From: Lepidodermella squamata
Taxonomy: Eukaryota; Animalia; Gastrotricha
Reading direction: 5' to 3'
Assembly: GCA_047495785.1 (NCBI GenBank)
Contig: JBLDXI010000017.1
Span: 2,666,001-2,730,000, forward strand
Length of the DNA stretch: 64,000 nt
Positions 1 to 64,000 of this stretch are shown in pieces. Made by a program: the position numbers and the translations under genes. The notes below the pieces were generated by a model that made no database searches, was not told the origin of the DNA, and worked only from the letters and a program-made list of their open reading frames with translations. Positions within the stretch are counted from its first letter, which is position 1. Every line of letters begins with the position of its first letter.

Positions 1-3000
1 TTGGAGTGGCCGCTATCGGCAGCGCGGTACAACGGGCTAGGTTGCGCATCGAGTTTCGCGCCTTGCGAGATCAGGTACTCAATCACTGATACACTTCTGC
101 CATGAGTGGCTGCCACGCAAAGCGGCGAGCATCGCAAAGCATTTCCAAGGTCCAGAAGGTTTCGATTTCGCGAAAGTAAATATTTCAGAATATCGACATG
201 TCCAAAAGCCGCTGTAAAATTTAAGCAAAGCCATTAAAGGGTGGGTGTGCGAGCGTAGCAGAAAAGTGAGTTGCGCTGCAGAGTGAACGTAGCAATAATC
301 GAAATAGTGTAGCAAGAGCGCGTGTTAAGTAGCACTTAAACGTAATCCGCCGCACTTTCGGCTATTCCGCTGCGCAAACGCGTGTTATGACGCAGCAGGT
401 AGTGCGACGGTCGCAGAAAAGTGGGTGAATGTAGCAAATTTTATTAATATACAAATTTATACCGGGGAACGGTACAATTTTGACAACAAACAGGTACAAC
501 TTTGTAAAAAATTCCAGAAAATCAATTTAGGTGAATTTTTTCCAAATTTTACACCGTTAGAACCCCCTTATCCGAACGGTGCTAGAATTTTTAAAAAATT
601 TTGGAAATTTTGGAAAAATTCTAGAATTATCTACATGAGACAGGCCTCATCGAAGTACCATTTGAAAATCGGTGAAGAAGTCTTTCAACGTAATTTTTTG
701 AGTTGTCAAAATTGTACCTCAAAATCGCTGATTTGCAGGTAATTTACCTGGAACTGGCTCTTTAAAATGTACTTCTCGCACCTCAATAATTACTGGCTAA
801 ACGCCAGCTTCATTTTGGTACGAAAAATTCTATCTAAAACCGCCAAGGTGAAAAGATCCAGAGGGGTGAGGTTCAATTCCAAAAATCAACAGTCAATAAT
901 CAGATATAATCAGATCGATTCTAGTGATCAATCGAGGGGAAATTAAAGCCACAAAAATCATAAAAAAGCATTTAGTCCGAACTGAAGTCACACGTAGCAA
1001 TAGACAGTGGTAGAAGGCAAGCGACGTCAGCCCCACTTGCCTCTGCATGCGGCCCGCCGCCCTTCGTAACGCGCGCCATAGGTAGTCCGCCTCCTCTCAG
1101 CGCCAGTTCCACCGCCTCTCGCACCTACGCACCTACGCGCGCGCTTGAATTCTAAGTTTTGCGCACCTGAGCAGCGCGGTTAAAATTGACTTATTTTATT
1201 TAGGTTAATTATAACCCTTTTATTACATAGCCGCGCGAGCGGGATAAATTTTATTACTTCTGCCATCACTTCACCGTTTTATTCCACTTATCACATTATA
1301 AAATTCGTGTTGAAAATTCAATTAATTGGTAATTAAAACAGTGCTTTGGATTAGATTAGATTTGATTTGACTTGATTTAATTTTCAAAGCCGCTCCGATT
1401 TGTGAAAACCTCTTTAAAAAAGGGACATTGATTGATGTTGATCGATTGATATCAAAGGGTTACATTCGAATAATTTAGCGGTTTTTATACCAAAATAAAA
1501 TTCATTTGATTCTCTATCGATTGAATATGGGGTTGCAGTTGCCGGTACCTTGGCCGAAGCAACCCGCCAACAACCGCAGCGCGTCGCGAAAAAACAACTT
1601 AAATTTTGAAATTTTTCGATCAACCTTTGACGAATATCGACATAAAATTAAATGTAAATTAAATGTAATTGAGGCGTTTTCGGTTTGCTACGTTCACTCA
1701 GCTTTTTGCTACAATACCTCAGATATGCTACGTAACACCGTGTGGTGCTACATTCACTCAGTTTTACGAACATTTAGGTAATTCGTTACGCAACACACTT
1801 TTCTGCTACGCTCACTCAGGTTTATGCAGCGCTCGCCATTAAATCTATCGAAAATTGTAAGATTTAATGTAAACGGACACAAAAAAGTGCATAACTTGCG
1901 ATAAAAATTGCATTTTTGGCCAAAATGGCCAGCATGAGTGCGATGTAAAAAAGAGACAAAATAGTAGGGGATAAACTTATACCCGCCAAGTGGAAAGCTG
2001 TGTTCCTGTGTAATTGAGCACCGCTTTGAGCAGTCACATTTGCGCCGTTTTCAACCAAAATTCGTACAGTAGACAGATGACCTGCGACTACGGCAACCAT
2101 CAACGGGGTCATTTGATCATTTCTACGAGCTTCGATATTCGCTCCCCGACCAATTAACAGCTGCGCAACATCGTCAGCGCCGGCAGAGGCGGAAACCAGA
2201 AGCGGCGTATCTTTCTTCCCATTTTCAGCCTCCAGCTGTCCGATAGGATCCCGGTTCAGGAAAAATTCAACAACTTTTACATGGTTCTTCCGAGCCGCTA
2301 CATGAATAGGCAAGTCAAGCCCGGTTACGTTGTCAAGACTATCACTACACTGACTGACAACATCAGCTCCAGCATCGATCAGTAATTTGACTGTGGGTAA
2401 GTGGCCGTTTGCAGATGCCGAACATAACGAGGATTTACTGTCGCTGATTCGGTCAAAATTCACAGTTTGAATAGATTTCTCTTGTATACCTTGGCCAAGC
2501 TTTGCAGCCGTATCTAAACCACTAGTCGAAACAGTCGTGGTTGAACCGAGCTCTGCAAGCAGCTCAATCAACTCGTCAGGTCCTTTTCGAAAGGAAGCAG
2601 TTACATTACGCGCGTTTTTCGCCTCGAGTAGGCCTTTGTCTCGCTGAACCAAGTAGCGTATTACATCTCTTTTACCTGACAGGGAGCAAATGCTCGGCGT
2701 GTCACACGACAAAACTGCGGCGTGAATGGCTAAATCGCCATCGTCGTTATTGCTTCGCTTTCGAATGTCTGCTCCATGGGAAATGAGCAATTTCACCATT
2801 TCCAAGTTACCCGTGTTAGCGGCAACCATCAACGGGGTCCAGCCCTTGACGCCGAATTTGTCAACCGAAGCATTGAATTCTAGTAGAATTTCAGCAATTT
2901 CCATGCGCCCGACTAACGCTGCTTGAAAAAGAGGAGTAGCACCCAAGTTATTCGCGTAATCAACACAATCCGGCCTCAATTGCAGCAAACATTTCAACAC

Positions 3001-6000
3001 TTCGGTTTGATTGGTCAAAGTAGCCAGATGAACCGCTGCTTGGCCCCTCACGTCCGTAGTTTTGGCGAATACATCAACGTCTTTGAGCGATAACAAGAAT
3101 CTGACTGTTTCAATGTGGCCGTTAATGGTTGCTACCATCAGTGGTGTATAGCCAGGTATTTTCTGGCTGTTGGCTCCGCTTGATTTTTCGGCTTGAGCCG
3201 ATAGCAAACGTTTCGCTACTTTCGCCAAATATTTTACAACATTGACTTGGCCATTAGCTGCGGCTAGATGCATGATTGTTTCTTCCTTTTCTTCAGATGC
3301 TTTTTTATCACCAAGTTTTGCGCCTGCTCTTCGCAAAGATTTCACAACGGACAGATGCCCATTAGCAGCGGCTGAAATAAAAATAAAATAAAAATTAGAG
3401 CGACTCATTTCACGATTAATCTTTGCAAATCGGCGGAAACCAGCAGATAACGAAATTTTAAAGAACTGGGAGGAACCTAATTTCCCCGGCTTTTTGGGAA
3501 AATTCCAGTACATTTACAGAAATTTACATAAATTACCGCTAAAATTCTACTCAGTTTTCAATATGATGGCTGCTCATCATTACTCAAACAGCGCGGCTCG
3601 AAAACGACATTTGAAAAAATGACACTTGAGCAATGTTTGGGTTTGGTGCCAACCTTTGAAATTTGATTCCTTTTCATGAATTCTTCGGATGAGGAGGGTT
3701 TACTAAATATTTTGGTTTGCCCCGCCTTCTTCTAAACTCGAAACGGTAGAGACGCCCAATCGCAAGGAAAAAATTGCTTAATTCTCAAATTATGGATATC
3801 CGAAAAATGTAAACAAATCGGCGCAAAATTACCTGCTGCGATCGGAGTCCGGCCATGTGGGCCACGCGCTTCAATATTGGGACGGTAACCCAGCAAAACT
3901 CGAACTAATCGCGCCTTCCCGTGGTTAGCAGCCGTCCAAAGCAAAGAGCCCGTGTCCGAATCAGAGTCCAGCAGTTCAGGGTTTTCTCTCAAAAAATCGC
4001 GAATAACTTTTATTCTACCGCGAGAGGCAGCCAGTTGTAGCGGGGTGAAGCCAGAATCCGACCTAGCAACAAGACTAGCGCCAGTTTTGAACAGCAATAT
4101 CGCAACTTCGCTGCCAGCATCACCAACAACAGAAGCGTGAAGCGGCGTCCAACCGTTTTGGTCAGCCAAGTCTAGACTAGAATTCGACTTCGATGTAATA
4201 AATTTGACCACTTCCAGTTGACCACCGAATGCGGCTTTCCACAGAGGTGTTTCACCCAACGAGTTCCGTTGGTTGAGATAAGCCAGCCCTCCCGCCTTTT
4301 CCAATCTAGATAGCGCTTCTGTGTGACCAAGCATTGCTGCAATATGAATCGCAGTGTTACCTTCCTTGCCAACAGAAGCTTCCAAATCGGCAGAATTTCG
4401 CACCAAGATATCAATAACTATGGCGCGATTCCGAGCAGCAGCTGCCATCAGCGGAGTCCACCCGGAATTACATGTTTCATCTGGCGAAGCTCCAAGTCTC
4501 AACAACAATTCCGCAGATTCAGCTGATCCCTGGTATGCTGCCATCCATAGCGGTGTTTCGCCATTCGCATTTTTCGCCTCAAGCAAAGTTGGCGCTTCAT
4601 TTTGCAGAAATGACACCATTTCAGCTGAATCGCTGGCTACAGCCAAATGCATCAAGGTTTGTCGGCCATGTCTAGCCGTAGTTTTAATCAAAGGGTCGAT
4701 CCCAATCGCTAGAACTTGAGAAACCGCCTCAGTTTTACCCGACAGAACCGCAGCATGTATCGGCGACAGTCCATCGTGATTTTGCGCATTCAACGAAGCG
4801 CCTTTTTCGATGAGAAAATTCATGACATCGAGACGGCCGATTTTGGCCGCTTTCCATAACGCAGTTTCTCCAAAAGCATTTCTCGCCTCTAACAACGAAC
4901 CATTTTTACTGAGAAAATGCTCTAGCATCGTAATTTGGCCATAAACTACGGCGACGTGAACTTCGCGATCTCTAGCTGACGTATCAGTCGTTTGATCCAC
5001 GTCAATATCGGGATCATTTTTTAGAAATTTTACAATATAAAAATTGTTGAAAGCAACAGCAGCTAGATAAGGAGTTAATCCTTCAGAATCGGTCAGGGTC
5101 CAATCGGCATCTTCCATCAGCAAAACTTCCACAACAGGCAAGTGGCCGAGACGTGCTGCGAGCCATAACGCAGTTCGATTGAGAAAGTTACGTTCATCCA
5201 AGAAATCGCGATTTGGACTGATCTCGACTAAATATCGGACCAGTTCGACAAAGCCACTTCTTGCAGCGAGGTGAAGCGCCGTGTTTTTCCTTTCGTCTTT
5301 GTGTGAAGATAATTCAGCTCGGGCTTGATACAGTGCTTTCACAATTTCTGTTTTATTATTCGCTGATGCTGCTAGAAGAGGCGTCCAGCCCGATGGGCCT
5401 CTGAAATCCAGCCTGTCTCGGTGATTAATGCAAGATTTGACGATATTCAAGTGACCACTGTAAGCAGCCAGCCAAAGTGAGGTGGCGTTACCCTCATTCG
5501 GCAAATCCCCGGTACCTGGACTCGCATCCCGCAGCAATTCAAAAGCTTCAAGATTGCCATGAATAGCCGCTTTGTGAATGGGCATATCCTTACAAGTAAT
5601 TTCTCTCGCAGGACTGCAAGTACCAGTCGATTTCGCGTTTACATTCGCTCGATTTCGAAGAAGAATTCGGAGGGTTGAAACTTTCCCAAGAGCTGCGGCT
5701 GCATGTAGGGGCGTCTCGCCAGCCTCATTCACCACGTTTAGTTTTGCGCCCTTAGCTATCAGAAAATTCAAGACTCGATCATTACCCGAAGCAGCTGCTC
5801 GGAATAAAGGAGTTTCCCCTCTTGAATCCTGCATTTCCAACAAAGACTGTTCTTCTTCAATGAAAAGCTGAACGAGCGCAATACTACCAATATTGACAGC
5901 TTCATGAATCGAAATTTTCTGGTTCGTTCTATCCGCGGGTAAAACTTTGTAAACAGCCAAGTGTTCGTTTTTCAAGGCGATTTTAACCGCGTCGAAAGCG

Positions 6001-9000
6001 TTTACATTAGCAATTGCCGCATCAGCTTTTCGACTTAAAAGAAACTCAACAGCTTCGACATGCCCAGCAGATGCAGCTTTCCAGAGAGGCGTTTCGCCAT
6101 TCGAATTCACCTCATTTATATCGTCGAAAGAATCGATCAGTAGTTTGAGCAAACTGACATGGTTATGCAGAGCCGCGTAGTGAAGGGCCGTGTTACCATC
6201 CAGCGATTTCGCTTGAACCAACTTTTTATTTCCAATAAAATTTTCCACGATTGATATCCGGTTACGAACTACAGCCGCTTGAAAGGGCGTCAGGTTTTGA
6301 TAACAAGCTGTAGTCACGTCACTATCCTCAATCAATTTCGTCGCGAATTCGATATCGCCCATGTACATCGCCAGCCATAACGGCGTTTCTCCATAGCCAT
6401 TTCTCGCCTTAACAAGGCTAGGGTTCAAACTAAGCGTGTTTAAGCGATTTTCCGAGCCGTATTTGATGGCTAAATGAAGAGCACTTAGCTCGCCATCGTG
6501 AATTTTGGTTTTAGCCTGTTTGATACCCTCCCCATGATGTTGAATAAGATTTTCCAGCGAGCCCTTGTCCCCGCTGATTGCAGCAGCCAAGTATGGAGTA
6601 ACGCCGTTCGAATCGCTGAATTGCAACAGATCCGCAGGTGTTTCATTGAGAAAAAGGCTAACAGCGTCGGTTTTACCATTTCGAGCCGCAATTACCAGCG
6701 CAGTCGCATTGCTGCATGTTAATTCGTCATATTGAGCAAAATTATCTTTAATTAAATCTGAGATGACAAGAGTGCGACCACTTTCAGCCGCCAAGTGTAG
6801 GGCAGTTTTGCAATCGCTCGCTTGATTGCTTCTCGCGTGAATATCAGCCCCATTCTCGCGTAAAAATGTCAGCATTGAGGATATTCCGAGCTTCGCCGCT
6901 AATAAATACGGGGTTAAACCTTCGTCATTCCTAACATCGATCGGCAAACCGCGTTCTATCAACCTGGAAATTGCGAACTTGTAAGCAACCCGAACCGCAG
7001 CATGTAGAGGGGTGTCTCCTATACGATTAGTTGAATTGATCAATTCAGGCGCCGAATCCAGTATTAGGTCAAACAACTTATCGTTGCGAGCAGCGGTAGC
7101 AAGGTGCAACGCGGTGCCGCCATAGGCGCGAATCCACCTTAATGAGGTGATTTCAAATCCATCTTCGAGCATATGTTTAACATTTTTCAAGTCACCCTTC
7201 CTCAACTTTTCCAAAAATTCATCATTTTCCTGCACATTCAAGTTGAGGTTATTCAGGACTTTGGATTTCGCCTTATTCCCTTCAAAATCGACCTGGTGTA
7301 ACAAATCAGGCTCAGTATTGATAACATGTCTCGCAATTTCCATGCAATTTGATTCGGCAGCAATGTGTAAGATGTTAAAATCCATCTCAACGGGCCCAGT
7401 GCATCTCGCAAAAATATCGGCGCCGTGTTTCAACAAATATAGGACAAGCGGCGGGTGGCAAATCGCGGCAGCCTCGAGTAAAGGCGTTCGTCCAGTATTA
7501 GCGCGAACCTCAAGCGAAGCGCCAGCTCGAACTAGCAACTTAGCGATAGCAATATGCCGGTTTGCTACAGCTTCATACAAGACGGATCTGCCGTTTGACC
7601 TGGATTCGATATTTGCTCCGTTGTTGATTAAGAATAACGCGACTTTCACACTGCCGATGGATACGGCTAGAAAAAGTGGAGTTTCGCCGCGGCCATTTAC
7701 CTCGTCCAGATATGAAGATTGCATCAAGAGAATGCTAAGTGCCTTGGTTGATTTCCCGCGAACTAGAAAAAACGAAAGAATAGAATAAAAGGTGAAATTG
7801 CAATTTTCAAAAGACAGATTATCAGAGCATCAGTTCTGATATTTTTAACATGACTTTACCTGCTATGTGAAAAGCCGTTTCCTGGCTCTGTGCAGCTTTC
7901 AACCCAGCGTCGGCTCCATTTCGAAGCAAAATACGCATAACTCCAAGGTGATTAAATTTTGTAGCCAGCATCAGTGGAGTCAGTGATTCGCCGCATCTCA
8001 CATCCTTCTCTGCTTCTTTCCAGCACAGGAAATGAGCTATCTCAGCAAATCCCAACTGTGCGGCCAGGCACAAAGCCGTTGAGCCTTGTTCGTTGGTTAG
8101 TTCAAGCTGGCTTTGGCTGCTATTTCCGCTCAGCAAAGCCGTCAAAACTTTCAATTTACCCGAGCGAACAGCCAAATGAATAGCATAATCCGAAGAATTA
8201 TCCGATTTCGTTAAAACATTCGCGCCTTTTTTCACCAGAACGGCAACCAAATCAGGCCACCCAGACAAAGCAGCGATTTGCAACGGAGTCATCCCGGTCA
8301 TATCAGGGATCTCCAGATCAGATATCCGTTTGCTCAATAAAATTTTGGCGATTTCGTACCGCCCTAATTTAGCTGCCAGCCACAGCGGTGTTTCATCTCT
8401 GTCATTTCTCGTAATTTCTTCAACTTTAGATGATAGAAGATCAACCAGCCTGGTATGTCCCGATTTTACCGCCAGGTGAATTGGCGTGTCTCCATTTGCT
8501 AGATCTCTTGCGTTAACATCCGCTCCTCGGTCGATCAACATTTCAGCGATTTTCAGCATATTTGTGTTACTCGCAACCATCAGGGGAGTTCGACCCCTAA
8601 TATTTCTAGCTTCAATTTCGACGCCTTGTTCTAAGAGATAGTCAACAATTTCTGACGAATTCGCTCGAACTGCGATGAAAATCGGCGTCTCTAATTTCTT
8701 ATCACGGGCTTCGAGATGCTCAAATCTCTGATCTAGAATAACTTTAACCAACTCCAAATGGCGGTAAGTTATCGCAGAGTGAATGGCTATGGCTCCACCG
8801 TCCTCTGGAACAGTGCTCCGTTCATCCAAGTCGACACCTTTGGAAATTAAAAGCTGCAGAGCTGGCACACTTCCGGATTTTATGACCCATTGTAGCGGCG
8901 TCCGCCCAGTTACATCGCGTTTATTCAGATCAACTTTCCCACTGATTATCAAAGTTTCCATAGAAGCGGTTTGACTGGCGTTCGCAGCGGCTGTGAATGG

Positions 9001-12000
9001 TGTATGTGATTGGTTATTCGCAATAGTTGCATCAGCACCTCTCTTCAGCAAAGTTTTCACAGCCGATACATGACCCGACTTGGCAGCTTTGAACAACGCT
9101 GTTTCCCCAGATATATCTTGCGAGTCCAGAAGACTTGGTTGTAGATCAAGAAGCAAATCTGTGACTTCGGCCCGGCCATGCCGCGCAGCCAGATGTAAAG
9201 CATTTTCAGCTGATTTTGGATCAACAATCAAGCTGGCCCCGTGATCAATCAGAGCGCGGATTGTCGACAGCCGGTTTTGAACAATGGCGACAGCTAGAGG
9301 GGTCTGATTCGACTCTCCAACAACGTCAACGTCAGCTTTAGCTTTAGCTGACAAGAACAATTTTACGATTTCGGTATGGCCATAGTAAGAGGCCAACCAC
9401 AAAGGTGAGTTGCCCTTTTTATTCAAAGTTTGTACTAGTTTCCGATCGTAATCGATAAGAACGACAACTACGCCCGAGCAATTGTTGATAACAGCAAGAT
9501 GCAGAGCGTTATTTCCGTCGTTTTCCGAGTTGCTATAGGCAGACGCATTGGCATAACCTGTTTTCAGCAGGGATTGAACTATTTCAGAATGACATTTCGA
9601 ACTGGCTGCTAACAGAGGAGTCCAGCCAAAACGCCCCGAGCTGTCTACGATAGGTCGATACGAGAGAAGAAATTGAACGCTCGAAAATTGTCCGGAATGA
9701 GCAGCAATCCATAGCGGCGAGTTTCCATATCGATCATGAGCTTCGATTAGACCAGCTTTAACTGAGAGTAAAAACTTGAGGCTATTAATTTTGCCCAAGG
9801 CTGAAGCTGTGTGGCTAGCCATTTGCCCTTCACTATTTGATTGAACTGTGATGATCTCTGGGTCATGCTCAAGGAGCAGTTCCATCGCTTTGACGTGATC
9901 TCGCGAGGCAGCTGCAAGATAAAGTTGGATCTCAAGTATCAAAAAATGACGAAATCCTCACCTGCATGAAAAGGCGACCATGAATTAAGGCCTAAGCACC
10001 GGGTATTCGCTTTCATCCGCAGCAAATGAGAAATCACAGAAATTCGATTTTCAGCCGCGGCTCGCCATAAGGGCGTGTTGTTGTAAGCATCTCTGTACTC
10101 TAAACCTGCTAAATTTTGCCGGACGTAATAATCAACAACTTCTGTGTATCCGGACGAAGCAGCCAGGTGAATTGGAGCACTGAGATCGGAGGAGCATCGA
10201 ACATCTGACGAAAATCCATTCTTCGCTAACAGTTTAACTACAAGCAAGTGGCCGTTGAAAGAGGCTGCGTGAAGAGCATTCCAACCAAAACGGCCAATAA
10301 CGTCGGTTGAAACTTGCTTCTTGTTCAGGAAGAAACTTACAGCATCCCTTGACCCGCCGTAAGACGCGAGCCAAAACGCAGTTTCATTGAACTTATTACC
10401 AGCCTCGAGACTAAATTGCCACTTTATGAATAAGCGCAACATTTCAAGTTGACCGAACAATCCAGCATAATGTATTGGAGTATTTCTTTGATCATCTGCG
10501 AATTTTACTAATACTCTGTCGTTTTGGAGCAGCCTTTGAGCAACTTTCACTCGGTTATACATAGCAGCTACTGCCAAGGGTGATAGGCCAGAGCTGCATG
10601 TTTCGTTATAATTAGCACCTAGTTCGATCAGCGTTTGAATGACTGCTACGTTGCCGAGCTGAGAAGCCCTCCAAAGAGCTGTTTCGCCGTTGTCATTTCT
10701 CGATTCCAACAGTGATCTATCCATTTTGATCAACTCTTGTAAAATATCAATTTGCATATAAATGGCAGCCAAGTGAAGAGCCGAGTTTCCGCCATCGATA
10801 TTATGGCTTTTGGCGTTTATATCAGCGCCTCTTTCAGCTAAAAACTTTAGCGACTTCTTTTGGCCTTTAGCGCAGGAAGATAGCAACGGAGTCCAGCCCA
10901 ACGTATTTCGCATCTCCAACAGTTCAGGGCTCTTCGCTAATAAAACGCTCACCGCTTCCATATGCCCATTATTTACAGCTAGATGAATTGCAGTGTTTCC
11001 ATTATCAGCCGGGCAACTTCTGGCGATTATACTAGCCATTCTCTCGATTAACGAAGAAACGGTCCGTGTGTGACCTGATGAAGCAGCCGCAAGTAATGGT
11101 GTCCAGTCGAGGCGGCCAGGAGCTTCGATATCGGCCTCAAACAAATCGATCAGCAATTCCACTATCCTGGTATGGCCATTCAAAGCCGCCAGCCAGAGTG
11201 GAGTAGCATTGTTCGCAGATTTCGCTTCGACTGCATTTAACCGCTTTCGCAGCAAGAATTCGACAACTTTGAAACGACCAAAAGAAGCTGCTAAATGAAT
11301 CGCCTGTTCATCCGCATTACTTCTAACGGAGACATTGGCGCCTCTATCAATCAATTGAGTAACTGAATCCAAACTACCCGAGGCAGAAGCAGCTAGAAAC
11401 GGTGTCCAGCCCTTAATATTGGGTTTCTCCAAGCTGGCCCCACGTTTCAACAGGAAGTCTATTATCTGTGTCTGATTATGTGAAGCAGCTCGAATCAAGG
11501 GTGTGTCTCCAAAAAGGTTCGGCAAATCAACTAATGTTGGATCGTTTTTCAACAAAAATTCAATCGTTTCTTTGTTACCATTATCTGAGGCAATATGAAT
11601 AGCAGAATTACAGCCATCTTCTGAGCTCGAACACGAATTCACACCTACTCCCTGCTTCATTAAAAATTCGATAACGCCGACCTGGTTAGCAGCTGCTGCG
11701 GCCATAAATGGAGTGTACCCTAGGGTACCCTGAGGACTTGCATTTGCGCCTAAGCTCAGCAAATACTCGACCGCTTTAACCTGACCGTTTTCGCTCGCAA
11801 GAAATAACGGAGTATTTTGGTTCTTATTAGCGATTTCAAGTAGACCTCGTTCCCTGGAAATCAGCGTTCTCAGAACTTGAAAATGGCCGAATTTCGCAGC
11901 CAAGTGGGCTGCTGAATTGAAATCGTCGTTAACGGGGTCGCCACGGGCCCAAATAATCTTCGAACCGCCCATATCGATGAGTGCTTCTACAACGTTATTT

Positions 12001-14457
12001 CTACCAGCAGCTGATGCTATCAATAAAGCAGTTCTATTTTTATGGCACAAAGCCTCCAACTTCGGCTTCCGATTCAAGATTACATCGACTACTTTGATAT
12101 GACCCTCAAACGCGGCATGGCACAAGGCTGTATCGCCGTTATAGGGATCAGCAGTTTGATCGACGATGTTCGGATATTTATCTAGTAGGACCTTGGCGAT
12201 ATTGGCAAAACCACGCTTAGCGGCCAGAATTAAAGGTGTAACCCTGCAGCCTTCAAAATCCGACACGGCATCCACGCTAGCTCCCTTTTCAAGTAAGATT
12301 TTAACTACCTCTTCACTATTCCCAAGAACAGCAGCAAATAAAGGAGACTGATTTAGGGAATCACCAACTTCGATTCCTGCTGATTTTGAAATAAGAAAGG
12401 CGACTGAGTCTGCTCGGCCAGCGTAAGCAGCTGTCCAAAGTGCAGTTTGTCCCAGGGCGTTCTTTAAATCTACTTGATCGAAAGACGCGAGAAGCAATCT
12501 CAAAATATCGACGTGCCCGAGCCTGGCGGCGAAATGAATAGAACTGTCGTTATCAAACTCAGCACTGGCCTTTGCGGAGATGTCCGCGCCACGTTTTATA
12601 AGCAATGAAGCTGACTTGCTTTTATTAGCATAGCTAGCGAGCATCAGTGGGGTAAAATCGTTGAAGCATTTCGACTCAATGTCAGCTTTTCGCTCCAACA
12701 GCTTGTCGATAACTTCAATTTGGCTAGACTCGACGGCAACACAAAGAACTGTGTTGTTTTTATTGTTTCGCAAATCTAACAGGTCAGGGTACTTTTCCGC
12801 AAGCAGATTGGCCACGGCAGTCCGGCCATTTATAGCTGAGTAATGAATGGCGCTATTGCCATCGATTGAAGCTCGCAGATTCGCTGTTTTCACCAAAACT
12901 TGTACAGCATCGAGATGCCCATTGATGGATGCAGCGATCAGTGGGGTGAAACCTTGATTGTCAACACTTTCAACATTCGCCTTGAAATTTTTAACCAAAG
13001 ACTCAATCACTGCTGCTTGACCGGAATAAGCTGCGTTTGATAGCGGTGTTCGTCCATTGCTGTCTCTAATTTCTAAATATTCTGGTCGTTCGCTCAGAAG
13101 AAAGTTTAACACCTCCACATGTCCATTCATCGCAGCAACGTGAAAGCAAAGTTGGCCGTTAGAATCACGATAAGAGATACTGGCATTTTTGCTGACAAGG
13201 TACTTGACGCAGTCCAAACGGCCGTTAGCAACAGCCGTAAAAAGTGGAGTTTGACCAAACTTATTTTGAGATTCGAGGTTCGCGCCGTTTTCGACCAACA
13301 CTTTAATCGCGGCTAACTTGCCGAGCCTTGCCGCCGTATCAAGTGGAGTAGATTTATTAGCGTCAAGGCTCTCGATAACTGACTTGTCGTGCTGGATCAT
13401 TGATTCTAGAATAGCAGATCTATCCAGAATCACGGCAAGATGAATAGATTTTTCCAAATCAGCAGCTCCAGACCTTGACTCTACTTTATTTTGCAGCAAT
13501 CGCACAACGTCCCCGCGATCAAAACTGCGAGAAAGTTGAAATTAGACCAAATTTCGAACAAAAATCAAGTGATGCGCTACCTTATTGCAGCTAAAATTGA
13601 ACTCCAACCGTAGGGTCCGTTTTGAGGCGCACTGAATGATTCTTTTTCGATAATGACTTTGACAACATTGTGATAGCCGAGGTAAGATGCGATGAACGAA
13701 GGAGTTTCTCCAATCAAGTTTCGGGATGACAACAATGAATTTGCTTTTTTTGCGATGAATTCCGCGATATCCTGATGACCATAATAGGCCGCCAAATGCA
13801 TAGCACTGTTACCGTGATCCAGCGGGCCACTCAAAGCTGAGATTTTGGCGCCAGCTTCAAATAGTGTGGTCAGTATTGGCAAATGGCCGAATGCACATGC
13901 ATTCAGAAGAGGGGTTCTCCCTAAATGGTTCTTGGATTCCTTATCGGCGCCATGTTCGATTAGAATTCTAACAATACGTTCGCGGCCATAAATTACTGCC
14001 AGATTTAACGGAGAATTTCCGTTTAAATCTTGTTCTTCGAGCAGTGATTTCGTATCAGTTTGGAGCAGTTTCTGGCATATCTCGGTTTGCCCGTAACGTA
14101 TCGCGATATGAAGAACCTGAATAATTAACATCAAGCTAATGAAAGCCGCTCGGAGTAATGAACGATTACTGTTTCGTTATACGCCAAACTCTTCGCAAAT
14201 TTATTTGCGCCCTTTCCGATCAAAAATTCGAAAGTGTCTAGGTTCCCGCTTGCTGCCGCTATCATTAAAGGCGTCTGACCGAATTCACCCAAACTGTCGA
14301 CATTCCAGCCTATTTTCAAGAGTAACTCTATCAGTTCGATTGATCCCTTAGCTGCAGCTTCATATATCGGGGATTTCGTGAAAGCACTAGCCGATTGCGG
14401 CGAAATATTCTGACAATATGTGATTTCGATCAATAAAATCAAAAGCAACAATGGCAT
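1..14457 (-). CDS. Giant signal-peptide-bearing ankyrin-repeat protein (gene A), 3' end beyond window start; >3,990 aa
   Basis: Exons joined at GT-AG sites with consistent phase: 14170-14457, 13581-14116, 9962-13524, 7860-9911, 3833-7762, 1983-3371, 1-211. The last exon reads AAFGHVDILKYLL...SPLYRAADSGH and is absent from the ORF track. N-terminus MPLLLLILLIEITYCQ is followed by almost continuous TPLHxAA-G ankyrin motifs. Confidence 0.9.
239..1834. mobile_element. Non-autonomous DNA transposon, Mutator/MULE-like, inside intron 212-1982 of gene A
   Basis: 9-bp direct repeat GCCATTAAA at 230-238 and 1835-1843. Subterminal inverted repeats: GAGCGTAGCAGAAAAGTGAGTTGCG near 251 versus its near-perfect complement at ~1789-1813. 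Many GTAGCA motifs on the left and TGCTAC motifs on the right. No coding capacity. Confidence 0.75.
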
Positions 14458-14518
14458 GATCTATTCGAATAAATAACAAGAGAAGCGTAACAAAAGCAAC
14501 GAGAACCAGTTTATTTGA

Positions 14519-15370
14519 TCATGAACGAAAGCCTTTTAAACAATGAGAAAAAGTAAAATATACAAACGATGAGTCACGCTTTTCAACTTCGGCTTCTTTT
14601 TCGGAGCTTAAAACCCAAGGCGCAGATTGCACATTCGGTGACATTGGAATGATGCCGGAAGTTTCCAGGATAGACGATGAGAAGAACGGCTCGTTTTGAG
14701 GAAGAGGGCTCAAAGGGCAAAATCCTGAACAATCAATGCTTCTTGGGGGCAGCTGAGGATTTAAATTTATCCTCAAATGATGACCTTTGGGAGACACAAT
14801 AACTCGCCGGTCGATTCTAAACAAGCGGTCAACACCTTTCAAGGTTGACTCGTTAACTCGAATTAGGACCCAGATATTACTGGGCGGTAAGTCGAAAGCT
14901 TTACTCAATTTAGGAAAATTTTCAACAAGTTGCACAGGGAATCCAGATGGGTCGCTGACATCGCGCCAATCGTTAGCTGAACTTGCCGGGTCGTAACCAT
15001 TTGGTAATTCGATGGTAACCGTCAGTTTCGGGGTGAATAGCGTTCCGCCAAAAACCAAAACAACTTCACTTACAATGCTGGAACAAATTGAGGCTGACAA
15101 GCCACCAAACATTTCGTCAGCAGACGATATGAATTTGGTTACTCGTTTCCCGAACTCCGAATTCTAATAATAGAACTTTTAATCAACATACTCCCCAGCC
15201 CCATAAAAACTCACATTAGTAAACTTTTTCCGCATGTCTTCGTAGCCATGAGGAATATGGCCGTTAACATAGATCAAATATTTTATGAGAATTTCAATGT
15301 GCTGGGCTAAAATTCGTCCATCTTTGGCAAGCTGATCGATCTCAAGCGTAACGACTTCATTCTGAGCCAT
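14519..15370 (-). CDS. MAD2L1BP: p31comet / MAD2L1-binding HORMA-domain protein
   Basis: Two exons (15215-15370, 14519-15163; 51-bp intron). Motifs LIKYLIYVNGHIP, VVLVFGGTLFTPK and C-terminal LKGFR match the p31comet family. Confidence 0.75.
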
Positions 15371-16211
15371 TAACTCAAATGCTAATAAATGACCCTAGCT
15401 AACAATAATTATAAAGAACATTAAAATTGCGAAAGTTCATCACTCATAGAGTAAGGTCACAGCAATAGCAATAGAGAAGTCAGGCTCTAGACCAAAGTAA
15501 TGTTTTGGCAGAGTGAATAGATTCAAAATACCGAGTGTAAGGGGTGAATATCAAAAGAAAGTCAAGGCATCTTAAGAGTTGAGTCTCTTCGTTAGATTGT
15601 GGAAAAATATGACAGTGAACATTTCAGCTCCAGGAGTAGGAAAAGCCAGCGGAACGACATCGATCATCGATTTATGTGATGGTTCCTGCGATCAATCCGA
15701 TCGATCAGAGGAGTATGGCCACCTACCTTTACGCCCTTAAGCCTTGAGTGGTGGCTACGGGCGTATCCGTGTCAGCAGCTCGAAATGGAAAGCCGCGTCG
15801 AATCAGCGGAAAGACGATACGCTCAAAGCTCAAAGGCGAGAGCAGCGAAGGACGATCGCGCACGAACCCAGATGAGCTACTCGCGAACGAACCCGCCAAA
15901 AATTCAAAATTCAAAAAATTTAAATGTACAAATATTATCAAGTTAATAGCATTACTCAATATTTTAAAGTTAGTTTAAATTAGTTTCGAGATCTATTTTC
16001 TGGTAATTTCACTCGATTTGCGATTTGCGAAGTTCGAAAAGGCCCGGCAAAAAATATGCCTCCCGCTCAATATTCAAGACAGTTTATGATGGCAAACTGA
16101 TTGTTCACAATCTACTGAAGACATATAGCATAATATTTTCGTAACTTGCTGTCTTGTTGCTTGGAAAATCGCGATTCTATTTTCAAAGAACCCATCTACA
16201 TTCGCTTTAAA

Positions 16212-16766
16212 ATGGCTTGGGCGTCCACTGCTACCGGTATTGGAATATTTGTTGCTATTGGCCTGACCCTGGGAATACTGTCCATGACTGGTGTCTACAA
16301 AGGAAATGCTTATCCAGCTCTTACTACCACAATGCCGATGCCGCCTATGATAATTTCTCGTAGCTATCGAGATGTCACGCGATTCCCCTTGTACGGAACT
16401 ACCATCACTACTCCTCCTCCAATGCTTGCTGGGGTACCCACTGTTCCACGCCGCAAGGTTCGCAAGCAGTCTATTGAGAGTTTGAAGCGTGCATGGCGTG
16501 GCTTAGTTGGAATATTCATATCCGTTATTATCGTCGTCTCGCTGATTGGCGCTGCAGGCGTGACTCTATTCATTCGCACTTCCAAACGCAAAGTGTATTC
16601 TTATTCATTTTACTTCGAAGACAGTCCGCTGTCTTCTACGGTGAAAGATGCCATGAATGTCGAACAACTCCCGGCTGGCGTACCCAAATTTTTTGTTACA
16701 TATGCTGACGTTCATGCTTTCAATAGCACAAATCTTCGCGAGCTCTCCAAAGTCCAAAACGTGTAA
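16212..16766 (+). CDS. Orphan membrane protein (184 aa)
   Basis: Intronless ORF from ATG 16212 with an N-terminal hydrophobic segment, a Thr/Pro-rich region, a second TM-like segment (GLVGIFISVIIVVSLIGAAGVTLFI) and a basic stop-transfer RTSKRK. Confidence 0.6.
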   Translation: MAWASTATGIGIFVAIGLTLGILSMTGVYKGNAYPALTTTMPMPPMIISRSYRDVTRFPLYGTTITTPPPMLAGVPTVPRRKVRKQSIESLKRAWRGLVGIFISVIIVVSLIGAAGVTLFIRTSKRKVYSYSFYFEDSPLSSTVKDAMNVEQLPAGVPKFFVTYADVHAFNSTNLRELSKVQNV

Positions 16767-16980
16767 CTGGTTAAATATCTTGTCAAAATAACATTGCTCA
16801 TCCGCCTGATCTAAGTCATTCACAACTTCATGCCTTTCATATAATTTATATTGCATCATCTGGCTTTGTTTTTCTCAAATGGAATCATTCATAATTATAA
16901 ATGTTGTGATGCAAGAAATTATCTCTGCAATATCTTGTTACTTACATTGTTATAATTATCCATAGACATTGTTATACAAC

Positions 16981-18406
16981 ATGGATGAAATCGGCCTTTC
17001 CCCTCCTGAATATACCGTAAGAACCATATAATAAGCAGCTTACCTATTTTATTTCCGTCTTATTGAACCAGGAGACCGAGCCATCGCAGCCGTCTCAGGA
17101 AGGCAGACCTGTGACAGCTCCCGTTCTGCCCAAGCTGGACATGGGATTGGATGCAGAGGATCTGTATGTCAAGTTCAAGCGGTTGAAGAAACAATTGGAA
17201 TTCCTCCAGGTTCAAGAGGAGTATATTAAGGATGAGCAACGAAGTCTCAAGAAGGAATACATGCATGCCCAAGAAGAAGTGAAGCGGATTCAAAGTGTCC
17301 CATTGGTTATCGGTCAATTTTTGGAAGCTGTTGACCAAAATACAGCCATCGTTGCTTCCACGACCGGCTCCAACTACTATGTTAGAATTCTATCGACCAT
17401 TGATCGTGAACTTCTCAAGCCTAACGCCAGCGTTGCCCTTCATAAGCACAGTAACGCCTTGGTCGACGTTTTACCCCCAGAATCTGATTCTTCAATTCAA
17501 ATGTTGAGATCAGGTAAGAAATTGAACTATGTCGGTAAAGCTATTTATTAATAATTTGACGTAGATGAAAAGCCGGATGTCAGTTATGCTGACATTGGTG
17601 GTTATGACATGCAGAAGCAGGAGGTCAGGGAAGCAGTTGAGTTGCCGCTCACACATTTCGAACTTTACAAGCAAATCGGCATTGACCCACCTCGAGGTGT
17701 TCTGCTTTTCGGCCCGCCAGGATGCGGCAAAACCATGTTGGCGAAAGCCGTAGCGCGTCACACTACTGCTACATTCATTCGTGTTGTCGGCTCTGAGTTC
17801 GTTCAGAAGTATCTCGGTGAAGGCCCCCGCATGGTTCGTGACGTTTTCCGCCTTGCTCGCGAGAACTCTCCTGCTATTGTGTTCATCGATGAAATCGACG
17901 CTATTGCCACGAAGCGTTTTGATGCTCAAACCGGCGGTAAATTCTGTGCCCATGGCTTTTTTGTTTTATTTAAACGATTTATTTGTTTAGCTGATCGTGA
18001 AGTGCAGCGAATTCTGCTTGAGTTGCTTAACCAGATGGACGGTTTTGATCAGGCAACTAATATTAAGGTTATTATGGCTACCAATCGAGCTGACACTCTT
18101 GACCCTGCTCTGTTGCGTCCTGGTCGTCTTGATCGTAAAATCGAGTTCCCACTGCCAGATCGTCGCCAAAAGCGTTTGATTTTGCAAACCATCACGGGCA
18201 AGATGAATCTTTCGGACGAAATCGATCTCGAGGACTTTGTCGCTCGTCCGGACAAAATTTCCGGTGCTGACATCAACTCAATCTGCCAGGAAGCTGGTAT
18301 GCTTGCCGTTCGTGAGAACCGCTACTTAGTGCTGGTCAAGGACTTCGAGAAAGCCTACAAGAACGTTATCAAGAAGGACACTCAAGAGCACGAATTTTAC
18401 AGATGA
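16981..18406 (+). CDS. PSMC4: 26S proteasome AAA-ATPase subunit Rpt3 (regulatory subunit 6B)
   Basis: MDEIG start; EEYIKDEQ...[22 protein letters not shown]; Walker A GPPGCGKT; Walker B FIDEID; C-terminal EFYR. Introns 17017-17071, 17514-17564, 17937-17990. Confidence 0.97.
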
Positions 18407-18741
18407 ACTTGATCGGTTTGAGCCTTTCTGGATTCGCACAGCGAAGCCTCCTATCCTAGCTGTTATGAAGCTGTTCTGCTTTGATAATTCATTCACGTTT
18501 AATGTAAATAAAATAAATAGGTAGATAAAATGATGGAAATGCAGTTCAAAGCTGGCTAATAAAATAATTATTAAACAATCTGTCCTGAGACACAACATTT
18601 TCGCTAGTATAAGGCTACATGTATGACATGTGTTTGCTTATATTGTGATGAAATCGCTTGTAAAAAAAGGAAAAAACAAAGCAAAGTAAAAACGTTGAAT
18701 AAGAACCCTATTTTTATTTTCGTAGGGGTGGTTGGCAAATA

Positions 18742-19841
18742 ATGAGGCCATTTTATATTGTTGTGTTTTTTGTTTGTTGGGTCGATTCGGTATCCGGTTC
18801 TTACGGCGATCGACTCGAAATTTACCAGCGCTGTAACCGCGACTGCTACGCATCGGAATGTCATGGTACTCAAGATGGGTATGTAGAATTGCTAAACATT
18901 CTTCTGTTGCTAATTGAAATAATTCAGATTTCTGCCCCATTACCCGACTATATATCGCCTGCTTCAATGGGGCTGTATTGACGAATGCAAATACAAATGC
19001 ATGTGGAAGACTGTTGATGAGCTGGCCAACATATCGAACACCCCTCAGAAAGTTCCTCAGTTCCACGGGAAATGGCCGTTTATACGCTTATACGGCATTC
19101 AAGAACCCGCGTCATGTTTTTTCTCCGTCGCCAACGCCGTTGCTCACTTGATGATGATTATCTACTTTGTTCGCTACGCCAATCACCAATATGACCTGTT
19201 TTATCCGATCATCGCAGCGGCTCTGATCAATATCCACGGCTGGATGTGGTCTTCAGTGTTCCACGCGAGAGATTTGCCTTTCACCGAGAAAATGGACTAC
19301 TACTGTGCTCTGAGCATAGTAATGTTCAACTTTGTACTAGCAGCTTTAAGGTTCAGTTGAATCTCTAAAATTTGTTTTGAATTTTGAATTTAATTTTTTT
19401 TTCAGAATTATTGGCTTCAATGGTCTGAAATTGGGTGGTATTTTAGCTCCGCTGCTGGCTTTTTACGCTCGGCATATTTATTTGATGAACCAACATTTCG
19501 ATTATGGCTACAACATGCAAGTCAATATAACCTGGGTCATCCTCGGCGCCGTTCTGTGGCTATCGTTCTCTCTGCACGCATACTTTGTCCGCAAGCAGAG
19601 TCATGCCCGGTTATGTGTCCTAGTCTGGGCGCTTCTGTCGGCTGCTGGCATGCTCGAATTGTTCGATTTCCCGCCCATTGCATGGATTTTAGACGCGCAT
19701 GCCCTTTGGCACGCGGCTACGGTTCCAATGACTTTTGTTTGGTACTATTTTCTACTACAGGACAGCTTTGTTTACACTCCGGATTCGAAATTGGTCGACG
19801 ATGAAACGCAAGGCGAGTCAAGCTCGAAGAAAGTCGATTGA
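18742..19841 (+). CDS. PGAP3: Post-GPI attachment to proteins factor 3 (Per1 family)
   Basis: Signal peptide then SYGD; WGCIDECKYKCMW; QFHGKWPF; QEPAS; FHARD; EKMDY; FDYGYNM; LELFDFPP; DAHALWH. Introns 18879-18927 and ~19351-19405. Confidence 0.95.
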
Positions 19842-20821
19842 CAGCCTGATTTGTTTTCATTTTTGTTTTTTTTTTTCAATTGTTTTACGATTTTAACGGA
19901 TTTGATCCATCCTTTTTTACTGCTTTCTTGTTGAGGTTGTTACGGTTTTATTTAAATTTATCCAAAGACTGATCTTCTAGCTTGTCTTAAAACTTACGAC
20001 CATAAAAATAAACTGACTTGACGGTGGTTTTTACTTGGTGTTTGACTGATGATTTTTTCAAAGTAAATCTTGGAATTCAAAACATGCCCTCAGGCCAGTG
20101 GGGAGGAGGGAGAGGCGACGAATAGGAGATCCTGATAACGGAAATTTTCAGATAATTCGATACGGCAAATATGTGCACTTGAGGGTATTTCGATTGGGTA
20201 AACGCAAATAAAACAAAAAAGCTTGAGCGGTAACCATCCGGCATTTTTTACGTTCGACTTATTAGCTCTTGTCTGCAAAAGGTTATTCGTGGTATTTTCG
20301 CATTTTTCGGTGGCAATTTTCAGGGAAAATATAAGCATGATTATCAGCGAAAACGCATGGGTTAACGCCTTAATTTTGAGCCATATCCCAGGTAATTTTA
20401 TTGGAAATCCTAAATCGAATCGAAACGAAAAGAAAGCTTGTAAGGCCAAGCTGCATGGAAAGTACAACACATGGGTTTTTTTCAGAACCAAAATAAACAA
20501 TTGTTTCACTCCAGAGTGACAATAACAACAAACTTGAGCAATTTGAGCTGCCAAGATATATTTTATTTATTTGACAGTTAATAACATGTTGCGCTATATG
20601 CTGCGCGGTCAGCAGTTGGCTGACAAATAGTGCGCAAATAACAGCCGCTGCAAACACGTGGCCCATCTTTTTGCGGCACATTTTATGATGATGATGACGC
20701 TCGAGGTAGGCACGCTCGACCAAAGGGCGCAACGACTCGTGGCGTTAAACGTGTTCAGCTAAATTAACTCCACATTTCTGCTACAACTCTCAACAAACAG
20801 AACAAGAGGCAACTATTTTAA

Positions 20822-23800
20822 ATGTCAGGAATAAGTTGCCCCTCGTTCGCTGCTGTTTCATTGCTTGTTGGCTCGATTTTTCAGCAATCAATAGGGGTAT
20901 GAGTATTAATATTTTCCCGGGATTACAATTGATCTATCATCTATTATCGATCATTAAGCTTCAACTCGAGACGCCTTGCGTTGTACCTAATGTTACGAAT
21001 GGAGTTTTGATAGTTATTGGCACAACCGCCGACGATATGGGAGAATCTGCTCCGTCTACTGTTGTTTCCGGCACAGAACTGGTTCTTTTCTGCGACGAGG
21101 GTTACGCTCCAGTAAACAAGACGATTTCAAGATTTCTTTGTCAAGCTAATCAAAATTGGACGAATCGCGAGGAAATTGCTTGTATGTATTTCTTTTACGA
21201 TAAATTACTTCCAATTTAAAAATAATCAAAAGGTGAACTTTTTTCGCCCGAATTTGCGAGTAACAAGTCCAAATGCGCGATGCCACATGTTGAAAATGCT
21301 ACTCTGTCAAGTTATTCTCGAAACGGACGTCTCTCAACAAGACTTGCGGCTGTCGATTCGGGTACGCGAATTCGAGTTGCGTGCAACGATCCTACTTTCG
21401 AGCTGTCTGGGGGCTCCAGCGAAATCATCTGCCAGGACAATGGGACGTGGTCTGATAGCATAGCGACTTGCCGGAGTATTCAAGAGCGAGAAGCAGTATC
21501 TGTCAAGGTGATGGCTATATCAAGTAATTCCTTTCCAACTGACTTCTTGTTAATGTAATTTTGAATTTTTTTAGCGACAGCTAATGCAACAGATGAGGAC
21601 GATACGGCTGAAAATAATGTTGTCTTGGCGGAAAGTGCTGACGAGCTTGGCTTCTTTCTAAGCGATAAACCAGGTTAGTAATTTTGAGGATCCCAAAGAT
21701 TCCTAAGCTCAAATCGCATTTCAAGCTCTCTGTTACTAATTTTTTAGGTTTTTTGAATATATCTTCAAATTGAGATTGACTTTATATATTTTCGCAGAAA
21801 TGCAAACAACCGAAATTTTTGAATTGACAACCCAGACCCCGCAAAACATGAGCGAGGCAACCTCCCCTGAAGCAACGTTGGAAATTTCGACTACAGCTAA
21901 CTATAGTACGAGTACGTCTCACGCAGCTAACATGACGGTGAATCTAACGAGCACGCAGAGTTTGGAGAAATCAAACGTCACTGAAGCTACAACAAGCACT
22001 TTGTCAACTATTAAGCCGGTTGTAGCTGTTTCTTATCGGAAAGTACCCGGCACGAGTCGGAATTATTCACTGGTGAAAACCTTCCTTATGGCTAGTGAAG
22101 ACCTTATCCCAGCGGATGATTCGAAAGAAGCGCTGCAATTGGCAGTAAATGAACTGTCTACGGAACCGCCGTATGTTAAGGAAGCTGAATCAGCGACACC
22201 CGAACCTGAATTCGAAGGTTCTGGAGGTGAGGAGGATGACTCAGACGATGCAGACGATGCAGAACCAAACAAAAATATACGTCCGATGAATGCTTCCTCT
22301 TTGCAAATCGAAGATTTGTTTAGGTCAATCAGTTCTAGAAACTTGGAGAAGGTTAGACGGCTAACAAATAGAAGCCGCGCCTTCCTCGAGCCAAAGAACG
22401 ATAAGGGCGAAACACCACTACACGTGGCGGTCCAAACTGGCTTTCTGCCTATTGTTGAATGCCTTCTAAATCGCGGCGCTTCGGTTGATGCAAAGGATTC
22501 CAAAGGCCAAACGGCGCTGATCTTGGCGGCTCGATCAGGCCTCGCTCTTGTCGCTGAGAGTTTAATTTACGCTGGATGTCCTCTGGGGGAGAAAGACCTT
22601 GAGCTCAATAGGACGGCTTTGATTTGGGCGCTAATAAATGGCCATCTAGATATCGTGAAGCTGCTAGTTGAAAACAAAGCCGAATTCTTGCAGCCTATTA
22701 CCTTCGATTTAGATCTGCCTATTCACATAGCCGCGGCATTGGGAAAAGCCGATATCGTCGACTTCTTACTCGAGCGGAACAAAACGATGCAAATTTCGGC
22801 GCGAAACAGTAAAGGCGAGACACCGTTGATGGTCGCCGCTTGGAATGGAAAGTTGAACGTGGTCGGGCGGTTGTTGCTGAAACACAAGAGTGAAATCGAC
22901 GTTAAATCGGAAAATGACAACATGACTGCCCTACATAAAGCAATTGTGAACGACAAGTTGGCAGTGGTGAAATTCCTGAGCCGGAACGGCGCTAATGTTT
23001 CTCTGCTTACAACTAATCGGAGGAACTCTTTGCATCTCGCGGTCGATGAAAAAATGCCTCGAATCGCGAAATATCTGGCCTTTTTTGAGCCTAAATTGTT
23101 GGGAACAACCAACGGCAATGGCAACGCCCCATTGTACTTGGCCGCAGCAAGTGGGCAGTTAGATTTAGTGAGATTCTTTCTTGATCGCGGAGCACTAGTC
23201 AACCAAGCTAATGCACTTGGGCGAAGGGCGATCCACGCAGCAGCGGCAAATGGCTATATATCTATTGTTAAAGTTCTCGCGGAAAAAGTGCGATCCAGCA
23301 TCTGGTCCCAATCAGGCCCAGAAGACAATGGTGATATGGCTATCCATCTTGCTGCGCGCAACAGCCATTTCAAGGTGATCAAAACAATAATTGAGCTGGA
23401 CGATCGGCAAGTCAGTGCGGAGAACATGCATAGCCTGATGCCACTGCAATTGTCGATTTTGGCCCGCGATGTTGTCTCTGCTTGCTATTTGGTCGATATG
23501 GCAGCTGACAAGGACGTGCCGGACACCGAGGGTCGAACGCCGCTTGAAGCTGCTTCTCTCTACGGCTTGATAGACGTCGTGAAATGCTTGGTTGATGCGA
23601 AAGCCAACATCAGCAATTCTAGGGCTCTACACTTTGCTGGTGAGTCGTGATTTAATTTTGGGTCAGCCTTTTTAATAATTTTCTTTCAAACAGCCGAGAA
23701 GGGACACGTCGATATAATCAAGTATCTGGTCACTAACGTTAGCATTGATATGCTCGAGCAGCGAGATTCTGTTGGTTCGACGCCCTTGATCTCTGCTGTT

Positions 23801-24336
23801 GTTGCACGACGCTTCGACTCCGTGAAAGCCCTTGTTGAACTCGGCGCCGCTCTGGAATCGGCAACTCATGTCAGCCGAAAAACTCCCCTATGGCTAGCTT
23901 CGTCGCTTGGAGATGTCGCTATCGTCGACTACTTGGTAACACGGGGCGCAAATAAAGAATCAGTTGGCGAGTACGGTAGAACGCCTCTTTTAGCCGCGGC
24001 AGGTAATACTTGTCTATATTGGCTAAGCTTTCGAATTTTAATTTCATTTGATCTTTAGCATCCGGTCAACTGGCTGTGACGAGATATCTTATCGAACATG
24101 GCGCCAACTGGCAAGCTACCAGTGGCGAAATCGATGGATTCAACACAGCGCTTCATTTGGCGGCGGCTTTCGGCGAGACGGATGTTGCGCAGTACCTGTC
24201 AGAGACAAAGCCGGAATTGACTGAAGCTTTGAACAAGCGCGGCTACACTCCTGACCAGTTGGCGCAAAAACTTTGGAACAGCAACATCTTGAAAGCGTCT
24301 TCGATCAACGTTCGTACTGGAAAATTTAAATCTTGA
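20822..24336 (+). CDS. Putatively secreted sushi/CCP x2 - mucin-like stalk - ankyrin-repeat protein (gene C)
   Basis: Leader MSGISCPSFAAVSLLVGSIFQQSIG. Two sushi domains (C..NG..CDEGY..C.ANQNW..C and C..N..C.DNGTW..C), a Ser/Thr-rich stalk with many NxS/T sites, EGSGGEEDD, then ~18 ankyrin repeats to stop 24336. No TM segment seen. Confidence 0.85.
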
Positions 24337-26904
24337 GCTGCGGTTAGCAGCGATGGGCGAAATTTCACAATCAAAGAATCTTTGTTATGCTTGTAAAAAT
24401 TGTTCATACTTTCCATTTTTGTCGCCTTCAGACCACAGCTCAACATGTAACTAGTTGTTTTATACCCAAAAGATAGCTATCAATTGGAAATATTGAAAGT
24501 AATAAACGTGCTCTATTGTTGCAGCTTGGCAAGTACGAAATTATCATTGATTTTAACTGCTTTCGCGAAATGGCGGAAATCTGGCGGAAATCTGGATCTA
24601 AAAGCGAATAATGCTTGCAATCATGTATGATCGAAAACTCACGGAAATATAAGCTCAGGCTATTCGGCCCTTTATATATTCCGTTATTATTTCAGCAATT
24701 CCCAAACATTCATATATCAAAAACTGAAGCATAAATACATTGAGATGATGCGCATTATAATGCTTCCGGTCCATGCTGTTCGAAACCTCCAAACTGGGCT
24801 ATACCTACTATTTCGAAATTCGACAAGTCAAACAGTTACAGTGGGTTCAGTTTCATCCGTTGCTGCCCAACTTAGATTGGATACAGATCGAAGTCATGCC
24901 AGCAAGCCGTAAATTTACATTTTGAATGTAACACTGCCACGATTGGGCAGTCAATATATTCGCGATTTTTTACTTATTTTCCAGGGATTATTCCTCATTT
25001 CTAGAGGATTCTAGAGGAAAGAGAAGCATCCATGAATAAAGTACCTTCATATATAATCGGCTAGCCCACAGAGATGAAGGATCACAGAAATGATGTGCAT
25101 TATTATCTAAGAAAAAATTATCTAATATTATAAATGACCCGTTTTGAGACAAAGAAGTTGTGATGCTGAACCAGGCGAAGTTTGCATAAAACGAGAAGGC
25201 GCCACTTTGACAAAGTGTGCTTACAAAAACTTGATGATCGTAATATGGAAACAAAATTTATTGGAGGTAAATATGATCTACTGGTTCATGTGCATTACCT
25301 AATTTTGACAGATCCCTCACCATGAATTTCCTAATTTTTATTTTGCTGCTGCCTGCCTCACAAGTTCTTGGCTATCAGACAGCAGTGAAGCTACGACGAG
25401 TAAAATACTTTTTCTCTTCTTTGCCATTATTTAGAAGGTTCTGCTCATTATTTCTAGCATCATCAGCAGCATTTCAGCGAGTGTCTAATGCCGCAATTGA
25501 AAAATGGCGTCGTTATTGTTTTGACTGGATCGATAGATGAAGCCTATGTGACACCTCAAGCCGTCAAGCCTGGCACTGAAATAACCATCGAATGCGACGA
25601 TGGACATACCGAGCCGATAACTGCAGCCAATTTGTTCGTCTGTGAGGAGACTGGGCAGTGGTCTGACGCCGATAGCATTTTCTGTTCGTCATTTACAACA
25701 ATGGAGAATATTTTTACGTTCTGCTTTCAACACAGGTTCACCTAGCAATAAAGTTCAGAGGCTTAATTCAAGGCCTCGGCGCTTCTTGTTCTTGCTTCGC
25801 CACGTCTTCTCTCATAATTTTGAGACAACAACGCCGGCGTTTGTGCCGGATGAAGAATTTCCAGACGAGAGTATTGATTACTTTGATGAGTCATCAAGCT
25901 CTGAGCTGGAGACGAAGTTTTTTGAAGCTATTAAAAGGAGCGATCAGCGAGAAGCCAACGCAATTTTTAGCGAATTCAACGGAGTGGTCAAAGCTCGAAA
26001 TAGACTCAATCAATCAACCTTAATGGCCGCAATTGCCGTAGGCTCTGAAGATATGGTGGAATTTCTTCTCAACCTGGGCGTAAACGTTGAACGCAATTCT
26101 TCTTTAATAGAGGCAGGTATGTGAGCAACTCCTATCCTCTTAGCAAATCTTTTACCTGACCAACCTAAATAAATGATTTTGATCTCTCCGATTGATTAAC
26201 ATTTCCTTTTGCATTTGTAGCCAAGCATGGAAATCCTGGAATCGTTGAAATGCTCATCTACGCCAAGTCTAAGCTTCAAGTTTCCGAGAATGGGCGAACG
26301 CCGTTACACTGGGCCGCAGCATTGGGTCATACTGCCGTAGCTGATTTGCTTGTTGAACACGGTGCCAATGTTCGAGCTCAAATGGGTCAAACGGATGACG
26401 AGGGTACAGCGGTTCACGCTGCCATCTCGAATGGTCACGTCGAGACACTTTGCCATCTGCTCGACAAGAAGCCATTTTTAGTTGAATCGGTGAATAAGTT
26501 TGCCGAAACACCGCTAATGTTGGCCTCGCTACTAGGTCACCTGAATATTGTCGGGAAGTTGGTAAAAAGGTACAAAGCTTCGATCGAAGCTAAAACTCCT
26601 TACGGCAAAACCGCTCTTTTGGCTGCTGTTAATACCGATCAGCTGGCAGTTGTCAAGTTTCTGGTATCAAAAGGCGCCAATTTGACAGCCAAGACCAACA
26701 AAAACATAACAGCACTCCACTTAGCGGTTGAGAATCGCCTCTTTTACATGGCGCAGTATTTGCTTCGAGTTGCTCCACAGCTGCTAAATGAAAAGAATCA
26801 CAATAACAGAACTGCCTTCTTCCTCTTCCGTCTCATTCTTCCTATTCTTCCCTCTCTATCTTCCTATTCTTCCTTCTTCCACTCTTCTTCCTTCTCTCTT
26901 CCTT

Positions 26905-26934
26905 AGCGCCGCGCAGGCCTCTGCGCGCGGCGCT
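26905..26934. repeat. GC-rich subterminal hairpin
   Basis: AGCGCCGCGC-aggcctctgc-GCGCGGCGCT: a perfect 10-bp stem embedded in a TC-rich tract ~85 bp from the left junction. Confidence 0.85.
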
Positions 26935-27040
26935 CTTCCTTTTCTTCCTTTTATAGACGAATTCTGGCGTTTCGAGTCGCTGACGAGCCAATCACAAAGC
27001 GACACATTTCAGTTTGAAAATTATTAAGGCGCATTTTTTA
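26932..27040 (-). promoter_or_regulatory. Outward-facing CCAAT/TATA-like module, copy 1
   Basis: Minus strand reads TAAAAAATGCGC...TGATTGGCTCGTCAGCGACTCGAAA...CTATAAAAGGA...AGGAAGAGC. Promoter function is inferred. Confidence 0.55.
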
Positions 27041-29870
27041 TTATTTTGCTTGCTGTTTGTTTTGTTGCACACAGCGATTTTATTGTCGCGTATGATGTAA
27101 TAAAAATGTGTGTTTCCGTTTGCAAACGCATAGGTAAATAGAAATAATGACTACCTGCCTACTTATAATAAACGCGTAAAACAAAATGAGAAAATGTAAA
27201 ATGAGTAAAACCAAATAATGTAATTATGCCTAAATGCTTCGATCAGTCACAAAAATATTAGCAGATACCGTCTATGCATATGCGCACTACCAACACCGTT
27301 GCACAGTTACATATATAATACAGGCTGAGCAAAAAAGAGGCGCTATTTCTGCGCCAATGATGCTGCCTTGCCCATGCTTGCAAATGATGATCGCTTGAAA
27401 GAATAAACAAACTGTGAATTAAGATAATATTACTATTATTACTGTTTCCGCGGCCTCGGTAGATGTAGGACCGCTTGTTGTCACTACAACACCTGCGCAG
27501 TCATAGGGCGTTCACAGCCTGAATCAACGCGGTTTAGGTCGACTCAGTCGGTCTCGGTCACGGCAGCAGCAGCAGCAGGCGGCACATACAGCGCAATACC
27601 TAACGAAATGACCGTCACGTGGGTGACCGGCGGCGGAACGGCGGCACTTGGCACTGGGCCACAATGGGAAACCCTGCATGGTTATAAGCCCAAAAGACGG
27701 CTGAAAAAGCTGCGCATTTCAAATAGATGACACGAAATCAGCCAAAAATAAGGCACTTACATTTTGGTTTACCATCATCTCAATACACTATTGGTTTTGC
27801 GTCGAATTCCATAATTACTAAGCGCACACAAGCGAGTCGAGTGAGTCTCGATGAATTGCTGTTTTCATTTTCACAAAAAGCAGTGAAAAGATGCGAGAAA
27901 TGTGGCTCGATGCAGACGACTGCGTCGACGTGTCGCTGTGTGTGCAGTTGAGTTCCGCGCGTTTTTCAAATTTGTTGTTTCTTCGTTATTATGCTGCTGT
28001 TTCATTTTGCTTTTAGCGAAAAGTGGTACAATTCGGGAAGGTTACAATGCGCCAATCGCTCATCACTTTTTAATTCAGCCCCACTTTTACTACAACCCCA
28101 ATATTTTTCAGGCTTGGATCAAACTCTGGTCACATTCATTATCGGTTTTCATTGTATTAGGTTAATTATTCAAGTTATCGCTGCTGCGCTTACACAGTGC
28201 AGTGACGAGATGTTGTTTGCGTGCATTTCTTCTAGTTTGATACCCTGGGTTCCTTTTTCATCCGCATTTTATCTCTCGTTCCATCAAATAACCAATAACA
28301 GATACTTTTCTGTTTCCCCTACATGTGATAGTGTAGTTTCAGCATCGATTGTGCTTTAGGCTCTCATTTGAACTTAAACCAAAAACAGTTTTATGCCAAT
28401 GATGTGTCTGATACGTCGATGAGAGTTCCGTCTAGTGTTCAGTAGCGTTCAAAATTTTCCGCATACCAAACAGAATCGAACCTATCAATTCATTTTTATT
28501 TAACAAAAATTCATTTGGCGGGAAAAACTAGAAGATCAAATATTAGAGGAACGCGCGGATATAATATCCCTACAAAAATATAGCTATTATTAATGATAAG
28601 AAAATCTCGAGGGCGGGAAACAAGAATAGCATCAGAATTCTCAAAATTGAACGCTTTCATTTGCAGTTTACATATAAATCTTGTAATCTAAAAAGTAGAT
28701 GAAACGGTATCCAACACGGGTAAAGCTAGAAATTACAGATAGGCTTAAAGCGAGTATAGGTACAAACAAGTGAATATCGCGTTTTTTCAACAAATCTTCC
28801 ATCTCTCGCAGTCATACTTTGATGATGACCCACTTTACCAGACGCGGAAAGCTTGGGAAATCATAGGACCCGAAAAACAAGTGAGCTTGTCATGATTTCT
28901 TTCGATGTAGAAGTGTAATTCAAGTGCTTCGACAAACGTAGACCTCAGCCGATCTCAGCCTGCAATACAAAATAATAATATTTTAAAACTTGAAAAGCCT
29001 CCCCAGCAAATTGCACACATATTTGGTGAGATCATTTCTTGATTTAATTTGCAGCGCGCATTCAAGTCCGGTCTTTGAGACAGAAAAAAGGAAACATTTT
29101 CAGCGGCTAGTTTCAAGCCACCTTCAGTGTTAGCGCTCTCAACTAATTTGAATCCGTATCAATGTCTCGGTAATTCGAAAATGAAAATACAGTACTGCCC
29201 CAACTAATCGGAGTGTGGCTATTCGTACGAAGTATATGTGCGCAAAAATTGCTGTTTGTACGTCAGGAGTATAGAATCTGCAGATCCGAGCAGCAGCGTT
29301 GCTGCCGGCAAATGCAAATGCGAGAAATTTCCGGGAAATTTGAAACATTTTTAGTAGACAAACAGGGGAGAAATCGTGAGATATTAGAGCTCGCTTCACT
29401 CGCAAATGACAGATTTCTGGTATAATTTGATAAATTAGATGGTTTTTGAATTCGGCTAATATGTATGGGGCGTCATATAATATACTTAATACGTATTCAG
29501 TTATAGGGCTTGCTGTGTCGAATCGTAAAATTTCATGATGCTATCGTCAGATTTCGAAATTCCGCTTTCATTAACAAAATTAGGAATAGCAATTTTCGCG
29601 AACATCCTTTGTGCGAATAGCTTGGCCCCGAATAACCCAAATATGCCTTGAAATTAAGCCAAATTATATTGTTTTGGTCGCCTTGCTGGTAAAGTTTCGG
29701 GTCCTATAATTAAAAACTCCTAAATTGTCTTGTTTTTAGGCTGATATTTCGGTTATAAATATCAAAACAGAGATTAAAAGCTTTAAATCATAATAAGCAC
29801 AAAACAGAGCATAGAAGAGGAAGCATTCAACCTTGTTTTCTGATCATTTTTCTGATAGGCGAATTATAGA

Positions 29871-31660
29871 ATGAGAAGGACGTGCGAACCGTTCATCGGG
29901 ATATTCGCCCACGCTAGCCCCTTGAATGAAGTTAGAAAAAGCCATTACGGTCACCATCACGCCGCAAATTTTTGTGTGCGAGTCGGCAACGGGGAGGAGG
30001 TCAGAATGGCCGAAATGTACTTGTACACGCCTGACCTGTACAGAGACCTCTCTTACGGCTGCAGAGTTCAGCTTCAAGATGGCCGCGTGACCCAGGATAT
30101 GGCTACTCGGGCTCCATACCTGCCGGCGATGGAACAAACAGAGCGTATCGTTTTTAACGAAAGACACCACATCAAAATCCTGCCTTCAATCGAGTCCAAC
30201 GCTATTGACATCACCAATTTTCCGCCGCTGGGTAGTGGATACTTCGTTGACTACAATCACCGTGCTCTTCAGCCACCCGGTGGCAAACAATTTGTTTTGA
30301 ATGTTGCTGGGCGATTCAAATCGTTCACGGTGTGTGCAGCAGCTGAGAACCATGACGAAGTCGCCGGCAATCGGTTGAACGAAAATGGGCGATTGGTGAT
30401 CGTCGGCTTGGATGGCAAGGAAACTAGTAAGTAGAATCAGAAGATTATTATTTATTAAAAATAAATAGGCACGCACCCTTGTCCCTAGTCTAACATTCAT
30501 TCCGATAAATTTATACCAATATGCCAGATGGATGAATTTAAAATATAAAACTGAAAATTAGTAAATTAGCAATACGCCGATTTCTTATAATTTCTGATCA
30601 TTTGTTCGATCCTTTTTGCAGAGATTAAAGTTTGGAACGAAAAAAATTGTGACTTCTTGCATCGAATCCAACAGCAATTCAAAAACAGCGAAATTTGGAT
30701 ATATTTGTTGCAAGCAAAAATAAATGCGGAGGGCGAAATGACTACCTGCGGCCATACGGTATTTTCTTTGAGCAATGGATTTGTTTCGGCTAAAATTCGA
30801 AAGCTGGAGCAAAATGTTGAGAGCTTGTTTGTCCCTCCGCTACAAGACGCCCGTCCGTTGACGGAGCCCTTTCTGTGGGGAAGTTGTGACATTGCACGTG
30901 GCGGACCCGGCGTTGCCGTCAAGAAAACCTACCAGAATTCCAGCTGTTTGGCACTAGCGGCTAGAACTTCGAACCCGCCGACATCGTTCTTCGCAACCCA
31001 GCAGCAACCAGCGAAAATGCCGAAACTGATGGTCGAATCAGCAGGATTTGCAAGCCAAGCCGCCGCTTCGAATGCGGACCCAGGATGCGCTGAATTCATC
31101 AAACTGCTACAAAACAGCACGAAATTAGTTGGTCTTAAACTGCTACCGAAAGGGCATTTGTTTTTTAACAAGGTGAGAATTTATATGCTGGAAAATAAGG
31201 GAATCAAGATATTGACGTTTCCTTATGCGCGTTAAACGAAACTACGGCAATATTTGCATATTCGTTCTGAGCTCACTTTTTTAAATTTCAGCTATTGGTT
31301 TCGAACGCTTACCGCATTTGGAAGGCTGCCAATCTCGGAGCGACGGAAGACGAGTTCCTTGCGTGCCTCCTGTTGTCGCTGAAGGCAGTCGCGAAGGACA
31401 AGGCGCAAGAGGAGGTAACCTGCTATCGTTTATTCGATGTAATGGAAGCGGCGAAGATTAATACGCGCAAGATCAGCTTGCAGGCGATTGATATTGCACA
31501 AATTCTCCCGGCCAGCACTACGACAATCATCGAAACAGAGTCAGCACTTGCGGTAAGAACCTGGAAAAAACAGAAGATGTGTCTATTAAAAAATTATATT
31601 CATAATGTGTTGCATTAGATCTACAACGAATCGCTCCGCGCCCTCGGCTACTCGAAGTAG
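29871..31660 (+). CDS. RPA70-like tandem OB-fold protein with helical C-terminal domain (469 aa)
   Basis: Four in-phase exons: 29871-30426, 30622-31172, 31292-31552, 31619-31660. IVFNERHHI, VLNVAGRFKSF, GKETKIKVWNE and IYLLQAKIN resemble RPA70 DBD-A/B segments (MTFNNETSV, VDIIGICKSY, GKVVTATLWGE, LAIKGARVS) in order and spacing. Gene model is firm; fold call is by eye. Confidence 0.6.
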
Positions 31661-31846
31661 CGCGAAAGGATGTAGCAGGAATAAGTGCGATGGCGGAAAT
31701 GGCAATTTCCTTTCTTGACATCTCTATGCTTTTTTTTTAAAACTTGATTTCTGTTTGATTCATCCAGTTCAATAATAAGAACAATCTTTTTTATATAAAA
31801 CTATAATTTCTTGTTGTCATTTTGTAGGGTAAATTTTATTTAAAAT

Positions 31847-34144
31847 ATGGCATCGCTCACCTCGTCACAGCTGGCTGAGTTCGAAGAAGACAGCGGGTGG
31901 TCGATGGTAAATGAACCGCATTCATCAGTCGCCGCCGCCACCGCCGCAACATTAACTGCTTCACAACAGGCAGCGTTCGAAGACGAGGCTGGTTGGCCGG
32001 TTATGGAATGCAGCGCGAGCCAGACGAATTCGTCTCCTCCGCTAACTACATCGCAAATCGCGAAGCAGATGGCCGATGACACCGATTGGAAGGTCGAAAT
32101 CGCTCATCCGCCTAACGATTGCCCGATTGATGGCGACGACTGCGACGACGACGAAGATGATAGCGATGATGCGCTGTTGTCAGATATTATCATGGCGAAG
32201 ATAACAGAAGTCGTAGATATACAACACAAATGGATCGTAGTTCACGGCGTTGCGTGCGAGAAGATGTTGGAAAGCTTTAGAGCGGTGATATTGCGCGAAT
32301 CTCCCGGCTCTCTCGTATCGTCCCTTCCGCCAATGCCAAAAACGCCGTTTTATCGTGTGATCATCAGGTTTAATGACGAAAATGCGGCGAAAGATTTTCT
32401 TCAGAGGCGCGAAGTTGTCGTTCCGCCGTATCTCACCACACCTTTGCGTCTGTCTGCATTCGCGAAAGCAGATTCGAAGCAGCAATTTCAACTATGGACA
32501 GAGTCGGACTTGAAACAGTTCCCGGACCCTGAGTTCTTCTCGGCGATCAATGCCATCGTACCGCTTGAATATCCTGAACGTGTCATGTGCGGCGAGAGTC
32601 CTTTAGCTCTGAAAGCTGAATTCGCCGATCAATGCAATCGCAGCATTTTCTTCGAAGAGCTGTCTCTTGCTACACGGCTCGAAGATTTGGATGCTTTTTT
32701 TGTCAGCATTTCTTCGCGTGATGACGTCAAAACAATCAAATTGGCAAAGATGCCCAACGCTTTTGCTCAATTCGCCATCGCCGAGTTCCACACAGCGAAA
32801 TCTGCGCAGTTGTTTCTCTCAGGTCGAGGTCGAACGATCGAAATGTCCTGCGGTGGCGAAATGCGACGTGTTCGAATCGAGATGCTAGGCGAAAAGGTTC
32901 GAGGACAAAAACGCTACAAGATAGAAGCAAAATCCAGCATTGCAGACTATCGCACTGTCTACTGCTGGAGCGTTTCAGCTGCCGTCAATCGAGAAGAATT
33001 CGTGGCAAGATTACACCTTGGGCAAGACCTGGCTGCTGCGACGTATTTCTTCTCGCCACCTGGCTCGCCTTATCAGTACGTAGCCGTTCAGTTACGTTCA
33101 TCCGCTTCAGTCGACCAGTTTATCGCCGAAAAAACGCCTCTATTGGAAGATGGCTGGGCCTTGTACAAAGCCGACGAACCGGCCGGGTGTCGCCACGTTG
33201 TGACATACGTCCGGAAGGAGGACACCGTCATAGTGCGCGAAGAGGTGCTGTTTCCTTCTGCTTTGCCCCATCTTCACCGCGAGGCTATTCACATAAGATC
33301 GGCCGCTCATCTCGCCAGCGCTCCTGATGTTCGCCGTCTTGTCGCCTGTTTCTTGCCACACAACGCACCGAAAGTGAATCAGCTGGCTAAACTTGTAAGT
33401 TGAGACCTAAATATGAGAAATTGTAAATCATAGATTATGTTATAGATTTTCTTCTACTATACCGGCGAGTTCGTAGAAAGCACAAAGAGAATCTTGGCGC
33501 AAACGTATGCCGACGTTTGGACGGGGGCCCTAACCGAACTGGACCGGCTGCGACGAGCTCGAACTGGCGACCGATGGAATGTATATTGTCTTTTTAGCGA
33601 AGATCTCATGTGCCCATCGCAAATCGGCGAAATGTGTCCACCCATTCAGCGTCGATTGCTGGCCTTCATCAGCCCGCTCGACGATTCCGCGCTCGACGTC
33701 TCTGGTCTTATTACTGCCGTAGAGTCCGTTGTCGGTTTGATCGGGTCGCCGGTGGACCAAGAAGCTGCAAAACGTCGCGCCCTTCGCTCTGATCCCGGCA
33801 TCAGCAAGCTACATGAGGAAACTAAGAAGAAATTCGGCCTCATTGAAGCAAACTGTGGAAATAGCGGCATCTATGTCCACAGTGATTTAATGGGGCTGGG
33901 TCATATCTATATTGGCCAGTCGAAGCGGGTTCTGCAGCGGATCCAGAAGCACGAGTCCTATCTGAGGACCGTTGACCTCGGCCAGCCAATCACCCGGCAT
34001 GATGTGACCACCGGCCGCCGCCACCCCGTTCTGCCGATCCACTTCGGTATCGTCGCCATTCCGCCGATCGCCGATCTTAAAAGGGTCGAAGCGATGTTTA
34101 TCGACTTGTTATTTCCGGCACTGCTCAACGTCGACAACAAATGA
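31847..34144 (+). CDS. Triple RRM-like - GIY-YIG endonuclease fusion protein (748 aa)
   Basis: ORFs 31847-33403 and 33494-34144 are joined by a 51-bp phase-0 intron (33395 GTAAGT...TATAG 33445). C-terminal SGIYVH...IYIGQS...RIQKH...EAMFI...LN. RRM-like units: WIVVHGV/VIIRFNDENAA, SIFFEEL/FAIAEFHTAKSA, TVYCWSV/YVAVQL. Confidence 0.8.
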
Positions 34145-34962
34145 TGGCTCTATCGCTAATAAGACGCGGTTTTGTACGCATGAATGATAATAAAAACTTG
34201 GTGTAAAAGTAAAATGCCTGTTAATTCGAGTAAAAAACAAACATTTGTATGCCCAATTCTGCTCGGCAATGTGATGATATATGATATTATTAGATGGACT
34301 CGCAAGTTGAATATTTCAATAAAATCACCCGTGATTTTGCAAAGAAAAGGTTTTTTTAATTATGGATTATCGTTGAAAGATTTAAGCGATTGAAATGTCG
34401 ATGAAATGAAAGAGATCAGCGGCGGCGGCTACTACACGGGTCAAATTGCCTTACACTACAATAAATACCAACATAATTGTCTTAACGAAGGCTTTTTTCA
34501 GGTGACTTGATGATACTTTGAAAAGACATTATCGGAACATCGCAAGAATTCGAAATAAGAGAACTGATCATGGCTGAAGTGATTCGAGTAAATTTAACTA
34601 CAGAAATTATTTTACATTACAAGCACTGTTTTTTACAAGTTAGCCCGCCAGAAGGTATTGTTCAAGTAAATCAACTATACTTTAATGCGGCGGATTTTTT
34701 CTTATGACGGAGTACTCAAGTTGATACAAGGAAGTTTTCATAGCGTCTGCGGCAGCTCATTTTATGAGTGTGCGTGTATAGTAGGTGTAATAAATTCGCT
34801 AAGCCGCCGGTATACCAAATAATAATGATGTCAAGTAATCGCCTTGTGCCTTTTCTGTCTAGGTCATCAAAGTCAGCACTTCGCCTATGTTTGTGCAGAC
34901 AATCTTCTATGATGTTATTCAGGATTACTTATGAACTTCATAAAATATGAAAGAAAATATGA

Positions 34963-35048
34963 TAAAAAATGCGCGTAAATGTAAATTTATCTAATGTTGA
35001 TTGGCTCCTTAGTGACTCGAAATTTCTATAAAAGGATAAGGAAGAGCC
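34963..35048 (+). promoter_or_regulatory. CCAAT/TATA-like module, copy 2 (inverted relative to copy 1)
   Basis: TAAAAAATGCGC...TGATTGGCTCCTTAGTGACTCGAAA (22/25 identical to copy 1)...CTATAAAAGGA...AGGAAGAGC. Confidence 0.55.
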
Positions 35049-35289
35049 GCTATTGGAGGAGAGATGGAAGATATAATGGCGCCACATCTTTGCAAGTCGC
35101 AAAACAACCCGGATTCGACTAATAAAGACCAGCGAAAACGATTAGGACCTCATGTCATCCTCTATTCCTCAAACGGCAACATCTATTCCTTCTCTGTTTA
35201 TTGTTACATAAATATTAACCCACGGACCGGAGATATTCAAAATAGAAGCTTAAAGAATTGGCGAGACGAAGTCATTCAGCGTTGAGAGT

Positions 35290-36790
35290 TGAGAGTAATC
35301 CGTAATCCTTGGCAACGACGCTGAACTGTCGGCAAGCCAAAGAGCTATTCTACCTAAAAATAGCTCGAAAGCTTCGGATGGTGAATGCTTGACGCCGCCG
35401 ATATTCCACTCCACATAAAATGAGGTCGACCTGCATTATTAGGTGTAAAATTCCCTGATTCGGGCGATAATTCTTCTCCAATATACAAGGGTTAATAATT
35501 TATCATTTAGAATGATACATTAAATTGTCCACCCAACCCATCCGATAGTGAAGATCTGATTTTCTCATGCATTTATTATGACTGAAGAGTTTACTCATTT
35601 TTGCAATGGGTTGCATGATTTAATCAACCAGGCTTTGGAACGCGTGGAACATAGTGAAATACTTCGATAGATTTTCGCTCGAGAAGATCATCCTGCGTGC
35701 ATAGTCATCTGCTGCCGCATATAGGACGAGATGGCCATTTGGTTTGACGAAAATGTAGGAAAACGGAATGTTTAATTGAAATGTTTGAAATCAAGTGAAA
35801 ATTACTTCATCCATCATTACAAACACCTTCATCTTTCATTGTGTGCAGTGGGCACTGCCATATTGGATAACGACATCGGAAATCAAGCCAGTCATATATT
35901 GCTTCATTCTTTATTCAATAAAGGCTCCGTGATTACTTCTCTCCTCGTCTCCATGCTATTAGGTGTTCTTCAAGTCTGGTATAATATGAGTATAGCTTAA
36001 GACTTATATGTGAGTATATTCGAAAAGGAAAATTGGTTAGCTTCGACAAGAAATCACAGCTAAGCTTGTTGGCATGATGGCCATCAATCAGCCATCTATG
36101 GATTTTATCACAATCCCTGGTACAAGTACTCGGTTAACTGGCGTTGAGGCTTCGCTGTCATCATTGCCAAGAAATGGCATCGCAGCTTCCACCGATGACA
36201 GCCGCATTGTTCGAGCTACCTCGGCTTCTTGCAGACGTTTTTCTTGCTGCCGCATGTCCTCCTGCAAAAAAGGAAGGTCAAAGACAATTATTGCTCGGCA
36301 GTGCGGAAGGAAATGAAGTTGATGCTAAATTCAAGCGCAAAAAGCTCATTCTAAATTGTTTACTTCATATTGCTCCTGAATTTTCGCTCCCAATGCTGCT
36401 AACCATTCACGATCCAAGATTCGAATAACATCGGAGCCCATTAGCTTCACCAAACGTGATTTGATGATGGACACGGCCGCGCCTCTGATGAAATTAGATT
36501 GGAATATAAATTTTTATAATATTATGACAGCTAAATTTACGCTCCGAACGAAAACTCCTTTTCGTTATAGGTGAACACACCGGCTTCAAAGTAATCGTTA
36601 TTATTGCCGATTGCCGCTATTTGGCGAGTCTTCTTGACTGGTGCTTGCCGCAACTAAGAAAGCTGCAAATTTCACCTTACCAGCATCCGGTTTTACGCTG
36701 CGACTGACTGTCTGCGAGCCTGTTTCTTGAGTAGTGATAGCTGGTTTGATGATACCAGCTGGCTTATTAGGTGTCGCTTTATCCGTCATT
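35290..36790 (-). pseudogene. Decayed multi-exon gene of unknown family inside the insertion
   Basis: Spliceable minus-strand segments give ...YFEAGVFTYNEKEFSFGA|GAAVSIIKSRLVKL...QEQYE|EDMRQQEKRLQEAE...; downstream segments contain in-frame stops. Confidence 0.45.
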
Positions 36791-39412
36791 GCAAGTACAT
36801 GATCTAAAATCTGATACAGGTATTATAGCTATAAATTCAGCAAATTTCGCTTGAACTGGTGACAAGAATATTGACATCAGCGATCAAATAGATGGGCTAG
36901 TCTCAAGACTTGTAAGACTGCCAAAGACTGGTTAATGATTAACTACGAATATAACTGCTGAGAAAAAGAAAAGTGCAAGACGAATAGGTGAAGAAAATGC
37001 GGCACCGGGCGCGGCGTGGCGATTGGGGGCTTGCATCAAACGCATTTTTTTCGGCAGTCAGATTCCGGTGCTTTGAGCTGGCCACTTGCAACCATATCAA
37101 TGTTTCACGTTCATTAAAGCGATCGATTTTTAGCAAAAATAGCCACACCTATTGTCGTTCCTCAAGTATTGATGAATCTCTGACGTCAGAATAGAAACAC
37201 TACTGACACCTGTTGCGATAAAACACTAAAAACCGAACAACAAAAAGTTTATAAGCACACTTGCATCTTGAAGCAGCAAGTTTTCTTCCCTTTTCCTCTC
37301 TTATTTTTCTATCTTTCTCTTCCATCTACAGAAAAGTGGCCAGATTGAGATGGTTGAGCTACTCACGGAAGGAGTAATGCCGTTCATAGTCGACGTGCAT
37401 GGCAGGACGGCTTTGCACGAAGCAGCAGCGAACGGGCATCAAGCAGTAGTGCAGCATCTGATGAGCAAAGCATCTTCATGGCTGCGGGTTCGAAGCTTCA
37501 AGCACGATCACGGAGATACACCTTTGACCTTGGCGATTAGGAATGGCCACATGGATGTTGTTCGCACCTTACTTACAGTTGATCCCATCGCCCAACTTAC
37601 GGCACGCAACTTCGATATGGAGACTCCGTTGTTGATAGCTGTATCCAGCGGAAATACTGAGATTTCCTGCTTCCTGGCAAGCACCAAAGCCGGTGCCAAT
37701 ATTTCAGTCGATGATACAGATACAAATGAGAGAACTGCCTTAATCGTTGCGGCTGGTCTTGGCTACAGCGAAATCGTCAAGTGTCTCGTCGATAGCGGTG
37801 CGAATATCACAGCGAAATCTGGTCCCAATAGTGGAAAAATAACATCAGTTCATGCCGCTGGTTAGTCTGGTTATATGAACTTTTGTTGAGTCTACTACAT
37901 AGTTTCGGTTTTTCAGCTATCAACGGTTCCCTCAAGGTGCAGAAGGTTCTGGCGAAATCTGGTGGAAAAGAAGCGCTAAATGCGCTTGATGGCTATGGAT
38001 CAGTTCCATTGTTTACTGCAATCATTTCCAAACAATTCTCGTCTGCTCGCCTATTAGTCGAACTTGGAGCTGATATCGAAGCTAGAACGGCGCGAGGTGT
38101 TACACCGTTGCTAATTGCAGCCGACAAAGGACACAATGAAATGGTTGAGTATCTCCTTGACAAGAAAGCTGATATTGAAGCTAGAGATGCTTATGCCAGA
38201 ACACCTCTCCTCGCTGCCGCAGGTTTGTCAGAAATCACTCATGTGTTTTAGAAGTGCCTAACTCCGTTTAATTAAATAGCATCTGGCCATGTCAATACTA
38301 CTCGGCTGTTGATCGAAAGAGGTGCGAATGCATTAGCAACAAACCAACTCGGTTACTCGGCACTCCACCTGGCTGTTGCTCACCGTCATGCTGAAGTAGC
38401 TGATTATCTTCGCACTGCTAAGCCTGAGCTCATTTCTTTAAAAACAGATGACAAAATGTCTAACAAACAGCTGAACTCTAACAAATTCAAAACTTTGATA
38501 AACGCCGGACGTCCTCGTGTTAGAATCTGACCTTTGATGCGCTGATTATTCTTCGAATTAGTCATGAGGAATTGTTGACATTACGCGTCTTAGCTGATCA
38601 GAAATGGAAAATGGAAAATGATCGCGAAAATAAACACTTTTGTTTGTCAATTTTTTAATTAATCTAAAAATAGCAGTAGCAAAGTAACAAAGGACCAAGA
38701 ATTAGAGCGCAAATAGCAGGTCAATAGTTCTATTCATAGAAGAGTCAATCATCGCGTCATGACTCATATGTCAGGGTACAGGGCACGCTGGAAGTTGGAC
38801 AAACTACTCGGTTTTGCCAATCAGGCATGCGTCCATGATACTGAAGATACCAAACGATTCCTCATCATTAACGTATTGCTTCTCCAATTTACATTAAATT
38901 TAGTCAAAATCTGAGCAGATGCTGCTACTTTTGAAGCTCAAAAGTTGACAAGGTGGCAAACATCACCTAGGTTGACAAAGGCCTGCTCAAGCCTCAGACC
39001 CCGATGCTGTAACCATGGCAACGATGCTGTCGATTGCAATATCATAAAACAATGATCATGATATTGGTTTCAATTTATGAAATTCAACTAACACTATTCA
39101 AAGAAGATAAAATGCAAACTTGTCTTAATGACCTTGAACTTTGGCGCTACTTTCAAATTGTATACCCTCCTTGGCATCGAGGGCTCGAGGGTCGCTTCTT
39201 AAGCCGACGGGGTTAATTGCTCAGTGGAACCCAGACTAATTAACGCCGGTTGTTAATTAGTCAGTCAGAGGTCATAGTCAGTTATCTGCTCTCGGGAGGA
39301 AAAGGTCTTGGCGGCAATTACATGAAAATTACATGTTACATGAGAGTTTTACATCTTATTTACATTATCATTGAGATTGAGTGTTGACTGATATTTCCTT
39401 TTAGGATTTTAG

Positions 39413-42400
39413 ATGATTACACGCTTGTTGCTACTCATTTGCCTGAATTTATTTGGCGGAATCCATGCTGGCTACATCGACTCAACTGTGTATTTGGCGG
39501 CTTCAAATAATGCATTGACCATTCTGAAGCTGATGATTGCCATGGGTGCTGATCCTGACAGTATTGGCCAGGATGGCCAGTCAGCTCTCATGGGTGCTGC
39601 TGCGAATGGCCATCTTGAAACTTTCAAATATTTGGAGTCTCGCGGTGCGCGAATCGATTTTAAAAGTCTTGTGTCAGGCGAGACAGTATTGCACATTGCT
39701 GTCCGTCACGGCCAAGATGTGCTTGTAGACTACCTGTTAAGTAGCAATGGTATTTCGCTGCTAGAGGAAAAAGATCTGAACGGAAATTCGCCTTTAAATT
39801 TGGCAGTAATTAATGGCAAAGAGTCTGTGCTTGATGAATTGTTGGCGAAAAATCCTTCTCTTGAAACAAAAAATCGTTACGGACGAACCCCTCTGCTAAA
39901 TGCTTGCGCGTATGGTCATTTATCGATATTACGCCGCCTGGTTGATGCCGGAGCTGACGTTCTTGCTCGAAGCGGCAAAGAAGATGGTGAAAATACAGCT
40001 GCTCATTTGGCAAGTTATTATGGCCACCGGGAAGTATTGGAATTTCTTATCGAACTTCGACCATCTTTCGTTGATGATAAAAACTCAGCTAATGAAACAC
40101 CACTGTTTGTGGCAGCTTACATGGGCCAGAAAGATGTGGTGGCGTTGCTGATGCCGAAAGGAAAAAAAATGCAGCAAGCTACTGATCGATTCGGTCTAAA
40201 TCCCTTACTTGCTGCCATTAGGTTAGTCTTGCTTAGCCTAAGTGAGGAACTTTCCCTAAATATTTGTTTATTGAAGCTTTGGACGGTTGAATGTTGTTGA
40301 AACCATGAACGGAAAAGAAGGGAGTACATCTGACCGTAGTGCTGCCATCTTTGAATCAGCCGAAGCTATTCATCTCGCTGCTCTATTGGGATATACGGAC
40401 ATCCTTGCGAATTTGATTGCGGGAGATGAAACATTGCTCGAAGCACGCGATATTAACGGGTCATCACCTTTGAATAAAGCATCTTCTCTTGGTGTTATCA
40501 AATCCGTCCAATACCTGATAAGTAATAAAGCGAAGATTGAGTCCGTCGACAAGTTCGGCCTTACCCCACTTCTGTCGGCATCAGCTAATGGCCATGCAGA
40601 TGTTGTGAAGTACTTGATTGAGAATGAGGCTAATGTCAACTTCCGAGGGCCCAATGGGCAGCTTTGTGTTCATATAGCTGTGGCCAATGGTCACATTGCT
40701 GTTTTGAATACAATTTTGAGCTTCCACCGTGAATTGATCGAGAGTAAGAATGACTTGGGCGAAACGTGTCTCCTCTTCGCGGCAAGAGTAGGCCAGGCGG
40801 AAGCTGCTGAGTTTCTTATCGACAATTATCAAGTTGATATAGAATCTCGCGATATGAATCACTTCACGCCTTTAATTTCCGCATCGTTCCGTGGTAACTT
40901 GGCTGTGTTAAAAGTTCTCCTAGGCAGAAATGCAAACCTTGACGCCTCAATATTAGGGGTCGACCAAGACACAGCAATTCATATCGCCAGCCGCCAGAGT
41001 CAAGTTGAGGCCATTAAAATCCTAGTTGGCAATGTGCCCAGGTTGCTTGATACGAAAAATGCTCGCAATAACACCCCAATTTGCGTTGCAGGAGAATCGG
41101 GTACCATTGAGGTAATCTCAGAGCTTCTTAAACTCGGGGCTGAAATTGAAACTAAATGCTTGAACGAATCTACACCTTTAATTTTGGCGGCTGTGAATAA
41201 TCAACCACGTGCCATCGAATTTCTGCTAGAGAAAAGGGCCAACATTTTGGCGAAGACAGGCGTTGATTTCAATGGTAGCACCGCTTTGCATTTAGCAGCT
41301 GAACTAGGCCACAGTGATGCAATGCGAGCACTGTTAAGGAACTCGGATTCTCATATCGTCGAAGCTAGAAATAACTTCAATAGAACACCGCTTTGGGTAG
41401 CTGCTTTTGCTGGACAAGAGCAGTCTGTCAGAGTTCTCCGGTTCCACAATGCTAATCTCGAAGCTAGTGATCTGTTGAACAGGACACCCCTGCTAGCTGC
41501 TGTGTTGGCAAACAAGGCGAATATCGTTCGAATTTTATTGGGAGAGGGCGCAGATGTGAATGCGCTTACCAGCAAGGACGACTTCAGTCTAACACCTCTA
41601 ATTTACGCCGCTAAATTAGGATTCAGCGACGTTATTTCTGCGATGCTCGACAAATATCCTCAGTTGGTTTCGCAAAAAAACCCGGGTAACGATGGCAATA
41701 CAGCTTTGTGTGTAGCTGCTTTTGAGGGTCAGCTGAAAGCTGCAGAAACTTTACTGCTAAGGAAATCACCGACAGAGGGGCGGTGTGAATATGGAAGGAC
41801 GGCCTTGTTAATCGCTGCCGCGGCGGGCCACGTTCCTGTAGTCCAAATATTGCTGACTTCGGGTGCTGACGTGAACGCCCGTGGCGACAATGAACACGAT
41901 CGCGGTAATACAGCCGCTCATTTGGCTGCGAAATTCGGTCATGTCAATGTCTTGAAAGTGTTGATTCGTTCGTCGCGCAGCCTACTCGAGTCAGAGAATG
42001 CGGACCGATACACGCCGTTATGGCTCGCTGCGGACCAGGGCCAGGCTAGAGTTGCTGATTTCCTGCTAACAGAAGGCGCAGCAAGTAGCGCTCAAGGTTC
42101 GCGAGGTTACAGCCCGTTCCTCGCAGCGGCTGCGTCGAATAAACTCGACGTACTCAAAGTCCTGGTCTCTCGCAAGGTCGGCGATTCTTCGAAGAGCAGC
42201 ACCGAGGATGGTGAGAACATGGGAGTACACGTTGCCGCGATCAAGGGAAATGTCGACGTGGTTCAATATTTATTGGAAGGCAAACCAGCGTTGGTCAACA
42301 AAACTAACAAGCATGGTAATTCTCCGTTGATTCTCGCAGCTGCAAATAGCCACGCCGAAGTGGTCGACTTGCTGATAAAGTCCAAGGCCGATCTGGAAGC

Positions 42401-45400
42401 GCCGGGTCAGTTCGGCTGGACAGCTTTATTAGCGGCAGCAGCCTCCGGTCATTTAGCTATGACCCGTCATCTCATCGGCGTTCATCATGCGAATTTCAAT
42501 GCTAAAAGCAACGACAGCAGTCTGGCGGTTCATTTAGCTGCTGAATCCGGTCATTTTGAGGTGGTTGAGTACCTTTTGCGAGCAAATTTTAATGAGCTCG
42601 AGTCGAAAACAAGATCTGGCAACTCGCCACTTTGGCTTGCAGCAAGTCGTGGTCACCTGCGAACTTGCGAACTCTTAATTCGTAATTTCAGTGCTAATCT
42701 AGAATCGACTGGTCAAAGCGGCTGGACCCCGTTATTAGCGGCCGCTGCGAACGGCCATTTAGCGATTGTTGCATCGTTACTTGAGCACGGAGCTAACATT
42801 CTAGCAACAAGTGACGTGAAAACCAGCCGAAATTTCGCTATCCATTTAGCACTGAATAATGGCCATGTGAAAATTGGTGAGCTACTCATTGACTCAAATG
42901 GCAAATTGCTGGAAGCTCGAAACGATTTTGGTTGGACTCCTATTCTTTCAGCTAGCGCTTATGGTCAAGTGAATTCTTTGGATTTCTTGCTTCGTCGGCG
43001 CGCCGACTTGTCCGCCCGGAGCTTTGCAATCGACGGCGGAAACTCAGCCTTGCACTTGGGTGCGATCTACGCGAAGGTCAACGTGCTAACCATGTTATCG
43101 AAGGCGAAACGGGAGCTGCTGAACGCAAGAAATGACAACGGCGAAACAGCGCTGTGGCGAGCGGCTCAACTCGGCAATGTTCGAATGGTGGAAAAGCTGA
43201 TCGAGTTGGGCGCACCTGTCGACTGGCAGTGCCCACTCGGCTGGTCGGCTTTTAGCGCTGCCGCGGCTCATAACCGCGTAAAAGCCGCCAAGGCCCTGCT
43301 GCGTAAGGGAGCTAAAATGGTCGAAACGTTTGACGCAGCCGGAAATAACCCCGTACATCTTGCTGGTTTATACGGGCGAGTTCGAGTCATTGATTTTTTC
43401 GAAAAATCGCAAGTCGACGTGGGTTGCAAGAACAAGTTTCAAGAGACTCCTTTCTGGCTTGCGGCGTATGGCGGGTCCGATGCGCTTGTGGCGAAATTGT
43501 TGAAGGATGGTAATCACAATAATTTTCGAGGTCGGAATGGCTGGACACCGTTACATGCCGCTGCAAGCAATGGGCATATCAGAGTGGTAAAGCGATTGAT
43601 TGACAATGGCTTTTCGATTGATTCTCGTAGTTCGGTCGAAGACCTTTTGAGTGCTCCGATCCACGTGGCTGCATCGTACGGGTACGGCAATATGGTTAGT
43701 TACATCGGCAAAATTGACAACAATGCGCTTGAACTGAAAGACGCGCGAAATAATACGGCTTTTCATCGAGCAGCGGCCGAAAATCGATTAAATGTGGTTG
43801 CTGCTTTACTGCGATCTTCAGCGAATACCAAGGCTATTGGCCAGTACTCATATACTCCTTTTCATGCAGGTTAGTATAATTCTATCAATATCAAGCCCTG
43901 CTGTAATGTGTCTTTTAAGTAACCAGCTAAAGAAAGTAGTTAGCTATGACGATTGAAGAAGATCCGAGAAGCTTCGATTCGGGGGATTACGGGAATCTTA
44001 GCGAAATTTTTAGGTCACGCTGATAGCATTTTCCTGTGTTTAATTTTGCTTCTTATTCCAAGAGTGGAAATCATTCATTAATGCGTTTGTTGGTTTCAGC
44101 TGCTGCTAATGGCCACACGAAGATCATGCAGATGTTTATCGGCCAAAATCCCGATATTCTAAACGCACGAACTTTGACTGACCAGCACTTGGCCATTCAC
44201 ACGGCCGCAGCCCTTGGAAAAGACCTGAGCTTAAATTTTTTGCTGGACACCAGGTCAGATTTGATTGAAGCTCAGGATCGTTATGGAAATACTCCGTTAT
44301 GGGTTGCTGCTTATTCCGGGCAATTTGCCAGCGTGTTATTGCTGCTTTCACGTATGGCGAACGTTGAAGCTCGTGGGCGCTATGGCTGGACTCCTTTATT
44401 AGCTGCTACCGCAAACGATCATGCTGATATCGCCGAATTGCTACTAAAAAATGCTTCTGCCAATGCATTAGCTCGCAGTGATGTGATCTCGGGTGAAAAC
44501 ACCGCGCTACATGTTGCGGCTCAGTTCGATTCTGACGACTCTGCCTCAGTCCTATTGAGTCTCGCGAGGCAACTAGTCGCATTGAAAAATAACAAAAACA
44601 ACACAGCACTGTGGGTGGCTTCATCGCTCGGAAATACCAAGGTCCTAAAGGTCTTGCTTGATTCTGATTCCGATCGGATGATATCGGATGAATCTTCATC
44701 CTCTTCCCCAATTGTTGTTGCTGTGGAGAAACAACAGCTAACCGCAATTCGAGTCTTACTCAGCTACGGCAGTGGTATAGACTCGGGGAAGAAAAACGGT
44801 GAAAATGTGCTTCATTTAGCAGCGTCTGAAGGGTTGATCGAGTCTGGCAAACTTTTGGTTGAAATTCGGCCGGAACTTGTTAATTCTCGTGATCACGTCG
44901 GCGAGACTCCACTTCACAAAGCTGCATCGTCGGGCAATGTTGCTGTGGTGTCGCTGTTACTAAAAAATGGCGCCGATGTTACGATAACTGCGAACAATAG
45001 TTACACCCCATTCACCACCGCCGCTGTTGCCGGTCAAATCGGAGTGATGGAGGAGCTGGTAAATAGTGGCAAAATCGATTTCAAATACCGAGATACAACG
45101 CAGCGGACCCCGCTCTACTGGGCTGTTTTCCTAGGCAGCGTCCCGGCTGTTAAAATTCTGATCGAAAAAGGAGCCGATCCGGAGGATCGAAGCCCGATAC
45201 CGGCCGATGACGGCGCCATGTCAATTCATCTTGCCGCTCATTACGGCCACTTGAATGTCGTTAGTTTCTTAATTAATGTCAAGAAAGACTTGATTGATGC
45301 CAAGTCGAACTCGCGTGAAACGCCCTTGTTTTTCGCCGCGAAAAAGGGCCATGTCGAAGTTGTTCGACTTCTGCTTTCGAAAAATGCGAAGAAGGAAATT

Positions 45401-48400
45401 CGGAGTGCCTCCGCTCGAACGGTGCTACACGAGGCGGTCTTTGCTAATCAAACTGAAGTCGTTTCGGCTTTAATCGAAAACCAGGTCGATATATTAGCGA
45501 CTGCCGAGGATGGAAACACAGCACTTCATATAGCGGCGAAAACCGGGTTCCTACCCTTGGTTAAACTGCTAACCAACGTAATAAAATTGGGAATTAAAAA
45601 TAATTTGGGCCAAACTCCTCTGTGGCTGGCGAGTAAATATGGGCGGTTAGAAGTAGTCGAGTTCTTGAGCGATCGCTCTAATGAAATTGGCGTGGCCGAT
45701 ATTGATGGTTGGACCGCCCTGCACGCCGCTTGCTTACACGGAGAGAAGGCAACCGTCGAATTGCTAATTCGAAGAGGCGCTAATATTTTTGCGAAAAGTT
45801 CGGAACATAAAAACTCCGAGATACCCCTTCACTCGGCTATTCGATCGAAAAACTTGGCTGTTGTCAAGGTGGTTCTTAGCCAGGACGCGAGCAAGCAGCT
45901 TGAAGTTGTGACCCGCAACGGTTCGACTCCGTTATGCATTGCAGCTGAAGTGGGTTCTGCTGAAATTTTGGAGTATCTGCTCAATCAAGGTGCGGCCATT
46001 GAAGCCAAGTGCCAGTTTGAGGCAACTGCTATCATGATAGCTGCTGGTAAAAATCACCTGGCAGCCGTAGAAGTTCTCGCGAATCGTGGGGCTAATATTT
46101 CCGCCGAGTTGCCGTCTTCTTACGGCCGGAGCTCGGCTTTTCACCTTGCAGGTTTGGTATAGGGAAACACGGATCGTTGTTGGCATATAATTTTTCAATT
46201 TTTATTCAGCGAAAAACGGGGCAGTTGATGTTTTGCGTTATTTGTTGCGCGCAAATCCAGCCTTCCTCGACGACGCCAATTCACGAGGCGAAACGCCGCT
46301 GTACATTGCGACAGTTGAGAATCAAATCAACGCGATGGAGTTTTTGATCAGTTCCGGAGCTAACCTAGAGTCGCGTTTAAATAACCGCCCGCCGCTGTTT
46401 CAGGCGGCATCTTTAGGACACGAAGAGGCTGTCAGATTGCTGATAGCTGCCGGCGCAAACACCGAATCCCGTGGTCCTCTCGGACGCACTGCTTTGCTTG
46501 AAGCTGCAGGTTGTTATTTGAGTATTTATCGGATTCAAATATTTAATTGGACCTATAACTTAGGGCAATGTCGAGTGAAAGTTGTGGAGGCTCTGTTGCG
46601 AGCCGGCTGCGATTATATGGCGCGGAGCTATCGTCAGGACTCTGAAAGTTCAGCACTGCATTTGGCTGTCACGAGCCGCTGTGTCGAGGCAATTAAAGTT
46701 ATGACAGATTTACACCCTGAAATGCTGAATTTACGAAACGCAGTGAACCTATCCGCCCAACAGTTGATCGACCGATCTCCTGCGATAAGAAAATCGCTGA
46801 GTTCCGAGCGAGACCTTTTGATTTCGGTTGTTGAATCTGGCGAAGCTTCAACGCTGAGGACGCTCATTCGAAATGGCGCTGATGTATTGACGAAAAAGTC
46901 GACGCATCGAGGTGGCGAAGGTCTGGTCCACTTGGCGATTTCTAGAGGTCATCTCAGAATCGTCAAGCTTCTCTGGGAGACTGATGCAAATTCTCTGAGT
47001 GTTGTCGATAACAACGGCAATACCCCGCTGCACGCAGCTGCTCTAAGCGGACATTCTGAAATAGCCGAATTTTTGCTTGAGAAGGGTGCTAAAATAGAGG
47101 CTCGCAACATATATGGCTGGACACCATTTTTAACAGCGATGGCAGCTGGACAAATGGAAATGGTGAATTTTTTAGAAGAACGTGGCGCTAACATCTACGC
47201 CAGAGCTAATAAAATGGGCAATTTAGAAACAGCTATTCATTTAGCGGCGAAAAATGGTCATGTGAAATGTATGGAAGAATACATGCATCGAATGCTGGAG
47301 AAGAAGAAGTACAAAAAACACGGTTTGCATTAATCAAATTTCGCAGTCGAACCTAGTTTATATTTTAATATATTCCAGGTATCGAGGCGAAAACTTTGCG
47401 AAAAGAGACGCCGCTACACTTGGCATCAGCTAATGGAGCCTTAAAAGTTGTTCGAAATCTCTTACAGCGTCAGGCTAAAATCGATGTGCGAGACGAGATT
47501 GGACAGACTCCTTTCATCGTAGCCGCTGCTAATGGTCAGTTGGATGTTATGCGGTTTCTGTTAGACAAGGGAGCCGATGTTTTAGCGAAAACTTCGACGA
47601 GAGGCAGCGATGGCTTGACGGCGATTCACATGGCCGTTATCAAGGGTCAACATGGCGCCGTTGAGCTTTTGATTCAACGCAACCACGAACTGATTGACTT
47701 GCAGAGTGGTCTCGGCGAAACGCCGCTGTGGCTAGCTGCGTCGCTTGGTGACGAGAAAATCATAAAACTTCTCGCGTCCGAGGTCGATCTTTCAGCGCGG
47801 TGCAACGCCGGACTAACCCCACTGCATATCGCTACACTCCTGAACAGAATTAGCACTGTCAAGTTGTTGATTAACGCTGGGGCTAATACTCAAGACGGCA
47901 CAGCGCAGGATTCAGCGCAGGATTTGCCTTTCCATCTCGCGGCTATTTACGGCCACATTGATTTGATCAAATACTATAAAAGTATATATAAAAGCGTGGA
48001 AGTTGAAAACGCATTAGGCCAGACGCCACTCTGGCGAGCGTCGTATTTTGGAAGGCTCGAAGCTGTTGAAACTCTTTTGTCATTGGGCGCAAGTTATCGC
48101 CAGGCGGATCATCAGGAATTAACCCCGTTAGAAGCCGCTGCCATGAGGGGCCACCTCAGTGTCGTGAAAGCTTTGTCGGCTAAAGGCAGTCAATCAACTA
48201 GCTCTCGATTGAGCTCATCCTCCCACCCGATTTTCCTGGCGGCTGAATATGGCCAGTTGGAGGTCGTGAAATACTTTTTAGACGTCAATCCATGGTTGTT
48301 GGAGGAGAAAAACTCCAACCAAGAGACGCCGCTTTGGCGCGCGGCTTACGCTGGCCAGTTGTCAGTCGCTGAATTCCTAATCAATCGCCGCGCTGCTATC

Positions 48401-51400
48401 CGCATTAAGAACGTCAAAGGCGAAACGCCGCTTCATGCCGCTGCGAAGAATAACCAGCCGAAAATGGTTGAATTCTTGCTAAAACACGGCGCCAGGGTCG
48501 ATGATGAAACGACCGATGCGAGCGGAGATTTGCCGCTACATTCAGCTGCAAGTTCTGGCCACGTAGCAACCGCTAGGGTTCTGCTTAACCTGAACCCTGA
48601 CCAACTCGAGCTTGGCAACCGGGAGAACAAAACGCCGCTATGTTTAGCCGCTCGTTCAGGTCAAATCGATATGATCAACTTTTTGATTTCTCGAAAGTCG
48701 ACCCTCGACAAGCGGTGTCGTTATGGCCTAACAGCATTTCTGTTCGCCGTAAAACACAATCAGTTAGAAGCCGCTCAAATCCTACTTAAGGCTGGGTCTT
48801 TGATTTCGGCAAAATCTGACTCTGGCTCGCATTCAGATTCAGCGATGCATCTCGCTGCTCGCTACGGACATGTTGAAATGGCTCGATTTTTGCTTAAAGA
48901 ATCGCCTGCTTTTCTCGAGGCATTGAATGGCGATAGTAACACACCCATCCATGTTGCTGCTTCGTCCGGGCACGTAGGCGTGGTTAAATTTCTCGCGGAA
49001 AGCGGGGCTAATATAGCTTTCAGAGGCAATGCCACACTGACACCGTTCTTAGAAGCCGCTGCTGAAAATCATCATCAAGTCATGAGTTATCTACTCGAAA
49101 TTGGGGTGTCTCTATTCGAAACTTCTGATGACGGGTTAAGGAATCAAGCCATTCATCTAGCGGCCCTGAAAGGCCGGCTGGAGACGGTCATCTTTCTGGT
49201 AGAACGTAACTCGAGCTTACGCGAGGCAGAAAACGGCAATGAAGAAACATCATTATGGCTTGCTGCATCAGCGAGCCACCTTAAAGTTATGAAGGCTCTG
49301 CTGGAAAAGGAAGCAAATATCGAGAAACGTAACAGACAAGGCCTAACTCCTTTACTCGGAGCTGTTTATAATGGAAAATTGGACTCTGCGCGATTTTTGA
49401 TTGAAAATCAGGCTGAAATTGATGCGGTCACATATGCGTCTACTGGCTCTCACACTATCATGCATCTAGCGGTTATGAGTGGTCGAAAAGAAATCATTGA
49501 ATTTATCCATCAGCAAAAGCCGCAAATGTTGGAAAAAGTGAATAGTAACGGCGAAACTCCGCTGTGGCGTGCTGCTTATCTAGGCGAGTATCAAGCCAGT
49601 AAAACCTTACTTGGGCTCGGTGCTAACGCGGGGATTCGCTGCAAGTCTGGTTGGACGCCGTTAATGGCAGCCGCTAGCCGGAATCGCGAGCAAATTTGCA
49701 AAATGCTATCCCTAGGCGTCAACTTCCTGCATCATCGCCTCGACGCAGCGACTGAGGATTCAGAGCAAAATCGGCCTGTTCACATTGCGGCGCTATTTGG
49801 CATGGCCGAGGCATTGACCTTTCTAGCTGGTATACAACCTTACGCTGATAGAAAGAACGCATACGGCGAAACCCCGTTGTGGAAAGCCAGTTTCGGCGGT
49901 CATTTGGATGTTGTAAGACACCTTGTTGAAGCCGGCTGTACGTTGAACGCAGTCGGTCGCCAGGGAATGACGCCACTTCACGCCGCTGTTGCCAACAATC
50001 ACTTGCCTGTTGTTGATTATCTACTGCAGAACCGTGCTGATTTGATGGCACGGACTAGTGATCGAAATTTCACGGCAATTCAACTGGCTGCCTCGCTAGG
50101 ACGGGTTGAAATTGTTCAATATTTTGTGAATAAATCGAAAAGTTTACTTGATTTGGATCGCGAAGTTGGAACGGCACCGATGATTGTTGCGATTCATTCG
50201 AAGCAAACTGATGTTGTAAGAGCGTTGATGGCGTTGGGTGGGGATTTCTCCATTCGAGACCAACATGGCAGAACTGCCATTCACGTCGGTAAGTCGTTCA
50301 CTTCGTTCTTACCTGGGATGGAAGTTATTAGTGAAAATTGAGAACGGTAATTGAATGATCAACCTTAATGTAGGGTGCTGAATATCTGGACCACTAAAAT
50401 TGAGTTACCAGTTGTTACATTTTTCCGTTTCTCATCTATTCCGGCCTTTTCTTTTCTTGATCGATACAGATGCCCTTTATAACCATGAAGTTTCTTATCT
50501 TAGCCACCTGGTACCTGGTAGACCAATTTCACCTAAATTTTTTCTCTGGGAAATCTGATACTGGAGCCTCAAATTTAGTGTTGGAACTCTACAATTTATG
50601 ATTTGCACTGGGAAAAATGCAGGGGCGTAAGGCGTAACCAGCTGGTTGTTTTGGTTGGTGGTTTCAAACAACTACCAAAATTAAAACTTAAAAACCGCTC
50701 TTCAGTCTATTTTCACTAGAAAATGGCTCAAATTACTTATAATGTGGAGAAAATGCAAAATTCCCAAAAAATATCCGGAATGTCTCGGACCCAAGTATCG
50801 CGGAACCAAATTTGCCTGTTGCGGAACTTAATTTTAGATAAGTCAAAGGTCGCTTTTCGAATATTTCTACGAAATTCAGGGATTGTTTTGAGTAATGTGT
50901 CCTATACAGAATTTTACGCTGAATTCAAAGATGATTTATTCAAAATTATGCCGATTGATCATAAAATTTTCGAAAGTTCCGAAAGGCCCAAATTTGAAAA
51001 TTGAAAATGCCATAATTTGGTTCCGTTAACAGTCAAATTTGGTTCCGCTAAAAGTAAGACCCAACATTGCTCGCTTCTAACCCTGCTCAATGCATGGCTA
51101 ATTCTCAATTCGTTTGATTAGATGGCCGAATAAGCGCGCATCTATGAAAAGAATAGGAATTTATTATAATGTAAATAGCACCATAATTTTGAAATTCGTT
51201 AGTGAGAGCCTTTCATGTTGCTTCTATTTTCAGCGGCCGCTGCTGGGGACCTAGTAATTGTGGGAAAGCTGAAAGAATACGGCGCCGATCCAGCGCAGAA
51301 GAGTAACTCAGAATCCGGCGATAATCAAGGTTCCGCCATTCATGGTGCTGTATTGAACAACCATTATGAAGTGGTGGAATATCTACTTCAGGCAGACCCG

Positions 51401-54400
51401 AAATCTTCTGAACTCGGAGACAAAGATGGTAGAACGCCACTTCGAATTGCTGCCGAGCTAGGCTTCTTGCCGATTGTAAACTTATTAGTCACTCATGAAG
51501 CTGATGTTGAAGCTGCCGATCAATTGGGCCGAACGCCGTTGATGGCAGCGAGCTGGAATGGGCACATTGCTGTCGTGAAATATCTGGTAAATCGTGGCAA
51601 AGCGAAAATTCTGGCGAAGAGCAGCGCGGAAGACGGCGCAAATTCAGCTATTCATCTGGCTTGCGTCGCGAATCAACTTGAAGTTGTGCAATTTTTTGTC
51701 ACTCGCAAACGGCAAAGCGTGGAGGACACGAATGGCAACGGCTCAACGCCGCTGTGGCTTGCAGCTTACCATGGCCAGAAAGATGTTGTCGCTTATCTTC
51801 TATCGAAATCCGCTGCTATCAATAAGCCAGATTCAAAGGGTTGGACGCCGTTGATGGCAGCTGCCTCGCGAAATCAAATTGAAGTTGTTAAAGCGCTGAT
51901 CGCATCTTCGGCCAATCTGGACGTGAAAACTCGCGATGATAAGATGGAAACTGCTCTGCATATCGCAAGTTCAGCTGGGCATGTTGAAGTTGGCCAGTTG
52001 ATGGTAAAGGCTAAGCAGAAACTGATTTCAGCTGTTGATATCAACGGCGAAACTCCATTGATTCGAGCCGCCTCAATGGGCCGTCTTGCGTTTGTTGATT
52101 TTCTTCTGAAGAACCGCGCCGATGTGAATGCTATGGCGAAAAATGGTTGCTCTGCCTTGATGGCAGCTGCGAAGAACGGCCATGATTCAGTTGTTTCCCT
52201 GCTAATTGAAAACCGAGCCCAAATTCATGGTTACGACAGTGATGGCAGGACACCTTTGATGTGGGCCGCTCGAGAGGGCGCTGTCAACGTGGCTCGGGCG
52301 CTTATTAAGGGTGGAGCGAAATTGGATATTACTAGTAGGAATGAGCTGGACAAGGGCGGTATGGCGATACATTTAGCTGCTAAAAATGGCCAGGCAGAAG
52401 TTGTTGAAGTGCTACTGCAGTCTGACCGCAGTCAACTGGAGGCCGCTAACGATTTGAAGCAGACACCTCTGCTAGTTGCTGCTCTTCATGGTCACCTTTC
52501 GGTGTTTCAGAAGCTTATAAAGTATCCCGTTAACATAAACACTCGCGACTCTGAAGGTAAGCCATCAGCGTCTGCTCATTCCTCTGCAAAACTCTCAGCC
52601 GAAAAACTGAATGATGAAATTATCTGCGAAAATTGCATTAAGCTGGAATTTTTGAAATTTTCAAATCACCGTAAGGCTGGGATTTTGGATACTTGAGGCT
52701 ATGAATGCCATTTGATCACTTGGATTTTTGCTTAATGAATTTTTCCCGTCTCATTGGCGTTGGTTTGACATAAAAATTAAGATGGCTGGAGCAAAATATA
52801 TCTGAAAAAAAGAATGAAAATGCTACTAGCCGATTCGATTTTCGATTTTTTTACCTTGGAAAGAAACTGTTTACCTTGTTACGGTATCTTCTATTTCTCA
52901 TTTATTCCATTCGTAAGAATTCAGAGTTGTAGAACTTGAAATTTTTCAGTTATTGAAAATAATTTAGGCCTGATTCTTCGCTAAAATTGTGTCTGGGTCC
53001 ATTCAGTTTTGTGTTGCCTTTTAACAGGGAGGAACGCCATGTTGTGCGCCGCTGCTGGTGGCTCTGTGGAAATCGTGCGATCGCTGCATCGGGATCGCTA
53101 CGCCCGGCTTGATTTACGATGTGACGATGGCAGTTTCCCTCTCTTATTGGCCGCAAAACACGGTCATCTGGAGGTTGTCCAGTACCTGTCCGAACACAGC
53201 GGACACATGAAAGAGGAGCGCAACAAAGCCGGTGAATCGCCTGTTTGGGTTGCTTCCTACTACAACAGGCCTAATGTCGTCAACTACTTGGTGGATCGTT
53301 ACGTCCGACTCGATGTTGGCGACAACACAGGCCGATTGCCGATTCACGCTGCTGCCGCTCAGGGTAACGTCGATTGCATTCGAGAATTGTTGCAGTCGAA
53401 GCGCCACGAAAACGCGGGAACTCAGGCGCAAGTGACGTCGACAGGCTATCTGCCCATTCATTTCGCGGCTGAAAGCGGGCATCTGAAAGCTGTTGAATTT
53501 CTGCTTGCAGTGAACAAAAACGGCCAGTTGGAGGCGACGAATCGTAACCAGGAGACGCCGTTGTTTCTTGCAGCTGGCAAATGTCAATTCGAAATTGCCG
53601 ACTTCTTGATCTCGCAGGGCGCTAATGTCGACTTCAAAAATCAGCACAGGACTGAGATGACCGCGCTGATGATTGCGGTGCAAAACAATTGCTTGGATGT
53701 TGCGAAAATTCTCGTCAAAAAAGGCGCGAACCCGGCAGCTCGTAGTGGCATGTCAAAACTCAGAGCAATGCCTGTTCATTTTGCAGGTAAATTTTCTCTT
53801 GTCTTATCAGCTTGAATTGAGATGATAATTTGATCGGTTGGTTCGAATATTTTTATTCGATTTTGGATTTACTTGAGTACCTCCTGGGACGTGAACCTGA
53901 GTATCGAAGTCGCAAAGAATCGGCAAAATTTAGTGCTGAAACCTCAATTTTGGTGCTTCAAGAAATATTTATACCCATTTTGAATTTCCAGCTTCTAATG
54001 GTTGTCTGAATGTTCTGGAGTACTTAGTATCGCTGGACAAGAGTCTTTTGGAAGCTCATGATGCCCGGCTCTCAACGCCCCTCGCAGAAGCGGCGGAGCG
54101 TGGTCAAGTTTCGGTTGTGAGTTGGCTCATCAAAGCTGGGGCCAATTTGGACGCAAAAGCGATGAACAACGTAACGGCTATCTGGCGCGCGGCAGCCAAT
54201 GGCCACGTCGATGTTGTGAAACAGCTCATCGAAGCCGGTGCTGATCTCGAGCCGCGAGACATCAATGGCCGCACACCCCTTCTTGCAGCTTCAGGTAACA
54301 AACGGCTCTCGCAAATCTTAAAATTAAACCTACCTGCTTTTTAAGGTGGAATTTATCAAATTTAATTCGATTACCTAGCAACTTGTTCGCTAATTTGAAC

Positions 54401-54664
54401 CGTTTTTATTTAGCCGCCGGTCACCTGGGCGTCGTTCAGCTGTTGATAGAGAGCGGAGCTTACTTTTTGGCGGCTAGTTATGATCGCGATGCCGAATCGT
54501 CTGCTTTACATCTGGCCGTACATTTCAATCGAGTCGAAATCGTGCGATATCTAGTCAAAGCTTGCCCGCGCCTGCTGACAACGCGCAACAACCAGTGGTA
54601 CACGCCTCTGGCCCTGGCCAAAGCCGAGAACCAGACTCACTTGATCGAATATCTTTCAAATTAA
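39413..54664 (+). CDS. Giant signal-peptide-bearing ankyrin-repeat protein (gene B), ~4,352 aa, roughly 120-125 repeats
   Basis: Ten in-phase exons: 39413-40221, 40277-43869, 44100-46151, 46210-46509, 46564-47322, 47379-50288, 51234-52556, 53028-53786, 53992-54294, 54414-54664. Leader MITRLLLLICLNLFGGIHA. Collinear paralog of gene A (both have a 2052-bp exon). Confidence 0.92.
50800..51048. mobile_element. MITE-like inverted-repeat element within intron 50289-51233 of gene B
   Basis: GCGGAACCAAATTTGCCTGTTGCGGAAC (from 50800) is nearly complementary to GTTCCGTTAACAGTCAAATTTGGTTCCGC (to 51048). Confidence 0.6.
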
Positions 54665-55381
54665 CTGAATTTTATTATTAAATTTTAATGCTGTTTCTTC
54701 CGTCGGATGGATGATTAGTCTTTCAAATCACACCGCTCAATTTTGATATATCCTGGATGTTCTATGTTCAATTTTATCTTTCTAAATATAATGGATCTCG
54801 AGTGAAATTATGAATAAACATAGCTAGCTTTAAATTATCAGTTTCCCAGTTATCGAGTCGGAAACGTAGCAGGGATACAGGCGGTTGATAAAGATCAAAG
54901 CAAGATCCTTCGATTCAGGGTTTTTCAGGTTTTCCCACCTGACACACTTGACCGCATCATGTTTCAGCCACATATTGATTTCGGATAGCTATCAACTGGT
55001 TCCCGCATAGTTGTGTCAGTTAAAATGGAGTACCTAATATCCGTCAGTTTGACTAATGTCAAATCAAAATTGGTTGAATTTCAGCGATTGAATGTGTCCG
55101 TTTTTAGGTTACAGTGTTCACGTGTAGGTCATGCGAGTGTCAAAGCGCTCAACTCATCAGATGGTGGCGGTTGTTGTAGCTAGCGCGCATTTTGTCGCAC
55201 TCTCTCGGCCGAATAGCCTGTGGTCAGTGTGCGCGCATATAGCGATGGCCTGGTTTGGGACAGCTGTCCGAAACTGGGGCGTGCTAACAGCTATGCGCGC
55301 GCGCAGTATTACAATACGCGGCACGCTAGCTATATTTACTTGCCGACCGCCGAGTATCGTGAACGAGCACGTGAAGCGCAC

Positions 55382-55420
55382 TATAAATAGCGCTGCCCAC
55401 TGGCCACTCGATCATTCATT
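55382..55420 (+). promoter_or_regulatory. TATA box plus initiator
   Basis: TATAAATA at 55382-55389 and TCATT at 55412-55416 (~30 bp spacing), with a CACGTG just upstream. Confidence 0.6.
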
Positions 55421-55631
55421 CTCTTTTCTCTCTGGCTTTAATTTAGAAATTAGTTCCTAGCTTTTACCAAAAATAGCCCACGCTCTTCTATTTTCGGATA
55501 ACTTGATACATTTTTTCGACTGGCGTTGTAGAGTTTTATTGAATGTTACTTGGCTTCAAGAGCCTTGACGGCTCAACATCACCCAACCTTGCAATTAATT
55601 TCACAAAACAGCTGCCTAGTCGCAAGCAACC

Positions 55632-56122
55632 ATGTCGCTCATCCTACATTTAGCGGCCGACTTGGCCGGCCACGCCGCTGCTCACTTTGTTGCTCAAGTT
55701 ACGATGAACGTCGCCAGTCGCGGTCTTCTCTACCTCATCTGGCACCATCGCGAACATGCCATCGAGGCCATGCAGCAAATCTTGGAGGCGGCCGGTACCG
55801 AGGGTATGGAATACATGACCCCGCCGTTAACTTGCCCGCAATACGAAGAAATTAATTGGCTGTCGCTGCCAGATGAATGCAAATGCGTTTTGTTCAAACC
55901 GGCTGCCTTTGTCTTCCATCACAAGGTAAAAGAAATTGCCGTTTTATTTCGATTTGATAATTATTTCATCTTTTCTCATTTTAGCTTGTTCCAATCAAAG
56001 GCGTTTTCTGTGTTATGGTCCTGGCTGGTGGCAGCTTTTTGGCCTACGCTTTAATCGAAGATCTCGCCGATGAAGTCGCTCAACATCTCAAAAAGCACCA
56101 CCGCCCTTGCTCATACGGCTAA
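55632..56122 (+). CDS. Orphan His-rich protein (143 aa)
   Basis: Exons 55632-55925 and 55985-56122 with a 59-bp phase-0 intron. Ends ...GVFCVMVLAGGSFLAYALIEDLADEVAQHLKKHHRPCSYG; lies downstream of a clear core promoter. Confidence 0.6.
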
Positions 56123-56688
56123 TATTTGCATTTCACCGCCACACTTTCGGGCGAAAAATCGAAAAAATAACTGACTTTTGTTTTATTTTATCATTTTTTC
56201 TGTGCTCTCTCGCGCATCCAAGCTGATGCCATTATCAACTGCCGAGCTCAATTCTTGTTTCAGCTACCTCTTTGCCGTGAAAAATATGGCTCATCTCACA
56301 TTTTATTTACCTAGTATGCTTCGTGCAATACCCACTTAACAAAACTTTGTTGTCGCTTTTCTGGTTTCGTTTCATGTCAAGTGGGTAACACTTCGACTTA
56401 TTGCGGCTGGAGTCTTTTAAATCGAGCTCGCACTTTATCATTATTTACCACCTGTTTGCAACATTTCCTAACTTGAGGAATAATGATATCGACTTGATGG
56501 CATCGCCATCTCACCAGCTATTGTGTTTCAACGATTTTTCTATACAAATAAATTTTCTCTGGCACTTAAAAATTTTATTTGGCTCGAAAAATAATCAGTT
56601 TCGTTCTGGAAGATCACAAAATAAGCGAAAATAAATCGCTGAAAATAATGAGTATAAACAAAAAATTCGAAGAACAGATTCAATGTTG

Positions 56689-57915
56689 TCATTTTGATAT
56701 TAAAATCGGCGGAATAACGTTGCTCTGTTGAAGTTCCTTGAACGCCGTGACAAGAGACTTCAGAGTATCAGTAGTTTTATTGAAACCGAGTTTTTTAACT
56801 TTAACCAGCGAAGCGTAGCAGTCGAAAGGCCGAGTCAGGGTCACAGTAATCGCCGGCCAAACCGCAGTTTCACCGAGGTCGCGCGGTGCTATCAAGCCGT
56901 ATTGATCAACAAGTTTGGCCCAGTGTTCCTTCACAACCGGATCTGAGACAAATTTCACCAAATTAAACGGCTCATCCAACGAGAATTTCACGTCGATTTT
57001 CGCCGCTAATTTCGGCCAAAGATCACGCCATTTAAAGGACTCGCCATTCGTACAATTTAGTGCAGGAATGCCTTGGCAATCCAACAGTTCCTTATCCTTC
57101 ATTTTTTCGCTCGATAATTTCGCAAGCCACGACATTTGTTCGGCTAGAATTTTCGAATCACTCAGGTCATGAGTCGCGTCTAACGAGGCATTTTTAGGCG
57201 ATCCATCCGGAGAGTCAGGAAAGGCCAATGGGCGATTTAACGATTTTATCAATGTTAGAAAAATGGCTAGGCCTGTGCCGAAATTGAAGAAGGACGACCG
57301 CTGAACTGAAACCCCGACAATTGGACCCGGTCTTAGCACAACCCATTCAGGCCATTGCCGCTTCTTCACGCTATCTTCCCATCCGAAATAAAAGTTTTTC
57401 GGGGCCGAATGCCTAACATAAGAATCTTCGTCGTAAGGAGATTTGTAATCCTGAAAGAGTTTTGGTCCCAGGTGAATTCCGTAACACTTAGTGCCTTCGA
57501 GTAATATCAACCGAGGTAGGTTATTCTTTCGAATGAGGCCGACTGAATTCAGAAAATTATCCAAAATTTCGCAATTAATTTTGTATTCGTCATCCTTCGA
57601 ATCAGGTTTCGGTATCCAAACGCAGAAGAAAATGTGAGTAATGCGCGATAAAATGTCAGTTCCTATTTGATTCGCGAGTTGCTGCGGGTCGCCTGTTGTC
57701 AAATCAGCGGAGATGAAGCGGACGACGAATGACATGGTTTTACTGCGTTTCGTTACTTCGAGTCTGGTTCCAGGCCCCCTGGACAGCCCGACTATTTCCG
57801 TCCAAGTTGAATTCTTCTCCGAATCGGCGATCAAATGCGAGACCAACGCTGACCCGGCAACTCCGGTGCAGCCAACAACTAGGGCGCGAAGTTCTGGTGT
57901 GTGATGTGTCGACAT
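56689..57915 (-). CDS. PRISE-family short-chain reductase (progesterone 5-beta-reductase/iridoid synthase-like), intronless, 408 aa
   Basis: ALVVGCTGVAG, IVGLSR, ITHIFF, EGTKCYG, NFYFGWED, WVVLRP, DSKILAEQMSW, NCTNGESFKWRDLWPKLA, KVKKLGF, VIP. Confidence 0.9.
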   Translation of the reverse strand: MSTHHTPELRALVVGCTGVAGSALVSHLIADSEKNSTWTEIVGLSRGPGTRLEVTKRSKTMSFVVRFISADLTTGDPQQLANQIGTDILSRITHIFFCVWIPKPDSKDDEYKINCEILDNFLNSVGLIRKNNLPRLILLEGTKCYGIHLGPKLFQDYKSPYDEDSYVRHSAPKNFYFGWEDSVKKRQWPEWVVLRPGPIVGVSVQRSSFFNFGTGLAIFLTLIKSLNRPLAFPDSPDGSPKNASLDATHDLSDSKILAEQMSWLAKLSSEKMKDKELLDCQGIPALNCTNGESFKWRDLWPKLAAKIDVKFSLDEPFNLVKFVSDPVVKEHWAKLVDQYGLIAPRDLGETAVWPAITVTLTRPFDCYASLVKVKKLGFNKTTDTLKSLVTAFKELQQSNVIPPILISK

Positions 57916-59024
57916 GATTTAAACACCTATAATGCAACGAAAAATCACAGTAATAATTTCATTCGTTCGGAAAATTTTATTATTTTTTGAAGAAATTCAT
58001 CTCCTCCTCATCCTCGCAAATACTAAGATTATGCGTTCTTTTAAGAATGATCCCAGTTGGCTAGATTTTTCAAAGAGCTGTAAGATTTAGTGTAGTAATA
58101 TCTGAATCGAGACTGCGCACACAGAAAAAGAGACAATTTAGAACACTCACTGAGAAACTCACAGCGTCGAATATGCACCGATTCTTGATTTATAGTAATG
58201 ACCAATAAAACACGTAGCTCAAACAGCAATTCGAATAAAATTACTTGATACCGATAGATAAAGACCAGCTAAAATGTGAGATTATTATCATGAAAAATAT
58301 CCGCAAATAAAAGAAAAATTAAAACCAGAAGAAGAGCCGTTCTTCCGTCTGCAACTTTTCAAATTAGATCAGGCACATAGTGAAGTAAGAAAACGCAAAC
58401 AAAATATCAAAAAGTTGCAAACGAAAAAGATTGTTTTTTTTCACTCAAGTTGTCCCGGGAATTTAAAGGAAACTGGCCTCCATATATAGCGCAATCCGCC
58501 AGGAAATTTGTAAATATTTCATTATTTCCGATAGGCACACATTTAGAAAAATAAATAGCAACGCCCATTTCCATATTATACTATAATACATGGCAGAATC
58601 TACCGCAATACAAATAAACTACCCAGTAAAGGCACGTTCTTCACCTAAGCGGGTTTCCTTGTGCAAAAGCGTCAACAATTGAGAGAGCGCATCCGGCGCG
58701 AGAGAAAAATTGCAGCTGAAAATCGACAGATTACACAGATCCATGATCGTTATATACAATTTAAAGCAAGAATTGAAAATGATAAGTGATAATACGGGGC
58801 GAAATACTGCAAAAATGCTGACTAGGAATGAAGTTTTACTGCTGCTAAAATGTACATTAATTTTTTCCGGCCCAAACGAGCGGAAAAGCAGTAGAAGTGC
58901 ATAATAAAGCGAAACGGAAAATTGACGGCGATTTTTTTTTAGTTCGAAATTGAAGCTCATAAAATGAAGCTATAAGCATTATCACGGATCAGAAAATTTG
59001 ACGACTAGGTGAGAAATTATGCAC

Positions 59025-62000
59025 TCATCGAAAGCACGAAAACAGCCGGCGAAATGATCGGCGCATTGACCGCTGCGCTAGCCGACCCATTTCGGACTGC
59101 GACGGCGAGAAACTGCTGCCTTCCGTAGGCGAACGCGCTCCGGTGGTTTTCGGCGAAATTGAGCCGACGCCAGTACCAAAAGACGGCCGACAATCCGTGG
59201 CAGTTTCATCCACCGACGAAGCACCAGGCTCGTCGATCGGAGGCAGCAGGGCCAATAGTCCCGAATCTAAAAATAATAAATTATGATACGTCCACCTTAA
59301 AGATTTCAATTTACAATTTTTTGCCGAGCCTGCGCCGTCCACGCTTTCCCGCCCCGTTGCGGAACTGCACGAACTGCGACCAGATAAACGCTGCTGGTCG
59401 CTTGGTCCGCCGATGACCAAACTTCCGGCGCGGAATTGATTCACCCGCTCGTTAGCGTGGAGCGTCGAAAGCGTACCACTGGCAGCAGCGTTTTCCAAGT
59501 TTGCTAAAACCTGAGCGTACTGTTGCTCGAGCTCGTTTTCGAGTTTCCGCCGCCAGTCCTCCAGCTCACGCTGTCTGTCGTCATAACAGCGCTTCAGACG
59601 ATCCTCCATAGTTTGAGCTGCTTCTTTCATCTAAATAAGAAAAATTTCCTAAAAAATCACGAAAGCCAGACAATGATTGCTTACATTAGTTATTTCATCA
59701 ACCGCCCGATCAACGAGCTCCTGTTGAAGCTGCCGTTTCCGGCGACCCAATTCCTCCTTTTGGCTATCAGCCGGTAGAGAAGACGCCAACTCAGTAATAG
59801 CAGCCGATGAGGAAACCTCCTTAAGCTTGGCCGAACGCTCGCGTGACAACAGCCGCCTCAACTCGCGCTCCTCCGTTCGAAACATCTGCGCTAGAACTTT
59901 GCTCCGTTCACTGAATATCGCATTCAGTTGCTGAAGCGCGGCCGCTGCTTGCAGTTCGGTGTATTTCACAGCCACGCCTCGTTGTTCAGCGTAACATTTC
60001 CGCCACATTGCAACAACTTTTTCCTGCATTAAATTAGGAATATGTTAAAATATAAAAAATCCGCCTTAAAAAATTACGTTTTTAACAGGATCTGTACTGT
60101 CGCTAACGTCGGCTTTCGCGCATTTCCTCCGCAGCATATTTAAAAGCTGATCGCGTTTCTTCGCCAACTTTACTACAGAAGAAGAGTTGTAGATTTCGGA
60201 GGCTTGCGGCAGCTCTTCCGGGCGTTGTCTTTGAATTCGCTCGAGGCCAGCAGATGACAGGCGGCAATTGCGATTTCCAAGCGGCTTTTCCGCCAGCTCG
60301 CTCGTAACTGTCAACGACTGTCGAACAACTGGCGCGGGAACGCTTAACGGGTTGTTCAGCGACGAGCCAGCCGATGCTACAGGGTTTGAATGTGTAGCTA
60401 GTAGCGCCATTTTCGCGTTCGAGGTGTTCGAAGTCAACGAACTCGAGTTAAGGGTCGGTGATTGCGCAACGCCGGGTGGAAAAAGCGGCAAAGCTTGCAG
60501 TTCGGCACTCTCGTCCACATCTAGAACTTCAAGCTGCTTAGCGCGGGCATCTAGTTTCGACATATACGCGATCGGATTGGCTAAGGCGTCGGCCAATTCG
60601 CGATGCTTATCGGCTAAAAAGTCGTGCGCTTTTACGTAGACTAGCAGCGATGCGGCTGGAATAGGCTGGTTCGCCTCTGAGCGCAGGCCGATGAAGCGAT
60701 AGCCGGGTTTCAGCTGCTCGACAGGCAAGATGCGATGGCCAATCAGCTTGCCCGTATCATCGTAGACGACAAACCGCAGAATAGCAAGCCGTGGTAGCAC
60801 AACCTTGTTGAACACGAAGTTATCTGAGCTGAAAACGGGGTTCAACCCGTTGTTTTGCACTAGCTTGGTACGGAATTTTTTCCGAACACTGTCTGACGGC
60901 AGGCCGAACATTTCCACCTCGCAGTATGTTGAAATTCGCCGCGGCGATAGAAATTGGCCCGATACAATGCGAACTTGAACCGTTGCTGCTACTACGCTGT
61001 GATCCGTCGCAGACTCAAGGAAAGGGCTGAAATTCGCCGATTTTTGGACCATACACGCCGGTTTCAACAGGTAACCACACCGGCCGTTGAATTCGAAACA
61101 GCCGAGATATAACTGCATGCCCAGATCGAGAATTTGATAATTCAACGCCACCATTTGACAGCCGGCAACCCAGAATAGAAACGGCAGGTAGTTATGCGAG
61201 TCGACGCGGGTTCCACGCGGGTAGACGCGCGATAATTGCCGCTTGTTGTAGTTGACAAATTCGACAGGGTACAGTTTGAGCAGGTTGAAGCACGTCGTTT
61301 CAGAAATCGACGACGTCTCGAATGAGTGATTTCGAACAGCGGCATTCTCGAAGGAGATGAAATGAACTGGTTGGATGTAATTAACCAGGTCCGATAGGTC
61401 CTTAACAGCTGCATAGATCGCGTGTTGTTTCGAAGGCCGTCGAATGCTGCTGTCTTTCAGGCCCGGTTTCGAAGAGATAATCGAGGCGCTAGTCGACATG
61501 TTGCTTTCGAGCGGGTTCATCAAACTGTTCGAACTCAACGACGGTACCAGCGCGTTTTGCTGAGGCGCTAGGTTCGACGAGGCAGCCGCCGATATCACAC
61601 TGCCACTAGCTATGGAATGCGGCGCGGGTGGGTATTCGTCGCCTGAATCTGCCTCCGGGTCGCTTTCGACCTGAATTGTCGCTTGATGGACGACGGTCGT
61701 TGTCGTACTCGCTGTTAGACTGCCCTCATCTACAGTCGACTGCACCATAGGCGACGATGTTTCCACAACACTACTCGGTTCAGATTTGTTTTTACACGAG
61801 CTGTTTGAATCAGCTCGGTTACGATAGGCAGCTTTATCCGATAGAGAAATCGCACTTGCCAGTGATTGCTGTTGCTGCTGCTGTTGATTCATAGCTTGCG
61901 CTGAGATTTTCTTGTTTTTTATCAATATCCTCCTCAATAACATTGAGGGTGGAGGTAAAGGCACTCCTGGTTCCAACGGGTGGCTTGGCAGTGGATCGGT

Positions 62001-63516
62001 CAACAACGCCGGGCCGAAAACGGTGCGGAGATGCTGCGCAATTTTCGTCTGCTGCTTAGGCGAGCAGTGATTCTCCAGCGACAAAATGACCGGGTAATCA
62101 CTGGTGCGGAACGCGCACTCGTTAATCGCGTCCAGCGCTTCTCTCAACGGAATTTCGGTAACCATGGTGAAGCCGTGTTTAATAATCGGCTCTTCGTCCG
62201 GCTGCCGACCGTCCCAGCAGTCGAGTTCGACACATCGACAACCGGATAACAGGACCTGTCTATACATTTCAACAGACGACTTGCCGGTCAGCTGGTGCCC
62301 GGTTAAATACGTGTTGTGGGAAGATGCGATGTAGTAGTGACTGAGCGGGTGGCTCATTTCGTGGCTGAGGTCGAGCTCGTCGAAAGGCGCTGCGTTGTTG
62401 TCCTCGGAAATCAGCAGTTGAATGAAGCCGTGCAGCGACAGCCGCTCAGCTTTGCGCAGCTCTTCGTCCGGCTCGAAGCGTTCGATCAGCGGCCGCACGC
62501 GTTGTTCGGTCCAGTACGGGTAGAGCAGCTCGTTGAGACGCGGGTCTCGCTGGTGCTTGTTCAAAAACTCGACCAGCTTGTCGATGGGCATCGATGGGTT
62601 CGATTCGTTCGCCTGCCCCGTCAGCTCTTCGAAAATTTGCTGAACATCTTGCTTAAAAGATAGCGAACAGCAAAACTCGATAAAACGCGGCAAGACCAGC
62701 TGGTCCGCGGGTATGAAATCGCCGTTCGCAGAAACATTTATTCCAGCGTCCCTCAGGCACTTAATAACACGATCTTTGTCCTCTTTGTGAAGCGCAAACA
62801 GTTTAAGGAGGCTGAAATATAAATTATTAATTATTTCTTTTAGTCGGGAAAATTTGAAGCTACTCACTTTTTCATCGCTACCTTTCCTTCCTGTTGAGTA
62901 TAGAAGAGTTTAGACCATGCTCTTTCGTAGAAAATTCCAACGCTGCAGTTGACGGACAAAATATTGTAAGCGTAAGAAAATAATTCTTGGCACCAAAGCT
63001 GCAAATAAAAATAATGATATGAAATTATCAGGGTAAAATTAAAAATTCTAACCTTAGCAATTTCAGCAGTTCCAGCCACAAAACTCGCCCACTGTAAATT
63101 GACGAAATCGTTTCCCCAACAAATAGTAACGGCCTTCTCCTCGATAGGGCACAACGAATCGCCGAAGGTAGACACAACATCGTTAACTTTGTTATCCTTA
63201 GGCAACCGCGCCAGCTTGCCGGTTCGAACATCTCTCAGCGTGTACAAATCGATGTAATCAGTCTCATGCTGGCCCGTTTGAACGTCCTTCCAATAAGCGA
63301 TGTAGCCTTTTGGGTCCACTTTGAGCAGAACAAAGTAGCAACTGACTGCATTAGGATTATCCTTAACAAAAAATGAGATGAAATTAGGGGTGAAAAACTG
63401 CTTAATTAATTGCGTACCTCATCAATCTTGACGAATTTGCTTCCCATAACCAAGTCAGGATGAACCTGAGGCAATTTCAGCTGGCACAAATGGACGCCTG
63501 GTTTTGCCCCGGCCAT
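59025..63516 (-). CDS. PLCB: Phosphoinositide phospholipase C beta
   Basis: Start MAGAKPGVHLCQL; QRDPRLNELLYP; X box SSHNTYL...GCRCVELDCWDG; Y box LSRVYPRGTRVDSHNY; C2 domain; coiled-coil tail; multiple ~50-bp introns. Confidence 0.96.
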
Positions 63517-64000
63517 GACTGGTCACGAATCAATCAGCGAAGCCAAGATGCAATCGTATGCCAGGCAGTATTCGCTAAGCACATAGTATGATGCTGCCCA
63601 TTATACGCGCCTGGATTCGCAACGAGAAGCAACAAAAAACACTCGAATGCCGTGTTTTGTTGCCGCTCTCTATCTCTCCCTGCGTCTTTCTCTCTTATAT
63701 ATTATCTATCTAAAGGCAATAACAATAATAATATTGATACATACTCGGCAAGCGAGAAAAAATATGTAGAAAATGCAACTGGATGTTGCCAAGTAGGGAT
63801 ACACGATGTAACCCATACGATGATGGAAATAATCGTTATCACCGTCATCATAATCATGAGAGGTGAAGCGGTTATCGTTCGAATTCTATGTAGTGGCGGC
63901 AGCAATAGGTAGTGGAATGCACATGCGCGTAAAAATAAACTGCGCTCTAGTGAAGAATCATGCGGAAACACATTTATAGCCTATGGGCAATTTGCTGACA

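Follow-up and report, generated by a model that had tools for sequence, protein, structure and literature searches.

The ankyrin repeat is generally seen as an intracellular module that functions with no disulfide, and for this reason designed ankyrin binders are made free of cysteine. The canonical solenoids, namely the membrane-binding domain of ankyrin-R/B, NOMPC and the designed DARPins, are cytoplasmic or engineered; they carry His in the TPLH motif, have position 32 as an Asx cap and possess no paired cysteines. The proteins described here share the 33-residue helix-turn-helix-hairpin repeat with these solenoids. They differ in having a putative signal peptide, an architecture of about 120-130 repeats and nothing else, a His/Trp/Leu rhythm of repeat types, and Cys pairs at positions 7 and 32.

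The window, a single stretch of 64,000 nucleotides, contains two giant ankyrin-only genes. Gene A (1867-14457, minus strand) was identified from the ORF list and translations, with Pfam matches to Ank families only, and comprises separate, unjoined pieces at 14457-14134, 14176-13580, 13541-9942, 9957-7825, 7829-3735 and 3513-1867; it probably extends below 1867, toward exon 3-233. Its paralog, gene B (39413-54661, plus strand), was recognised from the ORF list, Pfam and collinearity, and comprises pieces at 39413-40297, 40275-43871, 44027-46159, 46191-47330, 47369-50338, 51206-52693, 52985-53812, 53940-54341 and 54299-54661, with frame-compatible GT-AG introns present at every junction. A third homolog, L001, comes from a metagenome and is approximately 40% identical. 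Gene B and L001 match the gene A pieces in the same order, at 35-47% identity, and gene B is collinear with L001 through the last L001 exon. Every ORF piece that was tested scored far higher than the curated cut-off of the Ank profiles (Pfam PF00023 and PF12796), for example with 135-283 bits where 27.3 would suffice. All three are giant ankyrin-only solenoids of approximately 4,200-4,600 residues. Sushi modules adjoin ankyrin exons within the window, and the seeming combination of Sushi domains with ankyrin repeats in neighbouring genes counts in favour of a disulfide.

Repeat layout and paired cysteines

A 33-column repeat model was derived from the window (G1 x T3 P4 L5 H6, then A8, G12, L20 and D31), and 260 repeats were catalogued with it in the ankyrin ORFs. 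Column 6 is the His position of TPLH and column 31 the Asx position of the hairpin, which correspond to 7 and 32 in Pfam numbering. It was noted that the repeat types cycle in threes, as His-type (34 aa), Trp-type (33 aa) and Leu/Met-type (36 aa). The 33-residue slot usually has Trp at column 6 and normally Asp, Asn or Gly at column 31. Trp...Gly had been proposed in the initial annotation as a common alternative to the Cys pair, and this did not hold: column 31 of the 33-residue class is G, D, N or C regardless of the residue at column 6, and the combination reflects this class, with no special pairing and no size compensation.

The eight repeats that the initial annotation had quoted as C-x24-C pairs all exist, with the cysteines exactly 25 residues apart at columns 6 and 31. 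At site 1 all three homologs are C/C; the repeat is TVLC..ESKC in gene A (12660-12758, minus strand; Cys codons 12741-12743 and 12666-12668) and TPIC..ETKC in gene B (41067-41165, plus strand; 41082-41084 and 41157-41159). Site 2 is TALC..EALC in gene A (12039-12137, minus strand; 12120-12122 and 12045-12047) and TALC..EGRC in gene B (41694-41792, plus strand; 41709-41711 and 41784-41786), with F/C in L001, such that C31 is invariant and C6 varies. Site 3 is again C/C in all three homologs, as TALC..DVRC in gene A (7987-8085, minus strand; 8068-8070 and 7993-7995) and TPLC..EAKC in gene B (45920-46018, plus strand; 45935-45937 and 46010-46012). Site 4, TPLC..DKRC in gene B (48626-48724, plus strand; 48641-48643 and 48716-48718), is C/C in L001 with a loop longer by one residue. 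As had been reported, it aligns to TSLW..DFRG in gene A (5391-5489, minus strand), where both cysteines are replaced together, and we read this W/G state as a double loss of the pair. Site 5 is found in gene A only (SSLC..VSQC; 2341-2439, minus strand; 2422-2424 and 2347-2349), with M/S in gene B and H/M in L001 as counterparts in a stretch where orthology is weak. Among its four C6 repeats, L001 has two exact pairs and one with a one-residue shift. Across A, B and L001 the two cysteines occur together and are kept as pairs, and seven of the eight gene B cysteines that are invariant across the three homologs lie at column 6 or 31.

The covariation of the two columns, which the initial annotation had put forward, was found to be real and above chance. 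Across the window, 8 repeats carry both cysteines, 1 carries C6 only, 6 carry C31 only and 245 carry neither (Fisher test; p = 6e-11). Restricting the count to the 33-residue class in genes A and B gives 7, 0, 4 and 57 in the same order (p = 3e-7). The association also survives a correction for paralogy, in which each orthologous site is counted once (4, 1, 5 and 78; p = 2.6e-4). A spacing of 25 is the most common Cys-Cys distance in the three homologs (11 pairs), compared to a maximum of 8 at any spacing in shuffled sequences (0 of 2000 reached 11). The C/C repeats are not mutual closest relatives and form no clade, so a single duplicated ancestral repeat does not explain the pairs. Columns 6 and 31 are enriched in Cys 3.4-fold and 3.6-fold, and the remaining columns are depleted 2.7-fold (0.71% per column compared to a background of 1.95%; OR 0.36, p = 2e-25). 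This statistical part of the association is solid, though the independent events are few, at about five sites in two species.

We then compared these repeats with 5,023 unique repeats from 230 other ankyrin proteins, among which C6 occurs 54 times and C31 75 times and no repeat with both was found. Judged against this set, the pairing appears specific to the A/B/L001 family. The 6-31 mutual information of the background repeats ranks 281 of 528. One further giant protein, unrelated to these, follows the same rule. P0416, an ankyrin-only protein of 4,834 residues from JGI metagenome 3300009745 (locus L013), carries C31 or C32 in six of its nine C6 repeats and never has C31 without C6, and its columns 16 and 17, the usual buried positions, are free of Cys. 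Collinearity with A, B or L001 is absent: P0416 aligns in 15 separate stretches at approximately 32% identity, and it differs from these three in lacking Trp-type repeats and in being a single intronless ORF.

Fold, proposed secretory route and unpaired cysteines

The AF2 model of the region containing sites 1 and 2 is a canonical solenoid with a pLDDT of 94. Through Foldseek, the same model was matched to AnkB (4rlv, 24 repeats; TM 0.86, rmsd 2.5 A) and also to ankyrin-1 (8cs9), with TM 0.84-0.86 over the two. In published contact tables the neighbours of the TPLH His are G(i) and T(i+1), in the region that also holds column 31, and the 6-31 pair itself is not listed; among solved structures, our search turned up none in which both positions are Cys. 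Because column 6 of generic ankyrin repeats covaries with column 29 and not with column 31, the 6-31 contact is something we infer. The C6 and C31 side chains may lie within bonding distance, and a bond may form in vivo.

The N-termini were assessed by hydrophobicity and the -3/-1 rule, which together are a heuristic and not a trained predictor. Gene B opens with a signal-peptide-like segment (39413-39469, plus strand) in the same ORF as its first ankyrin repeats; the n-region is short and basic, the core is hydrophobic (Kyte-Doolittle over a 9-residue window, 2.9), and a small-x-small site precedes residue 20. The corresponding start of gene A (14413-14457, minus strand), likewise in the ORF of its first repeats, has Met followed by a Leu/Ile-rich core (3.4), and an equivalent start is found in L001 at 283 (3.5), where one exon again encodes both this segment and the first repeats. 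Candidate -3/-1 cleavage sites fall at residues 15-19 in all three, and it was noted that the character of the segment is conserved and its sequence is not. In the AF2 model of gene B, residues 1-20 form a lone helix (pLDDT 42-55), and the ankyrin fold begins at about residue 25 (pLDDT >84). A hydrophobicity scan for membrane segments returned only ankyrin helices and stretches read past the ends of ORF pieces. By these heuristics A, B and L001 all present the n-region, core and small-x-small site of a secreted protein, with no downstream membrane segment.

The signal-like N-termini, taken with the global depletion of Cys, point to an oxidising route. The extracellular location proposed in the initial annotation is independently supported by these features of the three homologs and by the scarcity of Cys outside columns 6 and 31. 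P0416 has the pairs and no evident signal peptide, so the Cys pair may not require an extracellular setting.

Unpaired cysteines were also confirmed. The exception that had been pointed out, SPLC at 36-134 (minus strand), reads Gln at +25; its repeat spans just 30 residues and carries an extra Cys at column 2 (CSPLC). It is one of two C6 repeats without C31, the other lying at residue 156 of the L001 ORF 8725-11127. Some hairpin cysteines are unpaired, as was claimed: the window count includes six C31-only repeats, and three sites combine Trp at column 6 with a hairpin Cys and are conserved as W/C in the three homologs. These are located in gene A at 10590-10688 (minus strand; gene B partner 43140-43238), at 4464-4562 (minus strand; 49550-49648) and, as a 32-residue repeat, at 6297-6392 (minus strand; approximately 47714-47809). 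No other conserved Cys was found within 70 residues of these sites in the three homologs. Conserved unpaired cysteines are thus present despite the overall depletion, and these three sites, together with F6/C31 in L001 at site 2, indicate that the hairpin Cys is maintained without a column 6 partner.

Disulfide and rival readings

We lean cautiously towards the reading that A, B and L001 are secreted by way of a cleavable N-terminal signal peptide and that C6 and C31 form a disulfide within the repeat. In the 33-residue slot, column 6 sits at the base of the hairpin and column 31 is the first turn residue of the same hairpin. The bond would form in the oxidising secretory pathway, and the resulting covalent staple, tying helix 1 to the hairpin, would take over from Trp/His packing and the Asx cap. 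The pair may have originated by a single-base W/F-to-C change at column 6 (TGG or TTY to TGY), tolerated where column 31 was already Cys, which would explain why C6 is almost always accompanied by C31 and C31 also occurs alone; it is plausible that C31 preceded C6 in this order. The disulfide first suggested in the initial annotation is partly supported: it is favoured by co-occurrence beyond paralogy, restriction to the family, conservation as pairs and the double loss at site 4, and is opposed by the three lone W6/C31 sites and the two C6 repeats without C31.

A possible, if unlikely, alternative is that the cysteines touch and stay reduced, as a small hydrophobic packing pair replacing Trp and the turn residue, for which an oxidising compartment would be unnecessary. 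That three conserved sites tolerate C31 well by itself under Trp fits this, as does the same pairing in P0416, and the disulfide geometry is itself something we infer. However, a packing pair fails to explain why column 31 of the C6 repeats is Cys in 10-11 of 13 cases, with Ala, Ser, Val and Thr all absent there, or why none of the 54 background C6 repeats has C31, and the evidence for an oxidising route stands against it.

We consider it rather doubtful that the primary function resides in C31, as it might in intermolecular disulfide cross-linking of solenoids or other thiol chemistry, with C6 secondary and capping or quenching some repeats. C31 is indeed more common and more conserved than C6, being invariant at the three W6/C31 sites and at site 2, where C6 varies (C/C/F, and W/C/C at site 4), and the cysteines of the lone sites are without a partner in their own chain. 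However, multimerisation of the solenoids is without supporting evidence, and column 31 of the 33-residue repeats evolves slowly whatever its residue, with DDD, GGG and NNN triplets as conserved as CCC, so that a thiol function cannot be read from conservation by itself.

That the pair belongs to a metal-binding or redox-switch site is improbable: co-occurring Cys pairs in non-secreted proteins often form such sites and P0416 may be non-secreted, but the C/C repeats have no further conserved ligand in common, be it a third or a fourth (His, Cys, Asp or Glu), and two thiols by themselves are ill suited to a structural metal site. It is very improbable that paralogy or small numbers produced the association, for although three of the eight window pairs are common to A and B and only the five or so sites are independent, the site-level p value, the distant relationships of the C/C repeats, the absence of pairs from the background repeats and the independent recurrence of the rule in P0416 all speak against it.

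Relation to known repeat proteins

If the intra-repeat disulfide is correct, a natural secreted and stapled family would show that the ankyrin fold is used in oxidising compartments, would supply a position that could be used as it stands to stabilise engineered ankyrins, and would constitute a new class of giant extracellular invertebrate proteins. A bolder extension, which we hold to be unlikely, is that A, B and L001 are the first natural extracellular animal ankyrin solenoids: giant secreted rods in which occasional intra-repeat staples at 7/32 rigidify the superhelix, the conserved unpaired hairpin cysteines next to Trp join the chains into a matrix or polymer outside the cell, and the staple position could be transferred to engineered binders.

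Among described proteins, the cytoskeletal ankyrins, the PP6 regulatory subunits ANKRD28/44/52 and TRPN/NOMPC gave the best named matches, at 24-33% identity over generic repeats. They were rejected as counterparts: no collinear orthology was seen, and Pfam returned only Ank and no accessory domains (ZU5/UPA/death or ion-channel). The alpha-latrotoxins also occur among the sequence matches and are secreted proteins of approximately 20 ankyrin repeats that act outside the producing cell. Their large N-terminal non-ankyrin domain is absent from A, B and L001, whose repeats start approximately 25 residues after the start; the similarity is generic, and nothing suggests a toxin function. The Sushi/CCP, EGF and cysteine-capped LRR ectodomains resemble the family in being secreted repeats with conserved Cys pairs and few free cysteines. 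They differ in fold, and in A, B and L001 lone conserved cysteines exist and the pair is present in only about 4 of about 130 repeats, so that it would act as an occasional staple and not as a defining feature of the module.

Repeat architecture and cysteine co-occurrence

Genes A and B, the two giant ankyrin-repeat paralogs of the window, were analysed ORF piece by ORF piece with a repeat model derived from the window, each repeat being anchored at the invariant Ala of helix 1. Gene A starts at 14457 on the minus strand and reaches 1867 or lower, and gene B extends from 39413 to about 54661 on the plus strand; both were ankyrin-only by Pfam and share 35-47% identity across collinear pieces. 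The window (GC 42-49%) is characterized by long exons and short introns, with short frame-changing gaps breaking the long ORFs at equivalent places in both paralogs and frame-compatible GT-AG introns present at every junction of gene B. A three-repeat rhythm of approximately 103 residues, comprising His-type (mostly 34 residues), Trp-type (33) and Leu/Met-type (about 36) repeats, runs through A and B (for example, window 40275-43871 (+)) and is kept in the metagenome contig L001, which carries their homolog gene C. It was noted that the Trp-type repeats read GETPLW and that the Leu/Met-type repeats often begin GWTPL.

We assessed the claim of the initial annotation that Cys in place of the His of the helix-1 motif TPLH (column 6, C6) is usually accompanied by Cys at the hairpin Asx position (column 31, C31). 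All eight C-x24-C repeats it had quoted were present, each in the 33-residue slot usually held by Trp. Among the 260 repeats of the window, 8 carried both Cys, 1 only C6, 6 only C31, and 245 neither (Fisher exact test; p = 6e-11), and the 123 repeats of L001 gave 2, 2, 3, and 116, respectively (p = 0.008). With only the 33-residue repeats of A and B included, the counts were 7, 0, 4, and 57 (p = 3e-7). Counting each orthologous site once left 4 with both, 1 with C6 only, 5 with C31 only, and 78 with neither, so the proposed covariation holds beyond chance per orthologous site (p = 2.6e-4). When every Cys-Cys spacing in genes A, B, and C was tallied without prior assumptions, d = 25 was the commonest with 11 pairs, and no spacing exceeded 8 pairs in 2000 shuffles.

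The one exception already recognized, SPLC at 36-134 (-), proved to be a genuine 30-residue repeat with C6 and no C31. It is the sole window repeat of this kind, its hairpin loop is 3 residues shorter, and a second Cys sits at column 2 (CSPLC), which might be an alternative partner for C6 because column 2 covaries with column 31 in generic repeats. One of the two L001 repeats scored as C6 only has its hairpin Cys shifted by +1 in a loop that is 1 residue longer. The suggestion that Trp and Gly form an alternative, size-compensating pair was rejected, as column 31 is G, D, N, or C throughout the 33-residue class.

Orthologous sites, paralogy, and lone hairpin cysteines

Orthologous repeats were paired through the best-scoring collinear alignments, giving five positions with the pair. 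At sites 1 and 3, all three genes carry Cys at both columns (C/C), while site 2 is C/C in A and B and F/C in gene C. Site 4 is C/C in B and in gene C, where the loop is one residue longer, and W/G in A, which agrees with the earlier observation that both Cys change together. With gene C the most divergent of the three, gene A would most simply have lost both Cys at this site. Site 5 is C/C in A, with M/S in B and H/M in gene C, both of weak orthology.

Duplication of one ancestral C/C repeat was ruled out as the source of the pairs. With columns 6 and 31 left aside, similarity among the C/C repeats was 0.32/0.25/0.19 and that between C/C and Trp-type repeats was 0.31/0.29/0.28; the C/C repeats are not copies of one ancestor, because outside these columns they show no excess mutual similarity. 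If the pair is a disulfide, it would probably have originated by a one-base mutation of an aromatic residue at column 6 to Cys, in a repeat that already possessed C31.

At site 2 in L001 (1135-4800 (+), residues 489-514), Phe occupies column 6, C31 is kept, and a Cys is found at column 9 (FMAC). This Cys could be a shifted partner or could be a coincidence, since Cys is more frequent at column 9 than at any other column in L001. The ORF at L001:8725-11127 (+) has a stretch of masked or unknown bases (X in the translation) near its start and therefore lacks counterparts to the first repeats of gene B ORF 47369-50338. The same stretch caused an off-register alignment that gave one apparent extra C/C match.

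The initial annotation had also mentioned unpaired hairpin Cys, and these were found at three Trp-type sites per gene, conserved in A (10590-10688, 6297-6392, and 4464-4562, minus strand), B (43140-43238, 47714-47809, and 49550-49648, plus strand), and C. No second conserved Cys was seen within 70 residues of these W6/C31 sites. Two of the three are unusually alike, at 0.42-0.45 identity, and may descend from an ancient duplication within the gene. An unpaired hairpin Cys is thus tolerated, being kept at conserved sites. This conservation need not mean a thiol function, because column 31 in 33-residue repeats evolves slowly regardless of the residue it holds.

N-termini, cysteine usage, and genomic neighbours

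After its first Met, each of the genes A, B, and C encodes a hydrophobic core of 12-16 residues and a small-x-small site, and this signal-like segment shares its ORF with the first ankyrin repeats. The three segments are alike in character and unrelated in sequence. In the AlphaFold model of the gene B start the segment is a detached helix (pLDDT 42-55), with the confident ankyrin fold beginning at about residue 25. No membrane-like segments were encountered in A, B, or C except ankyrin helices and stretches read past the ends of ORF pieces. Outside columns 6 and 31, Cys per column was 0.71% in the family and 1.95% for background repeats (odds ratio 0.36, p = 2e-25), with the greatest depletion at the usually buried columns 9, 16, and 17, while Cys was enriched more than threefold at columns 6 and 31. 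Seven of the eight gene B Cys that are invariant across A, B, and C occupy one of these two columns. This usage fits an oxidising route.

Several other coding regions were noted. An AAA-ATPase exon lies at 17609-18406 (+), and ORFs of fair size without a Pfam match lie at 14519-15112 (-), 16146-16766 (+), 59025-59630 (-), and 29871-34144 (+), the last group including a 518-residue ORF at 31847-33403. Sushi and ankyrin modules apparently form two shorter genes, at 20749-24333 (+) and 25277-26903 (+). Their apparent order begins with a signal-like segment in ORF 25277-25537 (+) and continues with Sushi/CCP domains, which scored above the Pfam cut-off in the plus-strand ORFs 20749-21216, 21226-21555, and 25458-25742; a Ser/Thr-rich and acidic linker and ankyrin repeats follow, these two in one ORF at 21740-23647 (+). 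No membrane-like segment was seen between the Sushi and ankyrin parts, and these ankyrin repeats lack C6 and C31. If the exons belong to one transcript, the ankyrin repeats would reside in the same compartment as the extracellular Sushi modules.

A PLC-beta gene (60066-63319 (-)), closest to protostome invertebrate PLC-beta at 45-62% identity, is adjoined by a PRISE-family reductase (56689-57915 (-)). The same PLC-PRISE order was found in the species carrying L001 (loci L015-L018), with PLC 68% identical; its giant ankyrin gene is on a different scaffold. Divergence has been much faster for the ankyrin genes (40% identity) than for PLC (68%). On another contig of that species, L014, a nuclear-receptor gene lies upstream, and because of this gene and the shared PLC-PRISE order the species is a related animal. 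The long exons, short introns, and protostome-like PLC-beta of the window, along with the nuclear receptor of this relative, led to rejection of a human origin in favour of an invertebrate animal, one with no proteins in the databases searched.

Readings of the pair and comparison with other ankyrin proteins

The AlphaFold model of gene B ORF 40275-43871, residues 231-560, which span sites 1 and 2, is a canonical solenoid with pLDDT 94. The TPLH His makes conserved contacts with two residues, the hairpin Gly of its repeat and the Thr of the repeat that follows (PMC4687027, table S2); it is of the core class and partly exposed on the concave face, position 32 is concave and Asx-capped, and the start and end of a single repeat make contacts (PMC8415598). 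Among 1,534 background 33-residue repeats, mutual information ranked columns 2-31 second and columns 6-29 eleventh. From these contacts and the 2-31 and 6-29 covariation, we infer that columns 6 and 31 would occupy a common corner of the repeat. Generic covariation failed as confirmation of the 6-31 contact itself, which ranked 281 of 528.

The best reading, which we hold to be somewhat better than an even chance, is that the ankyrin solenoids are secreted and that the paired Cys form a disulfide within the repeat. Misfits to a simple disulfide are the lone W6/C31 sites, F6/C31 at site 2 of L001, the two C6 without C31, and P0416, a metagenome protein that follows the rule with no evident signal peptide. 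Non-covalent packing of the two Cys is an appreciable but unlikely alternative, and a primary role for the hairpin Cys, with the column 6 Cys as a secondary cap, is rather doubtful. A metal or redox site appears improbable. That the association is an artefact is very improbable. The limited literature searched described neither paired Cys nor a disulfide at columns 6 and 31 of ankyrin repeats and no secreted ankyrin-only giants in animals, and none of the best 3 alignments listed in a PDB sequence search (AnkB/ankyrin-1 chains) had Cys at both positions.

The only true relative found was P0001, an ENA metagenome protein 40% identical, whose contig L001 holds the complete gene C; further cluster members and adjoining contigs were from the same species. 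Word searches with gene B exons returned mostly generic ankyrin proteins and no other true relative, a metagenome scan gave 11 loci (all generic, <=37% identical, no C6), and a single-sequence HMMER search of 1.84 billion representatives returned no collinear relative beyond P0001. A background of 5,023 unique repeats, taken from 230 further ankyrin proteins, had C6 in 54 cases, C31 in 75, and both in none. The 144 giant ankyrin proteins from the HMMER search contained six repeats with both Cys, four of them in P0416, which has two more with a one-residue shift. P0416 is an ankyrin-only protein of 4,834 residues encoded by a single intronless ORF (L013:380-14884 (+), JGI metagenome), and its Cys cluster at columns 2, 6, 12, and 31/32, with none at the usual buried columns. 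A hairpin Cys (C31/C32) is present in 6 of its 9 C6 repeats, and its C31 is never alone. Because P0416 is unrelated to genes A, B, and C and follows the C6-with-C31 rule too, this rule arose at least twice.

Follow-up and report, generated by a model that had tools for sequence, protein, structure and literature searches.

The 64-kb window, meaning the whole stretch of DNA that was analysed, contains an ankyrin-repeat gene (gene D) whose coding sequence is interrupted by a block of about 10.5 kb carrying two genes of its own (Table 1). The Sushi match in the left half of gene D (PF00084, E = 4.6e-5) exceeds the Pfam cut-off, and the ankyrin matches of the gene reach E = 1e-32 for the Ank families. 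A short GT-AG intron begins at 26117 in the left half, and the ankyrin ORF that follows (26250-26906) keeps its frame as far as ...NNRTAF at 26819 and then enters a tract made only of T and C. On the right side of the block, in-frame ankyrin coding starts again at 37323 (HLQKSGQIEMVELL...). An earlier sequence-only reading of this DNA had placed the break in mid-repeat, and the frames agree with it: because in-frame ankyrin coding lies on both sides of 26820-37322, the 10,503-bp block divides a single repeat. The T-to-G spacing of the rejoined repeat would be 8, compared with 9 in 48 of the 52 repeats of the window, so the junction is placed only approximately. A six-frame screen detected no ankyrin remnant within the block.

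Table 1. Features of gene D and of the block that interrupts it (positions in the window)
Feature	Position	Strand	Description
Gene D, left half	25322..26819	+	signal-peptide-like start, Sushi domain, ankyrin repeats; ends ...NNRTAF
Interrupting block	26820..37322	+	10,503 bp as first bounded; borders ± 3-4 nt
Left polypyrimidine tract	26815..26907	+	93 nt; 9- and 22-nt periodicity (tandem repeat finder)
GC palindrome	26905..26934		10-bp stem; -16.2 kcal/mol, z = -4.5, 0/200 shuffles as good
Inverted repeat, left arm	26932..27047	+	holds TATA-like and CCAAT motifs
Gene 1, intact	29871..31618	+	exons 29871-30426, 30622-31172, 31292-31615
Gene 2, intact	31847..34144	+	exons 31847-33394, 33446-34141
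GIY-YIG-like stretch, gene 2 C-terminus	33866..34129	+	motif order and faint profile matches
Inverted repeat, inner arm	34954..35047	-	its TATAAAAGG points right, toward ATG 35064
Right 2.2-kb segment	35048..37279		beyond the inverted-repeat unit; short ORF fragments on both strands
Right polypyrimidine tract	37280..37327	+	48 nt; then CAG; ATG 37350 18 nt on
Gene D, right half	37323..38530	+	ankyrin repeats, two short GT-AG introns, reading frame open to the end

Both borders of the block are marked by polypyrimidine tracts on the plus strand. The TC-rich ends had been recognised before, and the evidence for them is stronger than was claimed: when the whole window was scanned for tracts that reach 40 nt in length and 92% in C/T (or G/A) content, these two were the only ones found. 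The likeness of the right tract to the left exceeds what composition gives, being equalled by 6 of 500 shuffles. The left tract holds the read-through tail of the left ankyrin ORF and its stop codon (26904-26906). Since both junctions contain CTTC/TTC in low-complexity sequence, the borders can be placed only to within 3-4 nt. The CTTC direct repeat itself lies in this low-complexity sequence and has no evidential weight alone. A pyrimidine-rich stretch and an AG 0-22 nt upstream of the ATG are common to the block genes, the host genes and ATG 37350. The base composition of the block falls inside the host range, and neither codon usage nor codon log-odds separated the block genes from host genes or noise.

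The GC hairpin reported earlier was also recovered, as a palindrome adjoining the left tract; the inverted copy near 35050 lacks it. That inverted copy belongs to a repeat of 95-116 nt pairing 26932-27047 with 35047-34954, which the sequence-only reading had overlooked. The arms are identical in 82 of 89 aligned columns, and their score of 71 lies about 25 standard deviations above that of shuffles (18.7 ± 2.1). The inverted repeat is unique within the window and delimits an 8.2-kb inner unit with both genes. To its right, the ORF fragments of the segment 35048-37279 have no homology, and for the supposed decayed minus-strand genes of the block just short ORF fragments without homology were found. 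The inverted repeat lies inside the block, away from its outer ends, so that the right 2.2 kb is unexplained; the block could be composite.

The exon models confirmed that the block carries two intact, co-oriented genes with introns. Gene 1 has three exons and 477 codons, and its GT-AG introns are canonical, with the donors GTAAGT and GTGAGA. Gene 2 has two exons and 748 codons, separated by a 51-nt phase-0 intron (GTAAGT..TAG). The start sites of both genes are host-like. Protein searches were performed exon by exon. Gene 1 had been described as RPA70-like, a label that the searches did not support: for an RPA/OB match, Pfam, NCBIfam and PHROG (E ≤ 10) and phmmer against PDB (E ≤ 10) returned only noise, and a word-indexed protein search found no relatives of exon 1. 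For gene 2, exon 1 had no relative in the word-indexed search and nothing in Pfam at E ≤ 10, and the three RRM domains proposed for the protein were not recovered, as there was no Pfam or other profile match, no PDB match and no internal repeat of the kind that three related beta-alpha-beta-beta-alpha-beta units would produce. Exon 2 of gene 2 had no true relative by HMMER among 1.84 billion representatives. The sole match in that search was spurious, being the translation of a tandem repeat in which eleven weak stretches were summed. Neither gene has a relative among the billions of proteins searched, which makes both of them orphans on this scale.

The C-terminus of gene 2 had been assigned to the GIY-YIG family, and of this assignment the motif order stands while the profile matches stay sub-threshold. 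The superfamily is marked by a GIY-YIG hairpin, an arginine helix, a linker strand and a glutamate helix (PMC3045582). In gene 2 we find GIY, then YIG 11 residues on, an Arg-bearing helix and later a Glu-bearing helix. The match to Pfam PF01541 has E = 0.1 and 13.4 bits (cut-off 22.6), that to TIGR01453 has E = 0.11 and 12.4 bits (cut-off 56), and that to phrog_19106 has E = 0.0066; all the GIY-YIG profile matches are below the curated cut-offs. A tblastn search of this part against phage records gave nothing significant. Two AF2 single-sequence models, one for the GIY-YIG test and one for the RRM test, had a mean pLDDT of 36 and were unusable. The C-terminus of gene 2 may be a GIY-YIG-type nuclease domain. 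The leads drawn earlier from Helitrons (RPA70) and from Penelope-like elements and Terminons (GIY-YIG) depend on domain calls that either failed (RPA70, RRM) or were sub-threshold (GIY-YIG).

The block was also screened for mobility enzymes, viral genes and further copies. The earlier report of no DDE transposase, RT, HUH protein or tyrosine recombinase was upheld when the 86 stop-to-stop segments that measure 50 aa or more in the six frames were screened with Pfam (E ≤ 0.01). The screen revealed no transposase, RT, tyrosine recombinase, Rep/helicase or viral protein, including the viral hallmarks capsid, polymerase, integrase and packaging; its sole match was a chance-level PDZ. Rfam gave no family at the gathering threshold over the window and none at E ≤ 1 over 26500-37600, hammerhead ribozyme included. 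The tRNA scan returned nothing, and the tandem repeat scan found no telomeric repeat array. Self-BLAST of the window showed no second copy of the block, and the self-comparison showed no direct repeats. Neither the inverted-repeat motif nor the protein patterns of the block had a match in metagenome and viral contigs, and three protein or DNA probes found no relatives in 2.9 million viral contigs. Exact look-ups of the window proteins found none on record. The nearest relative, a metagenome eukaryote, is 57% identical in PRISE and shares synteny at PLC-PRISE alone, so it is of no use for an empty-site comparison.

We tentatively favour, with a confidence somewhat short of even, the reading that the block is a true insertion of a single self-contained DNA unit in ankyrin-repeat coding sequence, moved or captured by outside functions. 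The basis for insertion is the split repeat, seen with the one copy of the block in this window. Since the block encodes no recognisable mobility enzyme of its own, it would have been moved or captured by functions from elsewhere. Its architecture is consistent with a single unit: the border tracts are co-oriented, a GC palindrome is present, an inverted repeat encloses an 8.2-kb part with both genes, and these genes are intact, carry introns and have the build of host genes. The earlier proposal of a non-autonomous mobile or virus-like element is thereby retained in part: the insertion and the lack of a known mobility enzyme agree with it, but the window showed no second copy, the viral and metagenome contigs and the protein collections yielded no relative, and no viral hallmark was seen.

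The unit might have been delivered as a circular or head-to-tail intermediate that broke open within one long pyrimidine tract; opening inside a single tract would leave a portion of it in direct orientation at each end. Unit and target might then have been joined via the 3-4-nt CTTC common to both junctions. Gene D would now be two genes, of which the left half would stop in the tract at 26904-26906 and the right half would start at ATG 37350, which is preceded by an acceptor-like site, as are other gene starts of the window.

Improbably, the block might instead be spliced out of gene D today as one very long intron in which other genes are nested; GT 26727 could serve as donor and 37331 as acceptor. 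The 48-nt pyrimidine tract followed by CAG forms a strong acceptor, the in-frame GT-AG pair 26727/37331 would skip exactly one repeat unit and leave a well-formed hybrid repeat, and the reading frames of gene D are still open on both flanks. However, we found no GT-AG or GC-AG pair across the block that preserves both the frame and the interrupted repeat, and donor 26727 sits within good ankyrin coding sequence. The three real introns of gene D measure about 55-105 nt, compared with 10.5 kb for the block, and lie at a conserved repeat position from which the break differs in place and phase. An intron would also leave the left tract and the inverted repeat unaccounted for.

Penelope-like and Terminon elements are marked by a PLE/TERT-type RT, a hammerhead ribozyme in the terminal repeat and direct pseudo-LTRs that often have an inverted copy, with telomeric repeats at the ends in Terminon/Athena. 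It is unlikely, though conceivable, that the block is a Penelope-like cassette moved in trans, in which the left module (L) and its inverted copy (M) would be pseudo-LTRs (pLTRs) and the plus-strand genes antisense cargo. The element would then be read from the minus strand: the left junction would hold its GA-rich 3' tail and the right junction an upstream copy that is heavily 5'-truncated. The plus-strand genes, being antisense to the element, would for that reason have kept their introns. In Adineta vaga, the pLTRs measure about 180-220 bp and contain a TATA box; their cassettes have a palindrome at one end and an inverted pLTR alongside, captured spacers of 0.9-1.5 kb and microhomology junctions without TSD, and host genes with introns are carried between the pLTRs (PMC3846280). 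The block resembles these cassettes (PMC3846280) in its terminal modules, where L combines a TATA-like motif with a palindrome and M is an inverted copy of L, in its intron-bearing non-element genes, in its single-copy insertion with microhomology junctions and in the faint GIY-YIG signal of gene 2. In contrast, it has no RT in any frame, no hammerhead ribozyme or other Rfam family at E ≤ 1 and, unlike Terminon/Athena, no telomeric repeats at its ends. The inverted pair is present, but the direct partner is limited to the pyrimidine tract, which is all that the right end shares. The GIY-YIG-like domain is unfused to an RT, being preceded by 516 residues without RT signal, and the block differs further in its 10.5-kb size and in the long pyrimidine tract at each border.

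An assembly artefact, in which an unrelated contig was set between the gene halves at the low-complexity TC tracts, is quite unlikely. Both junctions do lie in low-complexity sequence, which is error-prone for assemblers. Nevertheless, an artefact needs two independent mis-joins that both come back to a single codon of one repeat. The two tracts also share similarity and orientation, as one real structure predicts, and the block matches the host in composition and in the style of its genes.

The remaining classes were compared by their marks. TIR DNA transposons have outer inverted repeats, a TSD and a DDE transposase, whereas both ends of the block are C/T-rich on the same strand, its inverted repeat is internal and it has no DDE domain. 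LTR retrotransposons have long direct terminal repeats and gag/pol, whereas the self-comparison shows no direct repeat and there are no pol domains. Cryptons carry a tyrosine recombinase and probably integrate from a circular form; they are like the block in lacking an outer TIR or LTR, in junctions marked by just a short direct repeat, in their intron-bearing genes and in fitting the opening of a circle, but the block has no tyrosine recombinase in any frame and is much larger than the known ones. Autonomous Helitrons have a Rep (HUH) and helicase; the ends are 5'-TC ... CTRR-3', insertion is between A and T, and a hairpin lies 10-20 nt from the 3' end.

A non-autonomous Helitron with an RPA70-like gene is extremely unlikely: like Helitrons with such genes, the block has a GC hairpin close to one end and no TSD apart from the trivial CTTC, but it has no Rep/helicase in six frames, and Pfam, NCBIfam and PDB give no RPA/OB signal for gene 1. 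In addition, 86 nt separate the hairpin from the block border, neither strand shows 5'-TC...CTRR-3' ends, and the block is not flanked by A and T. An integrated virus-like element is just as hard to credit, since orphan genes in a distinct block with repeats are set against the lack of any capsid, polymerase, integrase, packaging or other domain, the lack of a relative among 2.9 million viral contigs, and spliceosomal introns, start sites and composition of host type.

Within the favoured reading of a true insertion, the block also resembles chromosomal or extrachromosomal circular DNA captured once at a double-strand break, with its single copy, microhomology junction, host-like genes and lack of a mobility enzyme; capture alone, however, gives no reason to expect the inverted repeat and palindrome of a structured unit. 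One-off capture and a low-copy element are indistinguishable from this window alone. Very unlikely is a bolder proposal: the block would be the first example seen of a large nuclear cargo element of a hitherto undescribed class. The C-terminal GIY-YIG nuclease of gene 2 would promote homing-type cut-and-copy insertion into protein-coding repeats, with gene 1 as an accessory and the tract, palindrome and inverted-repeat modules as cis sites.

The end structure of the block, with its co-oriented pyrimidine tracts, palindrome and internal inverted module, is undescribed in any class compared here. If the block is a single capture, it is an ordinary structural variant, and its value lies in two lineage-specific orphan genes and in a clear case of a gene turned into two. 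If other copies exist, it would be a large intron-bearing cargo element outside all the classes compared, and would add a route of gene movement and of repeat-protein gene splitting in a poorly sampled eukaryotic lineage.

The block at 26820-37322 is a well-defined but unexplained insertion whose ends are unusual and whose two genes are orphans, a structural observation that our analysis confirmed. It lies within gene D, a host ankyrin-repeat gene. The ankyrin ORF at 26250-26906 continues as ...NEKNHNNRTAF to 26819 and then enters a C/T-only tract that ends in a stop at 26904-26906, and in-frame ankyrin coding restarts at 37323 with HLQKSGQIEMVELL... The left and right pieces are consecutive parts of a single repeat, so a formerly unbroken repeat was split by 10,503 bp, as the sequence-only reading had proposed. 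Both halves of gene D are open and retain good splice sites. The borders are ambiguous by 3-4 nt because CTTC or TTC is present at both junctions in low-complexity sequence, where at most a short CTTC direct repeat had been noted. When the repeat is joined as in that reading, the T-to-G spacing is 8, one residue short compared with 48 of the 52 repeats in the window, so one TTC may belong to the host.

The surrounding window is eukaryotic with high gene density, and contains very large ankyrin-repeat genes, an AAA ATPase, a phospholipase C (PLC) and a PRISE-family gene, with short introns (about 50-120 nt) bordered by GT[AGT][ATG]G[TA]...AG. The Sushi domain of gene D (PF00084, E = 4.6e-5) exceeded the cut-off in a profile search. 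The next ankyrin gene (39413-50341) also has a signal-peptide-like beginning, followed by ankyrin ORFs over about 11 kb. Giant ankyrin proteins that are secreted or membrane-anchored are unusual. Exact look-ups with proteins of the window matched no recorded sequence. The closest relative of the PRISE protein, 57% identical, is on an ENA metagenome scaffold. The PLC and PRISE genes (window 56689-63500) are syntenic with positions 4700-11209 of two eukaryotic ENA metagenome scaffolds, L001 and L002; within the scaffold stretch compared, only this neighbourhood is common and the ankyrin cluster is absent.

To test whether the block is an intron, all GT/GC donors near the left border were paired with all AG acceptors near the right border; every pair lost either the frame or the split repeat. 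The three true introns of gene D all follow T-x-L-x-x-A(A) in phase 1, the same conserved repeat site, whereas the block breaks the repeat after T-A-F in phase 0. The shared intron position looks as though introns had been duplicated with the repeat units. One pair, 26727/37331, is in frame, and its splicing would omit exactly one repeat unit; removal of the block by this pair is possible as a present-day rescue, not as the original structure.

The ends of the block were examined in a window-wide scan for runs of 40 nt or more in which C/T or G/A made up at least 92%. Exactly two tracts were recovered. They correspond to the TC-rich ends described before, and their occurrence on the same strand, one per border, speaks more strongly than any other finding for the block being a single discrete structure. 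The left and right tracts are somewhat more alike than composition predicts (local score 33 versus 20.6 ± 4.2 for shuffles; 6 of 500 shuffles as good). The GC hairpin of the sequence-only reading was also recovered (z = -4.5). Comparison of the block and window sequences showed no inverted repeat between the outer ends and no long direct repeats.

An inverted repeat that had been overlooked was found inside the block, between 26932-27047 (+) and 35047-34954 (-). Its arms are identical in 82 of 89 aligned columns, with several indels (local score 71 versus 18.7 ± 2.1 for shuffles), and enclose an 8.2-kb inner part holding both genes. Fainter similarity extends about 30 nt outward beyond the arms and spans the palindrome site, where the palindrome is present in the left copy and missing from the inner one. 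This module contains a CCAAT motif and TATAAAAGG, the latter facing outward in both copies and lying about 35 nt upstream of an ATG at 35064 in the inner copy. The 73-codon plus-strand ORF that begins at this ATG (motif and ORF together 35027-35285) has no homology. It may represent a small third gene, or else exon 1 of a transcript that runs toward the right half of the ankyrin gene. No further copy of the module was found in the window, nor any in metagenome or viral contig collections by sequence search. The 2.2-kb right segment beyond the inner arm (35048-37279) yielded nothing identifiable in ORF, domain and comparison checks.

Coordinates of features in and around the block (window positions)
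Feature	Position	Strand	Remark
Gene D start	25322-25745		signal-peptide-like ORF at 25322, then Sushi domain, then ankyrin repeats
Gene D short introns	26117-26220, 37861-37915, 38223-38279 (approximate)		same repeat position
Left pyrimidine tract	26815-26907	+	one of exactly two in window scan
GC palindrome	26905-26934		10-bp stem, after left tract
Right pyrimidine tract	37280-37327	+	one of exactly two in window scan
Gene 1 exons	29871-30426, 30622-31172, 31292-31615		477 codons
Gene 2 exons	31847-33394, 33446-34141		748 codons
Acceptor-like start sites	29850-29870, 31820-31846, 37320-37349, 25300-25321, 39395-39412; 57916-57940 (minus)		

The two intact, intron-bearing genes of the earlier reading were upheld as open models of 3 and 2 exons, with zero stops and zero frameshifts. 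The introns of gene 1 have the donors GTAAGT and GTGAGA, and their acceptors are CAG in a pyrimidine-rich context; the 51-nt phase 0 intron of gene 2 is GTAAGT...TAG. Both genes have an upstream TATA-like motif and, 16-22 nt 5' of the ATG, an AG site rich in pyrimidines, a start-site feature shared with gene D, the next ankyrin gene and PRISE, whose starts are undoubted, and with the ATG at 37350 of the right half of gene D. Most clear gene starts in the window have such an acceptor-like AG 0-22 nt 5' of the ATG, a pattern compatible with trans-splicing of a spliced leader or with introns in the 5' UTR. G+C and third-position G+C of both genes are inside the host range, and by sequence they look like genes adapted to the present host.

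The protein names given earlier were mostly not confirmed when exons were queried separately. Gene 1, called RPA70-like, had no match in Pfam, NCBIfam, PHROG or solved structures at E <= 10, and no homologue in 5.8 billion clusters (word-indexed search) or viral contigs. The three RRMs read in exon 1 of gene 2 likewise found no profile match, PDB match, homologue or internal repeat. For the GIY-YIG assignment, the motif order held: GIY (33866-33874) is followed eleven residues on by YIG (33908-33916), then by a helix-like stretch with arginine and, further on, one with glutamate, the order of core elements in the family (PMC3045582). Two independent profiles aligned to this stretch, both far below threshold, PF01541 (E = 0.1, 13.4 bits versus a threshold of 22.6) and TIGR01453 (E = 0.11, far under threshold). 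A full HMMER search of exon 2 against 1.84 billion representatives returned no relative, only a tandem-repeat artefact, P0001 (990 aa, E = 4.5e-10), whose score sums many weak stretches. This library protein has about eleven near-identical 92-residue tandem units, is probably a translated satellite, and is a warning for targets rich in repeats. A C-terminal GIY-YIG domain is no more than plausible. Single-sequence AlphaFold models of exon 2 and central exon 1 had a mean pLDDT of 36. Within its first 85 residues, gene 2 carries three short acidic motifs (31862-32089), S/T-S-Q ... acidic ... W, two found by pattern search and the third by eye; they could serve as a short linear motif for interaction.

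All six frames of the block were screened against Pfam, using every stop-to-stop segment of 50 aa or more (86 in total). No family appeared at E <= 0.01 except one PDZ match (0.0072), which is at chance level for 86 queries. As read before, there was no DDE transposase, reverse transcriptase, tyrosine recombinase, Rep or helicase, and the screen also found no serine recombinase, capsid, polymerase or ankyrin remnant. A tRNA scan found none, and an Rfam scan found no families, hammerhead ribozymes included. The block is at most a candidate for a mobile or virus-like element.

The block does not fit the Helitrons in its enzyme content, its termini, its flanking bases or the position of its hairpin. 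Crypton-like circle integration matches the block in outline, but the block has no tyrosine recombinase. The closest description among those consulted is that of Penelope-like elements of Adineta vaga, which have pseudo-LTRs with a TATA box and palindrome, often with an inverted copy, intron-bearing host genes between the repeats, captured spacers, microhomology junctions and single-copy families (PMC3846280). The likeness is real; however, of the defining features tested, the block has no reverse transcriptase or hammerhead, and beside its inverted pair any direct repeat is limited to the pyrimidine tracts.

In the favoured reading, the block would have arisen from a circular or head-to-tail intermediate, which we infer opened within a single long pyrimidine tract and was joined through microhomology to a break in an ankyrin codon. 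A partial co-oriented tract at each end, 3-4-nt junction identity, and the absence of terminal inverted or long direct repeats are all expected from such an opening. The enzymes would have had to come from elsewhere, unless the possible gene 2 nuclease participated. Gene D would now yield two products, a left half ending in the tract and a separate right half, whose start-site architecture resembles that of other genes. Capture of host or extrachromosomal DNA in one event accounts for the same facts, but leaves the internal module structure unexplained, and the window sequence by itself does not distinguish such a capture from a low-copy element. The significance of the block rests wholly on its copy number and empty-site state.

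Follow-up and report, generated by a model that had tools for sequence, protein, structure and literature searches.

A gene whose predicted product ends in the signature of a GIY-YIG nuclease, and in which nearly everything upstream of that signature has no match in the databases searched, raises two questions: is the nuclease-like segment real, and what would bring it to its substrate? Such a gene lies on contig JBLDXI010000017.1 of the Lepidodermella squamata assembly GCA_047495785.1, in the 64,000-nt stretch of DNA (2,666,001–2,730,000, forward strand) which was analysed here as a whole and is called the window; all positions below are counted from its first nucleotide. The same window contains spliceosomal introns of 51–195 nt, a phospholipase C and giant ankyrin genes.

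Gene model and codon usage

Two open reading frames (31847–33403 and 33494–34144) share one frame, and an earlier note on this DNA had joined them through a 51-bp intron into a single protein of 748 aa. This part of the note held up well: the predicted intron has GT-AG ends and contains in-frame stops, and the spliced product comprises 748 codons, 516 from exon 1 and 232 from exon 2. The elements of the gene are as follows.

31820–31827, + strand: TTTTGTAG, acceptor-like site, 19 nt 5' of the ATG
31847–33394, + strand: exon 1, 516 codons without a stop, beginning at the first ATG after an in-frame TAA
33395–33445, + strand: predicted phase-0 intron, 51 nt, GTAAGT...TGTTATAG, AT-rich, three in-frame stops
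33446–34144, + strand: exon 2, 232 codons followed by TGA, first in-frame ATG at residue 55 (33608)
34189–34194, + strand: AATAAA, 45 nt past the stop codon

The predicted intron begins with a GTAAGT donor and ends with a TATAG acceptor, and the frame is open from exactly 33446. Other introns of the window are also of the GT-AG type (about 57–195 nt) with a T-rich end in CAG or TAG, a likeness of style which supports the gene model, in which 33395–33445 would be removed by splicing. Codon usage was scored with a model trained on other genes in the window. Exon 1 reached +0.19 bits/codon in the gene frame versus −0.22 in the two other frames, and exon 2 reached +0.13 versus −0.2 and −0.3, while the intron fell to −1.03 bits/codon in the gene frame with an accompanying drop in GC. 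Both codon usage and intron style of the gene are host-like. Judged from its sequence, the locus is a real two-exon eukaryotic gene, and the model holds. The AATAAA downstream of the stop codon is a possible polyadenylation signal, and TTTTGTAG upstream of the ATG may represent either the end of a 5'-UTR intron or a trans-splice site.

The GIY-YIG motif set of exon 2

The nuclease-like segment occupies the end of exon 2, where the following features were located (residue numbers refer to exon 2, with those of the spliced product in brackets).

33863–34141, + strand: divergent GIY-YIG nuclease-like domain, residues 140–232, extreme C-terminus (~95 residues)
33872–33874, + strand: Tyr of GIY, Y143 (659), counterpart of I-TevI Y6
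33908–33910, + strand: Tyr of YIG, Y155 (671), counterpart of Y17
33938–33952, + strand: Arg165 and His169 (681 and 685), equivalent to R27 and H31, within the predicted first helix
34088–34090, + strand: Glu215 (731), counterpart of E75
34127–34129, + strand: Asn228 (744), equivalent to N90 (the Asn kept in the UvrC-like lineage)

The roles of functional residues in GIY-YIG domains were taken from PMC2853131 and PMC1564403. The 'GIY' and 'YIG' boxes lie towards the N-terminus of a domain of ~100 aa and are separated by about 10–11 residues (PMC1564403), and in I-TevI, Y17 is the proposed general base and E75 binds the metal (PMC2853131). The order in the candidate is GIY-x11-YIG-x7-R-x3-H, followed later by Glu (in VEAMFI) and then Asn. 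Its two boxes span 33866–33916, and the 11 residues between them reproduce the spacing of Cho. Arg165 lies eight residues past the Gly of YIG and His169 four residues later, the same register as in I-TevI, UvrC and Cho. Glu215, which follows the His by 46 residues (44 in I-TevI), shares one MAFFT column with the Glu of Cho, UvrC, I-TevI and EndoII and forms part of an E-x3-I-x4-P-x2-3-N helix motif resembling that of UvrC and Cho. Asn228 follows this Glu by 13 residues, compared with 12 in UvrC and Cho and 15 in I-TevI; its assignment was made manually and differs from the MAFFT column. The ~45 residues running from His to Glu resemble no reference enzyme.

How often such a set would arise by chance was estimated with the pattern G[IV]Y-x9-12-Y[IV]G-x7-R-x3-[HY], used both alone and extended by the later E and N, which was derived from Cho, UvrC and I-TevI and formulated once the candidate was already known. 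Position 33866 was the sole match in all six frames of the window, and in control DNA (180 kb from T4 and E. coli) the same pattern matched I-TevI, UvrC and Cho only. For this post hoc pattern, no match was obtained in 200 shuffles, with an analytic chance of 2.8e-10 per residue, and the composite motif would be expected ~0.003 times per proteome of ten million residues. The GIY, YIG, Arg, His, Glu and Asn listed in the earlier note are thus all present where it had placed them, in a combination far beyond chance.

The note had also expected a GIY-YIG profile match, which was found in Pfam but stayed below threshold. The gathering score of PF01541 (GIY-YIG) is 22.6 bits; exon 2 as a whole scored 13.3 bits (E = 0.11) and the domain alone 15.0 bits (E = 0.032), with 20 residues aligned. 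Other families of the GIY-YIG clan gave no Pfam match, nor did searches of NCBIfam and of PDB sequences return any. Smith-Waterman scores against shuffled sequences gave z values of 5.4 for Cho, 4.5 for T4 EndoII, 4.2 for I-TevI, 3.9 for SegE, 3.4 for UvrC and 2.9 for YhbQ, all six enzymes aligning to the same candidate segment. The best-scoring profile was PADLOC PDLC04925 (PDC-S14), at 15.3 bits (E = 0.0018) for the candidate, and true GIY-YIG domains matched this profile over the same positions with 19.3, 16.6 and 13.5 bits. Alignment by hhalign to a six-sequence GIY-YIG reference profile yielded 17% probability (P = 0.0015), and our own HMM, built from 13 GIY-YIG domains of T4 and E. coli and dominated by Seg proteins, gave the candidate 2.5 bits. 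GIY-YIG domains adopt an alpha/beta fold in which helices flank a three-stranded antiparallel sheet. A single-sequence AlphaFold model of exon 2 had a pLDDT of 36, and Foldseek matches obtained with this low-confidence model (best E = 0.095, TM at most 0.19) were noise. A weak match to phrog_19106 (E = 0.0073) was left uninterpreted, as no reference GIY-YIG enzyme matches that family.

Motif statistics, pairwise scores against shuffles and the PADLOC family support the presence of a C-terminal GIY-YIG nuclease-like domain. We see roughly an even chance for the fuller reading, namely that this is a lineage-restricted two-exon gene ending in a strongly divergent GIY-YIG nuclease domain of ~95 residues, which belongs to the UvrC/Cho/homing-endonuclease type and retains all its catalytic positions. 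Such a domain would presumably cut or nick DNA by the usual one-metal mechanism, in which Glu215 would hold the metal, Tyr155 and His169 would activate water, and Arg165 would stabilise the phosphate.

It is unlikely, in our judgement, that the motif is instead a remnant or a coincidence and the protein a young orphan or pseudo-enzyme devoid of nuclease activity. Such an explanation would account for every profile method having remained sub-threshold and draws on the fact that, with no homologues, selection cannot be shown; it is at odds, however, with the rarity of the composite motif estimated above and with six functional positions that are all intact and in register. Furthermore, the 748-codon open frame and its host codon bias indicate that the gene is not a decayed one.

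Relatives, known GIY-YIG systems and neighbourhood

Exon 1 was compared exhaustively with 1.84 billion representative proteins using phmmer and had zero matches, exon 2 being covered by narrower searches. A word-indexed search of 5.8 billion proteins returned nothing for exon 1, exon 2 or the domain alone, scans of viral, metagenome and prokaryote-genome contigs found no relative, tblastn against phages gave only E values of 3 or more, and look-ups of the exact product produced no match. No sequence homologue was found, and within the reach of the searches run the gene is a lineage-restricted orphan with no detectable relatives.

The closest resemblance is to Cho and UvrC, enzymes of bacterial nucleotide excision repair with an N-terminal GIY-YIG domain. 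Cho had the best pairwise score and an identical register (G-[IV]-Y, 11 residues, Y-I-G, 7, R, 3, H), both enzymes share the E-x3-I-x4-P...N helix motif with the candidate, and identity is ~22–25% over roughly 100 residues. Unlike them, the candidate is eukaryotic and intron-containing, carries the domain at its extreme C-terminus and lacks UvrB-binding, RNase H-like and helix-hairpin-helix parts. In I-TevI, I-BmoI and the T4 Seg proteins, a catalytic cassette of ~90 residues is likewise tethered to a separate targeting region, and equivalents of I-TevI Y6, Y17, R27, H31, E75 and N90 are all present in the candidate. However, its domain order is the reverse of the I-TevI type, it resides in neither an intron nor a phage, it has no Pfam match to a zinc finger, NUMOD or helix-turn-helix, and most T4 Seg proteins bear no similarity to it. 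The PDC-S14 profiles (PDLC04925 / PDLC04923) cover the YIG-Arg-His segment, positions also matched by Cho, UvrC and I-TevI. PDC-S14 is a candidate defence family of prokaryotic proteins of about 300 residues, of which the candidate matches 22–39 residues, pointing to shared superfamily motifs rather than family membership.

Few GIY-YIG architectures are known from eukaryotic nuclear genomes, these being SLX1, ANKLE1/LEM-3 and the Penelope endonuclease. ANKLE1/LEM-3 resembles the candidate in being a eukaryotic host protein whose GIY-YIG nuclease lies at the C-terminus, behind a long non-catalytic region, but neither exon of the candidate has a Pfam match to an ankyrin or LEM domain, and the ankyrin repeats of the window belong to separate neighbouring genes. 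SLX1 is also a eukaryotic GIY-YIG nuclease, and its targeting depends on a non-catalytic partner. Its GIY-YIG domain is N-terminal, lacks motif E with its Asn and is followed by a RING/PHD-type finger (PMC1564403), whereas the candidate has a C-terminal domain, retains the Asn and lacks a cysteine-rich finger (no CxxC). Penelope-like elements, compared here by family features (in part from PMC1564403), resemble the candidate in having a C-terminal GIY-YIG domain in a eukaryotic nuclear genome, and their endonuclease has been assigned to the homing-endonuclease/UvrC-like GIY-YIG lineage (PMC1564403). They differ from it in their upstream reverse transcriptase and CxxC-type cysteine motif, and in repeats or extra copies, of which the window has none for the candidate.

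These likenesses bear on the idea that the gene is a stranded or domesticated nuclease of a selfish element, whether from a Penelope-like retroelement, a giant virus or a free-standing homing endonuclease, an origin which we regard as improbable. The C-terminal position of the domain with its Asn kept, as in the homing-endonuclease/UvrC-like lineage, would suit this origin, as would the orphan status without cellular orthologues and the location between fast-evolving ankyrin gene arrays. Against this, no reverse transcriptase or other element domain was detected in exon 1 or the tested neighbours, no direct or inverted/terminal repeats flank the gene, no second copy occurs within the window, the viral, phage and metagenome collections hold no relative, and codon usage and intron style are of the host type. 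Scans for tRNAs and Rfam families gave none, and a scan for prokaryotic promoters and terminators remained at background level. The 'adjacent OB-fold protein' that the earlier note had suggested as a working partner corresponds to a multi-exon gene (29871 to about 31660) without any Pfam or PDB sequence match, so this suggestion found no support.

Exon 1 and the possible targeting of the domain

Three parts of exon 1 may bear on how the candidate domain would be directed.

31850–32104, + strand: three copies of a ~20-residue acidic repeat, at 31850–31918, 31946–32014 and 32036–32104
32120–32170, + strand: Asp/Glu run, residues 92–108, closing the acidic N-terminal region
32192–33394, + strand: central ~400 residues, with proposed RRM-like units at about residues 116–210, 256–352 and 361–450

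In an alternative model the locus makes two products, the intron being kept so that a protein of 518 aa ends at the TGA at 33401–33403 and the GIY-YIG part starts separately from the ATG at 33608 (178 aa). We consider this very unlikely. Codon-usage support is indeed weakest between 33446 and 33607 (+0.04 bits/codon), a run of 54 open codons is not unusual (among random windows, with genes included, 17% show no stop), and TATAG could act as a trans-splice acceptor in an operon-bearing organism. Nevertheless, a consensus GTAAGT donor in matching phase precedes the open frame by exactly 51 nt, the frame becomes open with the base that directly follows the AG, neither of the two other frames scores better than the gene frame in this interval, and there is no room for a promoter.

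For the single spliced product, the earlier note had proposed three RRM-like units in the central region, a proposal that no test run could substantiate. Exon 1 had no match in NCBIfam or among PDB sequences, and none to any Pfam family at E ≤ 10, the RRM clan included, whether searched whole or as three separate units. The RNP1 octamer (a PROSITE-style pattern on strand 3 of the beta-alpha-beta-beta-alpha-beta RRM fold, in strict and loosened forms) was absent from both exons, and similarity among the three units was at chance level (z = 0.6–0.9). A single-sequence AlphaFold model of exon-1 residues 116–516 had a pLDDT of 33, too low for its secondary structure to count as evidence. A full-text literature search found no architecture combining GIY-YIG and RRM, and none of the 11 papers using the two terms mentioned the pair in its title or abstract. 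Recruitment of the nuclease by RNA or ssDNA had followed from the three RRMs and is left unsupported along with them. We therefore strongly doubt that three RRM folds bind RNA or ssDNA and bring a GIY-YIG nuclease to an R-loop or element transcript, even though by eye the three segments alternate hydrophobic strand-like and amphipathic helix-like stretches, their best local alignments bring together one 'strand 3 - helix 2'-like piece of each, and residues about 370–430 adopt a strand-helix-strand-strand-helix order in the low-confidence model.

By analogy with other GIY-YIG enzymes, the rest of the protein (~640 lineage-specific residues) may still aim a small, unspecific catalytic module, by binding a DNA structure, a protein or RNA. 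Each known eukaryotic GIY-YIG architecture has informed genome maintenance or mobile DNA, and a further one, with ~640 unmatched residues, would amount to a new way of aiming the cassette and might double as a compact programmable nickase scaffold. In its boldest form, to which we give the slimmest chance of all the readings considered, the gene would found a eukaryotic nuclease family not described so far, its GIY-YIG cassette being directed by a novel nucleic-acid-binding region (perhaps of degenerate RRM-like units) and controlled via the acidic Ser-Gln-rich repeats. If true, this would point to a structure-specific nuclease linked to DNA damage or RNA and without a parallel in SLX1, ANKLE1 or Penelope. 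Known as a sequence from one locus in one genome, it has at present the value of a lead rather than a discovery.

The three acidic repeats with their Ser-Gln sites are newly described in this analysis. Their consensus is LT-x-SQ-x-A-x-F-E-[DE]-[DE]-x-G-W, with Ser-Gln inside every copy, and four Ser-Gln sites fall within the first 70 residues (positions 7, 39, 58 and 69). Such a very acidic N-terminus may function as a docking or phospho-regulated region; residues 1–115 have a pI of 4.1 and a net charge of −24.

Residues and profile evidence for a probable GIY-YIG domain

Three things are observed for the candidate, a predicted two-exon gene: how the gene is built, that its catalytic residues are intact, and that no relatives were detected. 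By analogy with known enzymes, we give roughly even weight to its being a GIY-YIG nuclease, in which the catalytic cassette would be aimed by an attached region and acidic repeats would serve regulation or docking.

Predicted structure of the candidate gene
31847-33394, + strand: exon 1; ATG 31847 preceded by an in-frame TAA, frame ending at TGA 33401-33403
33395-33445, + strand: predicted intron; GTAAGT at 33395, TGTTATAG ending 33445
33446-34144, + strand: exon 2; second frame, in the same phase as the first, ending at TGA 34142-34144

Exon-2 residues 141-169 read G-I-Y, x11, Y-I-G, x7, R, x3, H, with V-E-A-M-F-I lying 46 residues past the motif His and an Asn 13 residues past the motif Glu, five residues before the C-terminal end. 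Among 13 annotated references (phage T4 I-TevI, I-TevII, SegA-G and EndoII; E. coli UvrC, Cho and YhbQ), Cho has the same motif register, while I-TevI and UvrC share it except for a first spacer one residue off; the Glu helix form E-x3-I-x4-P-x2-3-N is common to the candidate, UvrC and Cho. GIY, YIG, Arg and Glu define the superfamily; the Asn is a typical mark of the UvrC-like lineage, and SLX1 lacks it (PMC1564403). Residues Y6, Y17, R27, H31, E75 and N90 of I-TevI/I-BmoI are functionally critical (PMC2853131).

A pattern derived from I-TevI, UvrC and Cho, written once the candidate had been seen, matched the six-frame translation of the window at position 33866 only, none of 200 shuffles, and, across 180 kb of control DNA from T4 and E. 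coli, only I-TevI, UvrC and Cho. Its analytic expectation is 2.8e-10 per residue, or ~0.003 per ten-million-residue proteome. Smith-Waterman alignments to six enzymes fell on one common candidate segment every time (z against 500 shuffles: Cho 5.4, EndoII 4.5, I-TevI 4.2, SegE 3.9, UvrC 3.4, YhbQ 2.9).

The C-terminal GIY-YIG domain claimed in the earlier note has its full motif set in register; as a profile match it stays below threshold, Pfam PF01541 giving 13.3-15.0 bits (cut-off 22.6) with only 20 residues aligned. Alignment by hhalign to a small reference profile returned P = 0.0015 and a probability of 17%, and a home-made HMM of reference GIY-YIG domains was useless for the candidate. 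PADLOC family PDC-S14 gave the candidate 15.3 bits (E 0.0018); over the same profile positions, true GIY-YIG domains belonging to other families reached 19.3, 16.6 and 13.5 bits. With scores this alike, the candidate behaves like an outlying true member. A very diverged GIY-YIG domain, short of the curated membership threshold, is the probable reading. The low profile scores would suit an inactive remnant or a coincidence, but the intact catalytic residues and so rare a pattern would not, and we consider this reading unlikely.

As judged from sequence, the candidate's architecture matches none of the tested families. It is not Penelope because it carries no RT, nor ANKLE1 because it has no Ank or LEM domain, nor SLX1 because its domain is C-terminal, contains the Asn and is accompanied by no zinc finger; the DNA-binding modules of homing endonucleases are also missing. 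The best alignment was with the Cho/UvrC/I-TevI branch, to which the candidate may be likened in its working too. In a full-text literature search 11 papers contained both GIY-YIG and RRM, none of them with the two together in title or abstract.

Genomic neighbourhood

The window is eukaryotic and does not look human; tRNA and Rfam scans of it gave no matches.

Neighbouring genes
1864-14134, - strand: giant multi-exon ankyrin-repeat genes, on one side of the candidate
16146-18406, + strand: AAA+ ATPase gene with AAA plus AAA-lid domains and short introns (e.g. ~57 nt at 17552-17608)
21770-27000 and 37350-53815, + strand: very large ankyrin-repeat genes of many exons, flanking the candidate
29871 to ~31660, + strand: upstream gene, a multi-exon orphan (at least three exons) with coherent GT-AG introns 30427-30621 and 31173-31291

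Ankyrin-repeat genes occupy more than half of the window on both strands, with single ORF pieces of up to 1331 aa, and are divergent paralogues rather than recent duplicates (sole DNA self-match 206 bp, 73% identity). A PRISE-like Rossmann-fold reductase (408 aa, intron-less; 56689-57915, - strand) is followed by a phosphoinositide phospholipase C (60066-62867, - strand), whose 933-aa ORF has EF-hand-like, X and Y domains.

The upstream gene ends ~190 nt before the candidate's ATG on the same strand. Nothing was found for its earlier "OB-fold" label, because it had no Pfam or PDB sequence match. A nuclease stranded by a mobile element would share its GIY-YIG domain with Penelope and homing endonucleases; the 29-35 kb region has no second copy elsewhere in the window, no terminal repeats bracketing the gene were found, and we regard this origin as improbable.

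The region attached to the domain

Exon 1, analysed apart from exon 2, had no match in Pfam, NCBIfam, PHROGs, PADLOC or PDB sequences and no relative in a word-indexed search, and phmmer, run exhaustively over 1.84 billion representative proteins, gave zero matches at E<=0.001; everything beyond the GIY-YIG motif rests on a single unconserved locus. Three RRM units had been proposed here. Each alone gave no Pfam match at E<=10, the RNP1 octamer was not found in them, strict or loosened, and their mutual similarity was no higher than that of shuffles (z 0.6-0.9). AlphaFold models of exon-1 residues 116-516 and of exon 2, run on single sequences for want of an alignment, had mean pLDDT of 33 and 36, respectively, too low to tell either way, and Foldseek with the exon-2 model returned noise. 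The RRM reading is thus unsupported, though at the level of fold still conceivable, and an RNA-guided nuclease acting through RRMs seems very unlikely.

The N-terminus carries a feature absent from the earlier list:
31850-32104, + strand: acidic repeat of ~20 residues in three copies (residues 2-24, 34-56, 64-86), LT-x-SQ-x-A-x-F-E-[DE]-[DE]-x-G-W

Four Ser-Gln sites fall within residues 1-70, an Asp/Glu run follows the repeats, and residues 1-115 have a pI of 4.1 and a net charge of -24. ATM/ATR-type kinases typically act on clustered Ser-Gln sites, and proteins typically dock through short acidic-aromatic motifs; the repeats look like a docking or kinase-target region, which we offer as a lead.

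In every characterised GIY-YIG enzyme a small catalytic cassette with little specificity of its own is placed on its substrate by an attached region. By analogy, the candidate's cassette would cleave DNA phosphodiester bonds by a one-metal mechanism, the central ~500 residues would provide targeting, and the acidic repeats might mediate regulation or docking.

Gene model

The predicted intron is AT-rich and 51 bases long, three stops interrupt its reading frame, and the exon-2 frame is open from the first base past the intron AG. Removing these bases yields 516 + 232 = 748 codons, in agreement with the 748-aa product of the earlier note, splicing being predicted. Codon usage was scored with a model trained on twelve further long ORFs from the window.

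Codon-usage score (bits per codon)
Exon 1: gene frame +0.19; other two frames -0.22, -0.22
Exon 2, first 54 codons: gene frame +0.04; other two frames -0.21, -0.12
Exon 2, past residue 54: gene frame +0.13; other two frames -0.20, -0.30
51 intron bases: gene frame -1.03; other two frames -1.28, -0.43

Introns of neighbouring genes are GT-AG, ~57-195 nt long, with T-rich CAG or TAG 3' ends, a local style that the predicted intron fits at its short end. Given the open frames, intron signals, codon usage and local intron style, the two-exon model is the most economical reading; two separate products, each frame having its own stop codon, are most improbable. An AATAAA lies 45 nt past the candidate's stop codon. 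Soon past the upstream gene's end, 19 nt 5' of the ATG, an acceptor-like site, TTTTGTAG (31820-31827), could mark either the end of a 5'-UTR intron or, for an operon-like gene pair, a site of trans-splicing.
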